Shown here: positions 1 to 64,000 of the stretch, piece by piece
How the letters are laid out: every line of letters starts with the position of its first letter
How positions within the stretch are numbered: the first letter of the stretch is position 1
Assembly: GCA_963665095.1 (NCBI GenBank)
Contig: OY762069.1
Span: 5,088,001 to 5,152,000 of the forward strand
Source of the DNA: an uncultured Desulfobacter sp.
GTDB lineage: Bacteria > Desulfobacterota > Desulfobacteria > Desulfobacterales > Desulfobacteraceae
Direction: 5' to 3'
Length of the DNA: 64,000 bases
Position numbers and translations under genes: made by a program
Notes under the pieces: generated by a model
What the model saw: the letters and a program-made list of their open reading frames with translations, nothing else
Database searches by the model: none
What the model was told of the DNA's origin: nothing

Positions 1-1701
1 GCTGGTACGGCAGTTGGAAATTTAATAAAAACTATTGCGGCGAAACCAGAAGTCAAAGATGGCATTCATCCGGGCCAGCTGTTGAAAAATGCGTCAAGAT
101 TCCTGCTTAAAGGCGGTGATGTCGGTTTTGTCGGGGAGTATGCATATCCATTTGACTATCCGAATCTGCTATTTGTCCGGGCGTTAAAAGTTCTCATTGC
201 CATTTTTGTTTTGTATCTGGGTGTTGCTGCCTGCTATGCCCCACGACATTTGCGCTTTTCGTTTATTCTTCCATCACTGGCATCCCTACTGATTGGAATG
301 GGGTATATTCGGACTGTGGGGCTTCCGTTCCTGGTGGCAGGCCCTGTTCTCCTTTCCGGCATAATGGAGATGTCAGCAACTGCCAGGCAGAGTCTGCCAA
401 AGATGTTTTTAAAAGTCCCTGCGGATTATATCAATGTGGGACTGCTTTCTTTGTTGCTGTTTTTTTTCTGCCTATCCAATTATTTTGTGTTCACAAACAA
501 TTTTGTCGCATTTACCGGTATCATAAGCGGTGAGCCTGGTTTCGGGCGGGCGGATCGCCACAAAAGCAGAGTACCGGAATATGTTTTAGAACATTATCCC
601 GATGAAGAGATGTACAACTCGTACAATATTGGTTCTTTGCTGATCTGGGAGTGGTATGGCAAGAAAAAGGTCTTTATTGACGGCAGATCCGTAACTTACA
701 AAAAGCAGTTTTATGATGACTATAAATATTCTTTTTCCCTGAATTCGTTTGAGAACATGGATATTCGGCATGCCATTCTTGGTATATCTGATGATTTTGA
801 CTGGTTTGAAAATTATTTAAGGCTGAACTGGGATATTGAGGCCTTTGATACCGGAATGCTGCTGCTCAAAAGGCGTGTAAAAGAAGGGTATGATAATTTC
901 TATGGAAATGTACCGCAGTTTATAGGCAATATTGATGATTTCAGGCGGTTACAGCGGGACTCCAAAGTCAGGTTCGGTCGATTTGTAAATATCATGGTGA
1001 AGTATATGCTGATTTTTGGCAGACTTGAGGATGCTTCAAAGCTCTATCATTCTCTTGAACCAATTATTAACGCATTGCCCGACGGCATTAACAAAAAGGT
1101 TCTGCACAATAAAAAACGCCTGATGGATGACGTTCAAGAAGAGTTCGGTTTGCAAAACAGAACGGTTCTGGTCGATCTGTTTAAAGAGATTTTCCTGGAT
1201 GATAAGGATGACCGCAGAGACGCCAAACTGGCCAATGAACAGAGTCCTGTGACGATCCATACGGCGTTTGCCAATGCGCATTTCAAGCTGGGAAACAAAA
1301 AGATGGGCGTTGATCACCTGAGCGTTGCTGCTGATTCCGATAAAAATAATGTGATGCTTCAGGTCCGGATCGGGGATTACTTTTATGAAATGAAGGCCCT
1401 TGGACCGGCCATAAAGCATTATAAAAGAGCTGTGGCTCTTGATCCTAAAAGAGTCCATGAGTACAATAAACTTGGTGCGCTTTACTATCAGAAGGGGGAT
1501 TTGAAACTTGCCCGAAGCAGTTTTGGGCAGGCGATTGAAGCAGATCCCAAAGTCATTGCATCCTATATTAATCTTGCCGCGGTATTAATGTCACAGGGTG
1601 AGTTTCGCAACGCCCTGGAAGTCAACAAAAAAGGGTTGGCAGTTGAACCGGAGAATGCCGATCTGCTGGAGATGAAAAAGGATCTTGAGACTAGACAATA
1701 A
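1..1701 (+). CDS. 5'-truncated polytopic membrane protein, putative GT-C glycosyltransferase (STT3/PglB-like soluble domain) with C-terminal TPR repeats
   Basis: Frame is open from base 1, so the gene starts upstream of the window. Several TM segments, then YNSYNIGSLLIW...VFIDGR, then ~4 TPR repeats. Overlaps the gspK start. Confidence 0.6.
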   Translation, partial: AGTAVGNLIKTIAAKPEVKDGIHPGQLLKNASRFLLKGGDVGFVGEYAYPFDYPNLLFVRALKVLIAIFVLYLGVAACYAPRHLRFSFILPSLASLLIGMGYIRTVGLPFLVAGPVLLSGIMEMSATARQSLPKMFLKVPADYINVGLLSLLLFFFCLSNYFVFTNNFVAFTGIISGEPGFGRADRHKSRVPEYVLEHYPDEEMYNSYNIGSLLIWEWYGKKKVFIDGRSVTYKKQFYDDYKYSFSLNSFENMDIRHAILGISDDFDWFENYLRLNWDIEAFDTGMLLLKRRVKEGYDNFYGNVPQFIGNIDDFRRLQRDSKVRFGRFVNIMVKYMLIFGRLEDASKLYHSLEPIINALPDGINKKVLHNKKRLMDDVQEEFGLQNRTVLVDLFKEIFLDDKDDRRDAKLANEQSPVTIHTAFANAHFKLGNKKMGVDHLSVAADSDKNNVMLQVRIGDYFYEMKALGPAIKHYKRAVALDPKRVHEYNKLGALYYQKGDLKLARSSFGQAIEADPKVIASYINLAAVLMSQGEFRNALEVNKKGLAVEPENADLLEMKKDLETRQ

Positions 1702-2725
1702 AGGCCTTGCCCTGGTATTTGTTCTCTGGGTGCTGGTTTTTCTTTCTGTTGTGGCCGGCAGTTTCAGCTATTCTGCAAGCCGGGCCAGGCGTACTGTTTT
1801 TGCCCAGGGCATCCAGGAAAAGGCCTATTATATCGCTCTTGCAGGATTCAACCGGGCGGTGGCCGCTTACATTCAGTCAAAAAAAGATGAACAACCTGGT
1901 ATATGGCGGATTAATTCCGATATTCCTTCCCAGAAATTCGGGGAGGGTTTTTACCAGGTGTTCATTTCCAATGAAAGCGGTAAAATAAATTTGAATGAAG
2001 CAGAGGCAGATTTGTTCAATATGCTTTTAAGCAAGTCGGATCTGGGTGACCGTGATAAAGCGATGATTGTCAACGCTATTCTTGACTGGCGGGATGAGGA
2101 TGATCTCGTAAGGATTGATAGTGCGGAAAAAGACTATTATTCGGCCCTCCCCAAACCGTATGCGCCTAGGAACGGTGATTTTAAGGCCCCCACGGAGTTG
2201 CTGAAAGTCAGAGGTATCACGGAAGAAGTTTTCAACACGTTTTTTAAAGACAGGATTACGGTTAAAGCAGATGAAAATGACCTGCTTCCGAAAAAATCAT
2301 CAATACAGGAGTACCTTCAGCTTGAGAACAGGGAGACGACCAATGGAATACAGACCTTCCTGACCCTTGAAAAAAGGGATGAGCTTAACCGCGTAGGGAA
2401 ATCGTACGATTATTCGAAAATAAATATCAATGCAGCTTCTCCGGGCATGCTGCTTTCCCTTCCTGGGATGACAGAGGCCCTGGTGAGTCAGGTTATTGAA
2501 TTCAGGAAAGAAAAAGATTTCTCGTCCTTGTCAGAATTTTCAAATATAGTCGGTCCTCAGGTATTTGCAGGGTTACGGCAATACATCTCCCTGGCGTTAA
2601 GCCGGTACTATACCATTTCGTCGGTGGGATGGGTGGCAGGGTCTGATATTATCCAGCGGGTAAGGATGGATATTTGGGTTGATAATCAAAAATATGATGG
2701 GTATAAAGTGGTCCAGCGGTATTAA
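1685..2725 (+). CDS. gspK: Type II secretion minor pseudopilin GspK
   Basis: Prepilin-like N-terminus KG|LALVFVLWVL; ESGKINLN, ILDWRDEDD, ELLKVRG and KININAA..L..LPG (HhH) motifs. Confidence 0.9.
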   Translation: MRLDNKGLALVFVLWVLVFLSVVAGSFSYSASRARRTVFAQGIQEKAYYIALAGFNRAVAAYIQSKKDEQPGIWRINSDIPSQKFGEGFYQVFISNESGKINLNEAEADLFNMLLSKSDLGDRDKAMIVNAILDWRDEDDLVRIDSAEKDYYSALPKPYAPRNGDFKAPTELLKVRGITEEVFNTFFKDRITVKADENDLLPKKSSIQEYLQLENRETTNGIQTFLTLEKRDELNRVGKSYDYSKININAASPGMLLSLPGMTEALVSQVIEFRKEKDFSSLSEFSNIVGPQVFAGLRQYISLALSRYYTISSVGWVAGSDIIQRVRMDIWVDNQKYDGYKVVQRY

Positions 2726-2758
2726 GCGGCTTCGGCGGCAGGAGGGGTATAGGTAAGC

Positions 2759-3895
2759 GTGTTTTCACAAAACAGCATAGGGGTGGATATTCAGCAAGAG
2801 AGGATATCCATCGGGTGGATTCAAAGTTCGATAAACGGGCTTAGTTTATCCGCTTTTGAAACCTGCGAGCATGACAAAGAGAATAAAGAGGGTACTCTTT
2901 TCCATGTTGATGAACTGATAACCAGATTCATTGATAAGCATTCCATTAAAACATTTGACCTGTATATAGGTATATCCGAAAGAAACTGTTTAATAAAATC
3001 CATTGAAGTTCCTTTATCTGTCCGGGATGAGATTGATTCGCTGTTAGGGTATGAAATTGAAAAATATGTTCCCATACCTGCATCAAAAATTATCTTTGAT
3101 TATCGGATTTTAAAGGAAGATAAGTCCAAAGATACGCTTGACATTCTTTTACAGGCATTTAAGAAAGATGACCTTGCTCCGTTTATCGGTCTGAAGGATT
3201 TTATTCCAGGTGGCATCACCGGCATTATGCTGACGGAATCAGCCATTGAAGAGTATGAGTACTTTCGGACTTCAAAACGTAAATTCCAAATCAGAGGGGT
3301 TGACAGCCAGGCGGATGATTATTTTCAGAAATTAAGGCCCCTGGCACTTGGATTTCAAAAGTTTAATCCAGACAGAGGACGGATAAACTTTTTGCCCCAA
3401 AGGTTCAGAAAGCAGCCCTCCCGTCTTCCCCTTTTAATTTTTATTTCTTTTATAGCCTTGAATATTATTGCATTGTTTGCAATGGGAGCCAGCTATCTGA
3501 TTCAGAACAGTGTTCAGAACAGCCAGCTGGATGGACGGCTTTCCCAATTGAAAGAAAAGCTGGTAAAGGTGGAAACACTTGAAAAGAGGGTGGGAAGCCT
3601 TGAAGCAAGGGAGATGGAAGTCAGGGGTATATTCCAAAACCGCCCATCCATGCTGGAAATATTGACTGAGCTGACCCGAATCATGCCCCCGGATACACAT
3701 CTGAAAGAGTTTGATTTTAAAAAAAATACAATATGGATAAAGGGATACTCCAACCAGGCATCCCGCTTAATTAAAATTTTTGAATCTTCGGGGTTGTTTA
3801 CCAACGCTGAATTTGAAACAAAAATTACCATTGAGAAAGATCATGAGGAAACATTTATAATTAAGATGCGTCTTGAGAAACAAAATGAAAGTTAA
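2759..3895 (+). CDS. gspL: T2SS GspL / PilM-PilN-like inner-membrane platform protein
   Basis: Actin-like N-terminal domain (IGVDI..., YEIEKYVP), INFLP, one TM helix, coiled coil and PilN-like domain (LEILTELTRIMP..IKGYS). Confidence 0.75.
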   Translation: MFSQNSIGVDIQQERISIGWIQSSINGLSLSAFETCEHDKENKEGTLFHVDELITRFIDKHSIKTFDLYIGISERNCLIKSIEVPLSVRDEIDSLLGYEIEKYVPIPASKIIFDYRILKEDKSKDTLDILLQAFKKDDLAPFIGLKDFIPGGITGIMLTESAIEEYEYFRTSKRKFQIRGVDSQADDYFQKLRPLALGFQKFNPDRGRINFLPQRFRKQPSRLPLLIFISFIALNIIALFAMGASYLIQNSVQNSQLDGRLSQLKEKLVKVETLEKRVGSLEAREMEVRGIFQNRPSMLEILTELTRIMPPDTHLKEFDFKKNTIWIKGYSNQASRLIKIFESSGLFTNAEFETKITIEKDHEETFIIKMRLEKQNES

Positions 3896-4436
3896 TGCCA
3901 TATTGACACGGGAACGGGTAGTCCTGCTGGTGGCAGGCTCCATCGTTCTGCTGGCCGGCCTTCTATACAGGTTTACCCCTGATATCCGATTTTCTTCCCA
4001 TTCCCAAAAACTCAGGCAGGTTGAGAAATACCAGCACCGGGTAGACGGACTGCCTGTACTGGAAGACAGAAATATTTTTTTAACAGGTCAGGTTGAGCGG
4101 GCAAATAATCTTCTTATTTCTGCAGGGTCATTAAAGATTGCAGGGGCAGAAATTCAGAATATGCTGCGGGAAATGGCGGGGCAGGACAATATTTCTTTTA
4201 AAAGCGTCAAGGCATTGAAGGAAGATGTGAAAACGTACGGCTTTGTGTCCGTCATCCCGGTGGGGCTCGCCTTTAAGGCAAACATCCGCCAGTTGAAAGA
4301 TTTTCTTTATAGAATTGAAACATCATCCAAAATGCTTGCTGTCACGGAATTAAGAATCATTAAGCCCGGAAGAGAGGATACTGAAGAGCTGAACGTAATG
4401 ATAACAGTGCAGGGCTATTTTAATGGCAAAAGCTGA
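3885..4436 (+). CDS. gspM: T2SS GspM / PilO-like protein
   Basis: TRERVVLLV..TM N-terminus; LKDFLYRIETSSKMLAVTELRI ferredoxin-like domain; lies between gspL and gspC. Confidence 0.75.
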   Translation: MKVNAILTRERVVLLVAGSIVLLAGLLYRFTPDIRFSSHSQKLRQVEKYQHRVDGLPVLEDRNIFLTGQVERANNLLISAGSLKIAGAEIQNMLREMAGQDNISFKSVKALKEDVKTYGFVSVIPVGLAFKANIRQLKDFLYRIETSSKMLAVTELRIIKPGREDTEELNVMITVQGYFNGKS

Positions 4437-4453
4437 GTTTAAGAGGGAGTGAA

Positions 4454-5227
4454 ATGATTTCCAAATTTTGGTGGGTTAATTTTCTGCTTGTGATTACACT
4501 GGTAATTATCGTTGCCGGCATAATCATGATCTGGCAGAACAAAATAGTTTTACCAGGCTCTGATGCCCGGAAAACTGAAAAGCAATGGCCCGAAATATCC
4601 TCTTTTGAACCGCCTGTGAAAGCAAAAGATCAATATGATATGATTGCCGCAAAAAATATGTACAACTCCGCAAGAAAGGAACATATTCTCAAATCAGAAC
4701 CTGAAAAAAGACACCAGGACCCCGTAACACCTGCCAAAAAAGAAGAAAAGCCTAAACAGGCCATTGCTCCGGAGCAGGTGGAAATACTGAATAAGAAAGA
4801 TTTGATCCTTTATGGGGTGATCTTAATGGCGGATTATAGATTTGCCTTTGTCAATGATTTGGACAAAGGGGATAAAGGCGCCCAGATAAAGGTCAAAGAA
4901 ACTGACCGTATCGGCGAGTACGCCATTAAGAAAATTTTTCCGGAGTTTATTATTGTCTCCTATCAGGGCACGTCTTACAGAGTGCCGCTTTTTAAAGAAA
5001 AAGAAGGCAAGAGTACTCAGAAAAAGGTTGCAAAAAACAATGGGCCAGCGCCAAAAGAATTTCCGGAAAAAAAAGGGGCGTCTGATGCTTCTCCCAGGAT
5101 TTTTGACACAAAAGCCAAAAATATGCTGGAGCCGGAGCGGACCGCGTCAAGCAGCAATGATGACGAATACGAGTGGGTAACCCTGAACACACCGTTTGGA
5201 AAAAAGAGGATAAAAAGAAAGAAATGA
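4454..5227 (+). CDS. T2SS GspC/GspN-like protein
   Basis: N-terminal TM; NMYNSARK (N.F.P.R-like); LILYGVI...VKETDRIGEYAIKKI HR-like domain; precedes secretin. Confidence 0.6.
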   Translation: MISKFWWVNFLLVITLVIIVAGIIMIWQNKIVLPGSDARKTEKQWPEISSFEPPVKAKDQYDMIAAKNMYNSARKEHILKSEPEKRHQDPVTPAKKEEKPKQAIAPEQVEILNKKDLILYGVILMADYRFAFVNDLDKGDKGAQIKVKETDRIGEYAIKKIFPEFIIVSYQGTSYRVPLFKEKEGKSTQKKVAKNNGPAPKEFPEKKGASDASPRIFDTKAKNMLEPERTASSSNDDEYEWVTLNTPFGKKRIKRKK

Positions 5228-7536
5228 GCAATAACGGAAAGCGTATCTGTTGGGGAATCTGTCTGGCGGCAATGTTTTTGGTGAGCGGCTGCAGCCTGAT
5301 CAGTGAAAAAAGCGTACCCGAAAGCGAGGCGTATGACTCTGCCTTTCAAACGGAAACAATGACACATAAAGCCGGAACTGATGGGGTGCCTGAGCCTTCA
5401 GTGCCTGAAGAACCTGAGGTCAGCAAGGCGACGGATGAAAAAAAGTTTGTTACAGATAAGCAGATTGAAGCCAGGCTTTATCCCGGGACCCAACCCGGAC
5501 AGGCCGGGCAGAAGACAGTTACGAAGATTCAGAGGCCGGTGCGCCTGAATCAATCCCGGACGGACGGTAACACCAGTCCCGGAAATATTATTCTAAATTT
5601 CGACGAAGCAGACCTTAATGAGGTGATTCGTGCAATTGCGGAGATCCTTAAGCTGAATTATGTTATTGAAACACAGATAGCCGGGAATGTGACCGTCCAT
5701 ACCGCAGGCGGGTTGAATCCGGAGGAGGTTTTTTCCGTATTTTTCCAGCTCCTGGAAGCCAACGGGCTTACAGCGGTTAAAGCTGAAGGGCTTTACCGGA
5801 TTGTCAGGATGGAAGGTGCGTCCAGGCTTCCCATGAATATTCATCTGCGCTCCGATATGTCAGACGTTTCTGCTGGGGAACGGATTATTATTCAGATTAT
5901 CTCCCTGGAACATATTGATGTCCAGGAAATGGTTAAAATCATTGAACCGGTTATGTCAGAGCAGGGAACCATTATCTCCCATGCCAACTCAAACACCTTG
6001 CTGCTTATTGACAAAGGCATCATCGTTTTAAAGGCGTTGAACCTGGTTAAAGTTTTTGATGTCGATACCTTTAAATTGAAAAATCATCGAATCTACCAGG
6101 TCAAATTTACAGACGTGGAAGAGACGGTGTCGCTGATAGAAAGTCTTCGTCAGGCATACGGGGAAACAGACAAAAAACTTTCCCTGATCCCCATTAAAAA
6201 GTTAAATGCCTTTATCGGGGTGAGCCCAGAACCGGCCGCTCTGAAGTGGGTCGCAGACATTCTTGGACAGGTGGATGTCCCAGGATATGACGCTTCCCCG
6301 AAAATCTATGTGTATAAAGTCCAGAACGGGACCTGCGATGAGTTAAGTTCAATTCTGACCAGTGTGTTTTCCAATGCCGCAGCCTCTGCCACCAGCGAGA
6401 AATCATCCAAAAGTGAAAGCGCTAAAATTCAGAACACCAAAAAAGATCAGCCGGATACTGAAACCATCAACCGGTTGCTTAAAGGGGGGAGTTCTAAAAC
6501 CGCAGCGGCGGATGCGTCCGGCTCCGGTACTACAGCAAAGGGGCTGCCTGGGCCCGAAGGCTCAACCGGAAGCGAATCAGCCCCGGCAATGTTGGTAACG
6601 CGCCCGGGTGCTTCAGGAGATACAGCCGGAGCTGATACTTTGAAGGGCACCATTAAAATCACCACAGATACAGTTCGAAACGCTCTGATAGTCGAGGCCT
6701 ATCCATCTGATTATCAGGTTGTGACAAAAATACTTGAGCAGCTAGACGTTCTACCCAGGCAGGTACTGATTGAGGTCACCATTGCCGATATTACATTGAC
6801 GGATACAAACGAACTGGGCATTGACTGGACCAAATATCTTTCATCCCAGGGAATGGGAGGAGATGTTTCCGGCACTATCGGCTCAAGCGGTCTGAATTTC
6901 ACAATCGGCCTGACCGATAAATGGCAGGCAGCCTTATCTGCCATGGCCAGTGAAAACAGAGTCAATATTTTGTCTACGCCGGTAATACTTGCTACGGACA
7001 ACATAGAGGCAAGTATTGATGTCGCCGAGGAAATTCCTGTGGTAAGCACTTCGTATACAACGGTCACAGACGGAAACAATGTCGTGACCAATACCGTACA
7101 ATATCGGGAGACAGGTATTCTGCTGACAGTAACGCCCCATATCAACGACGAGGGCTTTGTGACAATGGAGATCAGCCAGGAGGTGAGTGAAACAGGCGAC
7201 CCGGTGGAAGCCGGCGGAGAAACGTATCAGTCCTTCAGTTCCCGAAATATTGATACCACATTTACAGTCAGCCATCAGCAGACCATTATGATTGGTGGTC
7301 TTATAAGGCAATCCGATACAGGCAACTCCTCCGGGCTGCCCTTTTTATATAAAATTCCGGGATTGAAATGGCTCTTTGGGAGTGATTCGGTTACAACGGC
7401 AAAAACAGAGCTTGCCGTCTTTATCACTCCGTATGTCATCTATTCAATGGAGGATGTTGCCGAAATAACCAGGGAGTTCCGCCAGAGAACCAATAAGGCC
7501 AGAGGAGAGAATAGTTTGAAGGGCACTTCAAACTGA
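5224..7536 (+). CDS. gspD: T2SS secretin GspD, predicted lipoprotein
   Basis: LNFDEADLNEVI N0 domain; LDVLPRQVLIEVTI, ILSTP..DNIEA, GILLTVTPHIN and GLPFLYKIP secretin motifs; lipobox FLVSG-C. ATG 5224 overlaps the upstream stop. Confidence 0.93.
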   Translation: MSNNGKRICWGICLAAMFLVSGCSLISEKSVPESEAYDSAFQTETMTHKAGTDGVPEPSVPEEPEVSKATDEKKFVTDKQIEARLYPGTQPGQAGQKTVTKIQRPVRLNQSRTDGNTSPGNIILNFDEADLNEVIRAIAEILKLNYVIETQIAGNVTVHTAGGLNPEEVFSVFFQLLEANGLTAVKAEGLYRIVRMEGASRLPMNIHLRSDMSDVSAGERIIIQIISLEHIDVQEMVKIIEPVMSEQGTIISHANSNTLLLIDKGIIVLKALNLVKVFDVDTFKLKNHRIYQVKFTDVEETVSLIESLRQAYGETDKKLSLIPIKKLNAFIGVSPEPAALKWVADILGQVDVPGYDASPKIYVYKVQNGTCDELSSILTSVFSNAAASATSEKSSKSESAKIQNTKKDQPDTETINRLLKGGSSKTAAADASGSGTTAKGLPGPEGSTGSESAPAMLVTRPGASGDTAGADTLKGTIKITTDTVRNALIVEAYPSDYQVVTKILEQLDVLPRQVLIEVTIADITLTDTNELGIDWTKYLSSQGMGGDVSGTIGSSGLNFTIGLTDKWQAALSAMASENRVNILSTPVILATDNIEASIDVAEEIPVVSTSYTTVTDGNNVVTNTVQYRETGILLTVTPHINDEGFVTMEISQEVSETGDPVEAGGETYQSFSSRNIDTTFTVSHQQTIMIGGLIRQSDTGNSSGLPFLYKIPGLKWLFGSDSVTTAKTELAVFITPYVIYSMEDVAEITREFRQRTNKARGENSLKGTSN

Positions 7537-7644
7537 TTATTGTACATAGATCGTGTACAGGGATGGGAATATGAAAAGGGCCACCACCACTTACAGCCCC
7601 TGAAGGTTAACCAGATCAATACAAAGAATCACATGGTTCAAATC

Positions 7645-8547
7645 ATGAAACAGCTGCTTTTGGCGATGATCATTTTCATCAGCCTGGTTCCCGCGATACC
7701 TGCGCTGGAAAGTAAAAAAGCGGCTGTTTTTATTTCAGATACCATTAAGCCTTACTTTGAGGCGGTTAAGGGCCTTGAAGCATACTTTGAAAACAAAGAG
7801 GTGATGCTGAAAATAGTCGAGCTTAAGGACCAGGACCAGGCAGAGTTTGATGACATAGGCAGGGATTTGCTGGAGAAGGGATATGTGTACTGGGCAGCCA
7901 TTGGGCCAAAGGCCACGGAGATAATATATGCCTGCCGGCTTCCCGATGTTTCAGCCAGAGTCTACTCCATGGTGCTTGACCCCGAGGTTATCTTGGTAAC
8001 AAAACCGGTAGATTTCTGTGGCGTGAGTCTTCAAATTCCCCCTGTTGCCCAGGCAGAAGAAATAGCCGGCCTTTTTTCCCCGCCTGCCAGAGTTGGGATT
8101 ATTTTTGATCCGGCATACAATCAGGCCTTTACCGCGCAGGCTGTTAAGGCCTTTGAGGCCAGAGGCCGTATTCTGGAACTGTTACCGGTGGCGTCCAGGC
8201 GCGAGGTTCCCTATGTTCTTGCCCAGGGAGTAAAAAAAATAAATCTGCTGTGGATGATCCCGGATCAGACGGTAATCAGTGAAAGCATTATCCAGTATAT
8301 CATTAAACAGGCCATGCAACAGGGTATCGGGGTTATCGGGTATAATCGGTATTTTTTGAACCAGGGGGCTGTAGCCGCTTTTGTTATTGATTATGAAAAG
8401 GTAGGGGGGCAGACCGGAGAAATCTTGGAGAAAATAATGGATTACGGCAGCTGCAAATCATCAGACCCCTTGTTTGTTTTAAATGTGAATTCCAGGCTGA
8501 TGAAAATTCTGGGATTGGGAAAAAGTGATTCGAATAGGGAACCATGA
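7645..8547 (+). CDS. Periplasmic ABC-type substrate-binding-like sensory protein (no ABC permease nearby)
   Basis: Signal peptide MKQLLLAMII; RVGIIFDP, LWMIPDQTV and GAVAAFVIDYEKVGGQTG motifs. Start chosen at ATG 7645. Confidence 0.75.
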   Translation: MKQLLLAMIIFISLVPAIPALESKKAAVFISDTIKPYFEAVKGLEAYFENKEVMLKIVELKDQDQAEFDDIGRDLLEKGYVYWAAIGPKATEIIYACRLPDVSARVYSMVLDPEVILVTKPVDFCGVSLQIPPVAQAEEIAGLFSPPARVGIIFDPAYNQAFTAQAVKAFEARGRILELLPVASRREVPYVLAQGVKKINLLWMIPDQTVISESIIQYIIKQAMQQGIGVIGYNRYFLNQGAVAAFVIDYEKVGGQTGEILEKIMDYGSCKSSDPLFVLNVNSRLMKILGLGKSDSNREP

Positions 8548-9974
8548 GTATATATCGAAAAAGTGGAATACAGGTCCGGCTGCTTGTGGCAGCATTAGTC
8601 ATGGTCACCAGTGTCGCCTTTGCCCTGCAGCTTGCCGGACTTAAAATAACCAAAAATTTTATGGAAAAACGGTTTGCCGACCGGATTTCTTTTCTGGCCA
8701 AATATCTGGCGCTGAATGCCGAAGTCGGGGTTTTGATTAATGACCGGGACGGTCTTAGAAGTCTGGCTTTGAATCTTCTCGGGGAAGAAGACGTGGGACG
8801 GGTTACGATCATGGATAATCAGAACACAAAGCTGGTTGATATCGAGAGGGAAGTGCTTTCTCCGGTGTCCTATGTGGAAACCCCTGTTGTGTTTAAAAAA
8901 GCGGGAGGGGAAAATGTCCTTTTCGCAGTTCCGAAACATAATCCATTTGTCAGAACGGACGGACAGGAAAGCACACAAACCATAGGAAAGGTTAAAATTG
9001 TATACTCCACCCATGGCATCAACTCTCTCATGAGTGAGATCATGGTGAAGTTTTTACTTTTGTCCGGACTTCTGGCAATGGTCGGGGGCGGGGTTTTCTT
9101 TTTTATATCACGTCCCATGGTGAGAGAGGTGCGAACACTTGCTGACGGGGCTGAAAAAGTGGGTCAGGGAGATCTTGAATATCGGGCGGCGCTGGGCTCA
9201 TTTCCTGAAACACGGAAGCTGTCGGTTGCGTTTAACAAGATGCTGGATTCCCTGAAACAGAACCGAATCAAGCTTGATGAGGCAAATACCAGAATGGTTC
9301 GGCATCAGGCCCTGGCAGAAGTGGGGAAATTTTCTTTAATGGTGGCCCATGAGTTTAAAAATCCCCTTGGAATTATTAAAAGCTCCTTTGATATGTTAAA
9401 AAAGGATTTTAATGTACCAAAAGAGAATGCCTTTGCTTGGTATATCGAAGATGAGATTCGCCATGTCAATACGCTTGTGGAGGATTTTCTTGCATTTTCA
9501 AGACCCAGCAAAGGGGTTTTTAAGAAAACCGATTTAAACGGAATGGTCAGTGATGTCTGCGCCAGGTTCAGTGTGATGTATAACGACAGTTCTAAGGTGG
9601 TTTTTAGCTACAGCGACATTCCCGGCATTCCGTTTTATGCTGAGGCAGATGAGGCGTTGTTGACAAGAAGTATTACCAATCTATTGAAGAATGCCTTTGA
9701 ATCCGTGGAAGATCAGGGGTCGGTCACGGTCTGCGTTGAGATTATTCCCGAAAACCTGTGGCAGATTAATGTCATGGATTCAGGCCAGGGCATCTCCCCT
9801 GATGATATGGAGCGGATATTTGATCCGTTTTATACAACAAAGACCAAAGGGTCAGGTTTGGGACTGGCTTTCGTGAAACAGGCTGTATTGGCGCACGGGG
9901 GATCGGTTACGGCCGTGAACAGGCGTGAAGGCGGCTCGGTTTTCAGCCTGACGGTTCCCGGGATGAAAGAGTAA
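8544..9974 (+). CDS. HAMP-domain sensor histidine kinase
   Basis: Two TMs, HAMP, H-box VAHEFKNPL, N-box NLLKNA, G1 DSGQG, F-box FDPFYTTK, G2 GSGLGL. Confidence 0.93.
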   Translation: MSIYRKSGIQVRLLVAALVMVTSVAFALQLAGLKITKNFMEKRFADRISFLAKYLALNAEVGVLINDRDGLRSLALNLLGEEDVGRVTIMDNQNTKLVDIEREVLSPVSYVETPVVFKKAGGENVLFAVPKHNPFVRTDGQESTQTIGKVKIVYSTHGINSLMSEIMVKFLLLSGLLAMVGGGVFFFISRPMVREVRTLADGAEKVGQGDLEYRAALGSFPETRKLSVAFNKMLDSLKQNRIKLDEANTRMVRHQALAEVGKFSLMVAHEFKNPLGIIKSSFDMLKKDFNVPKENAFAWYIEDEIRHVNTLVEDFLAFSRPSKGVFKKTDLNGMVSDVCARFSVMYNDSSKVVFSYSDIPGIPFYAEADEALLTRSITNLLKNAFESVEDQGSVTVCVEIIPENLWQINVMDSGQGISPDDMERIFDPFYTTKTKGSGLGLAFVKQAVLAHGGSVTAVNRREGGSVFSLTVPGMKE

Positions 9975-9986
9975 AAAAGGATAACC

Positions 9987-11333
9987 ATGGATAAAGCAAC
10001 CATACTGATTGCAGACGATGAAGAGCGAATGCGCCATCTTCTCGCGTTGATGCTTGAAAGAAACGGATACCAGGTTGATCAGGCCAAAGACGGGGCAGAT
10101 GCCCTGGAAAGGCTGAAGGAAAATCAGTACGACCTGTTGGTCAGTGATATAAAAATGCCCAACATGGACGGAATGACGCTGCTCAAACGGTTGAGGGAGG
10201 AGGATATTCTGCTGCCGGTGGTTTTTATCACAGCCTTTGCCACAGTGGACGCTTCGGTGGAAGCCATGAAGGCCGGAGCGTCTGATTATATTACCAAGCC
10301 GTTTGAAGAGGAACGAATTATTATGACGGTGGGCCGGTGCCTTGACCTGGGCAGGGTTCTGGCCGAAAACAGGCGGCTTAAAGAGGAAATAAGAAGCATT
10401 TCCTACAAACGAAGTATTATATATGAATCAAGGCAGATGAATGATGTGATGGGGCTTGGTTCACGGGTGGCGCCGACTTCCTCCGCAGTAATGATCACCG
10501 GAGAATCTGGAACTGGAAAAGAGCTGCTGGCCAGATATATCCATGAGAACAGTGAGCGCAAGGACAGCCGGTTTGTTCCATTGAACTGTGCCGCCATCAC
10601 CCCCACCCTGGTTGAATCTGAACTTTTCGGGTATGAAAAAGGCGCGTTTACAGGGGCGGAGTCCCGGAAAAAAGGCAAGTTCGAATATGCCACAAAGGGA
10701 ACCTTGTTTCTGGACGAAATCGGAGATATGCCGTGGGAGGCCCAGGCCAAACTGCTGAGGGCGCTTCAGGAACAGCGGTTTCAACGGGTTGGCGGTAACA
10801 GGGAAATCCCTGTTGATGTAAGGATTATCTGCGCCACAAACCAGAATTTAAAAAAGATGGCCGAGCAGGGGGATTTCAGGAGTGATCTGCTTTACAGGAT
10901 CAATGTATTTCCCATTGAAATGCCGGCGCTTCGGACCCGGCAGGAGGATATTGTTCCCCTTGCAAAACATTTTCTCTCCCTTCAGACCCGGAAAGGGGAT
11001 ATGGAATTGACTCAGGGTGCCTGCGATATGCTGTTGCAGTACCGCTGGCCTGGAAATGTCAGAGAGTTGCAGAATGTAATTGAACGGGCGGTTATTCTGG
11101 CAGGTGATGCCAAAATTATTACATCTGACATACTGTGTTTTCTTGAAGACAGTACGCCCATGCCTGAGGATGAAACCGGGTTTGTCCTGCCGGAAAGCGG
11201 TGTCTCCCTGGAAAGCATCCAGCTGGACCTTGCCAGGCAGGCCCTGGAAAAAACCGGGCATAACCAGACCGCAGCCGCTAAACTTTTAGGGATGACCCGG
11301 GCAAAATTCAGGGTATTGATAAAAAAAACATGA
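9987..11333 (+). CDS. Sigma54-dependent NtrC-family response regulator (REC-AAA+-Fis HTH)
   Basis: REC (DD..DIKMP), Walker A GESGTGKE, GAFTGA, FLDEIGD, WPGNVRELQN, C-terminal HTH. Confidence 0.96.
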   Translation: MDKATILIADDEERMRHLLALMLERNGYQVDQAKDGADALERLKENQYDLLVSDIKMPNMDGMTLLKRLREEDILLPVVFITAFATVDASVEAMKAGASDYITKPFEEERIIMTVGRCLDLGRVLAENRRLKEEIRSISYKRSIIYESRQMNDVMGLGSRVAPTSSAVMITGESGTGKELLARYIHENSERKDSRFVPLNCAAITPTLVESELFGYEKGAFTGAESRKKGKFEYATKGTLFLDEIGDMPWEAQAKLLRALQEQRFQRVGGNREIPVDVRIICATNQNLKKMAEQGDFRSDLLYRINVFPIEMPALRTRQEDIVPLAKHFLSLQTRKGDMELTQGACDMLLQYRWPGNVRELQNVIERAVILAGDAKIITSDILCFLEDSTPMPEDETGFVLPESGVSLESIQLDLARQALEKTGHNQTAAAKLLGMTRAKFRVLIKKT

Positions 11334-11410
11334 CCGCCGGGTGTGGGGCCGGGGAATTCAGGTTAAGCGTCTGATGGGCCCTGAACAATGAGTGGGAACA
11401 TGCAACTGCA

Positions 11411-13519
11411 ATGAAGAATAAAAGGAAACAAACAATCTGGAAGATGATGAAGCAGTTCCGGCTGGTAAAGACCGGCGTGCAGTCGTTTTATTTTGTCGCC
11501 TTTTTATTGTTTGGCTGGCTGGGCTGTTGCACTGTTTTTCAGCCGGCAAATATCTGCCGGGCCGAGGATAATACAGACCTCATGTTTGTGGGCGAGGCGC
11601 TTGACGTTATTACCACTGCCTCAGGGCGGGAGGAAGGCGCGTGGAAAGCGCCTGTTATCGCAGATGTGATTTCCCTTGAGCTGATGGAACAAAGCTGTGC
11701 ATCCGATCTGGCCGATCTGCTGGAATCGGAACCTGGTTTTTTTATATCTCCCAGCGAAGCGGGATACAGCGTTGAGTTAAGGGGGATTCCTGACTCTGTT
11801 TTGTTTTTATACGATTCTGTGCCCACCGGTGCCGGACTGAATAAAACATTTAACAGTATTAATCCCTACCTCTCTTTGGAATCCATTAAACGAATTGAGA
11901 TCGTTAAAGGTCCGGGATCTGTTTTGTGGGGACCGGACGCCTTTGCAGGGATTGTGAATATTGTACCGCTGACCGGAAAAGATTTTCAGGGTGTTGAAAC
12001 AGGACTTCGCTGGGGATCCTCCCAAATAGAAGAAAGCGCCTATGTCCGCTGGGGCGGGAAAAAGGGAGACAGAAACTGGTTTTTGGCTTTGAACGGCGGG
12101 CGGGGACAAAAGGACGACAGGGATGAGTACAATGTTGTCCGTTTCTGGGGAACAGACAACGCTTCGGATCCTGTAAGTCCTGAATCGCGATATGGAAACG
12201 GTACGGTAGATAATCCGGAATTTCTGGAACTGGTTGGAAACTCAGGCGTTGGGGATTTGTTTAAGCTCAGCACCAGTTTTTCCTTTTATAATATGCCCTA
12301 TACCCGGTCCACCGAAGACGATGCCTGGGTATGGAAGGAAGAAAATACGGCATTTTCTGGGTTTATAAAGCTTGAAGGCAGCAAAAAATATAATTTCAGT
12401 TCAGGGTTCAGGTGGACGGCGTATATGTCCTGGTTCAACACCTCTACGGAAATTGTGGACCTGGACCTTGACAGCCGGGACCGGGTTCTGTTTGGTGAAC
12501 TGGTGCATGAAAAAACAGTATGGCGCGGCAATGGCCTTCTGACAACCGGGCTGTCCATCCGGCATGAGGATGTGGAAGATCTGCCGGTGTGGAACCACTA
12601 TTATCCGGATTATTTCTCAAGTGACAACACCTCCTTCCTTCCCTCCTGGGATGCATATGATTATTCAATTTTAACCACATCGGTTTTCAGCCAGTACCAG
12701 CATACCATAAAGCAGATGGATTTCTGGGCCGGAGTCAGAGGGGATGACCATGAAGCCTCCGGCAGCAATATCTCATATAATATCGGGGGGGCATGGAATC
12801 CATCTGATCAGTGGGGTATTAAGACCTTGTACGGGAATGCATACCGGACACCTGTGGCAAAACAGCTCCAGGAGGGAAAAACAGATATGGAAAATATAGA
12901 AACCCTGTCCGTTCAGACCGAGTGGAAGCCGGATAAAAAATTTTCCTTGGGTATCACCGGGTTTGTCAGTGATATGAGTGACGGGTATGTGGAAGACCCC
13001 GCCTTAGGGCTTTCAGAACCTGTAAACAGAAGATTTTATGGTACAGAGTTGAAAATCCGGTATTCACCGCTCCTGGATCTTGTGCTTAAATCCGGTCTCT
13101 CCTGGGTTAAAAGCACTGGTGAAGATATCCATTTCAGATACCATGATTACTCTTACTGGCAGGACGGGGAAATTGTTGACCATTACAAGGATATTTATGA
13201 ACCCTATGATGGCGGACCTGAGCTGCAGTTCAATACAGAAGTATCATATCAGATAAATGAAGATATTAGCATCAGGGCGGAGTGCCGGTATATTTCGGAA
13301 CGAACGGCCAGATATCTGGTGGAGGAGACTATTCACACCTATGAGGATGTCTGGCTGCTGGATGTCGGTTTAAAAATAGCCAATTTGCCGGTATGTCACC
13401 TGGATGCAGACATATCTTTTAAAAATGTTTTTAATACACAGTATTGGCAGCCAGGGATCTATGGACCTGTAAAGGGAGACGGATTCAGTGTGGAAATCGG
13501 AATCGGAAAACGGTTCTAG
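11411..13519 (+). CDS. TonB-dependent outer-membrane receptor
   Basis: Plug motif IKRIEIVKGPGSVLWGPDAFAGIVNIV; beta-barrel pattern; KNVFN..Y; C-terminal Phe. Start codon uncertain (11411-11447). Confidence 0.9.
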   Translation: MKNKRKQTIWKMMKQFRLVKTGVQSFYFVAFLLFGWLGCCTVFQPANICRAEDNTDLMFVGEALDVITTASGREEGAWKAPVIADVISLELMEQSCASDLADLLESEPGFFISPSEAGYSVELRGIPDSVLFLYDSVPTGAGLNKTFNSINPYLSLESIKRIEIVKGPGSVLWGPDAFAGIVNIVPLTGKDFQGVETGLRWGSSQIEESAYVRWGGKKGDRNWFLALNGGRGQKDDRDEYNVVRFWGTDNASDPVSPESRYGNGTVDNPEFLELVGNSGVGDLFKLSTSFSFYNMPYTRSTEDDAWVWKEENTAFSGFIKLEGSKKYNFSSGFRWTAYMSWFNTSTEIVDLDLDSRDRVLFGELVHEKTVWRGNGLLTTGLSIRHEDVEDLPVWNHYYPDYFSSDNTSFLPSWDAYDYSILTTSVFSQYQHTIKQMDFWAGVRGDDHEASGSNISYNIGGAWNPSDQWGIKTLYGNAYRTPVAKQLQEGKTDMENIETLSVQTEWKPDKKFSLGITGFVSDMSDGYVEDPALGLSEPVNRRFYGTELKIRYSPLLDLVLKSGLSWVKSTGEDIHFRYHDYSYWQDGEIVDHYKDIYEPYDGGPELQFNTEVSYQINEDISIRAECRYISERTARYLVEETIHTYEDVWLLDVGLKIANLPVCHLDADISFKNVFNTQYWQPGIYGPVKGDGFSVEIGIGKRF

Positions 13520-13683
13520 TCCGGGTGGTGGTTAAAAATAACCGCCGTGGTTTGTTATAGCCTTTATCTCAGACATACCTTTGAGTGAAATTTCTAAAAT
13601 AGTTTTCTGGGAAACAAAAATAACGTTTAATTTTCAATCTATTAGAAATTATTTTGTTGTGTGTTGTAAAAATGGAGAATATG

Positions 13684-13698
13684 GGTATGGTGTTTGCA
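13684..13698 (+). promoter_or_regulatory. Candidate sigma54 (-24/-12) promoter
   Basis: GGTATG-GTGT-TTGCA matches GGYAYR-N4-TTGCW with exact GG(13684-85)/GC(13696-97) spacing; AT-rich spacer upstream; sigma54 activator gene nearby. Confidence 0.5.
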
Positions 13699-13711
13699 TT
13701 GAGTGTTTCCT

Positions 13712-14812
13712 ATGATTAAACTGTGTATAAAAATAGCTTTGATTGCGCTGGCAGGTATCTTTTCGGTTTGGCCCGGTGTCTGTCCTGCGGTTGAGCTCAG
13801 CGTGGTTGAATATAAACTGCTTGAGCAGATCAATCAGAACCGGGAAACGGAATTGATTGTCAACTCAAAGCTGACCCAGGTTGCTCAAAGCCGTGCTGAA
13901 CAGTTTTACGAGGATGAGTTCGGTTCAGGGTCACAGGAAAATCAGGCGGTGACCATACAGGATGCCGGATACTTCGCTATAAGAACAGGTTTAAGTAACG
14001 GGCTTATTTTGTTTTCCAATTACATCTCCAGCGATAACGCAGCCGGTCTGCTGTATGAATCCCTGGTCAGAGAAGCAGAGTATGACGGGGAAGACTCCAA
14101 CCTTTTTTCCGAAAAAATTCTGGAAGCCGGGCTCTGTGTGTATGAAACCCAGGTGGCGATAAGCAGTATGCGGTTTAATGTATATATCGGCTCCCTGGTC
14201 TGGGCACAGCCGGTCATTGCGGAGAACTCTGATGCAGCCATCATTAAGGCCCAGGTGGAAAATCTCATTGACCAGCAGCGCAGTCTGCTGTCCCAAGGCC
14301 CCTTGTTCCAAACCGACATGTCAGAAGAGAGTGACGTGATCCAGGTGGCCTGTATCCTGAATGGTGAGGATGCCAATGCTTATTCAGAACAGATTTTCAG
14401 TCTTTTACAGGAAAATGAAAGGTTGTTTGAATCCAGTATTAATGCCATGGATCTCGCTGTGGATATCTGTCTGGTCCAGGCGGATACGGGGTATAAGCTG
14501 GAGGGGCGCGCAACCATCCGGTTGGCGGAAACAGATATAACAGAAAATTGGATCAAGGGCCTGGTCTATTCGGATACCAATTCAAATGGCATATACGACC
14601 CGGGAGAAGGGGTTGCAAATATCCCGATGGTGGTATATGATGCCGGCATTCATTCAAAAACCGGCATGGCAGGTAAAATCTTAGAGGCTGTAAGCACTGC
14701 CGGAAAAGGGTATCAGCTGGTTCTATTTCCCAGGGGATCAGGAACAATGATATATGAGGCAAATCAATCCAATATCGAATTTAATATCATTAATATTAAT
14801 AATATGTATTAA
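13712..14812 (+). CDS. Secreted protein with degenerate CAP/SCP-like domain(s) and C-terminal SdrD-B-like domain
   Basis: Signal peptide; LLEQINQNR..L..NSKLTQVAQSRA; IKGLVYSDTNSNGIYDPGEGVANI. Confidence 0.55.
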   Translation: MIKLCIKIALIALAGIFSVWPGVCPAVELSVVEYKLLEQINQNRETELIVNSKLTQVAQSRAEQFYEDEFGSGSQENQAVTIQDAGYFAIRTGLSNGLILFSNYISSDNAAGLLYESLVREAEYDGEDSNLFSEKILEAGLCVYETQVAISSMRFNVYIGSLVWAQPVIAENSDAAIIKAQVENLIDQQRSLLSQGPLFQTDMSEESDVIQVACILNGEDANAYSEQIFSLLQENERLFESSINAMDLAVDICLVQADTGYKLEGRATIRLAETDITENWIKGLVYSDTNSNGIYDPGEGVANIPMVVYDAGIHSKTGMAGKILEAVSTAGKGYQLVLFPRGSGTMIYEANQSNIEFNIININNMY

Positions 14813-14833
14813 ATCTTCACTTTAGATATTTCT

Positions 14834-14845
14834 AAAGGAGGTGAT
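14834..14845 (+). promoter_or_regulatory. Orphan perfect Shine-Dalgarno sequence in 5' leader (STAB-SD-like)
   Basis: AAAGGAGGTGAT, a 12-nt complement of the 16S 3' end, ~90 nt upstream of ATG 14934, with no start codon at SD distance. Confidence 0.45.
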
Positions 14846-14933
14846 TACCGGAGTTTAAACTGAATCACGTAAGCTTTTTGGGAATGCAGTAAAAAAACAA
14901 ATCGTCAACAAAAACAATTTTAGGAGAAAAACG

Positions 14934-16754
14934 ATGAGAAGAATTTTTGTAGTGGCGGTAGCTCTGATGAGTGTAGCTCTTTTTGCTAATTCATCTTATG
15001 CTATCAACAAGGTTCAGATGACCTTGACCTCACCTACTATCTACAAATCTGGTTGCGAGAAAGCCGGTTCTACAACCTATGAATTTGACGCCGGTTCAGT
15101 TATCAATGCAGGCGACTGGTGGTACATGGATCTGCCTGAAAACATTACCCTTTGCAAAAATTATGATTTCGTAATTGCTGCAGCAGGTACTGCTAGCCCT
15201 GATGTTACCATCAATGCTGCATTATTGCCTTATCAGAATGTTGTTTTTAATAACGCAGCCGGAATTACCGCTGGCGGACTTAGCTCTCTTGTTCCGACTA
15301 CTGGTCCTGTCACAATCGGTGGGGATACAGCCGCTGCGGCTACGATTGTCAATAATTTTGCTTTTCTGGTAAAGGGAACTATCGGACAGAGAAGAATCAC
15401 CATTTACGCGTTGACAGACACTGCTGTGGCCGATACTCCTTCGATTACAGTTACCGCGGATACAACCCTGCAGATTAAATTGTTCGACGGCCAGGCATGG
15501 AGCTTGACTGACGGTACTCTGGCTGCTACTGACAACCGTATTCTGACCGATGCTGACGGTGACGGCACATACGGTGAAATCGGAGCCCTTGTGGCACTGG
15601 CAGGCAACGAAGTAATCGGAAATGTAAACACCGCTGATGTTACCCTAGGTGCCCCCTATGTTGAGAACACTCTGTGTATCAACGCAGAAGCAATGTCAGG
15701 ACAGTATGTATATACTTCCTATGCTTCCAAGCTTGACAAGTTCACCTTCTCCGGTGACTCCCAGATTGCTCATACTGCAACTGCCGGTTCCATTGCCCTT
15801 GCTTCCTGCAAAGACAGTGACCAGTTTGACATTGAAGTGGATTCTGCTCAGGGCGCAACCCAGTGCTGGTTTGACTATGAAGCAACCACTTCAGGTACCA
15901 ATGGTAACTACTGCAATACCGGATGGCCTTCAGTTGAAGAGCAGAGATTCCTGATCGAAGCAACTTCTGGGGCTTTCGGGGACATCGGCGACAAATACAC
16001 CATCACTGCTGAGATTACTTCTCCCAGCAACGGTGTTTACTTTGGCGGCGTTCCTGCTGTTACCCTGATCAAGAGCACACAAGACGAATGTAATGTGGCT
16101 GGTTCTGCTCCCACTACTGCTCCTGTATGGGTAGGAACTGATGATTCCGGTGATACCGTCACAGCCTATAACGGTGGTGATTGCTCAGTGGATGATAACG
16201 AAATGGCAGTGAAGCTGACCCAGACCGGTACTTCCGCTATTACTCTTGACGGTTATGATACCATTTATGTCAACTTTGCAGACTTTGTTTTCATGAATAC
16301 TGCTGTTGACGTTGGGGAAGAAGTAACTGTAGAGCTCACTCTGAACAGATATCCCTGCGGCGAAATTTTCTCTGATTCCAGAACAATCGGTACCTTTGTT
16401 GCCGAGTGTGGCACTGTTGCCGGTACCATGACTATCCGGTTCCCGTGGCTGCCTGGTTCAGATGCTGCCGGATGGTGGGGTGGTTTCGTTATCGCCAACT
16501 TCGGCGCTTCCGAAGGTACTGCTACTCTGACTTACAGGGATTCTGCAGGTGCAACTGCTACCTACACAACAGATGCGATTGCTGCCGGCAGCCAGTGGGT
16601 TTCCACTGCCATCACTGAGGCTGATCTGACCGACGTTGACGGTTATGATGCAGCCCTGAACTTCAGTGTTCAAGCTGTATGCGGTTTTACTGCAAGAGGC
16701 TTTGCCTTTACCGGAAACGGTGAAGAGGGTACTGGCTACGTTGTTAGCGATTAA
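14934..16754 (+). CDS. Candidate major surface-layer (S-layer-like) protein
   Basis: Sec signal (SYA|I); acidic, T/A/G/D-rich, ~11 Cys, DADGDG Ca-loop; strong GCT/ACT/GGT/GTT codon bias; good RBS AGGAG; two hairpins downstream. Confidence 0.6.
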   Translation: MRRIFVVAVALMSVALFANSSYAINKVQMTLTSPTIYKSGCEKAGSTTYEFDAGSVINAGDWWYMDLPENITLCKNYDFVIAAAGTASPDVTINAALLPYQNVVFNNAAGITAGGLSSLVPTTGPVTIGGDTAAAATIVNNFAFLVKGTIGQRRITIYALTDTAVADTPSITVTADTTLQIKLFDGQAWSLTDGTLAATDNRILTDADGDGTYGEIGALVALAGNEVIGNVNTADVTLGAPYVENTLCINAEAMSGQYVYTSYASKLDKFTFSGDSQIAHTATAGSIALASCKDSDQFDIEVDSAQGATQCWFDYEATTSGTNGNYCNTGWPSVEEQRFLIEATSGAFGDIGDKYTITAEITSPSNGVYFGGVPAVTLIKSTQDECNVAGSAPTTAPVWVGTDDSGDTVTAYNGGDCSVDDNEMAVKLTQTGTSAITLDGYDTIYVNFADFVFMNTAVDVGEEVTVELTLNRYPCGEIFSDSRTIGTFVAECGTVAGTMTIRFPWLPGSDAAGWWGGFVIANFGASEGTATLTYRDSAGATATYTTDAIAAGSQWVSTAITEADLTDVDGYDAALNFSVQAVCGFTARGFAFTGNGEEGTGYVVSD

Positions 16755-16780
16755 TCATTACGATTAACAAAATGTACAGC

Positions 16781-16808
16781 GGCGTCCGTTCCTTAAGGAG
16801 CGGACGCC
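16781..16808 (+). other. Strong 3'-UTR stem-loop
   Basis: GGCGTCCGTTCC-TTAA-GGAGCGGACGCC, 12-bp stem with one G-U pair. Confidence 0.7.
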
Positions 16809-16842
16809 TTCCCAAAACTTGATTCAGTTTAACTTACATATT

Positions 16843-16872
16843 AAAGGGGAAGGGGTAACCTTCCCCTTTTTT
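16843..16872 (+). terminator. Rho-independent terminator
   Basis: AAAGGGGAAGG-GGTAA-CCTTCCCCTTTTTT. Confidence 0.85.
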
Positions 16873-16901
16873 ATTGCCTGTATTAAATTCGGAGTTCACT
16901 A

Positions 16902-19328
16902 ATGAACAGGGTTCTACTATTTCTTTTGTTTATTCTGGCCTTATTCTCTTCTACGAATGTTATTGCTGATGAAGCTGCCCAATCGGATCATATCCCATGG
17001 TCGGGGTGGTGGTGGCCGGATAATGTCGGTTCCCTGGCAACTGGAGACGATTACAGAGGCAGTCCGGCACCTTTGGAAAAATATGATCTGGTTACATCCG
17101 ATGAGCAGCAAGGGCCTGCGACAACCTATTATTTAACTTATAGATATGATGCCGACGCTCAAACCTGGGAAGGACTTTGTGACGCCTGGTCTGCTGCTTC
17201 TATTCTTGAGGATATTGATTTTGCGGTGTCAACAATCAGTAACCTGTATTTTTATATAGGAGACAAGAAAGGGCTGGTTACCCTGGCCTATGAAAGGAGC
17301 TTTAATACAGGGGTGGCTCAAACATCCACTTCTCCCCTGGTTTTCCATGAATGGCTCCAAAACTATATACGGGACGCTGGTGTTCCGTTTTATGCAGACC
17401 TGGACTGCAGTGCCCAATCCTGGAATTATCCTATTTTTGAATATAGCATGGATATTACAGACATGGGTGATGAGACCTATGTATCCTGTACAATCTGGTA
17501 CGCGGACGACGGTGTGGATCCGGACTATTCCGGCACCAAGGTGCGAACCAGGGCCTATGAGTATACGTTGTATAACGACGGAACCGGATATTCCGGCGGA
17601 GAATGGGGACTGGACAATACTTCAAACCATCCTGAAATACTAAACCGTCCGGCTGAGGCGGTCGCGGCCAATCCATACCTTGATTATGACACTATAAAAA
17701 CCATTGCTGAATCCGTTGATGACGCTATTGAATCAGATCTTGCAGTGGCGTTGAATCCTGGTATGTACAATTTGATTCTTATGAACAAGGACCAGTACAT
17801 TGTTGATGCGGAAGACTCGGATACGGCATATATAGAGATAGAACGGCTTGACGATACTGACGAGTATATCAACATAGAGATCACTGATGCTGCCGGAGAT
17901 TCGATTTATACCGGCACCATTACCGAGACCAAATCAATCCCCCTTGATTACGGAACCCCTCCCTATGACGTTGTCTTAAGTAAAGACAGCTATGATAATC
18001 CCGGCCTTTACAGAATTCAATATGATGTGAGAAAAAACTTTGAGTTTGTGCGCCCTAAAACCCAGAAAGGATATGGGTGGGGGGGGTATGCACTTGTTAA
18101 TACCTCAGAAGATACAATTTCTGATATTATTATCAGTGGATATACCGATGACGGAACGCCGCTGGACTCATTTATTGGCCCGTTTTCGCTGAATGCCGGA
18201 GAAAAGAAAGTTGTTCTTACTTCGGATTTCTCTTATCGTAATCAAATCGAAAAAGAGAATTTTTACGGCATTAAAATACAAAGTCCTGAAAATTTATCAA
18301 TTGTTAATCTTTCAGGATCCCTTGACAGCCATATGGCCCTTGTATCATCCCAGGATCTGGGTACAAAATTAATAATTCCGGCATATCCTCAGTCTACCGA
18401 TTTTTCTGAGATCAGGAACTGGGGGGTTTATAACCCATGGGTCCGGTCAGCCCAGACAACCATGACATTGTACTCTGAAAGCGGGGACGAAGAGGAAAGT
18501 GTGGATGTAGAGATAAGCCCCATAGGGATTAACCATTACGGGAATTCCGATGGGCCCTTTGAATCTTCGACAGGCAATGGGTGGGTATCCATTGAATCCA
18601 ATAAAGATATTTCGTGTTATCAGGAATGGCTATCAAGCCGAAGCGACTTTAATGACGTTCTTCCAGGACTCATACCTGGGCTTTTATTTTATCTTCCTAA
18701 CATTTCCGTCAGTGGTGGTTGGGATACAACCATTACTTTAATTAATACCTCGGAAAATGAAAACCAGGTTTCCTTTCAAATTCTTAACCCTGAAATCAGT
18801 GAAACTCTTCTTGTCCGGATAATGCAGCCATTCGAAAAAATAGAGATAGATGCCGCTGACCTGTTTTCCGGATACTCCAATCAACAGGTGACGGCCTCTT
18901 CACTTAGGATCACATCTGACAGCCAGATAGCCGGATACTACACCTACACTGCTTCCGGCTCATCGGAATTTATGGCCATTCCTCTGTCAGCTGAAACCGA
19001 CATAAAGCGTCAGCTGACTCTTCCCCATGTTGCTTCGGGAGACGGGTGGTGGACCGGCGTCAATCTGTTTAATCCTGGCTCAAATAACTCCGTACTCAAC
19101 CTTTTGCCTTATGACAGCACTGGCCTCCTTTTGGAAGCAAAAAAAGTCATGATCACTCTTGAAAAGAATCAAAAGCTCACTACATTGCTTTCAGATATTT
19201 TTGACCTTGAGTCCGGATCTGCGATAGATTATGTAAGGATAGAAGTTGAGGAAGGAAGCGCTGTGTTCGGAACCTATGGATATGGATATACCGGCATGAA
19301 GATGCTGGCTGCATCACGGTTAAATTAA
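16902..19328 (+). CDS. Secreted GP42/transglutaminase-elicitor-like protein with four C-terminal beta-sandwich repeats
   Basis: Signal peptide; PWSGWWWP, PLEKYD, WEGLCDAWSAASILE, WNYP, HPE..NPYLDY motifs; repeats of the type hP..GW.T...L.N. Confidence 0.6.
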   Translation: MNRVLLFLLFILALFSSTNVIADEAAQSDHIPWSGWWWPDNVGSLATGDDYRGSPAPLEKYDLVTSDEQQGPATTYYLTYRYDADAQTWEGLCDAWSAASILEDIDFAVSTISNLYFYIGDKKGLVTLAYERSFNTGVAQTSTSPLVFHEWLQNYIRDAGVPFYADLDCSAQSWNYPIFEYSMDITDMGDETYVSCTIWYADDGVDPDYSGTKVRTRAYEYTLYNDGTGYSGGEWGLDNTSNHPEILNRPAEAVAANPYLDYDTIKTIAESVDDAIESDLAVALNPGMYNLILMNKDQYIVDAEDSDTAYIEIERLDDTDEYINIEITDAAGDSIYTGTITETKSIPLDYGTPPYDVVLSKDSYDNPGLYRIQYDVRKNFEFVRPKTQKGYGWGGYALVNTSEDTISDIIISGYTDDGTPLDSFIGPFSLNAGEKKVVLTSDFSYRNQIEKENFYGIKIQSPENLSIVNLSGSLDSHMALVSSQDLGTKLIIPAYPQSTDFSEIRNWGVYNPWVRSAQTTMTLYSESGDEEESVDVEISPIGINHYGNSDGPFESSTGNGWVSIESNKDISCYQEWLSSRSDFNDVLPGLIPGLLFYLPNISVSGGWDTTITLINTSENENQVSFQILNPEISETLLVRIMQPFEKIEIDAADLFSGYSNQQVTASSLRITSDSQIAGYYTYTASGSSEFMAIPLSAETDIKRQLTLPHVASGDGWWTGVNLFNPGSNNSVLNLLPYDSTGLLLEAKKVMITLEKNQKLTTLLSDIFDLESGSAIDYVRIEVEEGSAVFGTYGYGYTGMKMLAASRLN

Positions 19329-19421
19329 TATCAGGATGAAGCTATATTCCGCAGGGCTTCGGATCATCTTTGCGTGTGGTTGAGCGCTTCACTCAGCCTA
19401 AACGTTAATAAAAGGGAAAAA

Positions 19422-20474
19422 TTGAAATTGTTTAAGATTGTCAGATGTATTTTTTTAGCTTGTTTACTTGTTATGCTGGCTGCAACTTTGCCGGCAAGTG
19501 CAAAAGAGCTTGTTGTTGCCTTCACCAGTGATACGGCAGGGTTGGTTCTGCCCTGTGGTTGAGCCGTTAAAAAAGGAGGACTGGCCCGTCGGGCCGGTGC
19601 AATTGAAGATCTCAGGAAAAAGAATCCCAATTTTATTCTGGTGGATGCCGGAGATATGTTTTTCAACACCAGGACGATTCCGGAACAAAGAGCCAGTCTG
19701 ATTCTTCGCAGTATGGATTACATGAAGTATGATGCGGTTACTTTGGGTGAAGGGGAGTTCGGGTTGGACTTTAAGTTTTTAGTCAAGGCGCTTTCCCGCA
19801 CCTCTATGTCTTATGTGTCTTCAAATCTTCAGATATTATCTGATGATAATAAAACAATTTTTACACCATACATTTTAAAAAAGATAGATGGCATAACGAT
19901 AGGTATAACGGCGGCTACACCCGGCGTAATGATGAATGATTCTGTCCGACAGAATCGCAGGATCACGATTAATAAGCCTATTCCTTCCCTGAAGAAGATT
20001 GTTGAAGAGCTGAAGGGTAAGAGTGATTTCATCATTGTGCTTTCACATTTCGGCAAAAGTGGCACTCAGAATCTATTACGGTATAATGATTTTTCTGATG
20101 TTTCTCTGGTTGTTGCCGGGCATGGGAGGGGCATTACCAATAAAGCAGAGAAACAGGGCGATACCATCATTGTCCGGAACAGCATGGGTGGAGAGTATCT
20201 TGGTGTAATTAGATTTAACCTTGAAAATACAGGAAAAGTAAAAGATTTCAAGATTGAAAATATTCCACTTAGCGACAATCTGCCGGAAGATAAATTCATT
20301 GCTGGAGAGATTGAAAAATTTACAGCTTTGGATGTAAAGGTCAAGCAAAAAAAAGAGAAACAGGATCGCTTGGTAAAAAAAGAGAAGGAGCGTGCAGAGG
20401 AGGCAAAAAAAGCAGATGAAATTCTACAGCTTTCTCCGGAAGCATTCATCAAAATGATGGATCAAAATAAATAA
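19422..20474 (+). CDS. UshA/5'-nucleotidase-like metallophosphoesterase-fold selenoprotein (PCGU, UGA at 19560-62)
   Basis: ORFs 19374-19562 and 19641-20474 are in frame. Readthrough gives signal peptide-FTSDTAG..PCG-U-AVKKGGLARRA..LVDAGD..LSH..GHG. SECIS-like hairpin follows. Confidence 0.8.
19580..19598 (+). promoter_or_regulatory. Candidate bacterial SECIS element
   Basis: ACTGGCCC-GTC-GGGCCGGT; apical-loop G lies 26 nt after the UGA. Confidence 0.7.
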
Positions 20475-20496
20475 ATTGCCAGGACCAACAAATCCT

Positions 20497-20955
20497 TTAG
20501 AAGGGTTTGTTGGTCCTCATTTTTGATTTGTTCAGAACCCAGTTTCCTGATTCGAAAAGCCAGAGTTCACTAACGGTCGGATTGAGGGGATACCCCATTT
20601 TGATAATCTTGAATCTCAAGGACACTTCATATTCATTCTTCGTTCCTGGGATCGGTCTGATACTCAAAATGTCATAGTCTGAAACATTTTTCATTTCACC
20701 CCGGGAAACAAATTTTTCTTGTTTGACTGAGTTGCGAAAATCTTTGTTGGTCATATTGTAAACTGTTGCCCAGTCTCTTTGGCTTCTGGCTTTCCATAGC
20801 TTATATACAGCTTTCTTCAGTGTTGCTGTGCCGTTATCATCGCCAGGTGTAACAGACGAATTCTTTGAAATTACCGTACAGGAGGAAAGTAAAAAAATCA
20901 AAATTACAGAAAGACCTGTAATACCTACTGTGTAATAGCTGGCAGACTTATTCAT
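20497..20955 (-). CDS. Hypothetical lipoprotein (NTF2-like fold suspected)
   Basis: Lipobox LLSS-C; LWKARSQRDWATVY and ELWLFESGNW. Confidence 0.6.
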   Translation of the reverse strand: MNKSASYYTVGITGLSVILIFLLSSCTVISKNSSVTPGDDNGTATLKKAVYKLWKARSQRDWATVYNMTNKDFRNSVKQEKFVSRGEMKNVSDYDILSIRPIPGTKNEYEVSLRFKIIKMGYPLNPTVSELWLFESGNWVLNKSKMRTNKPF

Positions 20956-21931
20956 TCTTCTCCTGGCTGGTTTTTGTATTTTTCATTTTCCGGTCTATAC
21001 TTCTCAGAAGGCTTTTTGCGGTTTTATAACCAAGTTGATCTGCCTTTTTTGCATACTTTATCGCAGAGTCAAAATTGTTGATATCTCTGTATGCCACAGC
21101 CAAATTAAGATTGGCCTTTGCCATATCCGGTTTAAGTTCTACCGCTTTTTGGAAATATGGCACTGCCGTTTCCGGTTCTTTTTTTATCATGTAGAGACTG
21201 CCTAAATTTACGTAGGCTTCAGCAAATTGCGGGTCAATTTTAATGGTCTGTTCAAAAAATTTGAGGGCCTCCGTCCTTTCTCCCTTTTTGCCGTGCATCA
21301 CGCCAATGTTGTAATATGCCTTTGCAAATTTAGGGTCAAGGTTGATAACGGTCTGGTAACATTCCAATGCTTTATCGTCCATGGTTATCATTTCATACAA
21401 GGTACCCAATTGAAAATGCGCTGTTGGAAGTTTATGGTTAATTTTAATCGCTTTTTTGCAATGCACAATTGCCTGTTCCAGGTTGCCCTGCTGCCAGTAA
21501 AAAGTACTTAGATTGAATTCAGCCCAATCCTGTCTCGGATCAATTTTAAGTAACTTTTCATACTCTTCTATCGCCTTTTCAGGTAGGTTCATGGCCGAGT
21601 AAACATTGGCCAGATTGAATTTAATCAAAATGTTATTAGGGTCAAGTTTGGCTGCCTCGTCAAATTCATCAGCAGCCTCTATCCACCTTTGGTTCTGGGC
21701 CATGATAACCCCTAACCTTACCCTTAATACGGATTCCAGGGCCGGATTGATATCCCAGGCCTTCTCATACTCAGACTTGGCAGATTGAAATTCAAGTTTT
21801 TTAAGAAAATCATCCCCTTTTGAGACATAGTCCTTAGCAGCATCGGCGGCGATCAGTAAAGACGGGCAAAAGAAAAGTATAAAAAACAAAGGAAAGAAAA
21901 TTCGTGTGGCTGTTGTTCTGCCAAAACACAT
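20948..21931 (-). CDS. Exported TPR-repeat protein
   Basis: Signal peptide plus ~8 tandem 34-aa TPRs (AYYNIG.., AYVNLG..). Confidence 0.9.
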   Translation of the reverse strand: MCFGRTTATRIFFPLFFILFFCPSLLIAADAAKDYVSKGDDFLKKLEFQSAKSEYEKAWDINPALESVLRVRLGVIMAQNQRWIEAADEFDEAAKLDPNNILIKFNLANVYSAMNLPEKAIEEYEKLLKIDPRQDWAEFNLSTFYWQQGNLEQAIVHCKKAIKINHKLPTAHFQLGTLYEMITMDDKALECYQTVINLDPKFAKAYYNIGVMHGKKGERTEALKFFEQTIKIDPQFAEAYVNLGSLYMIKKEPETAVPYFQKAVELKPDMAKANLNLAVAYRDINNFDSAIKYAKKADQLGYKTAKSLLRSIDRKMKNTKTSQEKNE

Positions 21932-22064
21932 ATTATGGGACCTCCAATATTGGATGCAAGATTAAAAAAATAGAAAATAATTTTTATATGATTTTCATTG
22001 CAATTGCAACCTAAAAATTATATGAATGGCCTGATTTCCGAATAGGTTATATATGGAGGACATA

Positions 22065-23024
22065 ATGAAAAACGGCTTTCAAATCGGTAGGTTGACTCTT
22101 ATTTTCTGGGTATGTCTCAGCTTACTGTTAGGTGGTCTGGCCATCGCCGGTGCTGCTAAAAAATCTAATCCTGCCGCCAACACTGAGGAACGGCAAAAAG
22201 TCACCGATACGGTGCAGGATGGTGAAAAACAAAACAGGACGGTTCCAGGTCCGGTTAACAAGCCTCTTACAGAGGCAGAAAAATGGGACGCTTTGAAAAA
22301 AGCGGCTGAAAGCGGAGATGCGGAAGCCCAATACAATATAGGTTTGAGTTATGAAAGGGGAACCCTAAGTGTCCCCAAGAATCTGGTCACGGCGGCCGAG
22401 TGGTATGAAAAGGCCGAAAAAAATGGCCATAGAGGCGCGCAAAATAAGCTTGCGGTTATTTATTACCAGGGGTTGGCAGGATATAAAAAAGATCAGGCCA
22501 AAGCGGCAGAGCTATTTGAAAAATCAGTGGAACAGGGAAGCAGTGATGCCATGTTCATGCTGGGCAGGATTTATATGAATGGTGCCCAGGGTGTTGAGCG
22601 CGATTTCAAGCGCGGGAGTGACCTGCTGAAAAATGCCGCATCCATGGGCAATGAAATGGCCATGGATGATATCGGTGTGATGTATTACAACGGCAATGAG
22701 ATTCTTTCAAGGGACAGGGGCAGATCCTTTCTCTGGTATAGGCGGGCAGCCCTGAAAGGATATACCCCGTCAATGGTGCATTTAGGATCCATGTTTTACT
22801 ATGGCATTGAACCGGTGGATAAGGATGAAGATAAAGGCATTGAGTGGGTGGAAAAGGCAGCCAACAAAGGAGATGAAAGGGCATATAATCTGCTGGTGGA
22901 ATGGGGCGGTGGAAAAGAAATTGAAAAACAGGCGACCTTTGAGCTGAAAAAAGGCGGCAACCTGTACGAAGACAAAAAAGAACAAGCGGAGACGTCTGGA
23001 GACGATTCCGGTAAAAAAGAATAA
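22065..23024 (+). CDS. Exported Sel1-like repeat protein
   Basis: AAESGDAEAQYNIGLSY..G; repeated A..W...AA..G units; RBS GGAGGA before ATG 22065. Confidence 0.9.
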   Translation: MKNGFQIGRLTLIFWVCLSLLLGGLAIAGAAKKSNPAANTEERQKVTDTVQDGEKQNRTVPGPVNKPLTEAEKWDALKKAAESGDAEAQYNIGLSYERGTLSVPKNLVTAAEWYEKAEKNGHRGAQNKLAVIYYQGLAGYKKDQAKAAELFEKSVEQGSSDAMFMLGRIYMNGAQGVERDFKRGSDLLKNAASMGNEMAMDDIGVMYYNGNEILSRDRGRSFLWYRRAALKGYTPSMVHLGSMFYYGIEPVDKDEDKGIEWVEKAANKGDERAYNLLVEWGGGKEIEKQATFELKKGGNLYEDKKEQAETSGDDSGKKE

Positions 23025-23047
23025 TAAATGATCCGGCAGCCATTGTT

Positions 23048-23866
23048 GTGTATAATAGCTTAAATCCATTTAAGGTTTTTCGTCACCTCTGGAATTATAA
23101 AGATCTTATATCAAAACTTTCCAAAAAAGCGATCCTGGTCCGGTACCGGGGGTCGCTTTTAGGGCTTTTATGGGCCTTTGTCCAGCCGTTGATGATGCTG
23201 GCCGTATATACCTTTGTGTTTTCGGTTATTTTTGAGGCCAAATGGGGGCAGGATCTGGATCAGGGACGTCTCTCCTTTGCCCTGGCCCTGTTTGTTGGAA
23301 TTTTGACCTTTAACATCATTGGGGATACGGTGAATGCCTCTCCCCAACTCATACTGGGGCATGCCAATTTTGTCAAAAAAGTGGTATTCCCTCTTGAGGT
23401 GCTGCCTCTGGTCAAGTTGATCGAATCCCTGGTTTTTTCTTTTCTGGGGCTTGTGGTTCTTCTGGCTGCCCAGGTGCTCTTCGAACATAGTGTGAGCAGG
23501 ACATTGGTCTTTTTGCCGATAGTCTGGCTGCCGGTCAGTCTTTTTGCACTGGGGTGGAGCTATCTGATTGCTTCTCTTGGGGTATTTATCAGGGATATTG
23601 GATCTATGACCGGCGTGGTGGTTACCATGCTCTTTTTTTTAAGTCCTATATTTTATCCTTTGAGTGCTGTGCCCGAGAACTTAAGAATATACTGTCAGAT
23701 GAATCCCATTGCCATGTTTGTTCAGGATGCCAGAAGGGTTGTGTTGTGGGGACAGATGCCGGACTGGTGCTGGTTTTCAATTTATTTCCTGATTTCCCTG
23801 GGGGTATTTGTTCTCGGTTTTGCCTGGTTTATGAAATCCAAAAAAGCCTTTGCTGATGTCTTGTGA
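23048..23866 (+). CDS. wzm: Polysaccharide ABC exporter permease Wzm
   Basis: RYRGSLLGLLWAFVQP, FVKKVVFPLE, LFFLSPIFYP and MNP motifs. Confidence 0.93.
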   Translation: MYNSLNPFKVFRHLWNYKDLISKLSKKAILVRYRGSLLGLLWAFVQPLMMLAVYTFVFSVIFEAKWGQDLDQGRLSFALALFVGILTFNIIGDTVNASPQLILGHANFVKKVVFPLEVLPLVKLIESLVFSFLGLVVLLAAQVLFEHSVSRTLVFLPIVWLPVSLFALGWSYLIASLGVFIRDIGSMTGVVVTMLFFLSPIFYPLSAVPENLRIYCQMNPIAMFVQDARRVVLWGQMPDWCWFSIYFLISLGVFVLGFAWFMKSKKAFADVL

Positions 23867-23987
23867 ATTTTGGCTAAAGAGATTAGATTGCTATTCATAA
23901 GTTTTGTTTGACTTATTGCTTTCGATCTCTGTTCAGGACTGAAGCGGATAAACCATTGGGTCGCTCGTGGGAGCTATAGGGGAAAAT

Positions 23988-24602
23988 GTGCATAAAAGTT
24001 CTTTTGATAAAATGTTGTGCTTTCGGCGCAAATACCTTTCCGGGAAAGAGAATGAGCGTCTTTTGATCATGGATCTGGGCAGCCAGGATGTAAACGGGTC
24101 ATATAAACCCTGTTTTGAGAACGAAAACTGGTGCTATAAGGGGCTGGATATGGCCCCGGGCAAAAATGTTGACATTGTGCTGGATGATCCATACTGTTGG
24201 AAAGAGGTCCGGACTTCCAGTGTGGATGTTCTGGTTTCGGGACAGGCGTTTGAGCATGTGGAGTTTTTCTGGGTTACTATTATGGAGATTGCGCGGATAC
24301 TGAAACCCGGTGGGTTGGCCTGCATCATTGCGCCCTCCGGAGGGTATGAACATAAGTATCCTCTAGACTGCTGGCGGTTTTACCCGGATGGATTCCGGGC
24401 TCTGGGAAGATATGCCGGGCTTGTAGCGCTGGAGGCATTTGCCCAGTGGGAGAATGATCCGGATTACAGGGATGACAGTAATTTTTGGCATGACTGCGTG
24501 CTGGTTGCCGAAAAACCAAAGCTATCTCTTATTGAAAGAATGAAATTTGAAATGCGAAGCCGGGCTGGCAGGATACTGATTCGCGGGCTTGGAAATAAAT
24601 AG
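23988..24602 (+). CDS. SAM-dependent methyltransferase
   Basis: MDLGSQDVNGSY, SGQAFEHVEFFW, HKYPLDCWRFYPDG. Confidence 0.85.
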   Translation: MHKSSFDKMLCFRRKYLSGKENERLLIMDLGSQDVNGSYKPCFENENWCYKGLDMAPGKNVDIVLDDPYCWKEVRTSSVDVLVSGQAFEHVEFFWVTIMEIARILKPGGLACIIAPSGGYEHKYPLDCWRFYPDGFRALGRYAGLVALEAFAQWENDPDYRDDSNFWHDCVLVAEKPKLSLIERMKFEMRSRAGRILIRGLGNK

Positions 24603-24628
24603 GAAGAGCGGTAAGGCTTTTCTCTGGA

Positions 24629-25966
24629 GTGAAGGCAATGAAAGTTCTATTTGTATATTTGAATCTTGAGACCTCTAATGTCATGCATTTTCCCCCGGGT
24701 ATCGGGGTGCTGTCTGCAATGGCTAAGAAGTACGGGCACGAGACTAAATGCCTATATGTGAACAGTGAGATGTCCGCCGATGAAGTTCTGGCCTTTATCG
24801 GAGAATATGATCCCAATTTAATTGGATTTTCCGTGGTGACCCATCAGTGGGCCCATGTAAAAGAGTATGCGGCGCTGATAAAAACAAAGTTTAAAGCGCC
24901 TATAATATGCGGTGGTGCCCATCCCACTTTTCATCCGGAAGAGGTGGTTGCAGATCCAAGTATTAATTTTGCCTGTGTGGGGGAAGGGGAGTTTGCGCTT
25001 ATTGACGTGCTTGAACGGATGGAGAACGGTGGGGATCTGGCCTCTATTCCCAATATCTGGGTAAAAAATGAAGACGGTACCATTTTCCCCAACGAACCCA
25101 GACATCTCATAGAGGACCTGGATATCGTTCCCTTTCCGGACAGGGATATTCTTCCTTTCCAGAAAATTGTGGATTCCTGCAATACCGAACCTGTGATCAT
25201 GGCATCCCGAGGGTGCCCTTACAGCTGCACGTTTTGTTCTAACAGCGCCTTTAAAGCTCTGTACAGGGGAAAAGGCCACTGGGTGCGGCAGCGGAGCCCG
25301 GAAAACGTTATTGCTGAAATCCGGGAAATGAATGAAAAGTTTAAAATTAATACGTTAAACTTTTATGATGAGTGTTTTGGATATCAACGCAAGTGGATTA
25401 AACGGTTTTGTGAACTGTATAAAGAGGAGTTCGGATTTCCCTTTGGCTGTTTTATCCGGGCGGAGTCCATGGACCGGGAGACCTTTCATCTCATGGCCGA
25501 AGCGGGGTTGAAACTGATCTACCTCGGCGTGGAATCAGGCAACGAGAATCTGAGAAGAAATGTGATGAACCGGAAAGTCGGGGATGACAGGATCATCCAG
25601 GCCTGCCGGGATGCCCAGGCAGAAGGCATCCAGGTCTGGACCTATAATATTGTCGGCATCCCCGGGGAAACCGTGGAAACCATTGATGAGGCCATGGAAT
25701 TGAACCGGAAAATCAATCCGCATTTTGTCAGTATCTCTTTGTTTCAGCCGCTTCCCGGAACAAAGCTCCATGATCTGTGTGTGGAAAAGAATTATTTTTC
25801 CGGAACAACAGAATCCAAGAGTTTTTATGATGACTCTTTTTTGAACCTGCCCACCATCACGCATAAAGAACTTATGGCCAAATTCAGGGAATTTCAAGCC
25901 CTGTCGAACGAGATCCGCCTGGCCCATGAGGCCAAAGGGGAGAAGATTTTTCTGGCTGATATATAG
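24629..25966 (+). CDS. Cobalamin-binding radical SAM protein (class B-like)
   Basis: B12 domain (PPGIGVLS, GGAHPT, GEGE); SRGCPYSCTFC; GVESG. Confidence 0.9.
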   Translation: MKAMKVLFVYLNLETSNVMHFPPGIGVLSAMAKKYGHETKCLYVNSEMSADEVLAFIGEYDPNLIGFSVVTHQWAHVKEYAALIKTKFKAPIICGGAHPTFHPEEVVADPSINFACVGEGEFALIDVLERMENGGDLASIPNIWVKNEDGTIFPNEPRHLIEDLDIVPFPDRDILPFQKIVDSCNTEPVIMASRGCPYSCTFCSNSAFKALYRGKGHWVRQRSPENVIAEIREMNEKFKINTLNFYDECFGYQRKWIKRFCELYKEEFGFPFGCFIRAESMDRETFHLMAEAGLKLIYLGVESGNENLRRNVMNRKVGDDRIIQACRDAQAEGIQVWTYNIVGIPGETVETIDEAMELNRKINPHFVSISLFQPLPGTKLHDLCVEKNYFSGTTESKSFYDDSFLNLPTITHKELMAKFREFQALSNEIRLAHEAKGEKIFLADI

Positions 25967-25980
25967 GAAGGGTTGTAAAT

Positions 25981-27285
25981 ATGGACGTTCCAATTCAGGT
26001 CCACCATGTTTCCAAGGTTTATAAACTGTATGATGACCCTTCCGGCCGTTTAAAAGAGGTTATTTTCAGAGGAAAAAAAAGGCACTGTGAGTTCATTGCT
26101 CTAAACGATATTTCATTTTCTGTGGGGACGGGCGAAACCATTGGGGTAATTGGAAGGAACGGGTCCGGGAAAAGCACGCTGTTGCAGATCATTGCCTCCA
26201 TTGTGGCCCCGACTTCCGGGTCGATTGATATTAATGGCCGGATCTCCGCTCTTCTGGAACTTGGGTCCGGGTTTGATCCTGAATTCACCGGCAGGGAAAA
26301 TGTTTATCTTAACGGCGCCATCCTGGGAATCACCCAGGAGGAGATCAGGGAACGGTTTGATAAGATAGAGCAGTTTGCCGGTATTGGTGCCTTTATAGAC
26401 CAGCCTGTCAAAAATTATTCAAGCGGCATGTATGTTCGGTTAGCCTTTGCTGTGGCTGTAAATGTGAATCCGGACATCCTGCTGGTCGATGAGGCCCTGG
26501 CTGTGGGGGATGTCTATTTTCAGCACCGGTGTATGGCAAAGATTCGGGAGTTTCAGGAACAGGGAAAAACTATTTTTTTTGTTACCCATGATACCGGGGC
26601 CATTGTCAAGCTGTGTACCAAAGCCATGCTGCTGGAAAAGGGTGAAATGATCGCCTTTGGAAAGCCCGATGATGTGGTTCAGGAATATTACAGAATCATC
26701 TGGAACGGGAATGATACCAGCCCTGAGCCGGAGACAGGAGATGCCGACGCCGATGAGCGCCTTGAGGCGGAAGCTGAAGAAGGGATAGAAGCATGGCAGG
26801 CGCATGGAAAGTTTGAAAAAATATCCCATTTTGATAAACGGTTTGGAAATGACAAGGCTGAGATTACAGGCTTCTTATTGGCCGATCATCGGGGAAAAAA
26901 AAGAGATACCTTTAAAACAGGCATGGAGATATGCCTTTCCCTCAGGATACTTGTCCATGAAGATATTGAGATGCCCCTGGCAGGATTTATCGTTAAGGAT
27001 TTGCTGGGCAATGAGCTGATTAAAACCAACTCAGATGTGACCGGAAATGTGCTGAAACCCTGCCGAAAAGGGGATAGTATTCATGTCAGCTTCGTTTTTA
27101 CCATCCCGAGTCTGAGGTCTGGCAGTTATTCTATTTCTGCCGGATTTGGTCTTGGGACCATAGAAAATCATATTGTATACGACTGGCTGGATAATTTTGC
27201 CGTTTTTACTCTGGATACGCCTGAGCTCTCATTCGGCATGCTGGATATACCGGTGAAGACATCGGCAAAGGTTTGGAGGGGTTGA
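25981..27285 (+). CDS. wzt: Polysaccharide ABC exporter ATPase Wzt with C-terminal Wzt_C domain
   Basis: GRNGSGKST, YSSGMYVRLAFA, LLVDEALAVGD; C-terminal beta domain starting RFGNDKAEI. Confidence 0.95.
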   Translation: MDVPIQVHHVSKVYKLYDDPSGRLKEVIFRGKKRHCEFIALNDISFSVGTGETIGVIGRNGSGKSTLLQIIASIVAPTSGSIDINGRISALLELGSGFDPEFTGRENVYLNGAILGITQEEIRERFDKIEQFAGIGAFIDQPVKNYSSGMYVRLAFAVAVNVNPDILLVDEALAVGDVYFQHRCMAKIREFQEQGKTIFFVTHDTGAIVKLCTKAMLLEKGEMIAFGKPDDVVQEYYRIIWNGNDTSPEPETGDADADERLEAEAEEGIEAWQAHGKFEKISHFDKRFGNDKAEITGFLLADHRGKKRDTFKTGMEICLSLRILVHEDIEMPLAGFIVKDLLGNELIKTNSDVTGNVLKPCRKGDSIHVSFVFTIPSLRSGSYSISAGFGLGTIENHIVYDWLDNFAVFTLDTPELSFGMLDIPVKTSAKVWRG

Positions 27286-27333
27286 GGCAAGCGCCTTCAG
27301 ACAAAACCTTTAATTCAAGGATAATGAATCATA

Positions 27334-30300
27334 GTGTCAGAATTGAAATACAATTATGATCTGGATCCGGGCAATCTTGATTCAAGCCATGGAAAGCTTC
27401 TAAATTTGGTGGTTGAAGAGAGCCGGGTGCTTGAGCTCGGGTGTGCCACCGGATACATGACCCGGTATATGAAAGAGATCCTCCATTGCAGGGTAACATG
27501 TGTGGAGATCGACCCAAAGGCTGCTGAACTGGCCCGGGCCTTTTGTGAGAAAATGATTATTGGGGATGTGGAGAGCCTGGACCTGCCGTCCGGCCTGCCG
27601 GAAAAGGCCTATGATATTATCCTGATGGCTGATGTACTTGAGCATCTTAAAGACGCCAAAGGCCTTTTAGTGCGGTTAAGGGAGATTCTGGCCCCGGGAG
27701 GCTTTCTGCTGATTTCCATTCCCAACGGGGTGCATGGCTCTGTGGCCCTGGAGCTTCTGGACGGAAAGGCCGATTACCGGGATACGGGCCTTTTGGACAA
27801 CACTCATCTTCATTTTTTTGATAAGCAAAGCTTTGCTCAGACTTTGGATGCGGCCGGGTATCTCATATCCCATCTTGACCGGATCATTGTGCATCCAAAA
27901 GACACGGAACTGAAAACCCTTTGGGAAAAATACCCCCGGGAGATTACGGCCTACATGGAGAAGGTGAACCCGGAGTTCAAAACCTACCAGTTTGTTATCA
28001 AGGCGTTTCCCACCACCCTTGATGGCTGGAAAACGGGGCTTGAACATGCCGTGGCATCACAGAAGACAATCCGAAGAGATATTGAAAACAGGATGGATGC
28101 CGTTCAGAAGGATCTGGACTGGCATAAAAATGAGATCCAGCGCCTGAACCGGGAACTTGGAGATAAAGAGGAAAAATACAGCCGACTTTTAGCCGGGGAG
28201 CGGACCCGGCTGGAGACTGAAATTAAGGCGCTTCATAAGGCGTATAAAGGAGAGATTCAGCGTTTGGAAAAAGAGCATGCGCTGACTGTTGAGGGATATT
28301 CCCGTGAGATGGAGAGGGTTGGAAAAGAGTGGCAGGGCCGGATGGAACAGGCTAAGAGAGGATGGCAGGCTCAGACAGACCGGATTTCGAACGAATTTAA
28401 GGCTGACAAAGAAGGGTATGAATCACAAATCCTGAACCTGGAAAAGGAGATGGAAACGGTCCATCAGGGCTACCAGGCTGAAATAGACCGGATGCACCAG
28501 GAAATTAAAAAGCGGATCCGGGCGTATGATGCGGCGAAAAATGATTTTAACGGGCTTGAAGCCCATGCCGGACTGCTGCAGCAGGAACTGGATCTGGTAC
28601 ACGGGTCCCTGGCCTGGCGGCTTTTAAACAGGTACAGGCGGATGCTGGACAGGTTCCTGCCGGAAAACAGCCGCAGAAGACGTCTGTACAGGCTCTCGAT
28701 TCTGGCCCCGGTGGTCCTGTTCCGGGAAGGACCTGGCGCCTTTTTCCGGAAAATTGCCCAAAGAGTTCCGGGCAGGCGGGAAAAACAGCGGCCAGTCGTA
28801 TCTTTTGATCTTGAGTTTCCAGTCCAGGAATCCGTAGAAATCAGTATCGTCATACCGGTTTACAATAAGGTGGATTATACATACCGATGCCTGAAATCCA
28901 TTATTGAGGACTCCCATACCCAGATTCCCTATGAAGTAATTGTGGTGGACAATGCATCCTCAGACAATACAGCAGACCTGTTACGGAATACAAAAGGGCT
29001 TATTCCCATCATCAACCAAGAGAACAAAGGCTTTGTCGGAGCATGTAACATGGGTGCAGACAAGGCCCGGGGGCGCTATATTCTGTTTCTGAACAACGAC
29101 ACCCAGGTAACGGAAGGCTGGCTGGACAGCCTGCTAAAACCATTTGAAGAAGACAAAAACGTAGGTATAACAGGCGCTAAACTGTTGTATCCCGACGGCA
29201 CGCTTCAGGAGGCCGGAAACATTATCTGGCAGGATGCCTCCGGGTGGAATTATGGACGGGGTGGAGACCCGGATTGTCCGGCATATTGTTATGAAAAAGA
29301 GGTGGACTATTGCTCCGGTGCCTGTCTGATGATCCCTGCCGTGTTATGGCGGAAAGCAGGCGGTTTTGATCAGCGGTATGCGCCAGCTTATTATGAAGAT
29401 ACCGATTTGTGTTTTACCATCCGAAAACTTGGGTACAAGGTAATTTATCAGCCCCTGGCAAAGGTGGTCCATTACGAGGGAATCACTGCCGGAACCGATA
29501 TCAATACCGGGTTTAAACGGTTCCAGCAGGAAAATCATAAAAAGTTTTTTGAAAAGTGGAAAGAAGTTCTGGCACAACAGCATTATAAAGGGCCGGATGA
29601 CCTTTTCTATGCCCGACAGAGATGCTATGGCAAAACCATTCTGGTCGTGGACCATTATGCCCCCACCTTTGACCGGGACTCGGGCTCTCTTAGGATGTTC
29701 AGTATTTTAAAAATTCTTTCCAGGTCAGGTCATCAGGTGGTTTTCTGGCCTGAAAACCGGGCCTTTAACGAATATACTCAGCATCTTCAAAACATCGGGG
29801 TGGAGGTCCTTTACGGTGATATCAGATTTGATGAATACATGCGGGAAAACGGCCGGTTTTTTGATCTGATAGTTTTTTCAAGGCCCCATGTGGCCGTGAA
29901 TATGATTTACCATGCCCGGACCTTTTCAAAGGCAAGAATCGTTTATGATACGGTGGACCTGCATTTCTTAAGGGAAGAGCGCCGGGCTAAGTTTGATGCC
30001 GCATGCGATGTCGGGTACTGGAAACAGATCGAATTCTTCCTGGCCGATATGGCAGATGATATCCTGGTTGTCAGTGATGTTGAGAAAGCAACCCTGGAAG
30101 CCCACGGGTATAAAGACAAGGTTCAGGTTATCTCCAATGTTCATGAAATTATTGGCGCTTCAAAGCCCTTTGAAGAGCGCAGGGGCCTGTTGTTCATCGG
30201 GGGCTTTATGCATACCCCCAATGAAGATGGCATGATCTGGTTTATTGAGAAGATTTTCCCTAAAATTCAACAGGCCATTGACGGCATCACCTGCACCATT

Positions 30301-30723
30301 GTGGGCAGCCATCCTACAGATGCGATACGATCCCTGGCCGGCGCCGGCATAGAGATTACCGGATATGTTCCGGATGTGTCTTCATATTTTGAGGACAGCC
30401 GGGTGTTTATCTCCCCCTTACGTTACGGGGCCGGAGTAAAGGGAAAAATCGGCCAGAGTCTCTCCTTTGGGTTGCCTGTGGTCACCACGCCTATCGGGGC
30501 TGAGGGCATGGGTGCTGTGGACGGGGAAAATATGCTGGTTGCCGAAGATGAAAACGGATTCGCTGAAAAGGTGATTCAACTTTACCATGACCAGATTCTG
30601 TGGGAAAAACTATCCGTAAAGGGCATGGACCTTATTGAAGAGCGTTTTTCACCCAGGGTGATCAAGAAAGGCCTTGATGAACTTCTTGGCCGAGTAAGGG
30701 AAAAGGGGCCTCGTGGAAATTAA
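27334..30723 (+). CDS. Multidomain methyltransferase - coiled coil - GT2 - GT4 glycan polymerase/terminator
   Basis: VLELGCATG..DVLEHL; ~190-aa coiled coil; SIVIPVYN..VDNASSD..FLNNDT..YYEDTDL; FIGGFMHTPN..PLRYGAGVKGK. Confidence 0.85.
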   Translation: MSELKYNYDLDPGNLDSSHGKLLNLVVEESRVLELGCATGYMTRYMKEILHCRVTCVEIDPKAAELARAFCEKMIIGDVESLDLPSGLPEKAYDIILMADVLEHLKDAKGLLVRLREILAPGGFLLISIPNGVHGSVALELLDGKADYRDTGLLDNTHLHFFDKQSFAQTLDAAGYLISHLDRIIVHPKDTELKTLWEKYPREITAYMEKVNPEFKTYQFVIKAFPTTLDGWKTGLEHAVASQKTIRRDIENRMDAVQKDLDWHKNEIQRLNRELGDKEEKYSRLLAGERTRLETEIKALHKAYKGEIQRLEKEHALTVEGYSREMERVGKEWQGRMEQAKRGWQAQTDRISNEFKADKEGYESQILNLEKEMETVHQGYQAEIDRMHQEIKKRIRAYDAAKNDFNGLEAHAGLLQQELDLVHGSLAWRLLNRYRRMLDRFLPENSRRRRLYRLSILAPVVLFREGPGAFFRKIAQRVPGRREKQRPVVSFDLEFPVQESVEISIVIPVYNKVDYTYRCLKSIIEDSHTQIPYEVIVVDNASSDNTADLLRNTKGLIPIINQENKGFVGACNMGADKARGRYILFLNNDTQVTEGWLDSLLKPFEEDKNVGITGAKLLYPDGTLQEAGNIIWQDASGWNYGRGGDPDCPAYCYEKEVDYCSGACLMIPAVLWRKAGGFDQRYAPAYYEDTDLCFTIRKLGYKVIYQPLAKVVHYEGITAGTDINTGFKRFQQENHKKFFEKWKEVLAQQHYKGPDDLFYARQRCYGKTILVVDHYAPTFDRDSGSLRMFSILKILSRSGHQVVFWPENRAFNEYTQHLQNIGVEVLYGDIRFDEYMRENGRFFDLIVFSRPHVAVNMIYHARTFSKARIVYDTVDLHFLREERRAKFDAACDVGYWKQIEFFLADMADDILVVSDVEKATLEAHGYKDKVQVISNVHEIIGASKPFEERRGLLFIGGFMHTPNEDGMIWFIEKIFPKIQQAIDGITCTIVGSHPTDAIRSLAGAGIEITGYVPDVSSYFEDSRVFISPLRYGAGVKGKIGQSLSFGLPVVTTPIGAEGMGAVDGENMLVAEDENGFAEKVIQLYHDQILWEKLSVKGMDLIEERFSPRVIKKGLDELLGRVREKGPRGN

Positions 30724-32134
30724 TTTTTTTGCCACGTATCGCTGCAATTCAAGGTGTGTCAACTGTTCCATCTGGAAAGGAAGTCAAGCCCCTGAAAAAT
30801 CCGAGATGCTAAACATGGAGGAGTTGAAAGCCCTGTTTTCATCACCGGCTCTGGCAGATAACCGGGCCATTGGCATTGCCGGAGGGGAGCCAACCATCGG
30901 CCCCTTTTCATGGTGCTTGCTACAAGAGGTTCCGGAAAGTAAAAATATCACCATTACCACCAACGCCTTAAGATCTGAAAAACTAATTGATTATCTGAAA
31001 CGTCAGCCCTGTAAAGACAGATTTTTAATTCAGGTTTCCATAGACGGTAACGAAGAGGTGAATGATCAGGTCAGGGGGGTGCCCGGCGGATATCAAAAAT
31101 CGGTTTATTTGCTGGAACAGTTAAAGCGCCTGAATGTCCGCTCTCTGGTGTCCTTTACGGTGAATCGGAAAAATTATCATCAGATCCTGGATGTTTACCG
31201 TTTGGCTGAGCAATATCAGGCCCAGTTTTCCACCCGGATGGCCTATTGCGGCGGCGCCTATGACAATGAGGAAAACAGAGCGCTGTTTGAATTTCAGGAA
31301 GATGAGCTGGATACCCTTGAAAAGAGTATCATTGTGATGGTCAACCAGGCTCTTGACCAGCCCGGGCATCATCCGGCCCAGCTCGTTTTCCAGGACAGGA
31401 TGGTTTCCTGCTACCGGGACAGGAGAGAGCAGCGAAAGGTTCCCTGCCTTGCCATGGAAACCGGCCTGGTTGTAGATTTATACGGGGAAGTTTTCCCCAA
31501 CTGTCCGGTAATTATGGAGAAAAAACTTGGAAACCTAAGAGATAAAAGCCTGGATGAGATCCTTAACAGCATTCAGACCCTGGAACTGAAAGATCATATC
31601 AGAAAGTTTAAATGCGGTGGTTGCTGGAATGATTGCCAGGTAGTCACCAATATTGCACGTTGTCCGGAATACCTGTTCAGGGAGTATAACAGGATCAAAA
31701 TGAGGAAAATTCAAATTCTGGGCAATATCCCTACACGAATTGATCCGGCTGAGGAAAACAATCCGTTTCTGCTTTCCGGCTGGCATCAGCCGGAGAAGTC
31801 GGATACCTTCGGGTATTGCTGGACAGAACCCGATTTTGCGGTGCCAGTCCCCTCCGGTACCCGGGCCATTGAGATGACAGTTTCCCTTCCCGAGTCCAAG
31901 CTGGGACCCTTTGGTACTGAAATTTTATTTTCCGTTGAAGACATGCAAAAAATTGCCGTATCTGTTATTAAACCGGGGTGGCAGACAATTTGTGCGGATT
32001 TTAAGGACTGCACGGTTCAAGCCGGAGTTTGTACGGTGTCAACAGGCAGCGCGTTTTGCCCAGGGGATGCCGGGGAAAGTTCGGATTTCAGGCAGCTTGG
32101 CATGGCGGTCCGGGAGATCAGGTTTTTAGACTGA
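30713..32134 (+). CDS. Radical SAM/SPASM protein with C-terminal beta-sandwich domain
   Basis: CNSRCVNC, GGEP, VSIDG; C..G..VVDLYGEVFPNC..LGN..CGGCWNDC. Confidence 0.85.
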   Translation: MEINFFATYRCNSRCVNCSIWKGSQAPEKSEMLNMEELKALFSSPALADNRAIGIAGGEPTIGPFSWCLLQEVPESKNITITTNALRSEKLIDYLKRQPCKDRFLIQVSIDGNEEVNDQVRGVPGGYQKSVYLLEQLKRLNVRSLVSFTVNRKNYHQILDVYRLAEQYQAQFSTRMAYCGGAYDNEENRALFEFQEDELDTLEKSIIVMVNQALDQPGHHPAQLVFQDRMVSCYRDRREQRKVPCLAMETGLVVDLYGEVFPNCPVIMEKKLGNLRDKSLDEILNSIQTLELKDHIRKFKCGGCWNDCQVVTNIARCPEYLFREYNRIKMRKIQILGNIPTRIDPAEENNPFLLSGWHQPEKSDTFGYCWTEPDFAVPVPSGTRAIEMTVSLPESKLGPFGTEILFSVEDMQKIAVSVIKPGWQTICADFKDCTVQAGVCTVSTGSAFCPGDAGESSDFRQLGMAVREIRFLD

Positions 32135-32144
32135 TGGTGGAAAA

Positions 32145-33539
32145 ATGAAAATTTTGATTCTCGGTGGGGGACCAACCGGCCTGGGGGCCGGGTGGCGGTT
32201 AAATGAACTGGGGCATAGTGACTGGGAGATTTGTGAAGCTTCTGACCACTGGGGGGGGCTTTCCTCTTCATTCAGGGATGAGGAAGGATTTACCTGGGAT
32301 GTTGGCGGCCACGTGCTTTTCAGTCATTATCACTATTTTGATAACGTTATAGATTCTCTTTTCTCATCATCAAAGGGATGGCTGACCCATAACCGGGAAG
32401 CATGGGTGTGGATGGAAAACCGGTTTGTACCATATCCTCTTCAGAACAATATTCATCTGCTGCCCGAAAAAGTTTACTGGGAATGCCTTGAAGGAATTAT
32501 TGATATTCAGAACAGGTCGGAACGTGCATTGCCTGAACATTTCGGCCAGTGGATCCACGCAACGTTTGGGCGGGGCCTTGCCAAATGGTTTCTGGAGCCA
32601 TACAACTATAAGGTCTGGGCGTATCCGCCCAGTGAGATGGGCTGGTCCTGGGTGGGGGAGCGGGTGGCCCCTGTTGATTTGAAACAGATCCTGAAAAATG
32701 CGGTTTTCAAGGAAGATGATAGTGCCTGGGGGCCCAACAGCTGTTTTCGATTTCCTGCCCAGGGCGGAACCGGCGCTATCTGGAAAGAAATCGCATCAAC
32801 TCTGCCGCAGGGAAAAACGGTGCTAGATGAAAAAGCCGTTTCCGTGGACATTCATAAACGGCAGGTCAGGTTTGAGGATGGCAAATCAAGGGATTATGAT
32901 ATCTTATTAACGACCCTTCCTTTGACGGATTTTATCCGGATGGCCGGTATCGACAATGTTTCAGCTGGTCTTCCCGACTTAAAATTTTCTTCCACCCATG
33001 TGACCGGCATTGCCCTTAAAGGAAAAGTACCCGAAAAACTGGCATCCAAATGCTGGATCTACTTTCCGGAAAACAACTGTCCTTTTTACCGGGTAACGGT
33101 GTTCAGCAACTATTCTCCCGGCAATGTCCCGGACAGCGCCACACAGTGGTCCCTCATGTGCGAAGTCAGCGAAAGCCCCATGAAAAGAGTGGATGCAGCT
33201 ACTGTAATTGAAGATGTAGTTCAGGGACTGCTGAATACGGGCCTGATTCCGGACAGGGGTATTATTGATCATACCTGGTACCGGTTTGAAGAAAAATCTT
33301 ACCCCACGCCGTCAAAAAAAAGGGACAGTGCGCTTGTTCCAGCCTTTTTGGAACTTAAGCAAAACAATATCTATTCCAGGGGCCGGTTCGGTGCCTGGAA
33401 ATACGAAGTCGGCAATATGGACCATTCTTTTATGCAGGGTGTTGAATTTGTGAACTCGGTACTGGGCTATGCCGAAGAGATGACTCTGTGGTATCCGGGG
33501 GTGGTGAATGCAGACCACCCTGCAGGCGGCAAACGGTAA
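32145..33539 (+). CDS. FAD-dependent oxidoreductase, eukaryote-type UDP-galactopyranose mutase-like
   Basis: GGGPTGLG, GFTWDVGGHVLFSHY, WVGERVA, WGPN..FRFP..GGTG.IW, PFYRVT, RGRFGAWKYEVGNMDHSFMQGVE. Confidence 0.75.
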   Translation: MKILILGGGPTGLGAGWRLNELGHSDWEICEASDHWGGLSSSFRDEEGFTWDVGGHVLFSHYHYFDNVIDSLFSSSKGWLTHNREAWVWMENRFVPYPLQNNIHLLPEKVYWECLEGIIDIQNRSERALPEHFGQWIHATFGRGLAKWFLEPYNYKVWAYPPSEMGWSWVGERVAPVDLKQILKNAVFKEDDSAWGPNSCFRFPAQGGTGAIWKEIASTLPQGKTVLDEKAVSVDIHKRQVRFEDGKSRDYDILLTTLPLTDFIRMAGIDNVSAGLPDLKFSSTHVTGIALKGKVPEKLASKCWIYFPENNCPFYRVTVFSNYSPGNVPDSATQWSLMCEVSESPMKRVDAATVIEDVVQGLLNTGLIPDRGIIDHTWYRFEEKSYPTPSKKRDSALVPAFLELKQNNIYSRGRFGAWKYEVGNMDHSFMQGVEFVNSVLGYAEEMTLWYPGVVNADHPAGGKR

Positions 33540-33567
33540 GAAGGTATTCTGGAAAGGTAAAGGACGC

Positions 33568-35382
33568 ATGGAATTATCAGGGTATGTCACAGCGGATAAC
33601 AGCGCCCTTGACCATGATATGCTTCATATCCTCGACGACTTTTACCGCAGACAGACACTTTTGCCGGCTGACAAAGATGACAGCAGGGCGGTTGAGGTCT
33701 TTATAAGTGCCCCTTCAGGCACTATTCTTGACGATCTGCCTGATACGCTTCTTGAAGAGATGGCTTGGGCGCTGCTCTGCCGTCCTTCTCATGAACTTCT
33801 TGTACAGCCTTTGCATATCAGTATCGATACGGATTGTAATGGTCTTATTGAGCACCCTTCAGATCGTTATATCCAGGAAGTAATGAAAACCGGATTTTTG
33901 GCTGTTGCCGGGAAAAGAGGGCTTTTCAGCCAGCGCACCAGGGTTTTGGCAAATTCAAAAGGCGCGTTTTTTCTTCATGCCGCTTTAAAATCCGAAACTG
34001 TTTTTTCATATTCAGCCGTTCGTATCACCTCTCCCATGAATATCAGGCAAAGGCTGGTCTCAGACATTAAAAGAAAAATTCCTGCGCCTTTGAAATCACG
34101 TATCCTGCAAATTTATCGCGGGATGATGATGATCGCGGGAAAAAAGGATTTTACCCCAGGGGCCGTGCAGGATCCCGGCCTGGCCAGGCGGAAAAACTGG
34201 GAAAGTGTCTACCCTGTCCTTAAAATAAAATCAAAGCCGATGGATACAGGAGACAGAGTCCCGGTATTAATCGCCATGCACTGGCTTGAGCTTGGCGGTG
34301 CTGAAAAGTTTGCCGTGGATTTGATTAAAAGCCTTCCTAAAGACAAATACGCCTTTTACGTAACCTGTGATGTGCCTTCCCCCAATACCTGGAAAAAGGA
34401 ACTGGCAGGTTTTGTTCAGGAAATCTGGGAGCTGCCCGTATTTCTGCCTGATTCCATGGCCCACACTTTTTATAAAGAGTTCATCCGGACAAGAAAGATT
34501 AAACTGCTCCATATCCACCATGGGGTAAAAGTCTACCAGTCTCTGTTTTACCTCAGGCGTTTTTATCCTGATCTGGTTATTCTGGACAGCCTTCACATTA
34601 TTGAGATGCCTCCCAATATCGGCGGGTACCCTGAATACGCAGGCCGGGACCTTTCCCCATTGATGAATCATCATCATGTAATCAGTGACAAGCTGAAGCA
34701 TTTTTTGGTGCAAAGGTGGCAGGTTCCGGAAGAAAAAATCACCCGGGTATATTTAAACGTTGATCATGAATATTTTAACCCTGATATCATTCAGAAGCAT
34801 TTTGTCAGATCCCGGTTCAATATACCGGATGATGCGCTTCTGATAGGCTTTATAGGTCGGTTTGTCGTTCAGAAGCAGCCCTTGGTGTTTGTTGAGATGG
34901 CAAAACGGCTGAAAGATCAGATTCAGCAGGCAGGCCATGATGTTTTTTTTGTTATGGTGGGCTCAGGGCCGCTTAAAGGCGCTATTGAGAAAAAGATTGG
35001 CCAGGATGAGCTGAGTCGCGTGCTTTTTATTCACGAGGAGGTTGTGGATACAAGGCCGGTATACAGGGATATTGACCTACTGGTGATGCCTTCTGAAAAT
35101 GAAGGCCTTGCGCTGGTCTCCTATGAGGCCATGGCCATGAAAGTGCCTGTTGTTTTCAGTGATGTGGGCGCTCAGTCCGAGCTGCAGGATTCCCGGTACC
35201 TTGTTTCACCCGAAGAAGGTGATCAGGCTTCAGCATTTGCCGATAAAACCATGCCTCTGATTCGGGATATTGACCAGCTAAGGCAGTCTGGTGAGGCCCT
35301 GCGCAGTTACATCCTGGAACACCACCGGGCATCTGACACAATTAAAGAGATGGCGTCGCTGTATGACCGTTTGTTAGAATAG
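33568..35382 (+). CDS. GT4 glycosyltransferase with N-terminal extension
   Basis: LELGGAEK, FIGRFVVQKQP, PSENEGLALVSYEAMA; start taken at ATG 33568 after AAGGA. Confidence 0.85.
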   Translation: MELSGYVTADNSALDHDMLHILDDFYRRQTLLPADKDDSRAVEVFISAPSGTILDDLPDTLLEEMAWALLCRPSHELLVQPLHISIDTDCNGLIEHPSDRYIQEVMKTGFLAVAGKRGLFSQRTRVLANSKGAFFLHAALKSETVFSYSAVRITSPMNIRQRLVSDIKRKIPAPLKSRILQIYRGMMMIAGKKDFTPGAVQDPGLARRKNWESVYPVLKIKSKPMDTGDRVPVLIAMHWLELGGAEKFAVDLIKSLPKDKYAFYVTCDVPSPNTWKKELAGFVQEIWELPVFLPDSMAHTFYKEFIRTRKIKLLHIHHGVKVYQSLFYLRRFYPDLVILDSLHIIEMPPNIGGYPEYAGRDLSPLMNHHHVISDKLKHFLVQRWQVPEEKITRVYLNVDHEYFNPDIIQKHFVRSRFNIPDDALLIGFIGRFVVQKQPLVFVEMAKRLKDQIQQAGHDVFFVMVGSGPLKGAIEKKIGQDELSRVLFIHEEVVDTRPVYRDIDLLVMPSENEGLALVSYEAMAMKVPVVFSDVGAQSELQDSRYLVSPEEGDQASAFADKTMPLIRDIDQLRQSGEALRSYILEHHRASDTIKEMASLYDRLLE

Positions 35383-35446
35383 AATACTTTTGTTGTGGGA
35401 TTAACATTTTAACCAGAGAGTGATCTGAAAATATTCGCAAAATGAT

Positions 35447-36565
35447 CTATTCCGGGCGGTTGCCCTTTTTGAAAAGAGATATCATTTTTCTTAAAGGGCC
35501 TGTTATTTTCCAGCTTGTTGAATTATGCAAGGCCCTGATTTGAGCTGTTAAGGCGGCGATTTCTTTCCCCATTGCAGCTGTTTCAGCAGCTAAAGAGGCA
35601 ATTCGTGCCTGGGAAGCATTCATGTCATCCTGTTTCATCCTCAATATCTGCTGGGTTGCCAGGAGAATTTCATCCTGAGAAAAGTGATACAGGACCTTCA
35701 GAAAATACAATTTTAACTCGTCATCTAAATCAAACCATTCAAGCCATGCAAAAAGGTTTTTAAACATCAATCTTTTATGGCTGTCCTGGATTGAAAAATT
35801 ATCATAAATATACAGAACGATAGATAAAACTTCTTTAAATAAAACCGGATTTTTATGATTGCTCTGTATGACACTTTTTTCGTGTCGTACATAATTGTTT
35901 AATTTTTCAGGGGTATAAGCAATCTTATTATCCTGAAATGACTGCAGAGCCAGAATATAAAACAACCAGTCTCCTGCCTTGCGGTAATCATACAGCACTT
36001 GAAGTTTATCGCGGTTTAATCTCTTTTTGTTTACAATAACAGCGCTGGCATTGGGGATGGTATTGATCACACAAAGGTAATTTTGTATCTCTTCCTGCCC
36101 TGAACATATAAATTGGGAATCCCACCTTTCAGTGTTTTTAAAAAACGCTTTTTTTTCTTCTTTTTCTTCCCGGATAATTTGCCCTTCGGGATTAACAAGC
36201 TCTGACTTGCAATAGGCTAAAACGACCTTTTCATCATCAAAAAGAACATTCATCTTTTCGATGAAGTCAAGCTCGGCATAATCATCGGTTTCAGCAATCC
36301 ATACCAGATCATTGGCAGCAAGCTCGATACCTTTCAGCCACTGGTTGAAAACACCTTTATTCTCGGTGTTTGTAATTATCCTGTGGGGTATGGCTGAATT
36401 CTTTAAAAGGCGTTTTGCCACAACAACGCTGTTATCCTGGGAACAATCATCCAGAAAAATTATTTCCGATGGTTTACAGGTTTGATTCAGGATACTTGCC
36501 ACTCTTTTGGGAAGAAACTCTTCATAGTTATAGTTTGGAAGAATAACAGATATTTTGTGCGCCAC
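35447..36565 (-). CDS. GT2 glycosyltransferase with C-terminal coiled coil and SWKITGPLR helix
   Basis: ISVILPNYNY, LDDCSQD, WIAETDD, IPNASAV, GDW. Confidence 0.85.
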   Translation of the reverse strand: MAHKISVILPNYNYEEFLPKRVASILNQTCKPSEIIFLDDCSQDNSVVVAKRLLKNSAIPHRIITNTENKGVFNQWLKGIELAANDLVWIAETDDYAELDFIEKMNVLFDDEKVVLAYCKSELVNPEGQIIREEKEEKKAFFKNTERWDSQFICSGQEEIQNYLCVINTIPNASAVIVNKKRLNRDKLQVLYDYRKAGDWLFYILALQSFQDNKIAYTPEKLNNYVRHEKSVIQSNHKNPVLFKEVLSIVLYIYDNFSIQDSHKRLMFKNLFAWLEWFDLDDELKLYFLKVLYHFSQDEILLATQQILRMKQDDMNASQARIASLAAETAAMGKEIAALTAQIRALHNSTSWKITGPLRKMISLFKKGNRPE

Positions 36566-36596
36566 TTACCATACCTCCGTGTCAAAACCGACTTTT

Positions 36597-38069
36597 TTAA
36601 GGTTTCAGCTTGGCCCAGGGCTGTCCTTTCCCAGGATCATAACCCAACTGTTCAAGAATAGGTGCCGCTTCCGGCGGGGGCGTTCCGGGAGCCGGTCTTT
36701 TTAAAAAACGGAACATGGTTAAGGCGGTCACAAATATCGCGAGCGCTGGACCAATAAAAGAGGTGGCCAGTACCTGCCAGGGCCTGCATGGTGCAGAGTA
36801 CAGCTTGTTGTTGTGGAAAATAGATGCAACCTTTCCGGCATGGCTTGTAACCCTGCGGGGAAACATGAACGCATCGGTTATTACAAGATCATAGCGGCGT
36901 TTCCGCAATTTAAGGAATGTTCGGGCAAAGTTTAGAATTCCGTGACGGCGGGGAATTATATTTGAGAAAATATTTTTTTGCTCAAAGAATGCCACCCTGT
37001 TCCAGTCACAGAGGATATCAATTTGCAGGGGCTTGTTGGTGAGGGTTCTGGCGGCTTGAACCATCTCTTCAGCCCAATCTTCAATGGTGATATCTATAAG
37101 AACCGAAGATATGCGGTTCATGTCAAACCAGGCAGATCCAAGAATCTGACGGTTTTCTCCAAATGATATTGGGCTTTTCCATTGTCCGTATTGCTTTAAA
37201 AATGAGTGGGTGGCGGCGGCTTTCAGGGTAAGGAAAATTTCATGATCGCCTGATATCAGACTTAGGACCATATCCCTGATTATTCTGAAAAGTGCAAAAA
37301 AAAGAGACCGGCTGCTGTTTGTCCCTTTTCTTAATTTCGAGATCATGTACAATCCATTTCTCTGGAAATAGTAGAGTCTTACCGGAGAGAACGGCTTGGC
37401 CCAGGGAAAATCGTGCTCTGCCCTGGCTGCGGTCACACAGGCGGCCTTTTGATTATTTTGTGTCAGCCTGAGGCACCAGTCCACATCATCGCTGAAAATG
37501 AAGTAGTTCCAGTCCATAACCCCAACTTGCCGGATGGCATCTGCTCTGACCATAAGGCAGCAGGCACTGGCATAGTCGATATCTAATATGTCCAGAAGGT
37601 TCGGTGTCACTGCAAATCTGTTCCAGGCCTCTACGGTCAGTCTCTTTGCAAAATGGACGCCCCCGCCGGTTTCCTGAAGTGTCGAAGGCCTTGAGGATAT
37701 GTATATTGAAGGCGCCGCAAGTACATATTCCCTGTGCTGATCCAGAAAATCTGCCAGCATTTCTATGCACTTGCCTTTGGGCATGGCATCATCGTCAAGA
37801 AGAATAATATACTCACTGTTGTAAGCAAGGGCTGAAAGCACGGCGCAGTTAAAGCCTCCGGTCCCGCCTAAGTTATGCCTGCTTTCAAGGATGACTGTGT
37901 TGGAAAATTGCCCTTTTATGGCCTCCAGCGTTCCGTCTGAAGACGCATTTTCAGTGATGGAAACAGGGATGTCCAGCGCCTCAAGGTTTGCTAAGAGCCT
38001 TAATACAGACGCTTTATGATTAAAGGAGACAATTGCTGCAGCAACCCTGGAATTTTTCAATCTGCTCAT
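36597..38069 (-). CDS. GT2 glycosyltransferase (galactofuranosyltransferase-like)
   Basis: ENASSDGT, NLGGTGGF, LLDDDA, YFIFSDDVDW, YYFQRN; start at ATG 38069 after AAGGA. Confidence 0.8.
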   Translation of the reverse strand: MSRLKNSRVAAAIVSFNHKASVLRLLANLEALDIPVSITENASSDGTLEAIKGQFSNTVILESRHNLGGTGGFNCAVLSALAYNSEYIILLDDDAMPKGKCIEMLADFLDQHREYVLAAPSIYISSRPSTLQETGGGVHFAKRLTVEAWNRFAVTPNLLDILDIDYASACCLMVRADAIRQVGVMDWNYFIFSDDVDWCLRLTQNNQKAACVTAARAEHDFPWAKPFSPVRLYYFQRNGLYMISKLRKGTNSSRSLFFALFRIIRDMVLSLISGDHEIFLTLKAAATHSFLKQYGQWKSPISFGENRQILGSAWFDMNRISSVLIDITIEDWAEEMVQAARTLTNKPLQIDILCDWNRVAFFEQKNIFSNIIPRRHGILNFARTFLKLRKRRYDLVITDAFMFPRRVTSHAGKVASIFHNNKLYSAPCRPWQVLATSFIGPALAIFVTALTMFRFLKRPAPGTPPPEAAPILEQLGYDPGKGQPWAKLKP

Positions 38070-38140
38070 ATGCCATCCTTTGTTTGGGGGATAATGATGG
38101 AGCAGGTTCATATCATAAACAGGGCTGCGGTGCAAACGGT

Positions 38141-38173
38141 AAAGCCTGAAAGCAGATCTGGCTGCTTTCAGGC
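38141..38173 (-). terminator. Probable intrinsic terminator / hairpin after the 1160-aa gene
   Basis: Perfect 12-bp stem GCCTGAAAGCAG-N6-CTGCTTTCAGGC followed by a short T run on the minus strand. Confidence 0.6.
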
Positions 38174-38209
38174 AATCTGAAGCCACGGCTCTGTCAAACC
38201 AGCCACTGT

Positions 38210-41200
38210 TTAATCGGTTACATTGATGGACCCTCCGATAAGCGGGGCCGCTCCCGAAGGAAAACTTGCGGAGTTTGAGGCCCTGGCGACAATAATATAG
38301 CTGCCGGCTTCGTCAAATGTATAAGAACAGGTTGGAGAAAGGGAGAAATCCTGAATAACAGTGTAGTTGTTATACGGATCATATTCATCTGTACCATAAC
38401 CGGGGATAAGATCAAACCGGTAGTAGGTGCTGTCGGAACAGTTATTAATTGCCTGGACTGTCATGATGACCAGATCACCGGTTTTAACATCCCTGCCTGA
38501 ACTGAAATCCAGACCGGTTATCTGCAGACAGGTTTCTTGTGAGTTACTGTCTGACACTACGCTGACAGAGCCTCCCATAATCTGCTGATAACCACTTGAG
38601 AATCCCTGGTTGGAGGAGGCCATAACAACAACGATATAATTCCCTGGTTCTGTAAATGTATAGGATGCGGAATCGGAAGAAGAAAAGTTTTGAATGGTGG
38701 TGTAATTGTTATCCGGGTCATATTCTGCCGTACCATAATTCGGGACAATGGCAAACCGGTAATACATCTGGGCATCATCCTGATTCACCGCATTCATTGA
38801 GAAGGTCTGAACCGATCCCTGTTCAATGATTGAAGACGTGTCAATCCGGATATTGTCCACTTGATTTTCGTCATAAGGGTAATATCGAACAGCCAGGTCC
38901 TGAGTAAAGTCGGGAATGTAGACTGAAACGCGACTGTCTGACGGGGTCCCTGTACGAACGGCAACCGGAGTAGTCTGATCCGGGTCGGTCTGCCAGAATT
39001 CGAATTTCATAGGCGTGTCAGATTTTATGTTATCAATGGTTAACAGGGCGCCGGATATGGTTTGCACCGTTGTTTCGTTCCGGTTTTTGTTTAAATAGAC
39101 AAGGCCCTTCTCACCATCTGAGCAGCCTACGGACTGGACCGAAGCATGACTCACTGTAATATCGGAGCCGGAAAAGCGGGAATTAAAATTTTTAAAATCA
39201 AATATTGGAGAGGTACTGCCGTTTTCCACAAATGCGGAAAGCGTTTTCTGGGTTCCATGCATATTATCAGAGAGATGAAGACCATAATCATAAGCCCTGA
39301 CGCCCCCCTGCATCCTGATGCCCGGGCCGGCGGCGCCGCCGGCAAGCTCTGTAAACCACAACCGTGTTGTGATCATTTCATCATCCGACTCTTCGAATGA
39401 GGAGAAATATGACGGGTTGGACGTATCCGGCATCCAGCCGTCTGATGGCCCCCACTCTCCGTTTAATATGGGTTTATTATGCAGCTGATTGGTGCTGAAC
39501 CATGAAATCGCTCTGGATTGTTCTTCCACTACAGCCGTGTCCATATAATCAGCCGGATTATTCCAGGGCTCTCTGTTTCCGGGAAAATAAAGATGGGGCA
39601 AAGAGGCATCAAACATATTGCTGTAATATGCGAAGTTGCCCAGTGCGCCGCGGGGGTCAAGGGCTGTGGTTGATGAAAAAATCAGGTGGGTGCCGTCAAG
39701 GGATCTGATGTAATCTGCCAGTTCTGTTACAAAGGCAACCCGGACTGATGCATCTGTATTTGCATCTGAATCGGCAATGGTCCATTCCCAGGAATCCCAC
39801 TCGTTGAGGATTTCATATCCGATTACCGAACCCGGGTATCCGCTTTGGTTTACCTGGGTAATCACCCATTGCCAGCGGGCTTTGCACATGGACAGTGCCT
39901 CGTCACTGTGAAAGAATTCATTGATATCACTTAAAGGGCCGCCGTTTGAAGCGGACCAGGCTGTCCTGGAAAAATAGTCATCGTAATAAAAGGTATCGAA
40001 CGGGCTGATAATTAAATATATTTCCCTTTCATAACACAGTTTGAGCAGATCCTTAAGAAAGGTGCCCATGGCAGTGTTATAGGTGCCCATGGGGAATTCA
40101 ATCCAATAGGCCCCGTTTGTGCCGTTAAAGTTTGCGTTGTTGCTTACGTTTAAAGAAAAATCTTCAAGAAAAATCCGCATGGTATTGATGCCGTTTTCTT
40201 TAAGCGTGTCCAGGTATGAGGTGACGGTTTCAAGGGCGTTGGCTTCTGAGGAAAAGTCGTAAAGCGTACTGCCCGTCCATACATACCCCTGGTACAGGTA
40301 ACGGGTGGCCGCATCCTGCATGAGTAAGTGATGGCCTACCGGAATAAAGTTGGCACCGTCTTCCCTCATGAAATACCGTCCTCCGGGAGCCGGAAAAACA
40401 TTTCCTTTGTAGGTCTGCCGGTCCAGATTTGAATTAAAAGCCCATACAGCTGGAGTTGTAACGGGCCCCAGGGTTGATACAGTGCCGCAGTTGCCTTCTT
40501 CGTCATAGGCCCGGACAGCAAAGTAATAGGCCGTATTGGGTTCAAGGCCCATTACCCTTGCAGAGGCTGTTCCCCCTGACCAGGGGACCGGCAGATTTAA
40601 AGGCCAGTCACTGCATTGGGAAAAATTGCTTTCATTGATGGACGAAGTGGCATATTTTACCTCAAATCCATGACAATCTCCGCCCTCTCCCTCATCTTCT
40701 TCAGCAGACGTCCACTGCAGCTTCACTGAATAAGGACGAACCTCCGACACGGAAATAGAGCCGACAGAACCAGGGGCAGTTATGTCCGAAGCCGGATGAA
40801 ACTGGAGGGGGATATATGCGTCAGGCCCCTGCAGACCTGACTGGGACGCGTTGTCTGCGCTGCATATTAATTCCACATATTCGTCCGGGCGGATCGGCGT
40901 GGTAAACCTGGCACTGGCAGGCGTGATGGACCTGTTGTCGGACCAGTCCCTGGTTCCGCCTGTATCATCCGAAATAACAATGGCATTTATCTTCATCCAG
41001 TCTCCCTGGCCGGGGGGATTCCTTAGGATAGCACTCCACGGGATTTCAACTTCAATGCTGTAACCGGTATCTGTATCTGAGTCATCATTGACCGTACCGT
41101 AATGGCTGACCATATAATTTACACCGGAGGGAAGTTCTCCCGGCCCTGCAAGGCCGGCGCAGCCACCACTGCCGTTTCCCTGGTTGAAACTTCGTCTTGA

Positions 41201-41692
41201 AACAATTCCGGTTCCGTCCTGGGGGTCGGTGAGATTGCCGATGTTCACTGCAAGATACCGGTCAGAGTCTGTCAGGTATTCCCCGCCTGAGTTGTCCGGA
41301 TCAAAGTACCACTCAATGGCGTCGTCATCATAATGTTCCCAGTATTCTCCAGAGCCATCGCCGCCTCCGTCCGCCTGAAGGTTCTGATCCTCGACATATG
41401 CGCCAAGATAGAGATATGAATCGTCATAAGCAAAGTAAAGCCGGATCCCCAGTTTATTGTGAAATCCGCGGCTTAAACGGATCATGTTCTCCTCAGGCCA
41501 TTCGCCGGAAGAGATTTCACCATCAATAACCGGGGTTTTTTCCATGCAGAGAATTTTTAAAGGGACCTCGCCGGCATAGGATGAGCCAATCGTTATTAAC
41601 ACGACGAAGGTTGGAATCAGGATTGATGCGAAAAAATTGCGGGGTTTCCCGTATGTTGGGATCATGGTTCCCTCCTGGTGCTGGTTAAACAT
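38210..41692 (-). CDS. Secreted modular glycoside hydrolase-like protein (CBM9/DOMON-like, FN3, GH5-like TIM barrel, two C-terminal Ig-like repeats)
   Basis: PVIDG...EW..YDDSYLY..EIPW; GLEPNTAYYFAVRAYD; NGINTMRI, YEILNEW, PILNGEWG; duplicated YYRF..YGT.EY..YTF...G.YI repeats. Confidence 0.7.
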   Translation of the reverse strand: MFNQHQEGTMIPTYGKPRNFFASILIPTFVVLITIGSSYAGEVPLKILCMEKTPVIDGEISSGEWPEENMIRLSRGFHNKLGIRLYFAYDDSYLYLGAYVEDQNLQADGGGDGSGEYWEHYDDDAIEWYFDPDNSGGEYLTDSDRYLAVNIGNLTDPQDGTGIVSRRSFNQGNGSGGCAGLAGPGELPSGVNYMVSHYGTVNDDSDTDTGYSIEVEIPWSAILRNPPGQGDWMKINAIVISDDTGGTRDWSDNRSITPASARFTTPIRPDEYVELICSADNASQSGLQGPDAYIPLQFHPASDITAPGSVGSISVSEVRPYSVKLQWTSAEEDEGEGGDCHGFEVKYATSSINESNFSQCSDWPLNLPVPWSGGTASARVMGLEPNTAYYFAVRAYDEEGNCGTVSTLGPVTTPAVWAFNSNLDRQTYKGNVFPAPGGRYFMREDGANFIPVGHHLLMQDAATRYLYQGYVWTGSTLYDFSSEANALETVTSYLDTLKENGINTMRIFLEDFSLNVSNNANFNGTNGAYWIEFPMGTYNTAMGTFLKDLLKLCYEREIYLIISPFDTFYYDDYFSRTAWSASNGGPLSDINEFFHSDEALSMCKARWQWVITQVNQSGYPGSVIGYEILNEWDSWEWTIADSDANTDASVRVAFVTELADYIRSLDGTHLIFSSTTALDPRGALGNFAYYSNMFDASLPHLYFPGNREPWNNPADYMDTAVVEEQSRAISWFSTNQLHNKPILNGEWGPSDGWMPDTSNPSYFSSFEESDDEMITTRLWFTELAGGAAGPGIRMQGGVRAYDYGLHLSDNMHGTQKTLSAFVENGSTSPIFDFKNFNSRFSGSDITVSHASVQSVGCSDGEKGLVYLNKNRNETTVQTISGALLTIDNIKSDTPMKFEFWQTDPDQTTPVAVRTGTPSDSRVSVYIPDFTQDLAVRYYPYDENQVDNIRIDTSSIIEQGSVQTFSMNAVNQDDAQMYYRFAIVPNYGTAEYDPDNNYTTIQNFSSSDSASYTFTEPGNYIVVVMASSNQGFSSGYQQIMGGSVSVVSDSNSQETCLQITGLDFSSGRDVKTGDLVIMTVQAINNCSDSTYYRFDLIPGYGTDEYDPYNNYTVIQDFSLSPTCSYTFDEAGSYIIVARASNSASFPSGAAPLIGGSINVTD

Positions 41693-41694
41693 TA

Positions 41695-42840
41695 TTACCG
41701 GAACGATTTATAAAGTTTTAAAAAATGAGAAATTACAACTCTATCTGTATACCGGTTGAGTATTTCGCTGTAAAGATTCTCCGGCATTTTTTTATATATG
41801 TCCGGGTGTTTGATGATATTGCAAAGGGCCATGCAGATGGCCTCTGCATCACTGGGTTTGACAAGGATTCCAGTGACATTGTTCCGGATCAGCTGGCTAC
41901 ATCCGGGAACGTTTGTTGTAATAACCAGCCGGCCGACAGCACCTGCTTCAATAAGAATTCTGGGTACGCCTTCTCCATACCGGGTCGGCAGTGCAACAAC
42001 ATCCACCTGCTGAATCAGAGACGGCATGTCATCTACCTGCCCGAGCCATTGAATTTTTTTTGTCACGGCAAGTGACTTGATTTCTGCTTTAGAGTAAGCG
42101 CCTTTGGCCTCAGGGTCAAAAATACCGGCAACCAGCAGATCGCAGGGGAAGCCTTTTGCTTTTGTTTTTTCTACGGCCTGGATCAGGGTATCCAGCCCCT
42201 TGTTTTTCAGCAGACGGGCTGCAAATAATACGCTGAGCCTGTTTGAAGGGGGCTTGGGAGTATATTGGAACCGGCTGGTATCAATGCCGGCTCCGGGAAT
42301 ATGGATCAGTCGTTGCTTTTTTTTCAGGCCGCTTTTTTTAAACTCGGCTTGATCGCCAGTGTTTTCAAAGACAAAGGCACCCTGGTTTCCTTTAGCTGCC
42401 AGTTTATACAAAGAAATAATGAGTTTTCGGATAAGTTTGAAATAAATCTCCTGGCTCGAAAAAACAGCGCCAAGGCCGGTGATGCTTTTAATGGAGGCAA
42501 TACCAAGTTGATTTGCTGCAATGCCTGCGTAAATATTGGGCTTGACGGTAATGCTGTGTACAATGCCCGGTCGTAATCGTTGAAGCGTTTTGTAAATTTG
42601 AAATGCACTTTTAATTTCCTGTACCGGATTGACCCCGCTGCGGGACAGTTGGATATGAATACAGTCAAAGCCCAGGCTCTCCAACTCAGCCTTTAACCCC
42701 GGTGTCACAAAGGCTGCAATTATATATACCCTGTAACCTGCCACCAGTGATGCCATAGCCCTGTTCAGCCAATGGAGCTTGAAATACCAGTCTACATTGA
42801 CAACATACGCCAGTTTGGGATTGTCAGGTTTTTGATCCAT
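41695..42840 (-). CDS. GT4 glycosyltransferase, WbbO/CapM-like
   Basis: LAYVVNVDWYFKLHW, HSITVKPNIY, ITGLG, GAGID, ARLLKNKG, YGEGVPRILIEA. Confidence 0.85.
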   Translation of the reverse strand: MDQKPDNPKLAYVVNVDWYFKLHWLNRAMASLVAGYRVYIIAAFVTPGLKAELESLGFDCIHIQLSRSGVNPVQEIKSAFQIYKTLQRLRPGIVHSITVKPNIYAGIAANQLGIASIKSITGLGAVFSSQEIYFKLIRKLIISLYKLAAKGNQGAFVFENTGDQAEFKKSGLKKKQRLIHIPGAGIDTSRFQYTPKPPSNRLSVLFAARLLKNKGLDTLIQAVEKTKAKGFPCDLLVAGIFDPEAKGAYSKAEIKSLAVTKKIQWLGQVDDMPSLIQQVDVVALPTRYGEGVPRILIEAGAVGRLVITTNVPGCSQLIRNNVTGILVKPSDAEAICMALCNIIKHPDIYKKMPENLYSEILNRYTDRVVISHFLKLYKSFR

Positions 42841-43777
42841 CTTTTGATCCGTAGCGAAGAATTTTTTTTATGGGGTCGGTTTGTCCAAATCTGTTGAAAT
42901 TACCGGTTATCCCGTCCCGAATACCAGTTATAAATAATTTTAACCCGGCTGAGTCAGGCGAATTTTTCAGGATAAAACCGGCCAGGCGAACAAGCTTGAA
43001 AAACGCCAGCCCCAGAAAAGCTGGTCCTGTGCATAGAGGGCTAAGACAAAAAATATTCCGTGCAAGGAAATAGATTTTCCAGGCAGGCATCCGGTTATTC
43101 GGTTCTACATTGTGAAAGAATTTTAACTCCGGTATAAAAACAAGGCGATATCCTGACTTGTGAAGCCAAAGCGTATAAAAAATATCATCGTAGTAGATGA
43201 ACAGGTTCGCGTTGATGGCGTCCCTGGTCTGCTGCAGGACATCAAACCTGATAAAAAAACCTACAAATGAGGCTGCTTCCACAGGAGTGATCGCATTGCC
43301 TATGTCTTTTGGAGTGATGAGCATTTTATTTCGCCCTGAAAGGTATCTGAAAAGGCGACCCGGGGTTGATGGATAACGCTTTATTGGCGTATTCATCAAT
43401 GGAAGAGGATCTCCCGGGGCACGTACATGGCAGGCAACGGCATGGTAATTTTTCAGGTTGAATCGCCTGAACTTTTCAATAAGGTCTTCATCAGGCAATG
43501 CGTCATCATCAAAAAAAACAACCCAGTCAGTTTTTATATGACGGGTAATCCAATGGGTGCCAAAGGAAAACCCCCCCGCACCTCCGATATTTTTAATGTG
43601 AACGGCAGTCAGCCGGGAATCTTTCAGCCCATTCAGGTATTCTGTCGTTCCATCCGTGGAGCCGCAGTTTACCACCACAATACCATGGAAATCCTGGGCA
43701 AACGTTCGGGAGATGGTCGTTTTCAGTTTGTCAAGGCGGTTGTGGGTGACAATCAAGGCCGTTATGTTTTGTCCCAA
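42824..43777 (-). CDS. GT2 galactofuranosyltransferase, WbbN/GlfT1-like
   Basis: ALIVTHNRLDKL, GSTDGT, NIGGAGGF, DWVVFFDDDA, SFVGFF, FIYYDD. Confidence 0.8.
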   Translation of the reverse strand: MGQNITALIVTHNRLDKLKTTISRTFAQDFHGIVVVNCGSTDGTTEYLNGLKDSRLTAVHIKNIGGAGGFSFGTHWITRHIKTDWVVFFDDDALPDEDLIEKFRRFNLKNYHAVACHVRAPGDPLPLMNTPIKRYPSTPGRLFRYLSGRNKMLITPKDIGNAITPVEAASFVGFFIRFDVLQQTRDAINANLFIYYDDIFYTLWLHKSGYRLVFIPELKFFHNVEPNNRMPAWKIYFLARNIFCLSPLCTGPAFLGLAFFKLVRLAGFILKNSPDSAGLKLFITGIRDGITGNFNRFGQTDPIKKILRYGSKDGSKT

Positions 43778-44073
43778 GATAAGATAATCCTGTTTTATTC
43801 CTGTTTGTCAGGCCCAGGTGATTTTTTTCAAACACTCAGGTGGTTTACTGAATCTTCATATTTTGAGGGAAACGTCGAAAATATCCGGAAATTTGGCCTG
43901 GAAGTCAAGCAAAAAGAGACAGAAACTCCCAGAAACGAATAGGCGATGTTTTCTGCAAATTTTCTCTCCATGGCACTTTTGAATATTTTTAAGACCGTGT
44001 CTGTTGTCTGATTCTTTTACCTCAGAAGGAGTCCGTTGAATTCCAATAAGAGACACCCAATGATCTTTCTGCG

Positions 44074-46155
44074 TTAATTTTGATCTATGAAACCGATTCC
44101 GGTTAGCAGGAAAGACAGCTCTCTGACATCTGTTGTGCCTTTGTCAAAAAACGAAGGTACGTAAGCCTTATCTGATGTAATTAAAAAAGATGTCCGATGG
44201 CCAAACGCCAAGGTGTCGGGCAGGTCAAAAATTAATTTCTGATAGCCTCTTACAATATTTTTTTTGCTTAGTTTAATTCCATCAATGGATAGTGTTACGG
44301 CATTATGGTAAGAGCGCCACGCTTCAGGTACATATATCTCAACGGCAAATTGTATTTTTCCTTTTTTCTGTTCCGGAACGGCCATTTCCCCGGATAAATG
44401 CCGGCCGACCCAGCCATCATTGAATAATCCGTCAAAAAGAGAGCGCTTTATCTGATCACCATGATAATACATCGGTGCTTTTTGGGGAGGGGCAATGGAT
44501 TCGTTCATATGGATTACCTGGTCCTTAAATGATTTAGGGCGTCTGTCTGTTGTGTAGATACCGTTTTTCTGGACAGAGAAAAACATCTCAACATCATCAA
44601 TGCAAATATCTTCTCCCATATTTTCGATTTGAAGCGTTCCCTGTCTTACCGCAGGTAAATCACTACAGGAAATCAACTGGGATTTTAAAGAGGACATGGT
44701 AATATGTTCTGTCTTGAGTACCGCGTCGTTTTTGTCTTTTATTGTTATTGAAACCGCTCCGTTTTCAGCAGCACCCTGTTCAGGTTTTGCTGTGAATTGA
44801 ACCGTTACACAGATGCTGTTGTTATCCGGTGGCGGCCCGGCTCCCTTGAGGTGAAAAGACTGATTAATACTGCCGGATCTATGAAGCAGCACCTCGAATT
44901 CATTTTCAGCAGTTTTCTTTTTTACATGTTCGCCCTTTATTACGCACCACCCCTTTAAATCTCTTTCAAATGAGCTGTTGGCCAGTAAATTGGCATTTAA
45001 ATCATCCAGTGCCCATAGTGCATAGCCTATGGTTCCCTTGGAGATGAGCGGGGCAGATTTGTCAATGAATTTGGTGAGTTCATCCGATGCTATTTTGGTG
45101 TTTTTTTCAAAACCAATGGTATTGTCTATGAAATTAAACTGATCAATAAATATCTGATTGTCTGTTTTTGTTTTGATGGTATCGATAAGGTATTTCAATC
45201 GGGCAATTGCCGTATCGGCACTTGCAATATCTCCATTATTGGGCGCCCCCCACGCCGGTGTATAGTAAATTGTGGTGATGTCACCCTCACCGTTCAAATC
45301 AAACGTCTTGTCATGGCAGATATATTTTCTGTCATCATTGGACGGGTCGCAGTCCACCCGGACCTCCATGGACAGGCCAGGGAATAATTGCTTTGTTCTG
45401 GAGAATATAGAAAGGAGATACTCGTCCCAGAATTCATAAAATAATGCAACTGCCTTGGAGTCTCGGGAAGGAATGGGGACTTGAGCATGATCTGTAAATT
45501 CCTGGTTATAATAACGGGATATCTCTTCAATAGAATATTTTTTTAAGAATTCATCAAATTTGAGCCTGCCGGCGATTTTCAATCTCAAACTTAAAGGAAT
45601 TCTCATGAGGTCCAGAAGGAAAAAATCTTCCCAGGTGATAAAGCCAAATAAAAAATTATCATGTTCCTGTGAGATCTTGTAAAGCTTTTCAACGTAGCTG
45701 CCCCATGCATCCCATGTATTGCCGTCTGTGTTTATGGAAATAATTCTTTCCATATGGTCGGGAGTGCTTGGGACCTCTCCAATCTCATGGGCATACCCAA
45801 AACGGAAAATGACGTTTAAGCCGTGTTCCCCGGCCATATGCATTAGGGTTTCAAGATGTTGAAAGTATTCTTCTTTGAAAATAACGGGCGCAATGGAATA
45901 TTGAAATCCGGACCAGGGGATAATGACAACTATGGTATTGATTTTATTGTCCTTCAGGCGGGTGAAATCCCTGGTCAGGTTGTCCGTATCAAAATTGCTC
46001 CAGAAAGATGGTGCCCAGTGGCCGCTTGTATAATGTACTGCAGCAATTTTTTCATGGCTGAATACAGCCCCAAAGCAGTTGATTGGTACCAGAAACAGCA
46101 GGCATAACACGATAAAACAGTGCATGGATTTTTTAATCTGCTTTTCTTTGGCCAT
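44074..46155 (-). CDS. Exported glycoside hydrolase-like (clan A TIM barrel) protein with CBM-like C-terminal domains
   Basis: Signal/anchor; DFTRLKDNKINTIVVIIPWSGFQ, FITWED, FIDQFNF, GYALW; LLANSSFE CBM-like. Start at ATG 46155 after GGAG. Confidence 0.55.
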   Translation of the reverse strand: MAKEKQIKKSMHCFIVLCLLFLVPINCFGAVFSHEKIAAVHYTSGHWAPSFWSNFDTDNLTRDFTRLKDNKINTIVVIIPWSGFQYSIAPVIFKEEYFQHLETLMHMAGEHGLNVIFRFGYAHEIGEVPSTPDHMERIISINTDGNTWDAWGSYVEKLYKISQEHDNFLFGFITWEDFFLLDLMRIPLSLRLKIAGRLKFDEFLKKYSIEEISRYYNQEFTDHAQVPIPSRDSKAVALFYEFWDEYLLSIFSRTKQLFPGLSMEVRVDCDPSNDDRKYICHDKTFDLNGEGDITTIYYTPAWGAPNNGDIASADTAIARLKYLIDTIKTKTDNQIFIDQFNFIDNTIGFEKNTKIASDELTKFIDKSAPLISKGTIGYALWALDDLNANLLANSSFERDLKGWCVIKGEHVKKKTAENEFEVLLHRSGSINQSFHLKGAGPPPDNNSICVTVQFTAKPEQGAAENGAVSITIKDKNDAVLKTEHITMSSLKSQLISCSDLPAVRQGTLQIENMGEDICIDDVEMFFSVQKNGIYTTDRRPKSFKDQVIHMNESIAPPQKAPMYYHGDQIKRSLFDGLFNDGWVGRHLSGEMAVPEQKKGKIQFAVEIYVPEAWRSYHNAVTLSIDGIKLSKKNIVRGYQKLIFDLPDTLAFGHRTSFLITSDKAYVPSFFDKGTTDVRELSFLLTGIGFIDQN

Positions 46156-46337
46156 ATTTTCATCTCCATTTTTTAAGAAAGTGTTGTTGCTGTCAATATA
46201 TCTGGAAAAAACCATAAATGTGTTTTGTGGTACTTGAAATTATGATATGCACTTAGCCTGTATGACTGATAGAAATCGAACAACTCTACCCAAAATCCAT
46301 AAGGCTTACAAGCTTAAAATGGGCGTCTTCTAATCTT

Positions 46338-47705
46338 TTGAAATTTATGGGCTATTTTATGAATCTTAAGAAGTTTTATACAGTTGCCAGGATGATTGCC
46401 ATCTGTTGGCTGGTGTTTATCATTGCGTTTTTTTATGGGATTTATATCTATGCAAATCAAATATGGCCCTATCCGATTGTCGATGCAATGCAAAAATTTG
46501 CAGCTGGTGATCCGGAAGAAAAAACCTCCCTGGTGGAAAAATTGGAAAATGACCTGGATATTGTCCCGGCCAGGCACATTGTTGATTGTGAGAAAAAATA
46601 TCCGATTCCTTCCGGTTATAAAGAACTGAAAGGAATTGAGATGAATGCCCGCCGTCAGCTCCCCAGGGTTTTCTTCTCAGATGCAGCCCCCAGAGGATAC
46701 CGTTTGATCTACGGCGTTTTTGATTTTAAAAAATCCCTTCATGGCGCTATTCTTTTCGGGCCTGACGGGAATGTTGAAAATGTCTGGTATACCACTCAGG
46801 AGGATGTTGAGTGGCATCACAGGCCTGACAAAAACTGTTACCCGCATGGGTTCGTCATTGGGCATGATGGTACCATCGTAACCGCATATGATGGAGGAAC
46901 TTCACTGACCAAATATGACTGGTGTGGAAATATTCTCTGGCGGAATAAAGGCGCCTTTCACCATTCAATTTCCTTTGACGCAGATAATGCCATTTGGGTA
47001 TGGGGTAAGGCCGGGGAGGTGGAGAAACCGGACGGAAATCATCTGATAAAGGTTGATTATCAGACAGGCAGGATAATCAAAGAATTTCATATGAACGAGG
47101 TGATAAACGCCAATCCGGACATTGATATTTTCAGTATTATGCAGGAAGACACCCCTGAAGGTTCGAAATGGATATTCGATGCCTGGCATACCAATGACAT
47201 TGACCCTTTACCCGAAGAACTGTCTGGTTATTATCCGCAATTTGACGCCGGAGACCTGTTGATCAGTCTCAGGGCGATTGACCTGATTTGTGTCATTGAT
47301 CAGGATAATTATAAGGTAAAGTGGTGGCGTCAGGGGATGAGCCGAAGGCAGCATGATCCGGATTGGAACACCAAAGGAACCATTACCATATTCAATAACA
47401 ATATGCACCGGGGATTTTCCAATATTTTAGAAGTAAACCCTAAGACGTATGAATCTAACAAGGTCGTTGATGGCGAACGATATCAATTTTATTCCTGGAT
47501 GAGGGGCAAACATCAGTTACTTCCCAATGGGGGCTATCTGATAACCTCAACCCAGCAGGGCAGGGTCTTTGAAATCAACGAAAAAGGTGATATTGTCTTT
47601 GAGTTTGTAAATTTTTTCGGGAAGGACGAAGGCTTTTTGGCTCTGTCGGAGGCTGTTTTTCTCCCGCTGGATTATTTTAAGGAGTTACCTGAATGCACAA
47701 AGTAA
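46338..47705 (+). CDS. Arylsulfotransferase (ASST)-family protein, membrane-anchored
   Basis: N-terminal TM; PHG, FHHS, WHTNDID, LLISLR, QHDP, IFNN, LPNGGYLIT..GRVFEI propeller motifs. Confidence 0.75.
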   Translation: MKFMGYFMNLKKFYTVARMIAICWLVFIIAFFYGIYIYANQIWPYPIVDAMQKFAAGDPEEKTSLVEKLENDLDIVPARHIVDCEKKYPIPSGYKELKGIEMNARRQLPRVFFSDAAPRGYRLIYGVFDFKKSLHGAILFGPDGNVENVWYTTQEDVEWHHRPDKNCYPHGFVIGHDGTIVTAYDGGTSLTKYDWCGNILWRNKGAFHHSISFDADNAIWVWGKAGEVEKPDGNHLIKVDYQTGRIIKEFHMNEVINANPDIDIFSIMQEDTPEGSKWIFDAWHTNDIDPLPEELSGYYPQFDAGDLLISLRAIDLICVIDQDNYKVKWWRQGMSRRQHDPDWNTKGTITIFNNNMHRGFSNILEVNPKTYESNKVVDGERYQFYSWMRGKHQLLPNGGYLITSTQQGRVFEINEKGDIVFEFVNFFGKDEGFLALSEAVFLPLDYFKELPECTK

Positions 47706-47899
47706 TAAGTGTTTTAATAATAATTTTGCTTTTTCCTTTGCCTGTTTATGCTTATGTGGGGCCGGGGCTCGGCTTAGGCGCCCTGGGGGCCGTACTTGGA
47801 GTGATCTTTTCTATATTTTTAGCTATATTTGCTATTTTCTGGTATCCCATTAAACGACTAATCCGGAAAATAAAGGGTGAAAAACAAGCGGAGCGGTGA
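47693..47899 (+). CDS. Small membrane protein (AYVGPG type)
   Basis: Signal-like helix, AYVGPGLG, TM helix, WYPIKR basic tail; overlaps both neighbours. Confidence 0.75.
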   Translation: MHKVISVLIIILLFPLPVYAYVGPGLGLGALGAVLGVIFSIFLAIFAIFWYPIKRLIRKIKGEKQAER

Positions 47900-49374
47900 T
47901 GTCGGATAGTTTGTTTATATATCTTCCGTCCATTGTTGTTTCGGTTATAGCTGTTGTCGAGCTTTTATTTCGGCTCCCCTTTGCCAGTCACGTAAATCAG
48001 GTGCGGAATATCTCTTCTAAAGCTATTCATACCGTAACCAGTTCAAAAGTTTCAGATCGCTGGAAAGAAAAGGTTTTACCTGTTTATTCATTTAAAATTT
48101 TTTGTTCCAGTATCATGTTCGGTATTTACCTGGTTGCGGCTTTTTCTGTTTTCATTTCCATCTATGCCCTGGTGGGGCTTGTTTTTTTTGATACCTTCCA
48201 TGATTCGGTTAAAAGCCTTTACCAATGGGAAATTGAAGGTATTATCTGTATTGTCGGTATCGGATACGCCTGGTTTCGGAAGAACATGGCCAGGCGCGGA
48301 TTAAAAGAATCCAATGCGGATGATTATTCTGCATCTTCCAAGCTTCTTCACCACATGGCCCTTGGCAGTAATGCCATCAGGGAAATCTCCTTTGATATTG
48401 ACTGCATGGTGACCAAGGCTTCCGTTGATGTCGGAACAGATGCGCCGGTATATGTGTCCGGCCTGGCAAGGGCCGGGACAACCATTCTCATGGAATCCCT
48501 TTATAAGACAGGTTTATTTGCCTGTCTGACATACAGGGATATGCCCTTTGTTCTGGCCCCGGGGCTGTGGTCAAAGATTTCAGGACGCCATCGTACCCAA
48601 TCAGAATTAAAGGAACGGGCACATGGGGACAGGCTTCTGGTAAACTATGACAGCCCGGAAGCCTTTGAGGAGGTGTTCTGGAAAACGTTCTCTCCCAAAA
48701 AGTATATCCATGATTCCCACCTTGAAATCTGGAACCGGGATGACAATGAACTTGTGGAGAAATATCGAAGATATGTCGCCAATATCATTCATACAAAGGG
48801 GGATGGCAGCGCCTTAAAAAAGCGTTACCTTGCAAAAAATAACAACAATTTACTCCGCATAAATACAATTGTCTCAGCTTTTCCGGATGCTAAAATCATT
48901 GTGCCCTTCCGTCACCCTGTGGATCATGCTGGTTCTCTTATGGCACAGCATACACGATTTTTGGAAGTACATAAGAGTGACCCATTTGCACGTGCTTATA
49001 TGAATTGGCTGGGGCATTTTGAATTCGGTTCTGAATTCAAACCGTTTAACATGGGGGCGGCCTGTCTGCCCGAGTCAACTGACGTTCTTCTGGATCAGGC
49101 CTACTGGCTGGAATATTGGCGGCAGATTTACCAATATATTATAAAAAAACATACCGGCCAGGTGATCTTTTTTGACTATAATTATTTTTGCCAGTTCCCG
49201 GCCAAAGTCTTTGAGCGGATTGAGGATAAGCTGGGGATAAAAGAGAATAAACTGCTCAGTCTGGCCGGGAGCATCAAGCCTGCAACCTCATACTGCGCTG
49301 CATCAGGAAAAGGCCTCTCTTTCGAAGTTAAGAAAGTCTATCAGATGCTCCGGGAGCTATCTATAACGGATTGA
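47896..49374 (+). CDS. PAPS-dependent sulfotransferase with N-terminal membrane domain
   Basis: 5'-PSB loop SGLARAGTT; RYLAKNN; FPDAKIIVPFRHP 3'-PB motif; three N-terminal TMs. Confidence 0.8.
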   Translation: MMSDSLFIYLPSIVVSVIAVVELLFRLPFASHVNQVRNISSKAIHTVTSSKVSDRWKEKVLPVYSFKIFCSSIMFGIYLVAAFSVFISIYALVGLVFFDTFHDSVKSLYQWEIEGIICIVGIGYAWFRKNMARRGLKESNADDYSASSKLLHHMALGSNAIREISFDIDCMVTKASVDVGTDAPVYVSGLARAGTTILMESLYKTGLFACLTYRDMPFVLAPGLWSKISGRHRTQSELKERAHGDRLLVNYDSPEAFEEVFWKTFSPKKYIHDSHLEIWNRDDNELVEKYRRYVANIIHTKGDGSALKKRYLAKNNNNLLRINTIVSAFPDAKIIVPFRHPVDHAGSLMAQHTRFLEVHKSDPFARAYMNWLGHFEFGSEFKPFNMGAACLPESTDVLLDQAYWLEYWRQIYQYIIKKHTGQVIFFDYNYFCQFPAKVFERIEDKLGIKENKLLSLAGSIKPATSYCAASGKGLSFEVKKVYQMLRELSITD

Positions 49375-49487
49375 CATCCTCTGCCATTTTTAAAACTGCA
49401 GGGTGATAACCGCAACACCGCTACCGGCAGACTTGCTCCTTCGTTGAATTATCCTGCTATCTCGATGGATTCTATGCAAGACCAGTA

Positions 49488-51206
49488 TTAATTTACAGCG
49501 CCTGTAAAATCAGTCCCGTCATCCTTGGCCAGTACCCCTTCCTGAGTGATACTGATATTGACGGTTTCAGCAGTTGGGCTGCCATCCTGATCAATCAGGG
49601 TCACCCTGGCTTTTCCGGTTGTTTGAATTTCGAGGGAACCACGGGTTCTCCAGAGAGAACTATTACGTGAGGCTATTCCTTGAACAGCCCAGAGACCCTG
49701 CAAATCAGAAACCGTGTACGGGGTATTTTGTCTGACCCATATTTTCATTTCACTTGCACCGGGGGAGTCTGTTGTCCATGTTTCAGTGGATACCAATACT
49801 GTTTTATTGGCATTCAGGTTGCCTTGAAATTCCCAGGAATCTCTTCCTGTCATGGTAATTGCGCCATTTTGATCAATGTTGAATTGGCCGGTTACGGTAT
49901 CCTCTTCTCCATCAATTTCTACTAAGGAGGCGACAAAGAACCCATCGGCATTGATAGTTGCTGTTCCACGAATCCACCAGGGGGAATCTGATCCGGATGC
50001 CAGCCCATGAAATGTCCAGGTCCCCTGCAGATCGGAAATTGAGTAAGTATCGGCCTGTTTGACCCACATTTTTATTTCACTTGCCCCGGGATCTCCGGAA
50101 CTCCAGGTGTCTGTACTTGCAATGACGGTTTTTCCCACATCCAGATTCCCCGAGAAAGTATTACCGCCATTCTGGGATACCGTGCCGTAGCTGGAGATTT
50201 GAAGGGCACCCGAAAGAGAATAAGACGCTTCGTTGCTGTCTGTTACATCCGCCTGATAAGATCCGTCTGCCTCGATTTCCAAGGTGGCTCTTTCCCACCA
50301 TGGGCCTCCGGGCGCGGTTGCCAGGCTGTGGGAAGACCATGTCCCGCATAAATCAGAAATTGAATAAGAGGTGCCCTGCTTAAGCCAGACATCCATCTCT
50401 GCCGCCCCGGTATCCTCTGAACTCCAGGTCTGTGTCCCGACAGCGATTGTGGATTGTTCCGTATCTGTTGACTGGCAAACTGCGGTTCCTCCGATTATGG
50501 GCAGATCCTCTGGCTCGCTTTCGGGGTCTGTCACAGCCCGAACAACGACAATATATTGTCCTTTGTTCGGAAAAACGTATTCGCAGGTGTTTTCAGTGGC
50601 GTAATCCTGAACAACCACCCATGGGCTGTTTTCATACTCATTGGTTCCGTGATTTCCACGGTAAAACCATTTAAAATAGATATCATCGCCGTTGCCACTT
50701 GACGCATTAGCTGTATAGGTCACGGCAGTGCCGGAATTCACCGGGCCGTCTGAGTCCGATGACAGTCCGGAGATGTGGACTGCGTTTGTATTGCCGATCG
50801 CTACGACACTGCCAATAATAGGCAGCTCCGCCGGTTCGTTTTCAGGATCGGACACAACCCTGGCAACCACAATATATGTTCCGTCTGAAGGGAACGTGAA
50901 TGTGCAGCTGTTATCCAATGAATAGGGTTGCATCACCACCCATGGTGAATTCTCATAATCTGCTGTGCCATAGTTGGCACAGTAGAAAAATTTGTAGTAG
51001 AGGTCCGCATCGCTTTGGTCTGATCCCTCGACGGAAAAAAGGACAGGCAAATTTGATTCCAATGTCCCTGAAATATTCATGGTAAAGGGAACAATCTGAT
51101 TGTCTGAAGCCTGGCTTGGCCATGGGAACGTCAAAAAAATAAAAGCGAAAAAAAGAACGGTTTTAATATTTTTCAACACTGGAAATTTTGAAACAATTTT
51201 CATCAT
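49488..51206 (-). CDS. Secreted repeat protein: two Ig-like (Y_Y_Y-like) domains plus three beta-barrel-like repeats
   Basis: Signal peptide (SQA|S); 2x YYKF..YGT..YENSPWVV; 3x YS/TISDL.G.W..HGLA...WW.RG. Confidence 0.7.
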   Translation of the reverse strand: MMKIVSKFPVLKNIKTVLFFAFIFLTFPWPSQASDNQIVPFTMNISGTLESNLPVLFSVEGSDQSDADLYYKFFYCANYGTADYENSPWVVMQPYSLDNSCTFTFPSDGTYIVVARVVSDPENEPAELPIIGSVVAIGNTNAVHISGLSSDSDGPVNSGTAVTYTANASSGNGDDIYFKWFYRGNHGTNEYENSPWVVVQDYATENTCEYVFPNKGQYIVVVRAVTDPESEPEDLPIIGGTAVCQSTDTEQSTIAVGTQTWSSEDTGAAEMDVWLKQGTSYSISDLCGTWSSHSLATAPGGPWWERATLEIEADGSYQADVTDSNEASYSLSGALQISSYGTVSQNGGNTFSGNLDVGKTVIASTDTWSSGDPGASEIKMWVKQADTYSISDLQGTWTFHGLASGSDSPWWIRGTATINADGFFVASLVEIDGEEDTVTGQFNIDQNGAITMTGRDSWEFQGNLNANKTVLVSTETWTTDSPGASEMKIWVRQNTPYTVSDLQGLWAVQGIASRNSSLWRTRGSLEIQTTGKARVTLIDQDGSPTAETVNISITQEGVLAKDDGTDFTGAVN

Positions 51207-51595
51207 GGCTCCTTATTACGGATTTAAAAAACGTCTGTTATTAAATCAGATCCTTCAAAACCGAACTATTGTAACCGACTGAATCAACTGATAAGGATCA
51301 GCGATCCTAAATCAGGGCATAATGAGGCTGATAAAATGCATAATCAAGGCTCTCATATATGTCGACAATAAGGTATGATGTTCTTTAATCCGTGTAAGCC
51401 TTGTTTAGAAAAGCTGAACAAAAAACGTATACAACAGCACCTCGGAAAAATACAGGGAAATTTTTTGCAGTCCAAAATAAATTGATTTTCTGCATTCCAA
51501 TGCAGCGAAAAAGAAGCCCCTTGCTGCTATCCAGACTTCTGCAGTAGCTTTATTTGTATGCACAGGTTGCAATGTTGATGAATAAGGCCTGAGCC

Positions 51596-51623
51596 TTGAC
51601 CCTTTTACAGGGGTGCGTATCTT
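51596..51623 (+). promoter_or_regulatory. Candidate sigma70 promoter
   Basis: TTGACC-16 nt-TATCTT upstream of RBS AAGGAG and ATG 51662. Confidence 0.4.
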
Positions 51624-51661
51624 TATTTAAACAGACACATATATAAAAAGGAGCGGATAAA

Positions 51662-51874
51662 ATGACACAGGTTTATGTATTTAAAGGGTTTCCTTTTGAA
51701 AAAGGTCAAAAAATACGAATTGAAGATTCTCCTCGTGCCGGGGACTGGGAAGTGGTTGATGTTTCAAAACATAAAGTGACGCTCCGTTGTCCCATTTCAA
51801 AAAAAGAGTTCACCTGGGACCGGTTTTGCTATATGACTGAAAAGGTTGAGGGACTTTGGCCCCAACCTGATTGA
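51662..51874 (+). CDS. Small hypothetical protein
   Basis: Good RBS (AAGGAG); 70 aa; beta-rich pattern. Confidence 0.7.
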   Translation: MTQVYVFKGFPFEKGQKIRIEDSPRAGDWEVVDVSKHKVTLRCPISKKEFTWDRFCYMTEKVEGLWPQPD

Positions 51875-51928
51875 AATATTGCCCGTCCATAAAGCAGGAA
51901 AGCCCGGGCAGACGGAAAGGCGGTATTT

Positions 51929-52435
51929 ATGGAAGTAATTTTACTGATGGCCTCCACCCTGGATGGAAAAATCGCCAGGAATGACAGTCAGTTTGTAGAC
52001 TGGACTGGCAAGGCAGACAAAAAGTACTTTGTGGAGATAACCAAAAAAACCGGTGTGATCATCATGGGGTCAAAAACCTATGATACCATTGGCAAGCCGT
52101 TGCCTGGTCGGCTAACCATAGTTATGACCCGGGATAAAACCCGGTGCTCTGATCAGGACCATCTGGTTTTTACGGACCAGGCTCCGGATGAGATTCTGAG
52201 TATGCTGGAACGTAAAGGGTATGACAGTGTCGCCCTGGTGGGAGGGGCCACGATTAACTCTTTGTTTGCCCACGCCGGTTTGATTACTCAGGTCCACTTG
52301 ACCCTGGTTCCCCTGGTGTTTGGTTCAGGGCTCTCCCTGTTTGACCGGCCTTTGGATATGCGCCTCGCATTTAAGTCGAGCCGGGAGATTGAGAACGGGC
52401 ACCTTTTACTCATTTATCAGGTGGCTGAATCATGA
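51929..52435 (+). CDS. Dihydrofolate reductase / RibD C-terminal family protein
   Basis: MASTLDGKIA, DKKYF, IMGSKTY..IGKPLPGR, VGGA, PLVFGSG. Confidence 0.85.
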   Translation: MEVILLMASTLDGKIARNDSQFVDWTGKADKKYFVEITKKTGVIIMGSKTYDTIGKPLPGRLTIVMTRDKTRCSDQDHLVFTDQAPDEILSMLERKGYDSVALVGGATINSLFAHAGLITQVHLTLVPLVFGSGLSLFDRPLDMRLAFKSSREIENGHLLLIYQVAES

Positions 52436-52566
52436 AAAAGGATATCCCTGAAAAGAAGAAAAAATCCTTCCTGACCCGGTTTTTCAACTGGATCGCAAAA
52501 GGCGCTGAAAGAGCAAACCGACAGGGGCAGGGAATCTGCCGGTCCTGAGCCCCCCGGAAGAAATGA
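52432..52566 (+). CDS. Putative 44-aa selenoprotein (CxxU); 38 aa if UGA 52546-48 is a stop
   Basis: ATGA overlap with the upstream gene; MKKDIPEKKKKSFLTRFFNWIAKGAERANRQGQGICRS-U-APRKK; SECIS-like hairpin at identical spacing to the one at 19580. Confidence 0.6.
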
Positions 52567-52583
52567 CCGGCCCGTGGGGCCGG
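52566..52583 (+). promoter_or_regulatory. Candidate SECIS element
   Basis: A-CCGGCCC-GTG-GGGCCGG; loop G 26 nt after UGA; no U-tract after it. Confidence 0.6.
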
Positions 52584-52603
52584 CAACCATCTTAAAAAAG
52601 CCC

Positions 52604-52631
52604 TTGAATCTTGCGGCAAAGCCGATATACT
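52604..52631 (+). promoter_or_regulatory. Candidate sigma70 promoter
   Basis: TTGAAT-16 nt-TATACT upstream of the 52698 ORF and mntP. Confidence 0.45.
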
Positions 52632-52697
52632 TCGCAAAAAAAATTATCGTCCGGGATTGCTTTGTCCCGGATGTTGTAATGTCAAAGGATTGAATTT

Positions 52698-53126
52698 ATG
52701 AAAGAACGGGTCAAAGGGCTGCTTCAGCAAATCAACTTTATTGAAACAGATATGGAAATCCAGAAGCAGATTCTTTTTTCCATTCCTGAAGGGAATAGGG
52801 AGGAGATGGAAAAAGTTGTGGGGACCATAGCCGCCCATAAGGAGCAGATAAAGAAATTACGGGCACGTATAAAGCAGGTTGACCCTGAAGAGTACAACCG
52901 GATTACCATGCTGGAACAGGCCACGGAGAGATTCAGGCAACTGTCTGAAAATAAGAAATGGGTCGAGGTGGTCACGTTGAATGAAACAGGGCACTGTTCT
53001 GTGATGCTCAATGACGGTTCCTGCATAGAGTGCCTGGTTAAGGCCAGGGATGACAAGGGCAACTGGACGGTTTTGACCCTGGAGGGTGAAACAAAACAAT
53101 ATCCCGGCGGACTGGTTCGACAGTAA
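52698..53126 (+). CDS. Hypothetical protein
   Basis: 142-aa ORF with a helical N-terminus and beta C-terminus; 12 nt upstream of mntP. Confidence 0.7.
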   Translation: MKERVKGLLQQINFIETDMEIQKQILFSIPEGNREEMEKVVGTIAAHKEQIKKLRARIKQVDPEEYNRITMLEQATERFRQLSENKKWVEVVTLNETGHCSVMLNDGSCIECLVKARDDKGNWTVLTLEGETKQYPGGLVRQ

Positions 53127-53138
53127 TGAAGAAAAGTA

Positions 53139-53699
53139 ATGCCGCTGTTTGATATAATTTTTATGGCAGTTGGTCTTGCCATGGATGCCTCAGCCGTGTC
53201 CATGGCCGCTGCCGCATCAGGGTATGCAGATAATCGCCGGGCGGTTTTCCGTCTGGCATTTCACTTTGGGCTGTTCCAGTTCATGATGCCTGTGATCGGA
53301 TGGATTCTAGGAGCTGGCTTTGTCTCCTATATACAGTCTGTGGATCACTGGGTCGCCTTTGGCCTTCTGGCCTTTGTGGGTGGCCGCATGATTTATGAGG
53401 GAATTCAGTCAGGTCCGGAACAACTGCATAAAGATCCGTCCAAAGGCCTGACCATGGTAATGCTCAGTGTGGCCACCAGTATTGATGCCCTGGCCATAGG
53501 TTTGAGTCTTGCAGTGATGGATGTCAATATCTGGTATCCGTCGGTGCTGATCGGGCTTATTACCTGCGGGATGTGCGTGGCTGCTGTCACAATTGGTCGC
53601 CGGGCCGGAATGTTATTCGGCAGCCGGATGGAAGTTGCAGGCGGGATTATTTTAATTGGTATTGGTATTCGGATTCTTTTCCAAGCTCTTCTTTCCTGA
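53139..53699 (+). CDS. mntP: Manganese efflux pump MntP
   Basis: GLAMDA..S, FGLFQ..MP.IG, DHW.AF.LL..VG..MI, ATSIDALA.G, E..GG.ILI.IG. Confidence 0.9.
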   Translation: MPLFDIIFMAVGLAMDASAVSMAAAASGYADNRRAVFRLAFHFGLFQFMMPVIGWILGAGFVSYIQSVDHWVAFGLLAFVGGRMIYEGIQSGPEQLHKDPSKGLTMVMLSVATSIDALAIGLSLAVMDVNIWYPSVLIGLITCGMCVAAVTIGRRAGMLFGSRMEVAGGIILIGIGIRILFQALLS

Positions 53700-53795
53700 A
53701 AATTCCCCACAAATAGTTTGATTTTTGCCAGATTTTTTGGCATGTTACTGTGCGCAGAAACATTGGTAAACCCATTTGAGGTTATAAATATAGTT

Positions 53796-55613
53796 ATGGA
53801 TACAAAAAGACTGATGCTGGGAAACGAGGCACTGGCTTATGGTTTGCTGAAAAACAGCTGCCAGATGGCTATGGCCTATCCGGGCACCCCTTCTTCGGAG
53901 ATTCTGTCCGCAGTTGTTTCCCTGAAAAAAGAGATGAATCTGGATATTCACGCCCAGTGGGCGGTGAATGAAAAAGTAGCGTTTGAGACCGCGTATGCCG
54001 GCGCCCAGGCTGGCCTTAGAACCGCTGTGGCCATGAAACAGGTGGGCCTGAATGTGGCGGCGGATCCTTTGATGAGTTCCGTATATTTAGGAGTCAAAGG
54101 TGGTTTTCTGGTGATCAGTGCGGATGACCCCGGCCCCCACTCCTCCCAGACCGAGCAGGACTCGCGACTTATGGCTGTCATGGCCAAGCTGCCGGTGCTG
54201 GACCCGGACTCTCCGGGCCAGGCAGCCGAACTTGCCGGCATTGCCTTTGAACTGTCCGAAGCCTTTGAAATCCCGGTGATGATGCGGCCCACCACCCGGG
54301 TCTGCCACTCCCGCCAGAGCATGGATGTGGAAAAGATTGAGATTACAATGCGCAAGGCTGCCTTTGATAAAAATCCGGGCAGATGGGCTGCCACGCCTAA
54401 GTTCCGGCTTCAGCTCCACAAGGAGCTGGAGGCCAAACTTGCCAAAATTGCAGACCATGAACCCACCCGTCCCCGGCTGGTGTCCGGCACGGCCAAAGGG
54501 TCCGGCCAGGCCATTGTGGTGGCAGGGGTGGCCGCGGCCAATGCCCGGGACATCATCAAAGAGCGGAACCTGGACATCCCCGTGTATCAGGTGGTCCAGC
54601 CCTTTCCCCTTCACAGGGATTTTATCCGGGAGCTGGATGCCTACGACGAGATCCTGGTACTGGAAGAGACCTGGGGCGTGATCGAAATGCAGCTGGCCGA
54701 CAAAAACCGCGTCAAGGGAAAGAACACAGGATTTATCTCTCCGGCGGGTGAGCTGCTGCCCGAAAACGTAGAGGAACGGATCTGTGCCTTTGCCGGCCTG
54801 GATTACCAGACCCCCGACATTACCACCCTGCCGGGACGGCGTCCCACCCTGTGTGCCGGCTGCCCCCACCGGGCCAGCTTTTACGCCATTAAAAAAGCCG
54901 CTCCCAAGGGCATATTCACCAGTGATATCGGGTGCTATACCCTGGGCTGCAATCTTGGGGCCGTGGATACGGTTACCTGTATGGGCGCAGGTGTCAGCCA
55001 AGCCGCAGGCTTCAGCATTGCCTATGCTAAAAACGAAAAGCAGCCCCCGGTGTTTTCCACCATCGGGGACTCCACCTTTTTCCATTCCGGCATCCCCGGA
55101 CTTATTGAAACCGTTACTAAAAAGATCCCTTACGTCCTGGTTATCCTGGACAACCGGACCACGGCCATGACAGGGCACCAGCCCACCCCTGCCACCGGCC
55201 GGGATGCCTCGGGCGACCCCTGCATTGCCGTTGATATCCCCGCCATTGTCAAAGGCTGCGGGGTCAATTTTATTAAAACGGCTGACCCTTACGACCTGCC
55301 GGCATTTATAGACCTTCTCAAGGAGGCAAAGGCGTATTGCAAAGAGAACGGTCCGGCCGTGGTTATTGCCGAGCATCCGTGTATTCTCAACCTGGACAGG
55401 GCCGAGCTTAAGGCCGGCTTTAAACGAGTGGTTGTCGACCTGGATGTATGTGACGGCTGCGGATATTGTGTCAGCCAGTTTGAGTGCCCGGCCCTGAGCC
55501 TGAACCAGGAGACAGAGCAGGTCGGCATAGACCCGGGGCTTTGCACCGGCTGCGCGGTCTGTTCATTTGTCTGCCCCAAGGGTGCCCTTGTACTTGAAAA
55601 TCAGGAGTCATAA
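53796..55613 (+). CDS. iorA: Indolepyruvate:ferredoxin oxidoreductase alpha subunit
   Basis: LGNEALA, YPGTPSSE, NEKVA, MKQVGLNVAAD, LCAGCPH, DIGC, GDSTF, two C-terminal 4Fe-4S motifs. Confidence 0.93.
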   Translation: MDTKRLMLGNEALAYGLLKNSCQMAMAYPGTPSSEILSAVVSLKKEMNLDIHAQWAVNEKVAFETAYAGAQAGLRTAVAMKQVGLNVAADPLMSSVYLGVKGGFLVISADDPGPHSSQTEQDSRLMAVMAKLPVLDPDSPGQAAELAGIAFELSEAFEIPVMMRPTTRVCHSRQSMDVEKIEITMRKAAFDKNPGRWAATPKFRLQLHKELEAKLAKIADHEPTRPRLVSGTAKGSGQAIVVAGVAAANARDIIKERNLDIPVYQVVQPFPLHRDFIRELDAYDEILVLEETWGVIEMQLADKNRVKGKNTGFISPAGELLPENVEERICAFAGLDYQTPDITTLPGRRPTLCAGCPHRASFYAIKKAAPKGIFTSDIGCYTLGCNLGAVDTVTCMGAGVSQAAGFSIAYAKNEKQPPVFSTIGDSTFFHSGIPGLIETVTKKIPYVLVILDNRTTAMTGHQPTPATGRDASGDPCIAVDIPAIVKGCGVNFIKTADPYDLPAFIDLLKEAKAYCKENGPAVVIAEHPCILNLDRAELKAGFKRVVVDLDVCDGCGYCVSQFECPALSLNQETEQVGIDPGLCTGCAVCSFVCPKGALVLENQES

Positions 55614-55615
55614 CA

Positions 55616-56167
55616 ATGTCAAATAATCAGCAGATTATCATTTCAGGTCTGGGCGGGCAGGGCGTTCTTTTTATCACCAAACTGCTTGCAGGCGCTGCCA
55701 TGGCAGACGGCCTTCCTGTACTGACCTCGGAAACCCACGGTATGGCCCAGCGGGGCGGCAATGTGATTTCATATCTTAAAATCGGTGATTTTTCAGGACC
55801 TCTGATCCGTCCGGCCACCGCAGATGCATTGATCGCCCTGAAAGCGGAAAGTTTTGCCCACCATTCATACTTTCTTAAACCCGGCGGGGTGGCTGTGGTG
55901 AATTCCAGCAGTATTGTGGAAGACGAAAAATACCGTGTTTTTTCAGGGGATGCCGCAGCCCTGGCCGAAGAGGCCGGTAATGTACGCAGCGAAAATGTGG
56001 CCATGCTGGGTTTTTTCCTGGGCGCCATGAAAGATGTGACTGATGCCTTCAGCCAGGCAAGCCTCTCCCGAGCGGTACAGCGCAAATTCCAGGCAAAACC
56101 CGCCGTGGCAGACAGCATTTTAAGCCTGCTTGAATCAGGCATGCAGCTTTACAAAGCAAAACAGTAA
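55616..56167 (+). CDS. iorB: Indolepyruvate oxidoreductase beta subunit
   Basis: GLGGQG, SETHGMAQRGG. Confidence 0.9.
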   Translation: MSNNQQIIISGLGGQGVLFITKLLAGAAMADGLPVLTSETHGMAQRGGNVISYLKIGDFSGPLIRPATADALIALKAESFAHHSYFLKPGGVAVVNSSSIVEDEKYRVFSGDAAALAEEAGNVRSENVAMLGFFLGAMKDVTDAFSQASLSRAVQRKFQAKPAVADSILSLLESGMQLYKAKQ

Positions 56168-56217
56168 CCTGAATATATTCCGGGCCAAGTATGAGGTCCG
56201 GTCTGATAAGGACAATA

Positions 56218-57504
56218 ATGAGTTTTATCCCTGAAATAACCAGTGGACAGATAACCAATATCCAGGAAGCGGGCCTGAAATGGACCGTATCCCACGCGTA
56301 TAACAACAGTTCCTATTACAGAAACAAGCTGGAAGCGGCCGGGTGCAGGTCCGAAGATATCACGGCGCTTTCCGACCTTGAGAAACTGCCCTTTACCGAC
56401 AAGATCGATTTTCTTGAGGATTACCCCTTTCCTTTACGCTCTGCTCCCATGTCTGACATCGTACGGATTCATGGATCATCCGGCACCACAGGCAAAAGAA
56501 AAATTCTTTGTTACACAAGAGAGGATGTGGACAACTGGGCCAATATCTTTGCCCGGTGTTATGAACTGGCCGGCGTCACCAGAGAGGACCGGGTACAGAT
56601 TGCGGTGGGGTACGGGCTGTGGACCGCTGGTGTGGGCTTCCAGAACGGGTGCGAACGGTTGGGTGCCATGGCCGTGCCTTTAGGTCCTGCCAACGTGGAC
56701 ATGCACATCGACATGCTTCTTGACCTTGAGGCTACGGTATTCTGTGCCACAGCCTCCATGGCCCTTCTTATGTCCGAAGAGATTGAGAAACGTAAACTGA
56801 CAGATAAAATCAAACTGAAAACCATAATTCTGGGCGCAGAGCGCCACAGTGCCTCCATGCGAAAACGCATCCAGGAGATTACCGGTGCCCAGCATATCCA
56901 TGATATCTACGGCATGACCGAACTCTACGGTCCCGGTACAGGGCTGGACTGCACGGAACATGCGGGCATTCACTACTGGGCCGATCATTTTATTTTTGAG
57001 GTCATTGATCCGGTCACCCTGAAACCTGTGCCTGAAGGGGAAGAGGGGGAGCTGGTGGTCACCACCCTGAAGAAACAGGGGACACCGCTTATCCGTTACC
57101 GGACCCATGATGTCACCCGGCTGATCCCCGGCCCGTGTGCCTGCGGCAATCCCTTCCCCAGGCATGCCCGGATTTCCGGCCGCACCGACGACATGTTTAT
57201 CTTCAGGGCTGTCAACATCTATCCCAGCCAGATTGATCATATCTTAAGCGGCATTGACGGTGTGGGCAGCGAGTACCAGATTCACCTGAACCAGGATGCC
57301 GACGGCAGGGATTACATGACCATCCGGGTGGAGCGTACGGCTGATGCCGGTGCGTCTGCTGACAACGGTCTTGCCGAACAGGTATCCGGCAGGATCCGCA
57401 AAAAACTGCTGGTCAGATCCCGGGTTGAGATCGTGGGGTATGGCGACCTGCCCCGGACTGAGAAGAAGAGTAAGCGGGTATACGACAACCGTCCGGAGGC
57501 TTAG
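56218..57504 (+). CDS. paaK: Phenylacetate-CoA ligase family protein
   Basis: RIHGSSGTTG, YGMTE..GPG, PLIRYRTHD, GRTDDM, NIYPSQI. Confidence 0.9.
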   Translation: MSFIPEITSGQITNIQEAGLKWTVSHAYNNSSYYRNKLEAAGCRSEDITALSDLEKLPFTDKIDFLEDYPFPLRSAPMSDIVRIHGSSGTTGKRKILCYTREDVDNWANIFARCYELAGVTREDRVQIAVGYGLWTAGVGFQNGCERLGAMAVPLGPANVDMHIDMLLDLEATVFCATASMALLMSEEIEKRKLTDKIKLKTIILGAERHSASMRKRIQEITGAQHIHDIYGMTELYGPGTGLDCTEHAGIHYWADHFIFEVIDPVTLKPVPEGEEGELVVTTLKKQGTPLIRYRTHDVTRLIPGPCACGNPFPRHARISGRTDDMFIFRAVNIYPSQIDHILSGIDGVGSEYQIHLNQDADGRDYMTIRVERTADAGASADNGLAEQVSGRIRKKLLVRSRVEIVGYGDLPRTEKKSKRVYDNRPEA

Positions 57505-57577
57505 TGTTTGAACGTAAAGTCACCCACCTGCTGCGTTGCAGAAACATTTGCATCTGGGCAATTTTACGCCCAGACAC
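57504..57577. repeat. Imperfect palindromic intergenic element (REP/MITE-like)
   Basis: 23-nt terminal inverted repeats GTGTTTGAACGTAAAGTCACCCA / TGGGCAATTTTACGCCCAGACAC (17/23 match). Confidence 0.45.
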
Positions 57578-57659
57578 AGGACGGAACGTTAGGCAGACAT
57601 GAAATATTTTTCAAATGATATGAATCTATTCCCTGTGGGGAAAACTTGAAGGAGTTAAA

Positions 57660-58679
57660 ATGAAAAAACTGTCATTGTTTTTCTGTGTTCTGGCAGCTGC
57701 GGCAATCGTTTCCGGAACAGCCCCTGTACCGGCCCTGGCAAAAAAAGTCAGCCTGAATTATGCCAATTTTCCCCCGGCGCCCACCTTCCCCTGTGTTCAG
57801 ATGGAAAGATGGAAAACCGAAATTGAAAAACGCACGGATGGGGCAGTACAGATCAATACCTTTCCCGGCGGTACCCTGCTTGGTGCCAAAGATATGATGG
57901 ACGGGGTTATAAACGGCCAGGCCGACATCGGCTGCATCTGCATGGCCTATCAGCCAGGCAGATTTACGGTGACAAATGCCACAAGCCTGCCCCTGGATAT
58001 CCCCGATGCCAAAACCGGCAGCCTGGTGCTTTTAGACCTGTACAATAAATACCAGCCTGACGCCTTTGATAAAGTCAAAGTGCTGACCATGTTTGTTACA
58101 GCCCCTGCCAACATCATGTCCAAGGAGCCGGTGGCCGAGCTTTCCGACCTCAAGGGCCTGGATCTGCGGGCCTCAGGCGGGGCTGCTCAGATTCTTAAAG
58201 CCTGGGGTGCCAACCAGGTGGGCATGCCCATGTCCGACACTCCCGAAGCCCTGCAGAAAGGCGTGGTCAAAGGGCTTTTTTCTTCTCTGGAGGTCATGAA
58301 GGATCTTAAATTTGCTGAAATCTGCAAGTACATCACCATCACTGACACGGTAATCTATCCCTTTGCCGTAATTATGAACAAAAGCGCCTGGAACAAGCTG
58401 CCGGATCCTGTCAAAGGGGTGATGAACGGCATGATTGAGGAACAGGCTGCCTGGACCGGCAATTATATGGACAACCATGTCCAGGATGCCATTGAATGGT
58501 CAAAACAGGAGCATCAGGTCAAAGTGATTACACTGACGCCTGAGAAAAAAGCGGATTGGAATAAAAAGCTGGCCCCAATTACGGAAAACTGGGTTAAAGC
58601 TGCCAAGGAAAAGGGCCTGCCCGGAGACCAGATCGTTCAAGATATCAAAGAATTAATTGTGAAACGCACCGGAAATTAA
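57660..58679 (+). CDS. dctP: TRAP transporter substrate-binding protein DctP
   Basis: Signal peptide; FPGGTL, DLKGLDLR, MPMSD.PEALQKGVV. Confidence 0.9.
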   Translation: MKKLSLFFCVLAAAAIVSGTAPVPALAKKVSLNYANFPPAPTFPCVQMERWKTEIEKRTDGAVQINTFPGGTLLGAKDMMDGVINGQADIGCICMAYQPGRFTVTNATSLPLDIPDAKTGSLVLLDLYNKYQPDAFDKVKVLTMFVTAPANIMSKEPVAELSDLKGLDLRASGGAAQILKAWGANQVGMPMSDTPEALQKGVVKGLFSSLEVMKDLKFAEICKYITITDTVIYPFAVIMNKSAWNKLPDPVKGVMNGMIEEQAAWTGNYMDNHVQDAIEWSKQEHQVKVITLTPEKKADWNKKLAPITENWVKAAKEKGLPGDQIVQDIKELIVKRTGN

Positions 58680-58689
58680 TCAGGTGTCC

Positions 58690-59175
58690 ATGGAAGCCAT
58701 TGATAAAATAAGCGATTTTTTGAACCGGTGGGCCGGCATTATTGCGGGGATCATCCTGGTGTTCATGATTCTTCTGACCATGGGCAATATTGTGTTGCGC
58801 CGTGTCTGGGTGCCCATTAGGGGCACCTATGAGATCATGGGTTTTGCAGGGGCCGTGATCACGGCCATGGCCATGGGGCTTACCCAGAAAAAAAGAGAGC
58901 ATATCCATGTGGATATTCTGGTCAGCCGCTTTCCGCGGGTAGTCAAAAAGGTGGTTTTTGGGGTGAACACGGCACTATGCTCCGCCTTTTTCCTGGTGGC
59001 GGCCTGGTTTGTGGTGCAGCGGGGCATGACCCTTTTTGAAACAGGCGAGGTCTCTGAAACCCTTAGAATGGCCTATTATCCCTTTGCCTTTGTGGTGGCA
59101 TTCGGCTGCTTTCTGCTGGCGGCCATGCTCTTTATTGATCTGATTAAATTGTTTGTTTTAAAGGATTCCAAATGA
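58690..59175 (+). CDS. dctQ: TRAP transporter small permease DctQ
   Basis: 4 TMs; HIHVDI motif. Confidence 0.88.
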   Translation: MEAIDKISDFLNRWAGIIAGIILVFMILLTMGNIVLRRVWVPIRGTYEIMGFAGAVITAMAMGLTQKKREHIHVDILVSRFPRVVKKVVFGVNTALCSAFFLVAAWFVVQRGMTLFETGEVSETLRMAYYPFAFVVAFGCFLLAAMLFIDLIKLFVLKDSK

Positions 59176-60473
59176 GTCTGACCCTGGTGGGCATCCTTGG
59201 GATTGCCATTCTCATGCTGCTGCTCTTCGTGTTCGGTATGCCCGTAAGTTTTGCCATGGCCCTGGTGGGATTTGGCGGATTTTCCTATATCATCAACTTT
59301 AATGCCGGGGTCAACATGGTGAGCCAGGAGATCTGGTCCGTGTTTTCCAAATATGGGCTTACGGTGATTCCTCTGTTTGTCTTTATGGGTCAGATTGCAT
59401 TCTATTCCGGCGTGAATGAAAGGCTCTACAAGGCGGCGTACAAGTGGGTGGGCCATATCCGTGGCGGCATTGCCATGGCAACCATTATGGCCTGTGCCGC
59501 CTTCGCCGCCATCTGCGGTTCCAACACCGCCACGGCAGCCACCATGACCACCGTGGCATTCCCTCAGATGTCCAACTTCAAGTACAAACCCATGCTCTCC
59601 TGCGGGGCCATTGCCTGCGGTTCCACCTTAGGGGTTGTGATCCCGCCGTCCGTGGTTCTGATCATCATCGGTCTTTCAACGGAACAGTCCATTGCCAGGC
59701 TTTTTTACGGTGGCATCGGGGCTGGTATTCTTTTATGCCTGCTTATGCTGTTCTCTGTCTACGTGGTGTGCCGTCTGAATCCCGAATGGGGACCGGCCGG
59801 GCCAAAGTCCGGGTTCAACGAGCGCATACGCTCACTTTCCGGCGCCATTGAGATGTTGATCCTTTTCTTTCTGATTATGACCGGACTCTATGCCGGTTAT
59901 TTTACCCCCTCCGAAGCCGGCGGGGCAGGTGCTTTTTTTGCAGTGGTCATCAGCCTGGTTCAGCGGACACTTTCCTGGGAAAATTTTAAAAAGGCGGTTA
60001 TGGATACGCTGCGGGTCTCCTGCATGGTGATCATGCTCATTACAGGGGCCATGATTCTGGGCAAGTTTTTAACACTTACCCGCATTCCTTTTAACATGGC
60101 CTCCTGGGTGGCAGACTTAAATGTCCCCGACCCTGTGATTCTGGCTGTAATTTTTGGCATGTACGCCATTGGCGGCGCCATCATGGATGCCCTGGCCCTT
60201 TTGCTGATCACCATTCCCATCTTTTTCCCGGTGGCCGCAGAGATGGGATGCGATCCCATCTGGTTTGCGGTACTCATCACCGTGGTCACCACCCTCGGGG
60301 CGGTGACTCCGCCCGTGGGCGCCACTACCTATGTGGTCGCCGGTATGGCCAAAGGCAGCACCTTAAACGAGGTGTTTAAAGGGGTGACTTTCTTTCTTCC
60401 GGCCTACCTGATCTGCATTGTCCTGCTGATGGTCTTTCCCTGGATCATTACCTTTTTGCCGGGGTTGCTGTAG
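59172..60473 (+). CDS. dctM: TRAP transporter large permease DctM
   Basis: IPLFVFMG, IPPS, FTPSEA, TPPVG. Confidence 0.93.
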   Translation: MSLTLVGILGIAILMLLLFVFGMPVSFAMALVGFGGFSYIINFNAGVNMVSQEIWSVFSKYGLTVIPLFVFMGQIAFYSGVNERLYKAAYKWVGHIRGGIAMATIMACAAFAAICGSNTATAATMTTVAFPQMSNFKYKPMLSCGAIACGSTLGVVIPPSVVLIIIGLSTEQSIARLFYGGIGAGILLCLLMLFSVYVVCRLNPEWGPAGPKSGFNERIRSLSGAIEMLILFFLIMTGLYAGYFTPSEAGGAGAFFAVVISLVQRTLSWENFKKAVMDTLRVSCMVIMLITGAMILGKFLTLTRIPFNMASWVADLNVPDPVILAVIFGMYAIGGAIMDALALLLITIPIFFPVAAEMGCDPIWFAVLITVVTTLGAVTPPVGATTYVVAGMAKGSTLNEVFKGVTFFLPAYLICIVLLMVFPWIITFLPGLL

Positions 60474-60628
60474 AAAGACACCATTTTACGTTTTAGGTCT
60501 TGCCCTGATTTTTTATCCTTTGGTTGACAAAAAGGCCGTTCGTTGCCCAGATCCGGGATAGTTTCCGGATCAATACCCGGTGGTGTGACCACCGTTCCCG
60601 GGAGTGTGATGAAAATCACCGGGGGCGT

Positions 60629-62533
60629 TTATGACTCCTTTTTCGGGCCGGGCGGTTCGTTCATATCATGTTCGTTCATATCAAAGGACATGATCACTTC
60701 AATCTCCCCGCCCTCGCCCCGTATGAATTTGGCGTGGGGGTAGGTATTCTTGAATACATTGAGCATTTTGTGGTTTTCCGCCAGAACAATGGCGGTAAAG
60801 CAGGTGTAATTATTCTGCCGGGCGATCTGTTCCAGGCAGTTCAGCAGGAAGGTGGCAATCCCCTGTCCATGCAAATCCTCCTGCACCAGGAATGCCACTT
60901 CAGCGCTTTGGCTGTCCACCTCTGCATAGGAGGCCACCGCCACTATTTCTTTGCGCTTACCCTGCTGTATCAGGGCGATGAGGGTCATATTCCTGCTGTA
61001 ATCCACCTGGCTCCACATCTGCTGGAGCAGTTTCCGGGAAAAGACCTTCCGCCGGTTAAAAAAACGGAAATAGATGGAGTCTTCCTGAAGGGAGTAGTAA
61101 AAATTTCTGGATTCAAATTCGTCTGACGGCTGCAGGGGGCGGACCTCCAGGTGTTTGCCGCCGGCAAGGGTCATGAGGTATTTGTAGGCATTGAGAAATA
61201 CCAGATCCTGGCTGGTGGGGGGCAGCTGATCACTGAAGATGTAATGACGCTTCTTGGCCTCTTCAATCAGTTCCTTGCGGAATTTCGGGTGGGCAATCTG
61301 GACCAGTTCTATGACCCGCTGAAAAATGCTTTTACGCCGGATTTCCGCGATGCCATATTCAGTGACCACAATGTCAATATCTCCCCGGGCCGTGGCCACA
61401 CCCGCGCCTTCGCTCAGGTGCGGGACAATTCTGGATACTTTGCCGTTCTGGGCTGTGGAGGGAATAATGACAATGGAAAATCCCCCTTTGGACATGGCAG
61501 AGCCCCTGATAAAATCCACCTGGTCGCCAATGCCTGAATAAAACATATATCCCTTTGAATCTGTGCAGATCTGTCCTGTGAGATCCACCTCCAGTGCCGA
61601 ACTGATGGAGATCAGATTGTCGTTTTTTGCAATGACATTGGGGTCGTTGACAAATTCCGAGGATATGAAATAGAACATGGGGTTGTCATTCACATACTCA
61701 TATAACTGCCTGGAGCCCATGCACAGAGATGCCACGGCCCGCTGCCCGAGATAGTTCTTTCTGCGGTTGGTGATCACTTTCTGCTCAAACAGAGGCAGCA
61801 TCCCTTCTGTGATGACCTGGGTGTGAATGCCCAGGTCTTTTTTGCCGGCCAGGTAGGGCAGAACAGCATCGGGCAGATGGCCGAATCCGATCTGCAGGGT
61901 GGCACCGTCGTCCACCAGCTGACTCACATAGTTCCCAATCCGTTCGATAACTGTTTTGTTTTTGGATATGGGGATGGATTCCAGCAGGTCTTCTTCGTAT
62001 TCCACGATATAGTCTATGTCGTCAATGTGGACCAGGGAGTCCCCCCAGGTCCTGGGCATATGTGGGTTTACCTGGGCAATGGTGACAGAGGCGTTTTTTG
62101 TCCCGGACAGGGTAATGTCCACGGAGATGCCTAAAGAACAGTACCCGTGCGGGTCAGGAGGACTGACCTGGATCAGGGCAAAATCCAGGCCAATCTCATT
62201 ATCACTGAAAACTTTGGGAATCTGTGACAGGTAGACCGGGATGTAATCGATCTTTCCTTCATATGCAAATTTACGCATGAGAACGGAAATAAAAAAGAGC
62301 TTAATGGAAAACCGGGATGAAAAGTTATCATCATTGAGGTATTCCGCCAGGGTGGTTGACAGCATCTGATAGACAACAATGTCCTGCAGAGACTGGTTTT
62401 CGACCATGGCCCGGATCAGCTGCTGGGGTTCCCCGCATCCTGTGCCGATGAATACCCGTGATCCATTACGAATTTTCCTGACGCTTTCTTCCGCGGTGAG
62501 CAGCTTTTCAGGGCAGACCTGTTTTAAATCCAT
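60629..62533 (-). CDS. Acetyl-CoA hydrolase/transferase fused to C-terminal GNAT domain
   Basis: QVSPPD.HG..SLG, DGATLQIG.G, SGIGDQVDF, VVTEYG.A, IAHP.FR; EVAFLV...HGQGIA GNAT. Confidence 0.88.
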   Translation of the reverse strand: MDLKQVCPEKLLTAEESVRKIRNGSRVFIGTGCGEPQQLIRAMVENQSLQDIVVYQMLSTTLAEYLNDDNFSSRFSIKLFFISVLMRKFAYEGKIDYIPVYLSQIPKVFSDNEIGLDFALIQVSPPDPHGYCSLGISVDITLSGTKNASVTIAQVNPHMPRTWGDSLVHIDDIDYIVEYEEDLLESIPISKNKTVIERIGNYVSQLVDDGATLQIGFGHLPDAVLPYLAGKKDLGIHTQVITEGMLPLFEQKVITNRRKNYLGQRAVASLCMGSRQLYEYVNDNPMFYFISSEFVNDPNVIAKNDNLISISSALEVDLTGQICTDSKGYMFYSGIGDQVDFIRGSAMSKGGFSIVIIPSTAQNGKVSRIVPHLSEGAGVATARGDIDIVVTEYGIAEIRRKSIFQRVIELVQIAHPKFRKELIEEAKKRHYIFSDQLPPTSQDLVFLNAYKYLMTLAGGKHLEVRPLQPSDEFESRNFYYSLQEDSIYFRFFNRRKVFSRKLLQQMWSQVDYSRNMTLIALIQQGKRKEIVAVASYAEVDSQSAEVAFLVQEDLHGQGIATFLLNCLEQIARQNNYTCFTAIVLAENHKMLNVFKNTYPHAKFIRGEGGEIEVIMSFDMNEHDMNEPPGPKKES

Positions 62534-62629
62534 AGTTTTTCTCCTGCCGGTTAAATGCCAGAGTCGAAATCTTTTAAGCCCTTGTACAGGTCAAAGCAAA
62601 CCACAAAACAGCCGAATAATCAATTGTCT

Positions 62630-63892
62630 TTATTGTTTGAAGATCGTTTTGGGTTCAAAATTCAACGTGGCAAAATAGTCATCCAGGTTTTCTGCACGGC
62701 GGATCAGCTCAATACTTCCATCGCTTTTAAGCAGCAGTTCTTTAGGGCGAAGGTGACCATTGTAATTAAATCCCATGGCGTGGCCGTGGGCGCCTGTGTC
62801 ATGGATAACCAGAAGGTCTGACTCCCGGGTTTCCGGCAGATCCCTCTGGATGGCGAATTTGTCATTGTTCTCACACAGAGCGCCCACCACATCCACGGTT
62901 TTTACCGGTGCGGATGCCGGTTTTCCGTGGATATGAATATGGTGGTAGGCCCCATACATGCCCGGGCGCATCAGGGAGGACATGGAGGCGTCCACGCCCA
63001 CATAGTTGCGGTAGGTGTTTTTGTGGTTGATGACCGAGGTGACAAGTGCGCCGTGGGGACCGGTAATGAACCGGGCACTTTCCATATAAAGCCTGGGTAC
63101 CCAGCCATTTTTTGCCTCAAAGGTTTCAAAGGCCTGGACAATACCTTTGGCCATGCCGGTGATATTGAAAGGTGCTGCATCCGGAGTGTAGGGAATCCCG
63201 ATGCCACCGCCGATGTTGATAAATTCAAAGCGGATATCCAGTGCCGCGGTGATTTCCTGACATAAATCCAGCAGCATAACAGCTGTGTCAATCATATATT
63301 GATAGTTGGATTCATTGGATGCCAGCATGGTATGAAGGCCAAACTGTTTCACCCCAAGGGCTTTGGCCTGCTCATAGGCTGAAAATATCTGGGCTCTGGT
63401 CAATCCGTATTTGGCCTCTTCGGGTTTGCCGATAATGGCATTTCCCTGACGTTCGGCGCCGGGGTTGTATCTGAAACAGAGCCGTTCCGGGATTTCCGGC
63501 AGTTTGGGAATCAGGGTAATATCATCCAGGTTGATGATACTGCCACCCTGGTCCATGGCAATTTTCAACTGCTCCCTGGTGGTGTTGTTGGAGGTAAACA
63601 TGATCTCCTCAGCCTGGCTGCCGACCTTGCGGGACAACATAAGCTCCGCGACAGAAGAGCAGTCAAAGCCGAATCCCTGTGATTTAAGCACAGTCATCAC
63701 AGCGGGATTAGGCAGGGCTTTAACTGCAAAATATTCTTTAAATCCTTTAATCGGGGCAAACACTTTTTTCAGTTTTTCGCAGGTCTGAATAATTCCTGCT
63801 TCATCATAGATATGAAAAGGCGTACCAAAGGCAGCCGCCGCATTTTCGATAACAAAAGAAAGGCGGGTTTTAAACTCAGATGACATGGGCAT
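62630..63892 (-). CDS. lysA: Diaminopimelate decarboxylase
   Basis: TPFHIYDE, FAVKA.PN (PLP Lys), KYG, NIGGG.G, CENND, GAHG..M..NYN. Confidence 0.9.
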   Translation of the reverse strand: MPMSSEFKTRLSFVIENAAAAFGTPFHIYDEAGIIQTCEKLKKVFAPIKGFKEYFAVKALPNPAVMTVLKSQGFGFDCSSVAELMLSRKVGSQAEEIMFTSNNTTREQLKIAMDQGGSIINLDDITLIPKLPEIPERLCFRYNPGAERQGNAIIGKPEEAKYGLTRAQIFSAYEQAKALGVKQFGLHTMLASNESNYQYMIDTAVMLLDLCQEITAALDIRFEFINIGGGIGIPYTPDAAPFNITGMAKGIVQAFETFEAKNGWVPRLYMESARFITGPHGALVTSVINHKNTYRNYVGVDASMSSLMRPGMYGAYHHIHIHGKPASAPVKTVDVVGALCENNDKFAIQRDLPETRESDLLVIHDTGAHGHAMGFNYNGHLRPKELLLKSDGSIELIRRAENLDDYFATLNFEPKTIFKQ

Positions 63893-64000
63893 GGGTCAGG
63901 GTTCCTTTAAACAAAATTATAAAGTTAAGAATCATGACAGATCAGATTCATCCGGCAGCCTTATTTTGGCGCTCTCCTTGAATGTGGACAGCGCAATAAA

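Follow-up and report, generated by a model that had tools for sequence, protein, structure and literature searches.

In this study, we found that the window, the whole 64,000-nucleotide stretch of DNA analysed here, carries a gene island which likely combines an S-layer exporter and a surface-glycan anchor with a transglutaminase-like enzyme, a selenoprotein, and a predicted regulator (Table 1). As a whole, it is best explained as an island for a square-lattice S-layer with a docked enzyme, a reading to which we assign a probability of about 0.6. This reading starts from gene content, co-conservation, a domain shared by coat protein and enzyme, conserved residues, a promoter motif, codon bias, and a Sec/Cys pair, takes in predicted folds and a predicted tetramer, and proposes a lattice, an export route, an LPS anchor, and an enzyme reaction.

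Table 1. Features of the island, with positions in the window.
Feature	Position	Strand	Details
3' part of 839-aa membrane protein with C-terminal TPRs	1..1701	+	accessory; homologs in 4/28 loci
T2SS gspK, gspL, gspM, gspC, gspD	1685..7536	+	gspE-H and gspI-J upstream of window
Periplasmic binding protein, HAMP histidine kinase, sigma54-dependent activator, TonB-dependent receptor	7540..13519	+	
Sigma54 -24/-12-like promoter motif before CAP-coat operon	13682..13698	+	
Secreted CAP-like protein	13703..14812	+	homolog matches PF00188; 24/28 loci
Predicted S-layer protein	14934..16754	+	signal peptide; Ig-like beta domains 24-491; Gln306; ASRAH-type domain 495-606
Terminator-like hairpin 3' of coat gene	16843..16869	+	
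Secreted GP42-related papain-fold enzyme (Cys93)	16902..19328	+	four tandem coat-type domains 378-808
Exported UshA-like metallophosphoesterase selenoprotein	19422..20474	+	in-frame TGA 19560-19562
Small lipoprotein-like gene and TPR gene	20497..21931	-	small gene in 11/28 loci at threshold used
Sel1-repeat protein	22053..23024	+	
wzm, methyltransferase, B12 radical SAM enzyme, wzt with Wzt_C	23048..27285	+	
1129-aa protein: methyltransferase, coiled-coil-like stretch, GT2, GT4	27334..30723	+	whole form in 6/28 loci
Variable glycan block: radical SAM, FAD oxidoreductase, GT4/GT2 genes, secreted CBM9-fn3 protein (38210-41692)	30713..43777	.	
Strain-specific edge: 713-aa unknown, arylsulfotransferase, sulfotransferase, 572-aa secreted protein	44074..51206	.	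2, 0, 0, and 1 of 28 loci

The island is patchily distributed and common to many sulfate-reducer relatives. The synteny search proposed in an earlier sequence-only reading was run, and the coat gene, T2SS, signalling module, enzyme, and wzm/wzt proved to be co-conserved. Among 28 related loci, gspD is present in 20 and wzm in 19, and the periplasmic binding protein, histidine kinase, sigma54 activator, and TonB-dependent receptor in 19, 19, 19, and 20, respectively; at four loci (G084, G191, G386, and G150) gspD is absent from the span read despite sufficiently long contigs. The full enzyme is also carried by 32 of the 34 genomes having the 606-aa coat protein, and loci from several families share the order gsp, sensor module, CAP, coat, enzyme, selenoprotein, wzm/wzt. 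The similarity matrices of coat and enzyme give a Spearman coefficient of 0.70 over 19 loci (coat-gspD, 0.20; coat-wzm, 0.12), where the coat and enzyme genes are adjacent and the pairs are not independent. The sulfotransferases, CBM9 protein, 572-aa protein, and membrane-TPR gene are strain-specific extras which we rejected as core.

Profile matches agree with the dedicated T2SS genes gspK, gspL, gspM, gspC, and gspD read earlier from the sequence, with gspD scoring 416 bits (TIGR02517 cut-off 351). The T2SS by the coat gene is complete (gspE-D) and distinct from a second T2SS near 427-436 kb in the genome. The system is, however, not self-contained as had been claimed, since gspE, F, G, and H lie 28-32 kb upstream, a further glycan block of ~26 kb separating gspH from gspI, and since the island gave no match to any family of initiating transferases or ligases. 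The sensing and sigma54 signalling module was found as described, and rpoN is present in the genome. In 19 of 26 loci, the window among them, a sigma54 motif stands before the CAP-coat operon, a count obtained with a motif relaxed and a search window widened after the first passes (9/16, then 10/26 loci); it was not found there in the other 7, and controls gave 2/26 loci on the opposite strand and 2.9% of shuffles. A site immediately 5' of the coat gene, seen in 2/14 loci, was dropped for the one before the CAP gene. A sigma70 scan gave 8 sites versus 11.7 expected, and an Rfam search 0 matches. The hairpin 3' of the coat gene would reduce read-through into the enzyme gene; as 4 terminator-like sites were found versus 5.0 expected in shuffles, it is weak evidence alone. 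Overlooked earlier, like the selenoprotein gene, were the CAP-like gene and the sigma54 motif before it; the CAP-like product has no Pfam match of its own and is shorter and more diverged than its relatives (~480 aa).

Judged from its sequence and models, the 606-aa protein very probably forms an S-layer, as had been proposed, and codon bias, a predicted C4 ring, and a hypervariable family (504 clusters at 50% identity) support this. It is indeed a highly biased acidic secreted protein, with a signal peptide, a mature pI of 4.05, a composition rich in Thr (13%), Ala (12.5%), and Gly (10.6%), and a calculated mass of 60.7 kDa. Its codon bias, a proxy for abundance, ranks 1/4227 by log-ratio and 32/4227 by CAI, and that of the enzyme 413 and 3474 in the same genome. 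Gln306 is kept in 200 of 207 homologs although it lies inside a variable loop, where the commonest residue at neighbouring positions reaches only 27-47%. The lysines are less fixed than Gln306, the best being Lys293 (165/206) and Lys43 (147/184). By sequence, the coat family matched nothing in the PDB below E 0.38, and no solved S-layer was prominent in the coat fold searches (Haloferax S-layer at rank 30, probability 0.28).

The C-terminal domain of the coat protein is predicted to form a four-membered ring. Fold searches matched it to TM1070 (Z 11.3, rmsd 3.0, 103 aligned) and ASRT (Z 8.6), and its model is an eight-stranded beta-sandwich like theirs; the near-invariant ASRAH Asn ending strand 2 is found as Asn522, invariant in the coat, and as Asn511, Asn615, and Asn724 in the enzyme. 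The four-copy model scored 0.94 against 0.00 for the best control, with contacts agreeing at least 98% and pLDDT at least 92; the score mark was reached by 20/30 solved pairs and 1/23 single chains, and four copies lie outside the calibration of the tool. The tool's memory of TM1070 and ASRT may account for the pass. According to the accessible part of the ASRAH study, TM1070 and ASRT are tetramers, ASRAH tetrads occur as parts of secreted amidases, and a cleft for sugar between the subunits is itself only a prediction (PMC2739507). By analogy, we tentatively consider that the coat ring might grip a glycan.

The domain that had been noticed in both coat and enzyme is real by profiles, though not by pairwise BLAST (E 0.065, not significant). 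Of 83 enzyme homologs, 75 gave a match between coat domain and enzyme profiles at E<1e-3 and none did so in the reversed control, hhalign related the coat domain to the four tandem enzyme repeats at 92-97%, and the Atlas neighbours of these repeats are DUF5719/ASRT. In relatives, four tandem ASRAH copies also occur on rhodanese and PKD proteins. The enzyme is transglutaminase-like as described, matching PF16683 (TGase_elicitor) with 38.5 bits (cut-off 25). Like the GP42 family (PF16683, 3tw5), it has an invariant catalytic Cys, Cys93 being kept in 83/83 homologs; unlike that family, it adds four ASRAH repeats and mostly has no His after Cys, Asp following it here and His standing at that place in 9/83 homologs. 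The GP42 motif, with His directly after Cys, is taken from the accessible part of PMC10318531. On sequence grounds, we slightly favour that the enzyme acts on coat Gln306. True cross-links, suggested earlier as possible, gain indirect support from the fixed Gln and invariant Cys; as the GP42 catalytic His is not kept, we only infer them, and we lean mildly against them.

Two other readings of these proteins have to be weighed. The enzyme could be a hydrolase (protease, deamidase, or amidase) which acts at Gln306 to mature or remodel the coat without cross-linking it, a minority option which we take seriously: its family has a papain fold, the GP42 CH motif is lost, the coat offers no invariant lysine acceptor, and ASRAH tetrads are known on amidases (PMC2739507, as far as accessible). 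However, its sole characterised relative matched in the PDB, 3tw5 (E 1.3e-18), is a transglutaminase, and amine transfer fits an exposed fixed Gln equally well. We consider it improbable that the 606-aa protein, secreted in abundance, serves as an adhesin, fibre, or matrix component without a two-dimensional lattice, even though residues 24-491 match Ig domains of adhesins and pilins best (Z 8-9) and Pfam Slr4 (PF19526) was matched by 0/59 members at E<=1 and 0/59 distant members at E<=0.01. The predicted C4 ring and the gene position behind a T2SS, as for vapA and slr4, argue for the S-layer, and a weak lead in the same direction comes from the nearest named Atlas clusters, where 12-20% of members have Slr4 (score 0.95).

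The ~26 kb of Wzm/Wzt glycan genes were confirmed, with wzm, wzt, glycosyl-, methyl-, and sulfotransferase genes at 23048-49374, and the 1129-aa protein is likely a polymerase with chain cap and ruler. Sulfation, suggested earlier as possible, does not belong to the conserved system, the sulfotransferases occurring in 0/28 loci. Nor did the first gene prove GT-C-like: the membrane-TPR ORF, which starts 818 bases before the window and has 9 hydropathy-predicted helices, matches only TPR families, and its GT-C character is presumed from a motif only. In Geobacillus, whose S-layer protein is glycosylated, Wsa-type clusters contain an initiating transferase and an oligosaccharyltransferase; profiles found neither in the island, where an unrecognised GT-C is possible. 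PF02397 and PF04932 matches all lie outside the island, which has no PglB or ligase-like gene by profile search, and a WaaL-like gene stands elsewhere in the genome amid LPS-core-type genes.

A coat glycoprotein, in which the many Thr/Ser residues would carry either the Wzm/Wzt chain or single sugars supplied by the membrane-TPR protein, is rather unlikely. Thr+Ser make up 19.5% of the coat, Wzt_C and the methyltransferase-GT multidomain protein presumably resemble WsaE-type systems, and several loci encode multi-helix membrane proteins bearing TPRs or DUF6311/DUF6056. Against this, the genome has no match to STT3/PglB (PF02516), the island no Wzy_C gene, and the coat no D/E-x-N-x-S/T sequon, and the membrane-TPR gene is present in only 4 of 28 loci. 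Moreover, Aeromonas wzt and wbbB mutants lose the LPS O-antigen, according to the accessible parts of two reports (PMC4413209, PMC4483657). Since the core is laid out as in the Aeromonas S-layer island, whose glycan is LPS O-antigen, an LPS-type anchor is likelier than the glycosylated protein coat proposed earlier, and by this analogy the Wzm/Wzt glycan is probably on LPS rather than on protein.

The selenoprotein codon is TGA in 19/20 loci and Cys in the remaining one (G250), and selB is present in the genome. The protein shares the PCGU motif and metallophosphoesterase domain with UshA-like (seleno)proteins of NF041198; in contrast to these, it has 350 aa versus 519 model positions, often loses the Cys preceding Sec, and scores 169.3 bits, below the equivalog cut-off of 275. 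A hairpin after the TGA (z -1.55; 12/200 shuffles equally good) was not used as proof because of its weak folding and its overlap with conserved codons.

In the square-lattice reading, the sigma54 activator would likely switch on the coat operon, and the island's own T2SS would export the coat protein. Its ASRAH-type domains, predicted to join as rings of four, may grip an LPS-type chain exported by Wzm/Wzt. Through its four coat-type domains, the enzyme likely docks and would then act on Gln306, most likely cross-linking the coat. A bolder version, which we regard as doubtful, is an undescribed class of covalently stitched, sigma54-controlled Gram-negative S-layers, with ASRAH tetramers as four-fold nodes gripping the O-chain, four-copy ASRAH proteins plugging in as pseudo-tetramers, and the exported selenoprotein serving assembly. 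Any four-copy ASRAH protein could then plug into the lattice, and the domain would be a plug-in code for surface enzymes. If the island works as proposed, sulfate-reducing Desulfobacterota would gain a defined, variable surface coat with consequences for phage defence, biofilms, and contact with partners, and the ASRAH/DUF5719 domain, bacterial PF16683 enzymes, and the UshA-like selenoprotein a concrete setting. Cys93 and Gln306 are put forward as a testable enzyme-substrate pair for an enzymatically cross-linked S-layer, and the docking module is possibly usable for surface display.

Parts of this arrangement are known from other systems. The ASRAH superfamily (TM1070, ASRT, amidase tetrads) shares the fold, the conserved Asn closing strand 2, the tetramer, and tetrads fused to a secreted enzyme; the accessible part of its description reports ASRAH domains neither from Desulfobacterota nor in S-layer proteins or transglutaminase-like enzymes (PMC2739507). 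Slr4 of Pseudoalteromonas tunicata, which forms a square lattice, is likewise a signal-peptide coat protein directly behind a conserved T2SS cluster, whereas our coat family has no Pfam Slr4 match; the accessible part of that report mentions no enzyme, selenoprotein, or glycosylation (PMC7821379). Closest in gene layout are the islands of Aeromonas hydrophila O11 and A. salmonicida (spsE-D, vapA, wzm, wzt, wbbB). As far as their reports are accessible, these have the same T2SS order E-F-G-H-I-J-K-L-M-C-D, the coat gene behind it, and adjoining wzm/wzt and a ~1100-aa multidomain glycosyltransferase; A. salmonicida further has a gene resembling sulfotransferases, and LPS tethers its tetragonal layer. 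The accessible ORF tables of both islands list no sensor/sigma54/TonB-receptor module, CAP, GP42-like enzyme, or selenoprotein genes (PMC4413209, PMC4483657). The claim of an undescribed combination holds only for the added parts, in a literature search that covered mostly open-access main texts. The core of T2SS, coat gene, wzm/wzt, and ~1100-aa glycosyltransferase is known; what is new here, within that search, is the ASRAH-type end of the coat protein with its predicted ring, and the sensor/sigma54/TonB-receptor module, CAP protein, GP42-like enzyme with four coat-type domains, and selenoprotein between gspD and wzm.

The locus is a real and conserved gene island that probably encodes an S-layer, as the comparable Aeromonas islands do, and what is new about it is the coat family together with the added parts. 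No description of this island was found in the literature searched, whose coverage left outside most subscription journals and supplements.

Features of the island and its right edge, in window positions (ORF calls and family scans)
Feature	Position	Remarks
gspK-L-M-C-D	1685-7536	T2SS
Periplasmic binding protein, histidine kinase, sigma54 activator, TonB-dependent receptor	7540-13519	
Two secreted proteins, 369 aa (CAP-like) and 606 aa (coat)	13703-14812 (+), 14934-16754 (+)	No Pfam match
808-aa PF16683 protein (enzyme)	16902-19328 (+)	
Nucleotidase-like gene, then TPR and Sel1 genes	from 19422	
wzm, wzt with Wzt_C, ~26 kb of glycan genes		Downstream of Sel1 gene
DHFR-like, MntP, indolepyruvate oxidoreductase, PaaK-like ligase, TRAP transporter, CoA transferase-GNAT fusion, LysA-like	51929-63892	Right edge

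The system had been taken as self-contained within the window, but the island begins upstream, with gspE-H 28-32 kb outside, followed by ~26 kb of further glycan genes, gspI and gspJ, and the 5' part of the 839-aa membrane-TPR gene. The upstream glycan block (stretches L094:5208 to L095:16163) separates gspH from gspI within the T2SS operon and contains two asparagine-synthase-like genes, an ABC flippase, two sulfotransferases, a carbamoyltransferase, gmd and fcl; in the related genome G234 another, different block occupies this position. The source genome encodes another T2SS, near 427-436 kb. On the right, the edge is marked by ordinary metabolic genes of higher GC (about 52%). The proteins encoded at 38210-41692 and 49488-51206 are not island-specific, because their common domain occurs in 24 proteins across the source genome. 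This repeated domain (~105 aa), which weakly resembles NF010681 ('triple tyrosine motif'), stands N- or C-terminally in these secreted-looking proteins, and may be a module for surface anchoring or sorting that is specific to the lineage.

With a 59-sequence alignment as query, members of the coat family turned up in 34 of the 401 class genomes and in one of the 24 other genomes of the genus, and the distribution of the island is thus patchy. In the same class set, an alignment of the enzyme gave matches in 51 genomes at E<=1e-20 (39 of these at E<1e-100), including 32 of the 34 coat-positive ones; in a phylum-wide sample it gave matches in 14/401. Among 28 related loci of 8-80 kb, 17 selected via the coat gene and 11 via the enzyme, gspD and the receptor were each found in 20, the binding protein, kinase and activator in 19 each, the CAP-like gene in 24, and wzm in 19. 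Four of the eight gspD-negative loci (G057, G164, G020, G190) stop short of the gspD position, and gspD was not found in the span read of the others (G084, G191, G386, G150). These counts bear out the co-conservation of T2SS, signalling module, coat gene, enzyme and wzm that the sequence-only reading had proposed. Coat and enzyme divergence are correlated (Spearman 0.70), more strongly than either is with gspD or wzm. A secreted gene of ~220 aa without Pfam match lies between coat and enzyme in 16/28 loci (e.g. L039:18579-19217), and is missing from the window and G234.

The coat family comprises 504 clusters at 50% identity, and no Pfam match was obtained for it. Against 29 ribosomal-cluster genes, the coat gene ranks 1/4227 in codon bias by log-ratio, a measure that also favours AT-rich genes, and 32/4227 by CAI. 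Its predicted structure (pLDDT 87) is almost entirely beta. Residues 24-491 of the model are likest to adhesin and pilin Ig domains, with middling scores, and solved S-layers are not prominent among the matches. For residues 494-606, the structural matches are TM1070 (Z 11.3) and ASRT (Z 8.6), members of the ASRAH superfamily, for which the available parts of PMC2739507 describe tetramers, tetrads on secreted amidases and a predicted sugar cleft to which the subunit interface contributes. Four copies of residues 495-606 were modelled as a head-to-tail ring (score 0.94 vs 0.00 for the best control; contact agreement at least 98%, pLDDT at least 92), by a score whose mark is reached by 20/30 solved pairs vs 1/23 single chains; solved look-alikes may be the source of this pass. 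Gln306, flanked by conserved Cys292 and Cys311, is retained in 200/207 aligned sequences, and Gln occurs anywhere in its loop in 202/208 vs 13-77% in 32 other windows, sequences lacking the region being left out of the input of 216. Short coat forms of 385-426 aa (L067, L070, L072, L091, L093) lack the first domain and keep the second and the ASRAH-type domain.

The domain that coat and transglutaminase-like partner were thought to share was confirmed, hhalign detecting four tandem copies in the enzyme (96.5, 93.7, 92.5 and 97.3%; 1.6 and 0.1% for the two remaining regions). Within the source genome it is limited to these two proteins; in relatives, rhodanese and PKD proteins also bear it. Three more ASRAH-repeat proteins, two with rhodanese domains, lie between enzyme and wzm in L076:3824-9758. 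The enzyme is modelled confidently as a single unit (pLDDT 94, pTM 0.89). Its best PDB match is GP42, in which His immediately follows the catalytic Cys (PMC10318531, in part); Cys93 (83/83 homologs), His149, Asp121 and Asp208 are invariant, whereas the GP42-type His is retained in just 9/83.

A sigma54-type motif lies 5' of the CAP gene in 19/26 loci, including window 13682-13698 (opposite strand 2/26, shuffles 2.9%), a count reached after the motif was relaxed and the search window widened from initial results of 9/16 and 10/26. The source genome has rpoN and selB. The UshA-like nucleotidase gene (19422-20474, +), taken to encode a selenoprotein, has an in-frame TGA at 19560 that is read through; the gene was found in 20/28 loci, with TGA at that site in 19 and Cys in G250. 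Guesses at its role are that it strips off phosphate or nucleotide groups or that it gives redox aid to the cysteine-rich coat. In the G250 locus (L086) the gene stands in two tandem copies, Cys replacing Sec, and wzm/wzt are inverted.

The glycan genes vary, the whole methyltransferase-GT2-GT4 protein occurring in six of the 28 loci and the CBM9 protein in one. Neither window sulfotransferase was found in any of them, and sulfation thus drops out of the conserved system. A 713-aa protein (44074-46215) has weak glycoside-hydrolase likeness (E 0.28), and its homologs adjoin glycan genes in G022 and G341. The Wzm/Wzt glycan had also been placed on the coat protein, which is possible if an unrecognised GT-C carries out the transfer. 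Against this, no STT3 gene was found in the source genome (97% complete), the Wzy_C-family genes lie outside the island (one apparently among LPS-core-type genes, as read from N-termini), and the Aeromonas counterpart is LPS O-antigen, which wzt and wbbB mutants lose (available parts of PMC4413209, PMC4483657). WecA-like PF00953 genes occur in four related loci. On all these grounds, an LPS-type chain is likelier than a protein glycan.

According to the same parts of these two reports, the A. hydrophila AH-1 island contains spsE-D, vapA, wzm, wzt and wbbB, and A. salmonicida has the same parts and a tetragonal, LPS-tethered layer. The present island likewise combines a T2SS, a predicted coat gene, wzm and wzt, and its coat gene lies behind the T2SS, as in the Slr4 system (PMC7821379, in part).

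Follow-up and report, generated by a model that had tools for sequence, protein, structure and literature searches.

Does the small open reading frame at positions 52432-52566 (+ strand) of the window, i.e. of the whole 64,000-nucleotide stretch of Desulfobacter DNA analysed here, stop at its in-frame UGA or does it encode a selenoprotein, and what might so short a product do? The original prediction had described a 44-residue frame ending UGA-APRKK-UGA and coupled to a DHFR-like gene by ATGA, with a Cys at -3 to the UGA forming a CxxU motif after an amphipathic helix. The sequence bears this out, as the 44-codon frame translates as MKKDIPEKKKKSFLTRFFNWIAKGAERANRQGQGICRS-TGA-APRKK-TGA and its ATG at 52432 shares ATGA with the TGA of an upstream DHFR/RibD_C-like gene (51929-52435, + strand; PF01872 and PF00186 above cut-off). 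A putative Shine-Dalgarno-like AGGTGG (52419-52424, + strand) lies 7 nt 5′ of the ATG. The peptide comprises a basic N-terminus, an amphipathic helix, a Gly-rich linker, the motif C-R-S-U and a short basic tail, and carries 14 Lys/Arg against 3 Asp/Glu. Cys36 (52537-52539) opens the CxxU motif, the in-frame UGA (52546-52548) is the predicted selenocysteine 39, and the second stop (52564-52566) is presumably the true gene end. Across 52300-52700 the contigs of two public runs, possibly the source of the present DNA, are identical with 0 differing letters. A promoter-like site at 52604-52631 is uninformative, three such sites having been found against 3.9 expected.

If the UGA were an ordinary stop, the peptide would end Cys-x-x and the hairpin that follows would be a terminator-like or RNA-stability element. 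This is how database records have it, 249 of 261 short proteins of the family stopping at Cys-x-x, that is, at the UGA. In the DNA, however, the first stop past the helix is TGA in all 118 homologous loci, which represent some 30 families within the order and phylum and include kin, so that they are not independent, while the next in-frame stop varies freely (TGA 49, TAG 36, TAA 33). Homologs ending in UAA or UAG at this position, which had been named in advance as evidence against the prediction, are absent from the 118. TGA was not selected for in this comparison, since the homolog searches translated across all stops and would have given a Cys the better score; in the host genome TGA terminates 1921 of 5527 long ORFs. 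An invariant first stop over 30 families beside a freely changing second is unlike the behaviour of a terminator codon.

Conservation of a coding type also continues past the UGA, which again argues against an ordinary stop. In the first 60 loci the third codon after it specifies Lys or Arg in 53, by means of seven different codons, and the second specifies Pro via four codons, Ile via three, or Arg via synonymous codons. The tail is 2-6 codons long in 74 of the 118 loci and longer in the others. The Cys at -3 recurs in 112 loci and a Cys at -1, giving adjacent CU, in 6/118, and ligand spacing among family members is generally loose (CxxU, CU, CCxU, CxxCCC). A Cys form appears to exist as well: the database protein P0216 reads CLT-C-QVRP where L101 has CLT-U-QVKP and L090 CPT-U-QVRP, although this is a single record from a 1.2-kb contig, known from protein only. 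P0209, also a single database record known from protein only, has CxxC. Scanning for loci with P0216 returned 2 unrelated stretches only, and with P0049 1 locus. Judged from the sequences collected, Cys counterparts of the family are very rare.

The UGA is followed by a candidate bSECIS-type hairpin (52566-52583, + strand; stem 52567-52573/52577-52583) with 7 bp, a 3-nt GTG loop (52574-52576) and a folding energy of -13.6 kcal/mol, situated 25 nt past the UGA; the TGA at 52546 is succeeded by 17 nt and then by the 18-mer 52566-52583, which places the loop G at +26. The hairpin satisfies all constraints of the bSECIS model as set out in PMC13188914, i.e. a loop of 3-9 nt, a stem of 4-16 bp, a distance of 16-37 nt from the UGA, an energy of -7.5 kcal/mol or lower and a G within the first two loop positions. 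The second stop is not recodable under this published model because it lies only 7 nt from the hairpin loop.

A rule based on pairing only was scored on the 118 loci and, as background, on the 1921 ordinary TGA stops of the host genome, and found a hairpin in 94 and 348 of them, respectively. When G was also required as the first loop base the counts were 85/118 and 83/1921, so that the loop opens with G in 85 of 94 family hairpins against 83 of 348 in the background. A strict rule was passed by 33 of the first 60 loci and by 74 of the 1921 ordinary stops (3.9%). G or T occupies the second loop position in 51 of 53 hairpins, compensatory stem changes run to as many as six pair types (pair 5 shows six), and in the 85 loci with a loop G the distance from UGA to hairpin clusters at 22 nt (37 loci) and 25 nt (20 loci). 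We rely on the genome background rather than on a pairing shuffle (288/315 against a shuffle maximum of 200), which is biased since the hairpins were picked for pairing. The prospect that the hairpin would prove not to be conserved was thus not borne out, as most loci retain it, with covariation.

These data also bear on the ordinary-stop reading, in favour of which stand the 24 of 118 loci with no passing hairpin and the hairpin read on the minus strand, whose score is terminator-like, the A-rich Lys codons supplying a T tract. The latter match is answered by the G-U pairs, which favour the + strand fold 33 to 8; in addition, the + strand has no U tract, the loop G is far commoner than in the background and the spacing is clustered. 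Taken with the invariant TGA, the conserved tail and the apparent Cys form, this makes an ordinary stop very improbable. A repeat or REP origin of the hairpin was rejected, both strands of the 6.9-Mb genome together having only 2 sites within two mismatches of it, this one and that of the UshA-like gene described below, and the single Rfam match was a chance miRNA hit far under the gathering score. The hairpin had further been placed in the 3′ UTR, free of coding constraint. This holds for the gene in the window, where its first base is the final one of the second stop codon and it is effectively 3′ untranslated, and for the 58 of 85 loci in which the loop lies past the second stop, but in 27/85 it falls inside the coding tail.

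The UGA and SECIS of an UshA-like PCGU gene in the window (gene 19422-20474; UGA and SECIS 19560-19598, + strand), taken here for comparison only, had been proposed as a near twin. There the TGA at 19560 is likewise followed by 17 nt and then by an 18-mer with 2 differences from 52566-52583, and both sites read TGA-GCC with the loop G at +26. The 16/18 match and the equal 17-nt spacing are real, but they are a peculiarity of this strain, with just one of the 118 loci having both match and spacer: only two loci match the UshA-like hairpin with no more than two mismatches, the 17-nt spacer is found only at the window locus, where it results from one extra codon, and most same-genus homologs have a 14-nt spacer. 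A common origin of the two elements is not supported, as the match is limited to one strain and the spacer sequences differ, and the likeness of the hairpins is best taken as convergent, towards a GC-rich target of SelB. The UshA-like gene itself (PCG-U) scores 169 bits on NF041198 (cut-off 275) and 71 bits on NF049981 (cut-off 140), and its 350-residue product compares with a model of 519 positions, which marks it as a divergent member.

The absence of selABC from the genome was another finding that would have told against recoding; selA, selB, a UGA-containing selD and tRNA-Sec are all present. Among the 94 genomes of the order that carry the small gene selA was found in 93, and the exception has selB; as selA occurs in 386 of 401 genomes of the order, this co-occurrence discriminates little. 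Two other genes of the host genome, FdhA-like and HdrA-like by their motifs, have an in-frame UGA followed by a hairpin. The small gene resembles these, selD and the UshA-like NF041198 gene in having an in-frame UGA, a stem-loop 16-37 nt further on and a G at the start of the loop, and it would share the SelA/B/C/D machinery of canonical SECIS-dependent genes. It is unlike canonical selenoprotein genes in that it has no enzyme fold, at most loci places Sec within 2-6 residues of the C-terminus, often has its SECIS past the stop and has very rare Cys homologs. A tRNA-Pyl is also encoded by the host genome (G000:C1 900717-900790).

A different kind of in-frame TGA is found in four near-identical copies of an IS91-family transposase (PF14319 and PF04986) of the host genome, at G000:C1 115170(-), 135117(-), 932374(+) and 3331778(-), where TGA replaces the last Cys of a zinc-binding motif, with a stable hairpin after it. 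No stop is present in the closest orthologs from relatives (80-89% identity; compared loci L151 and L152), and for this reason the case looks like a chance change, in contrast to the small gene. The transposase TGA probably arose by a nonsense change in this strain alone, and some leakiness is possible in a host that uses Sec.

The invariant UGA, the covarying hairpin and the Sec machinery together uphold the central claim of the original prediction, that of a CxxU micro-selenoprotein with a SECIS, and the small gene likely encodes such a tiny selenoprotein, a conclusion that these sequence comparisons strongly support. In the proposed mechanism SelB-tRNA(Sec) would bind the hairpin 22-25 nt past the UGA and Sec would be inserted, after which the ribosome would stop 2-6 codons later in the 74 loci with short tails, and further on elsewhere. 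We consider SelB-dependent insertion followed by release within a few codons to be highly probable.

A homolog of the read-through peptide is present in 24 of 24 same-genus genomes. Profiles built from homologs matched 94 of 401 genomes of the order and 15 of 401 genomes drawn across the phylum, 10 of the latter being real members on inspection, and the gene is single-copy in almost all carriers. Named database matches come from Desulfamplus, Desulfobacterales, Desulfococcaceae, Desulfonema and one record labelled Candidatus Magnetoovum. Among 1.84 billion representatives searched, 200 clusters at 50% identity matched with E ≤0.001, nearly all of them short; two of the best 150 are long chance matches. 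Left out of the 118 loci were duplicate genomes (L031-L033, L038, L039, L065-L067, L071, L073), weak phylum matches (L075 and L076, YHS-fused and LDCC-type with a TAA end; L077, without Cys; L078 and L079, chance) and genes cut by contig ends (L102, L118); the order matches G110, G189, G225 and G228 and some weaker ones also lie outside this set. The 38-residue ORF had no match in phage and plasmid collections, and PDB sequences gave no real match (best E 0.81). In five database proteins the C-terminal part of the family is joined to the start of another protein (P0021, P0022, P0053, P0067, P0090; an FmdB zinc ribbon in P0053), and these are probably chimeric assemblies or frameshifts. P0011 carries the label Candidatus Magnetoovum chiemensis but hardly differs from Desulfamplus members, pointing to bin contamination or transfer.

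The small selenoprotein families given in Table 1 of PMC13188914 include NF041197 (dual CXXC small protein), NF041239 (CC/Se motif), NF033934 (KCU-star), NF041115 (metal-binding), NF041114/NF041211 (UXX-star) and TIGR04081 (selenobacteriocin). The present family is like them in being short, with Sec near one end, in some cases in CxxU or CU, and in often being cut by gene callers, and yet none of these seven models matched any of 25 members or of 20 divergent members at E ≤10. The window protein is without an NCBIfam or Pfam model, 25 close members are not consistently covered by one, and the 119-family table of PMC13188914 holds no family matching the small gene. In the accessible text of PMC12013277 and four supplements WIARG, RLAKAN and LDCC are absent, and the sole instance of WIAKG is in a Prx-like protein that is unrelated. 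The family was not found in the accessible text of PMC13326102, PMC1976440 and PMC9312934, though alignment figures such as OS_HP2 of PMC1976440, together with BSepDB Table S2, could hold it, and full-text literature searches returned nothing on it. The families that a review, in the part available, credits to Haft and Tolstoy 2025 have NCBIfam or Pfam models, none of which the small-gene family matches. The proposed recoding mechanism is canonical, and the family appears uncatalogued. The statement that no described family could be recognised is correct for the window protein, but it needs qualifying at family level, where a non-Sec family, NF040898, is probably related.

NF040898 (CC_mini_metal) is named 'LDCC motif putative metal-binding protein'; its name and description make no mention of Sec, and metal binding is 'putative' in the name itself. 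The window protein has no match to this model (cut-off 30 bits) and, on that score, is not itself a member. Of 20 divergent family members scanned, 10 score 15-29 bits, among them seven with RLAKAN in place of WIAKG (23-29 bits); the RLAKAN-type members came from a profile built without them, and all end CxxU. P0271, a truncated form of L133, reaches 30.1 bits, and L137 shares 13 consecutive identical residues, WFKRFLERLAKAN, with the canonical LDCC protein P0283. In the reverse direction two canonical LDCC proteins, the one that shares these residues with L137 among them, are the weakest matches of the broad family profile (E 3.5 and 4.0). Scored on the family profile, LDCC-type sequences reach 6-19 bits, against 13 for the best chance segment of the host genome, and 5 of 6 beat all 500 shuffles. 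Profile-profile comparison of the family with NF040898 gave probabilities of 93% and 96%, over the helix only (22-25 columns).

The two groups have in common small size, a (K)GW/FxxRFLxxLA[KR]xN-type helix, a Gly-containing linker and C-terminal Cys ligands, and the RFLExLAKAN-type N-terminal helix that characterises NF040898 is found in the family. They differ in that the window protein has WIAKG for RLAKAN, CxxU for DCC and a longer basic N-terminus, and in that its gene has a SECIS, no YHS fusion and no metal-gene surroundings. The adjacent Cys-Cys (LDCC/MDCC) is a trait of NF040898 that the C-R-S-U of the window protein does not reproduce, its nearest equivalent being CU in the six loci noted above. 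LDCC-type domains in the phylum were YHS-fused in 5/5 scanned, with a multicopper oxidase next to one and a P-type ATPase next to another; L075, L076, L083, L084, L086 and L087, from other lineages of the phylum, are YHS-LDCC fusions ending CH or CC. Caution is needed because the link depends on one subfamily and on a helix of 22-25 columns, of an amphipathic kind that readily gives matches; only 2/6 hairpins pass in the bridging subfamily (L125, L133-L135, L137, L142). With this proviso the family is probably a Sec branch of the LDCC/CC_mini_metal proteins in which CC has been replaced by CxxU.

AlphaFold2 models the peptide with a helix at residues 13-31 (52468-52524; mean pLDDT 72), in line with the alignments and with a hydrophobic moment of about 0.7, and W20 and G24 are the best-kept helix residues among homologs. 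The Gly-rich linker between helix and CxxU varies in length among family members. The model contains no thioredoxin-type fold, and the CxxU motif sits on its low-confidence tail.

The gene neighbourhood varies among the loci. The coupling to the DHFR-like gene is seen in the window, but such a gene lies upstream in only 26 of 118 loci, and it is a lineage-specific neighbour, probably without a functional partnership. Other upstream genes are purM (26), SufS-like (8), RACo (5) and CoA-disulfide-reductase-like (4), and those downstream encode a c554-type cytochrome (22), TsaD (12), an MraY-like protein (8) and a deacetylase (5). With no common partner among the loci the small gene looks like a stand-alone unit, and its neighbours are mostly housekeeping or redox genes rather than metal-resistance genes. 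A linkage to selD was rejected, the AIRS-fold neighbour being PurM. Two neighbouring ORFs have no Pfam or NCBIfam family: one of 70 residues (window 51662-51874), which precedes the DHFR-like gene in 6 loci, and one of 142 residues with CxxC (window 52698-53126), downstream in 7 of the first 54 loci. The c554-type cytochrome (L003:1689-3035 and 21 other loci) is distantly ExtKL-like (NF040886, 50 bits) and has no copy in the host genome (tblastn, E 1e-10).

What, then, might the selenopeptide do? The occurrence of a single copy in almost all carriers, inside unrelated operons, and the SufS-like genes upstream in 8 loci would suit a selenium store, carrier or status switch, in which the ratio of Cxx-stop to CxxU product would report selenium supply. 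One Sec per chain makes for poor storage, however, and no sel gene was seen among the identified neighbours; moreover, the downstream genes vary by lineage while the helix residues are kept, which suggests that the peptide itself acts. We regard such a role as unlikely. The same selenopeptide could instead use CxxU as a selenenylsulfide redox relay, or as a scavenger of oxidants or persulfides, with a disulfide reductase to recycle it. Among bacterial selenoproteins CxxU is common as a redox motif, as described in PMC13188914, and in some lineages the gene adjoins CoA-disulfide-reductase-like (4 upstream, 4 downstream), SufS-like (8), RACo (5), NifU-like or DsrE genes. Yet each of these partners is common to only a small part of the 118 loci, a thioredoxin-like fold is missing from the model with the motif on its low-confidence tail, six loci have adjacent CU instead of CxxU, and the likely relatives have CC or CH, so that a redox role, though possible, seems doubtful.

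We favour a third function, metal binding, for three reasons, namely the link to the LDCC proteins, ligands that are loosely spaced and the absence of any oxidoreductase fold. Selenolate is a strong ligand of soft metals. The basic 44-residue peptide would dock by its amphipathic helix on a membrane surface or a partner protein, and the flexible Cys-x-x-Sec tail, presenting a thiolate/selenolate pair, would bind Cu(I) or another thiophilic metal and act as a buffer or hand-off module. On the modelled helix and the motif, docking together with binding of a soft metal such as Cu(I) by the Cys/Sec pair is plausible, with the balance about level. A wider proposal is offered tentatively, namely that the family is a metal chaperone or buffer in minimal form, about 40-60 residues long and based on selenium, a Sec-switched branch of the LDCC proteins that is kept almost only in its Sec form over some 30 families related to sulfate reducers, and for which selenium is nearly indispensable.

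With the small gene a major group of marine sulfate reducers would gain a widespread and very small selenoprotein family. In present annotation the protein stops at the UGA, as in WP_269433926.1 of Desulfonema ishimotonii, a 41-residue 'hypothetical protein', and methods that rely on Sec/Cys pairs would miss the family since Cys homologs are rare. As the SECIS lies past the stop in most loci, free of coding constraint, the family offers a clean set of natural variants for SelB recognition in the phylum. At 44 residues synthesis is feasible, enabling a direct test of Sec against Cys in metal binding, and the family could open a way into the function of the LDCC mini-proteins, which are uncharacterised. 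If the wider proposal is true, selenium may compete for Cu(I) or Hg(II) in cells rich in sulfide, which outcompetes thiols.
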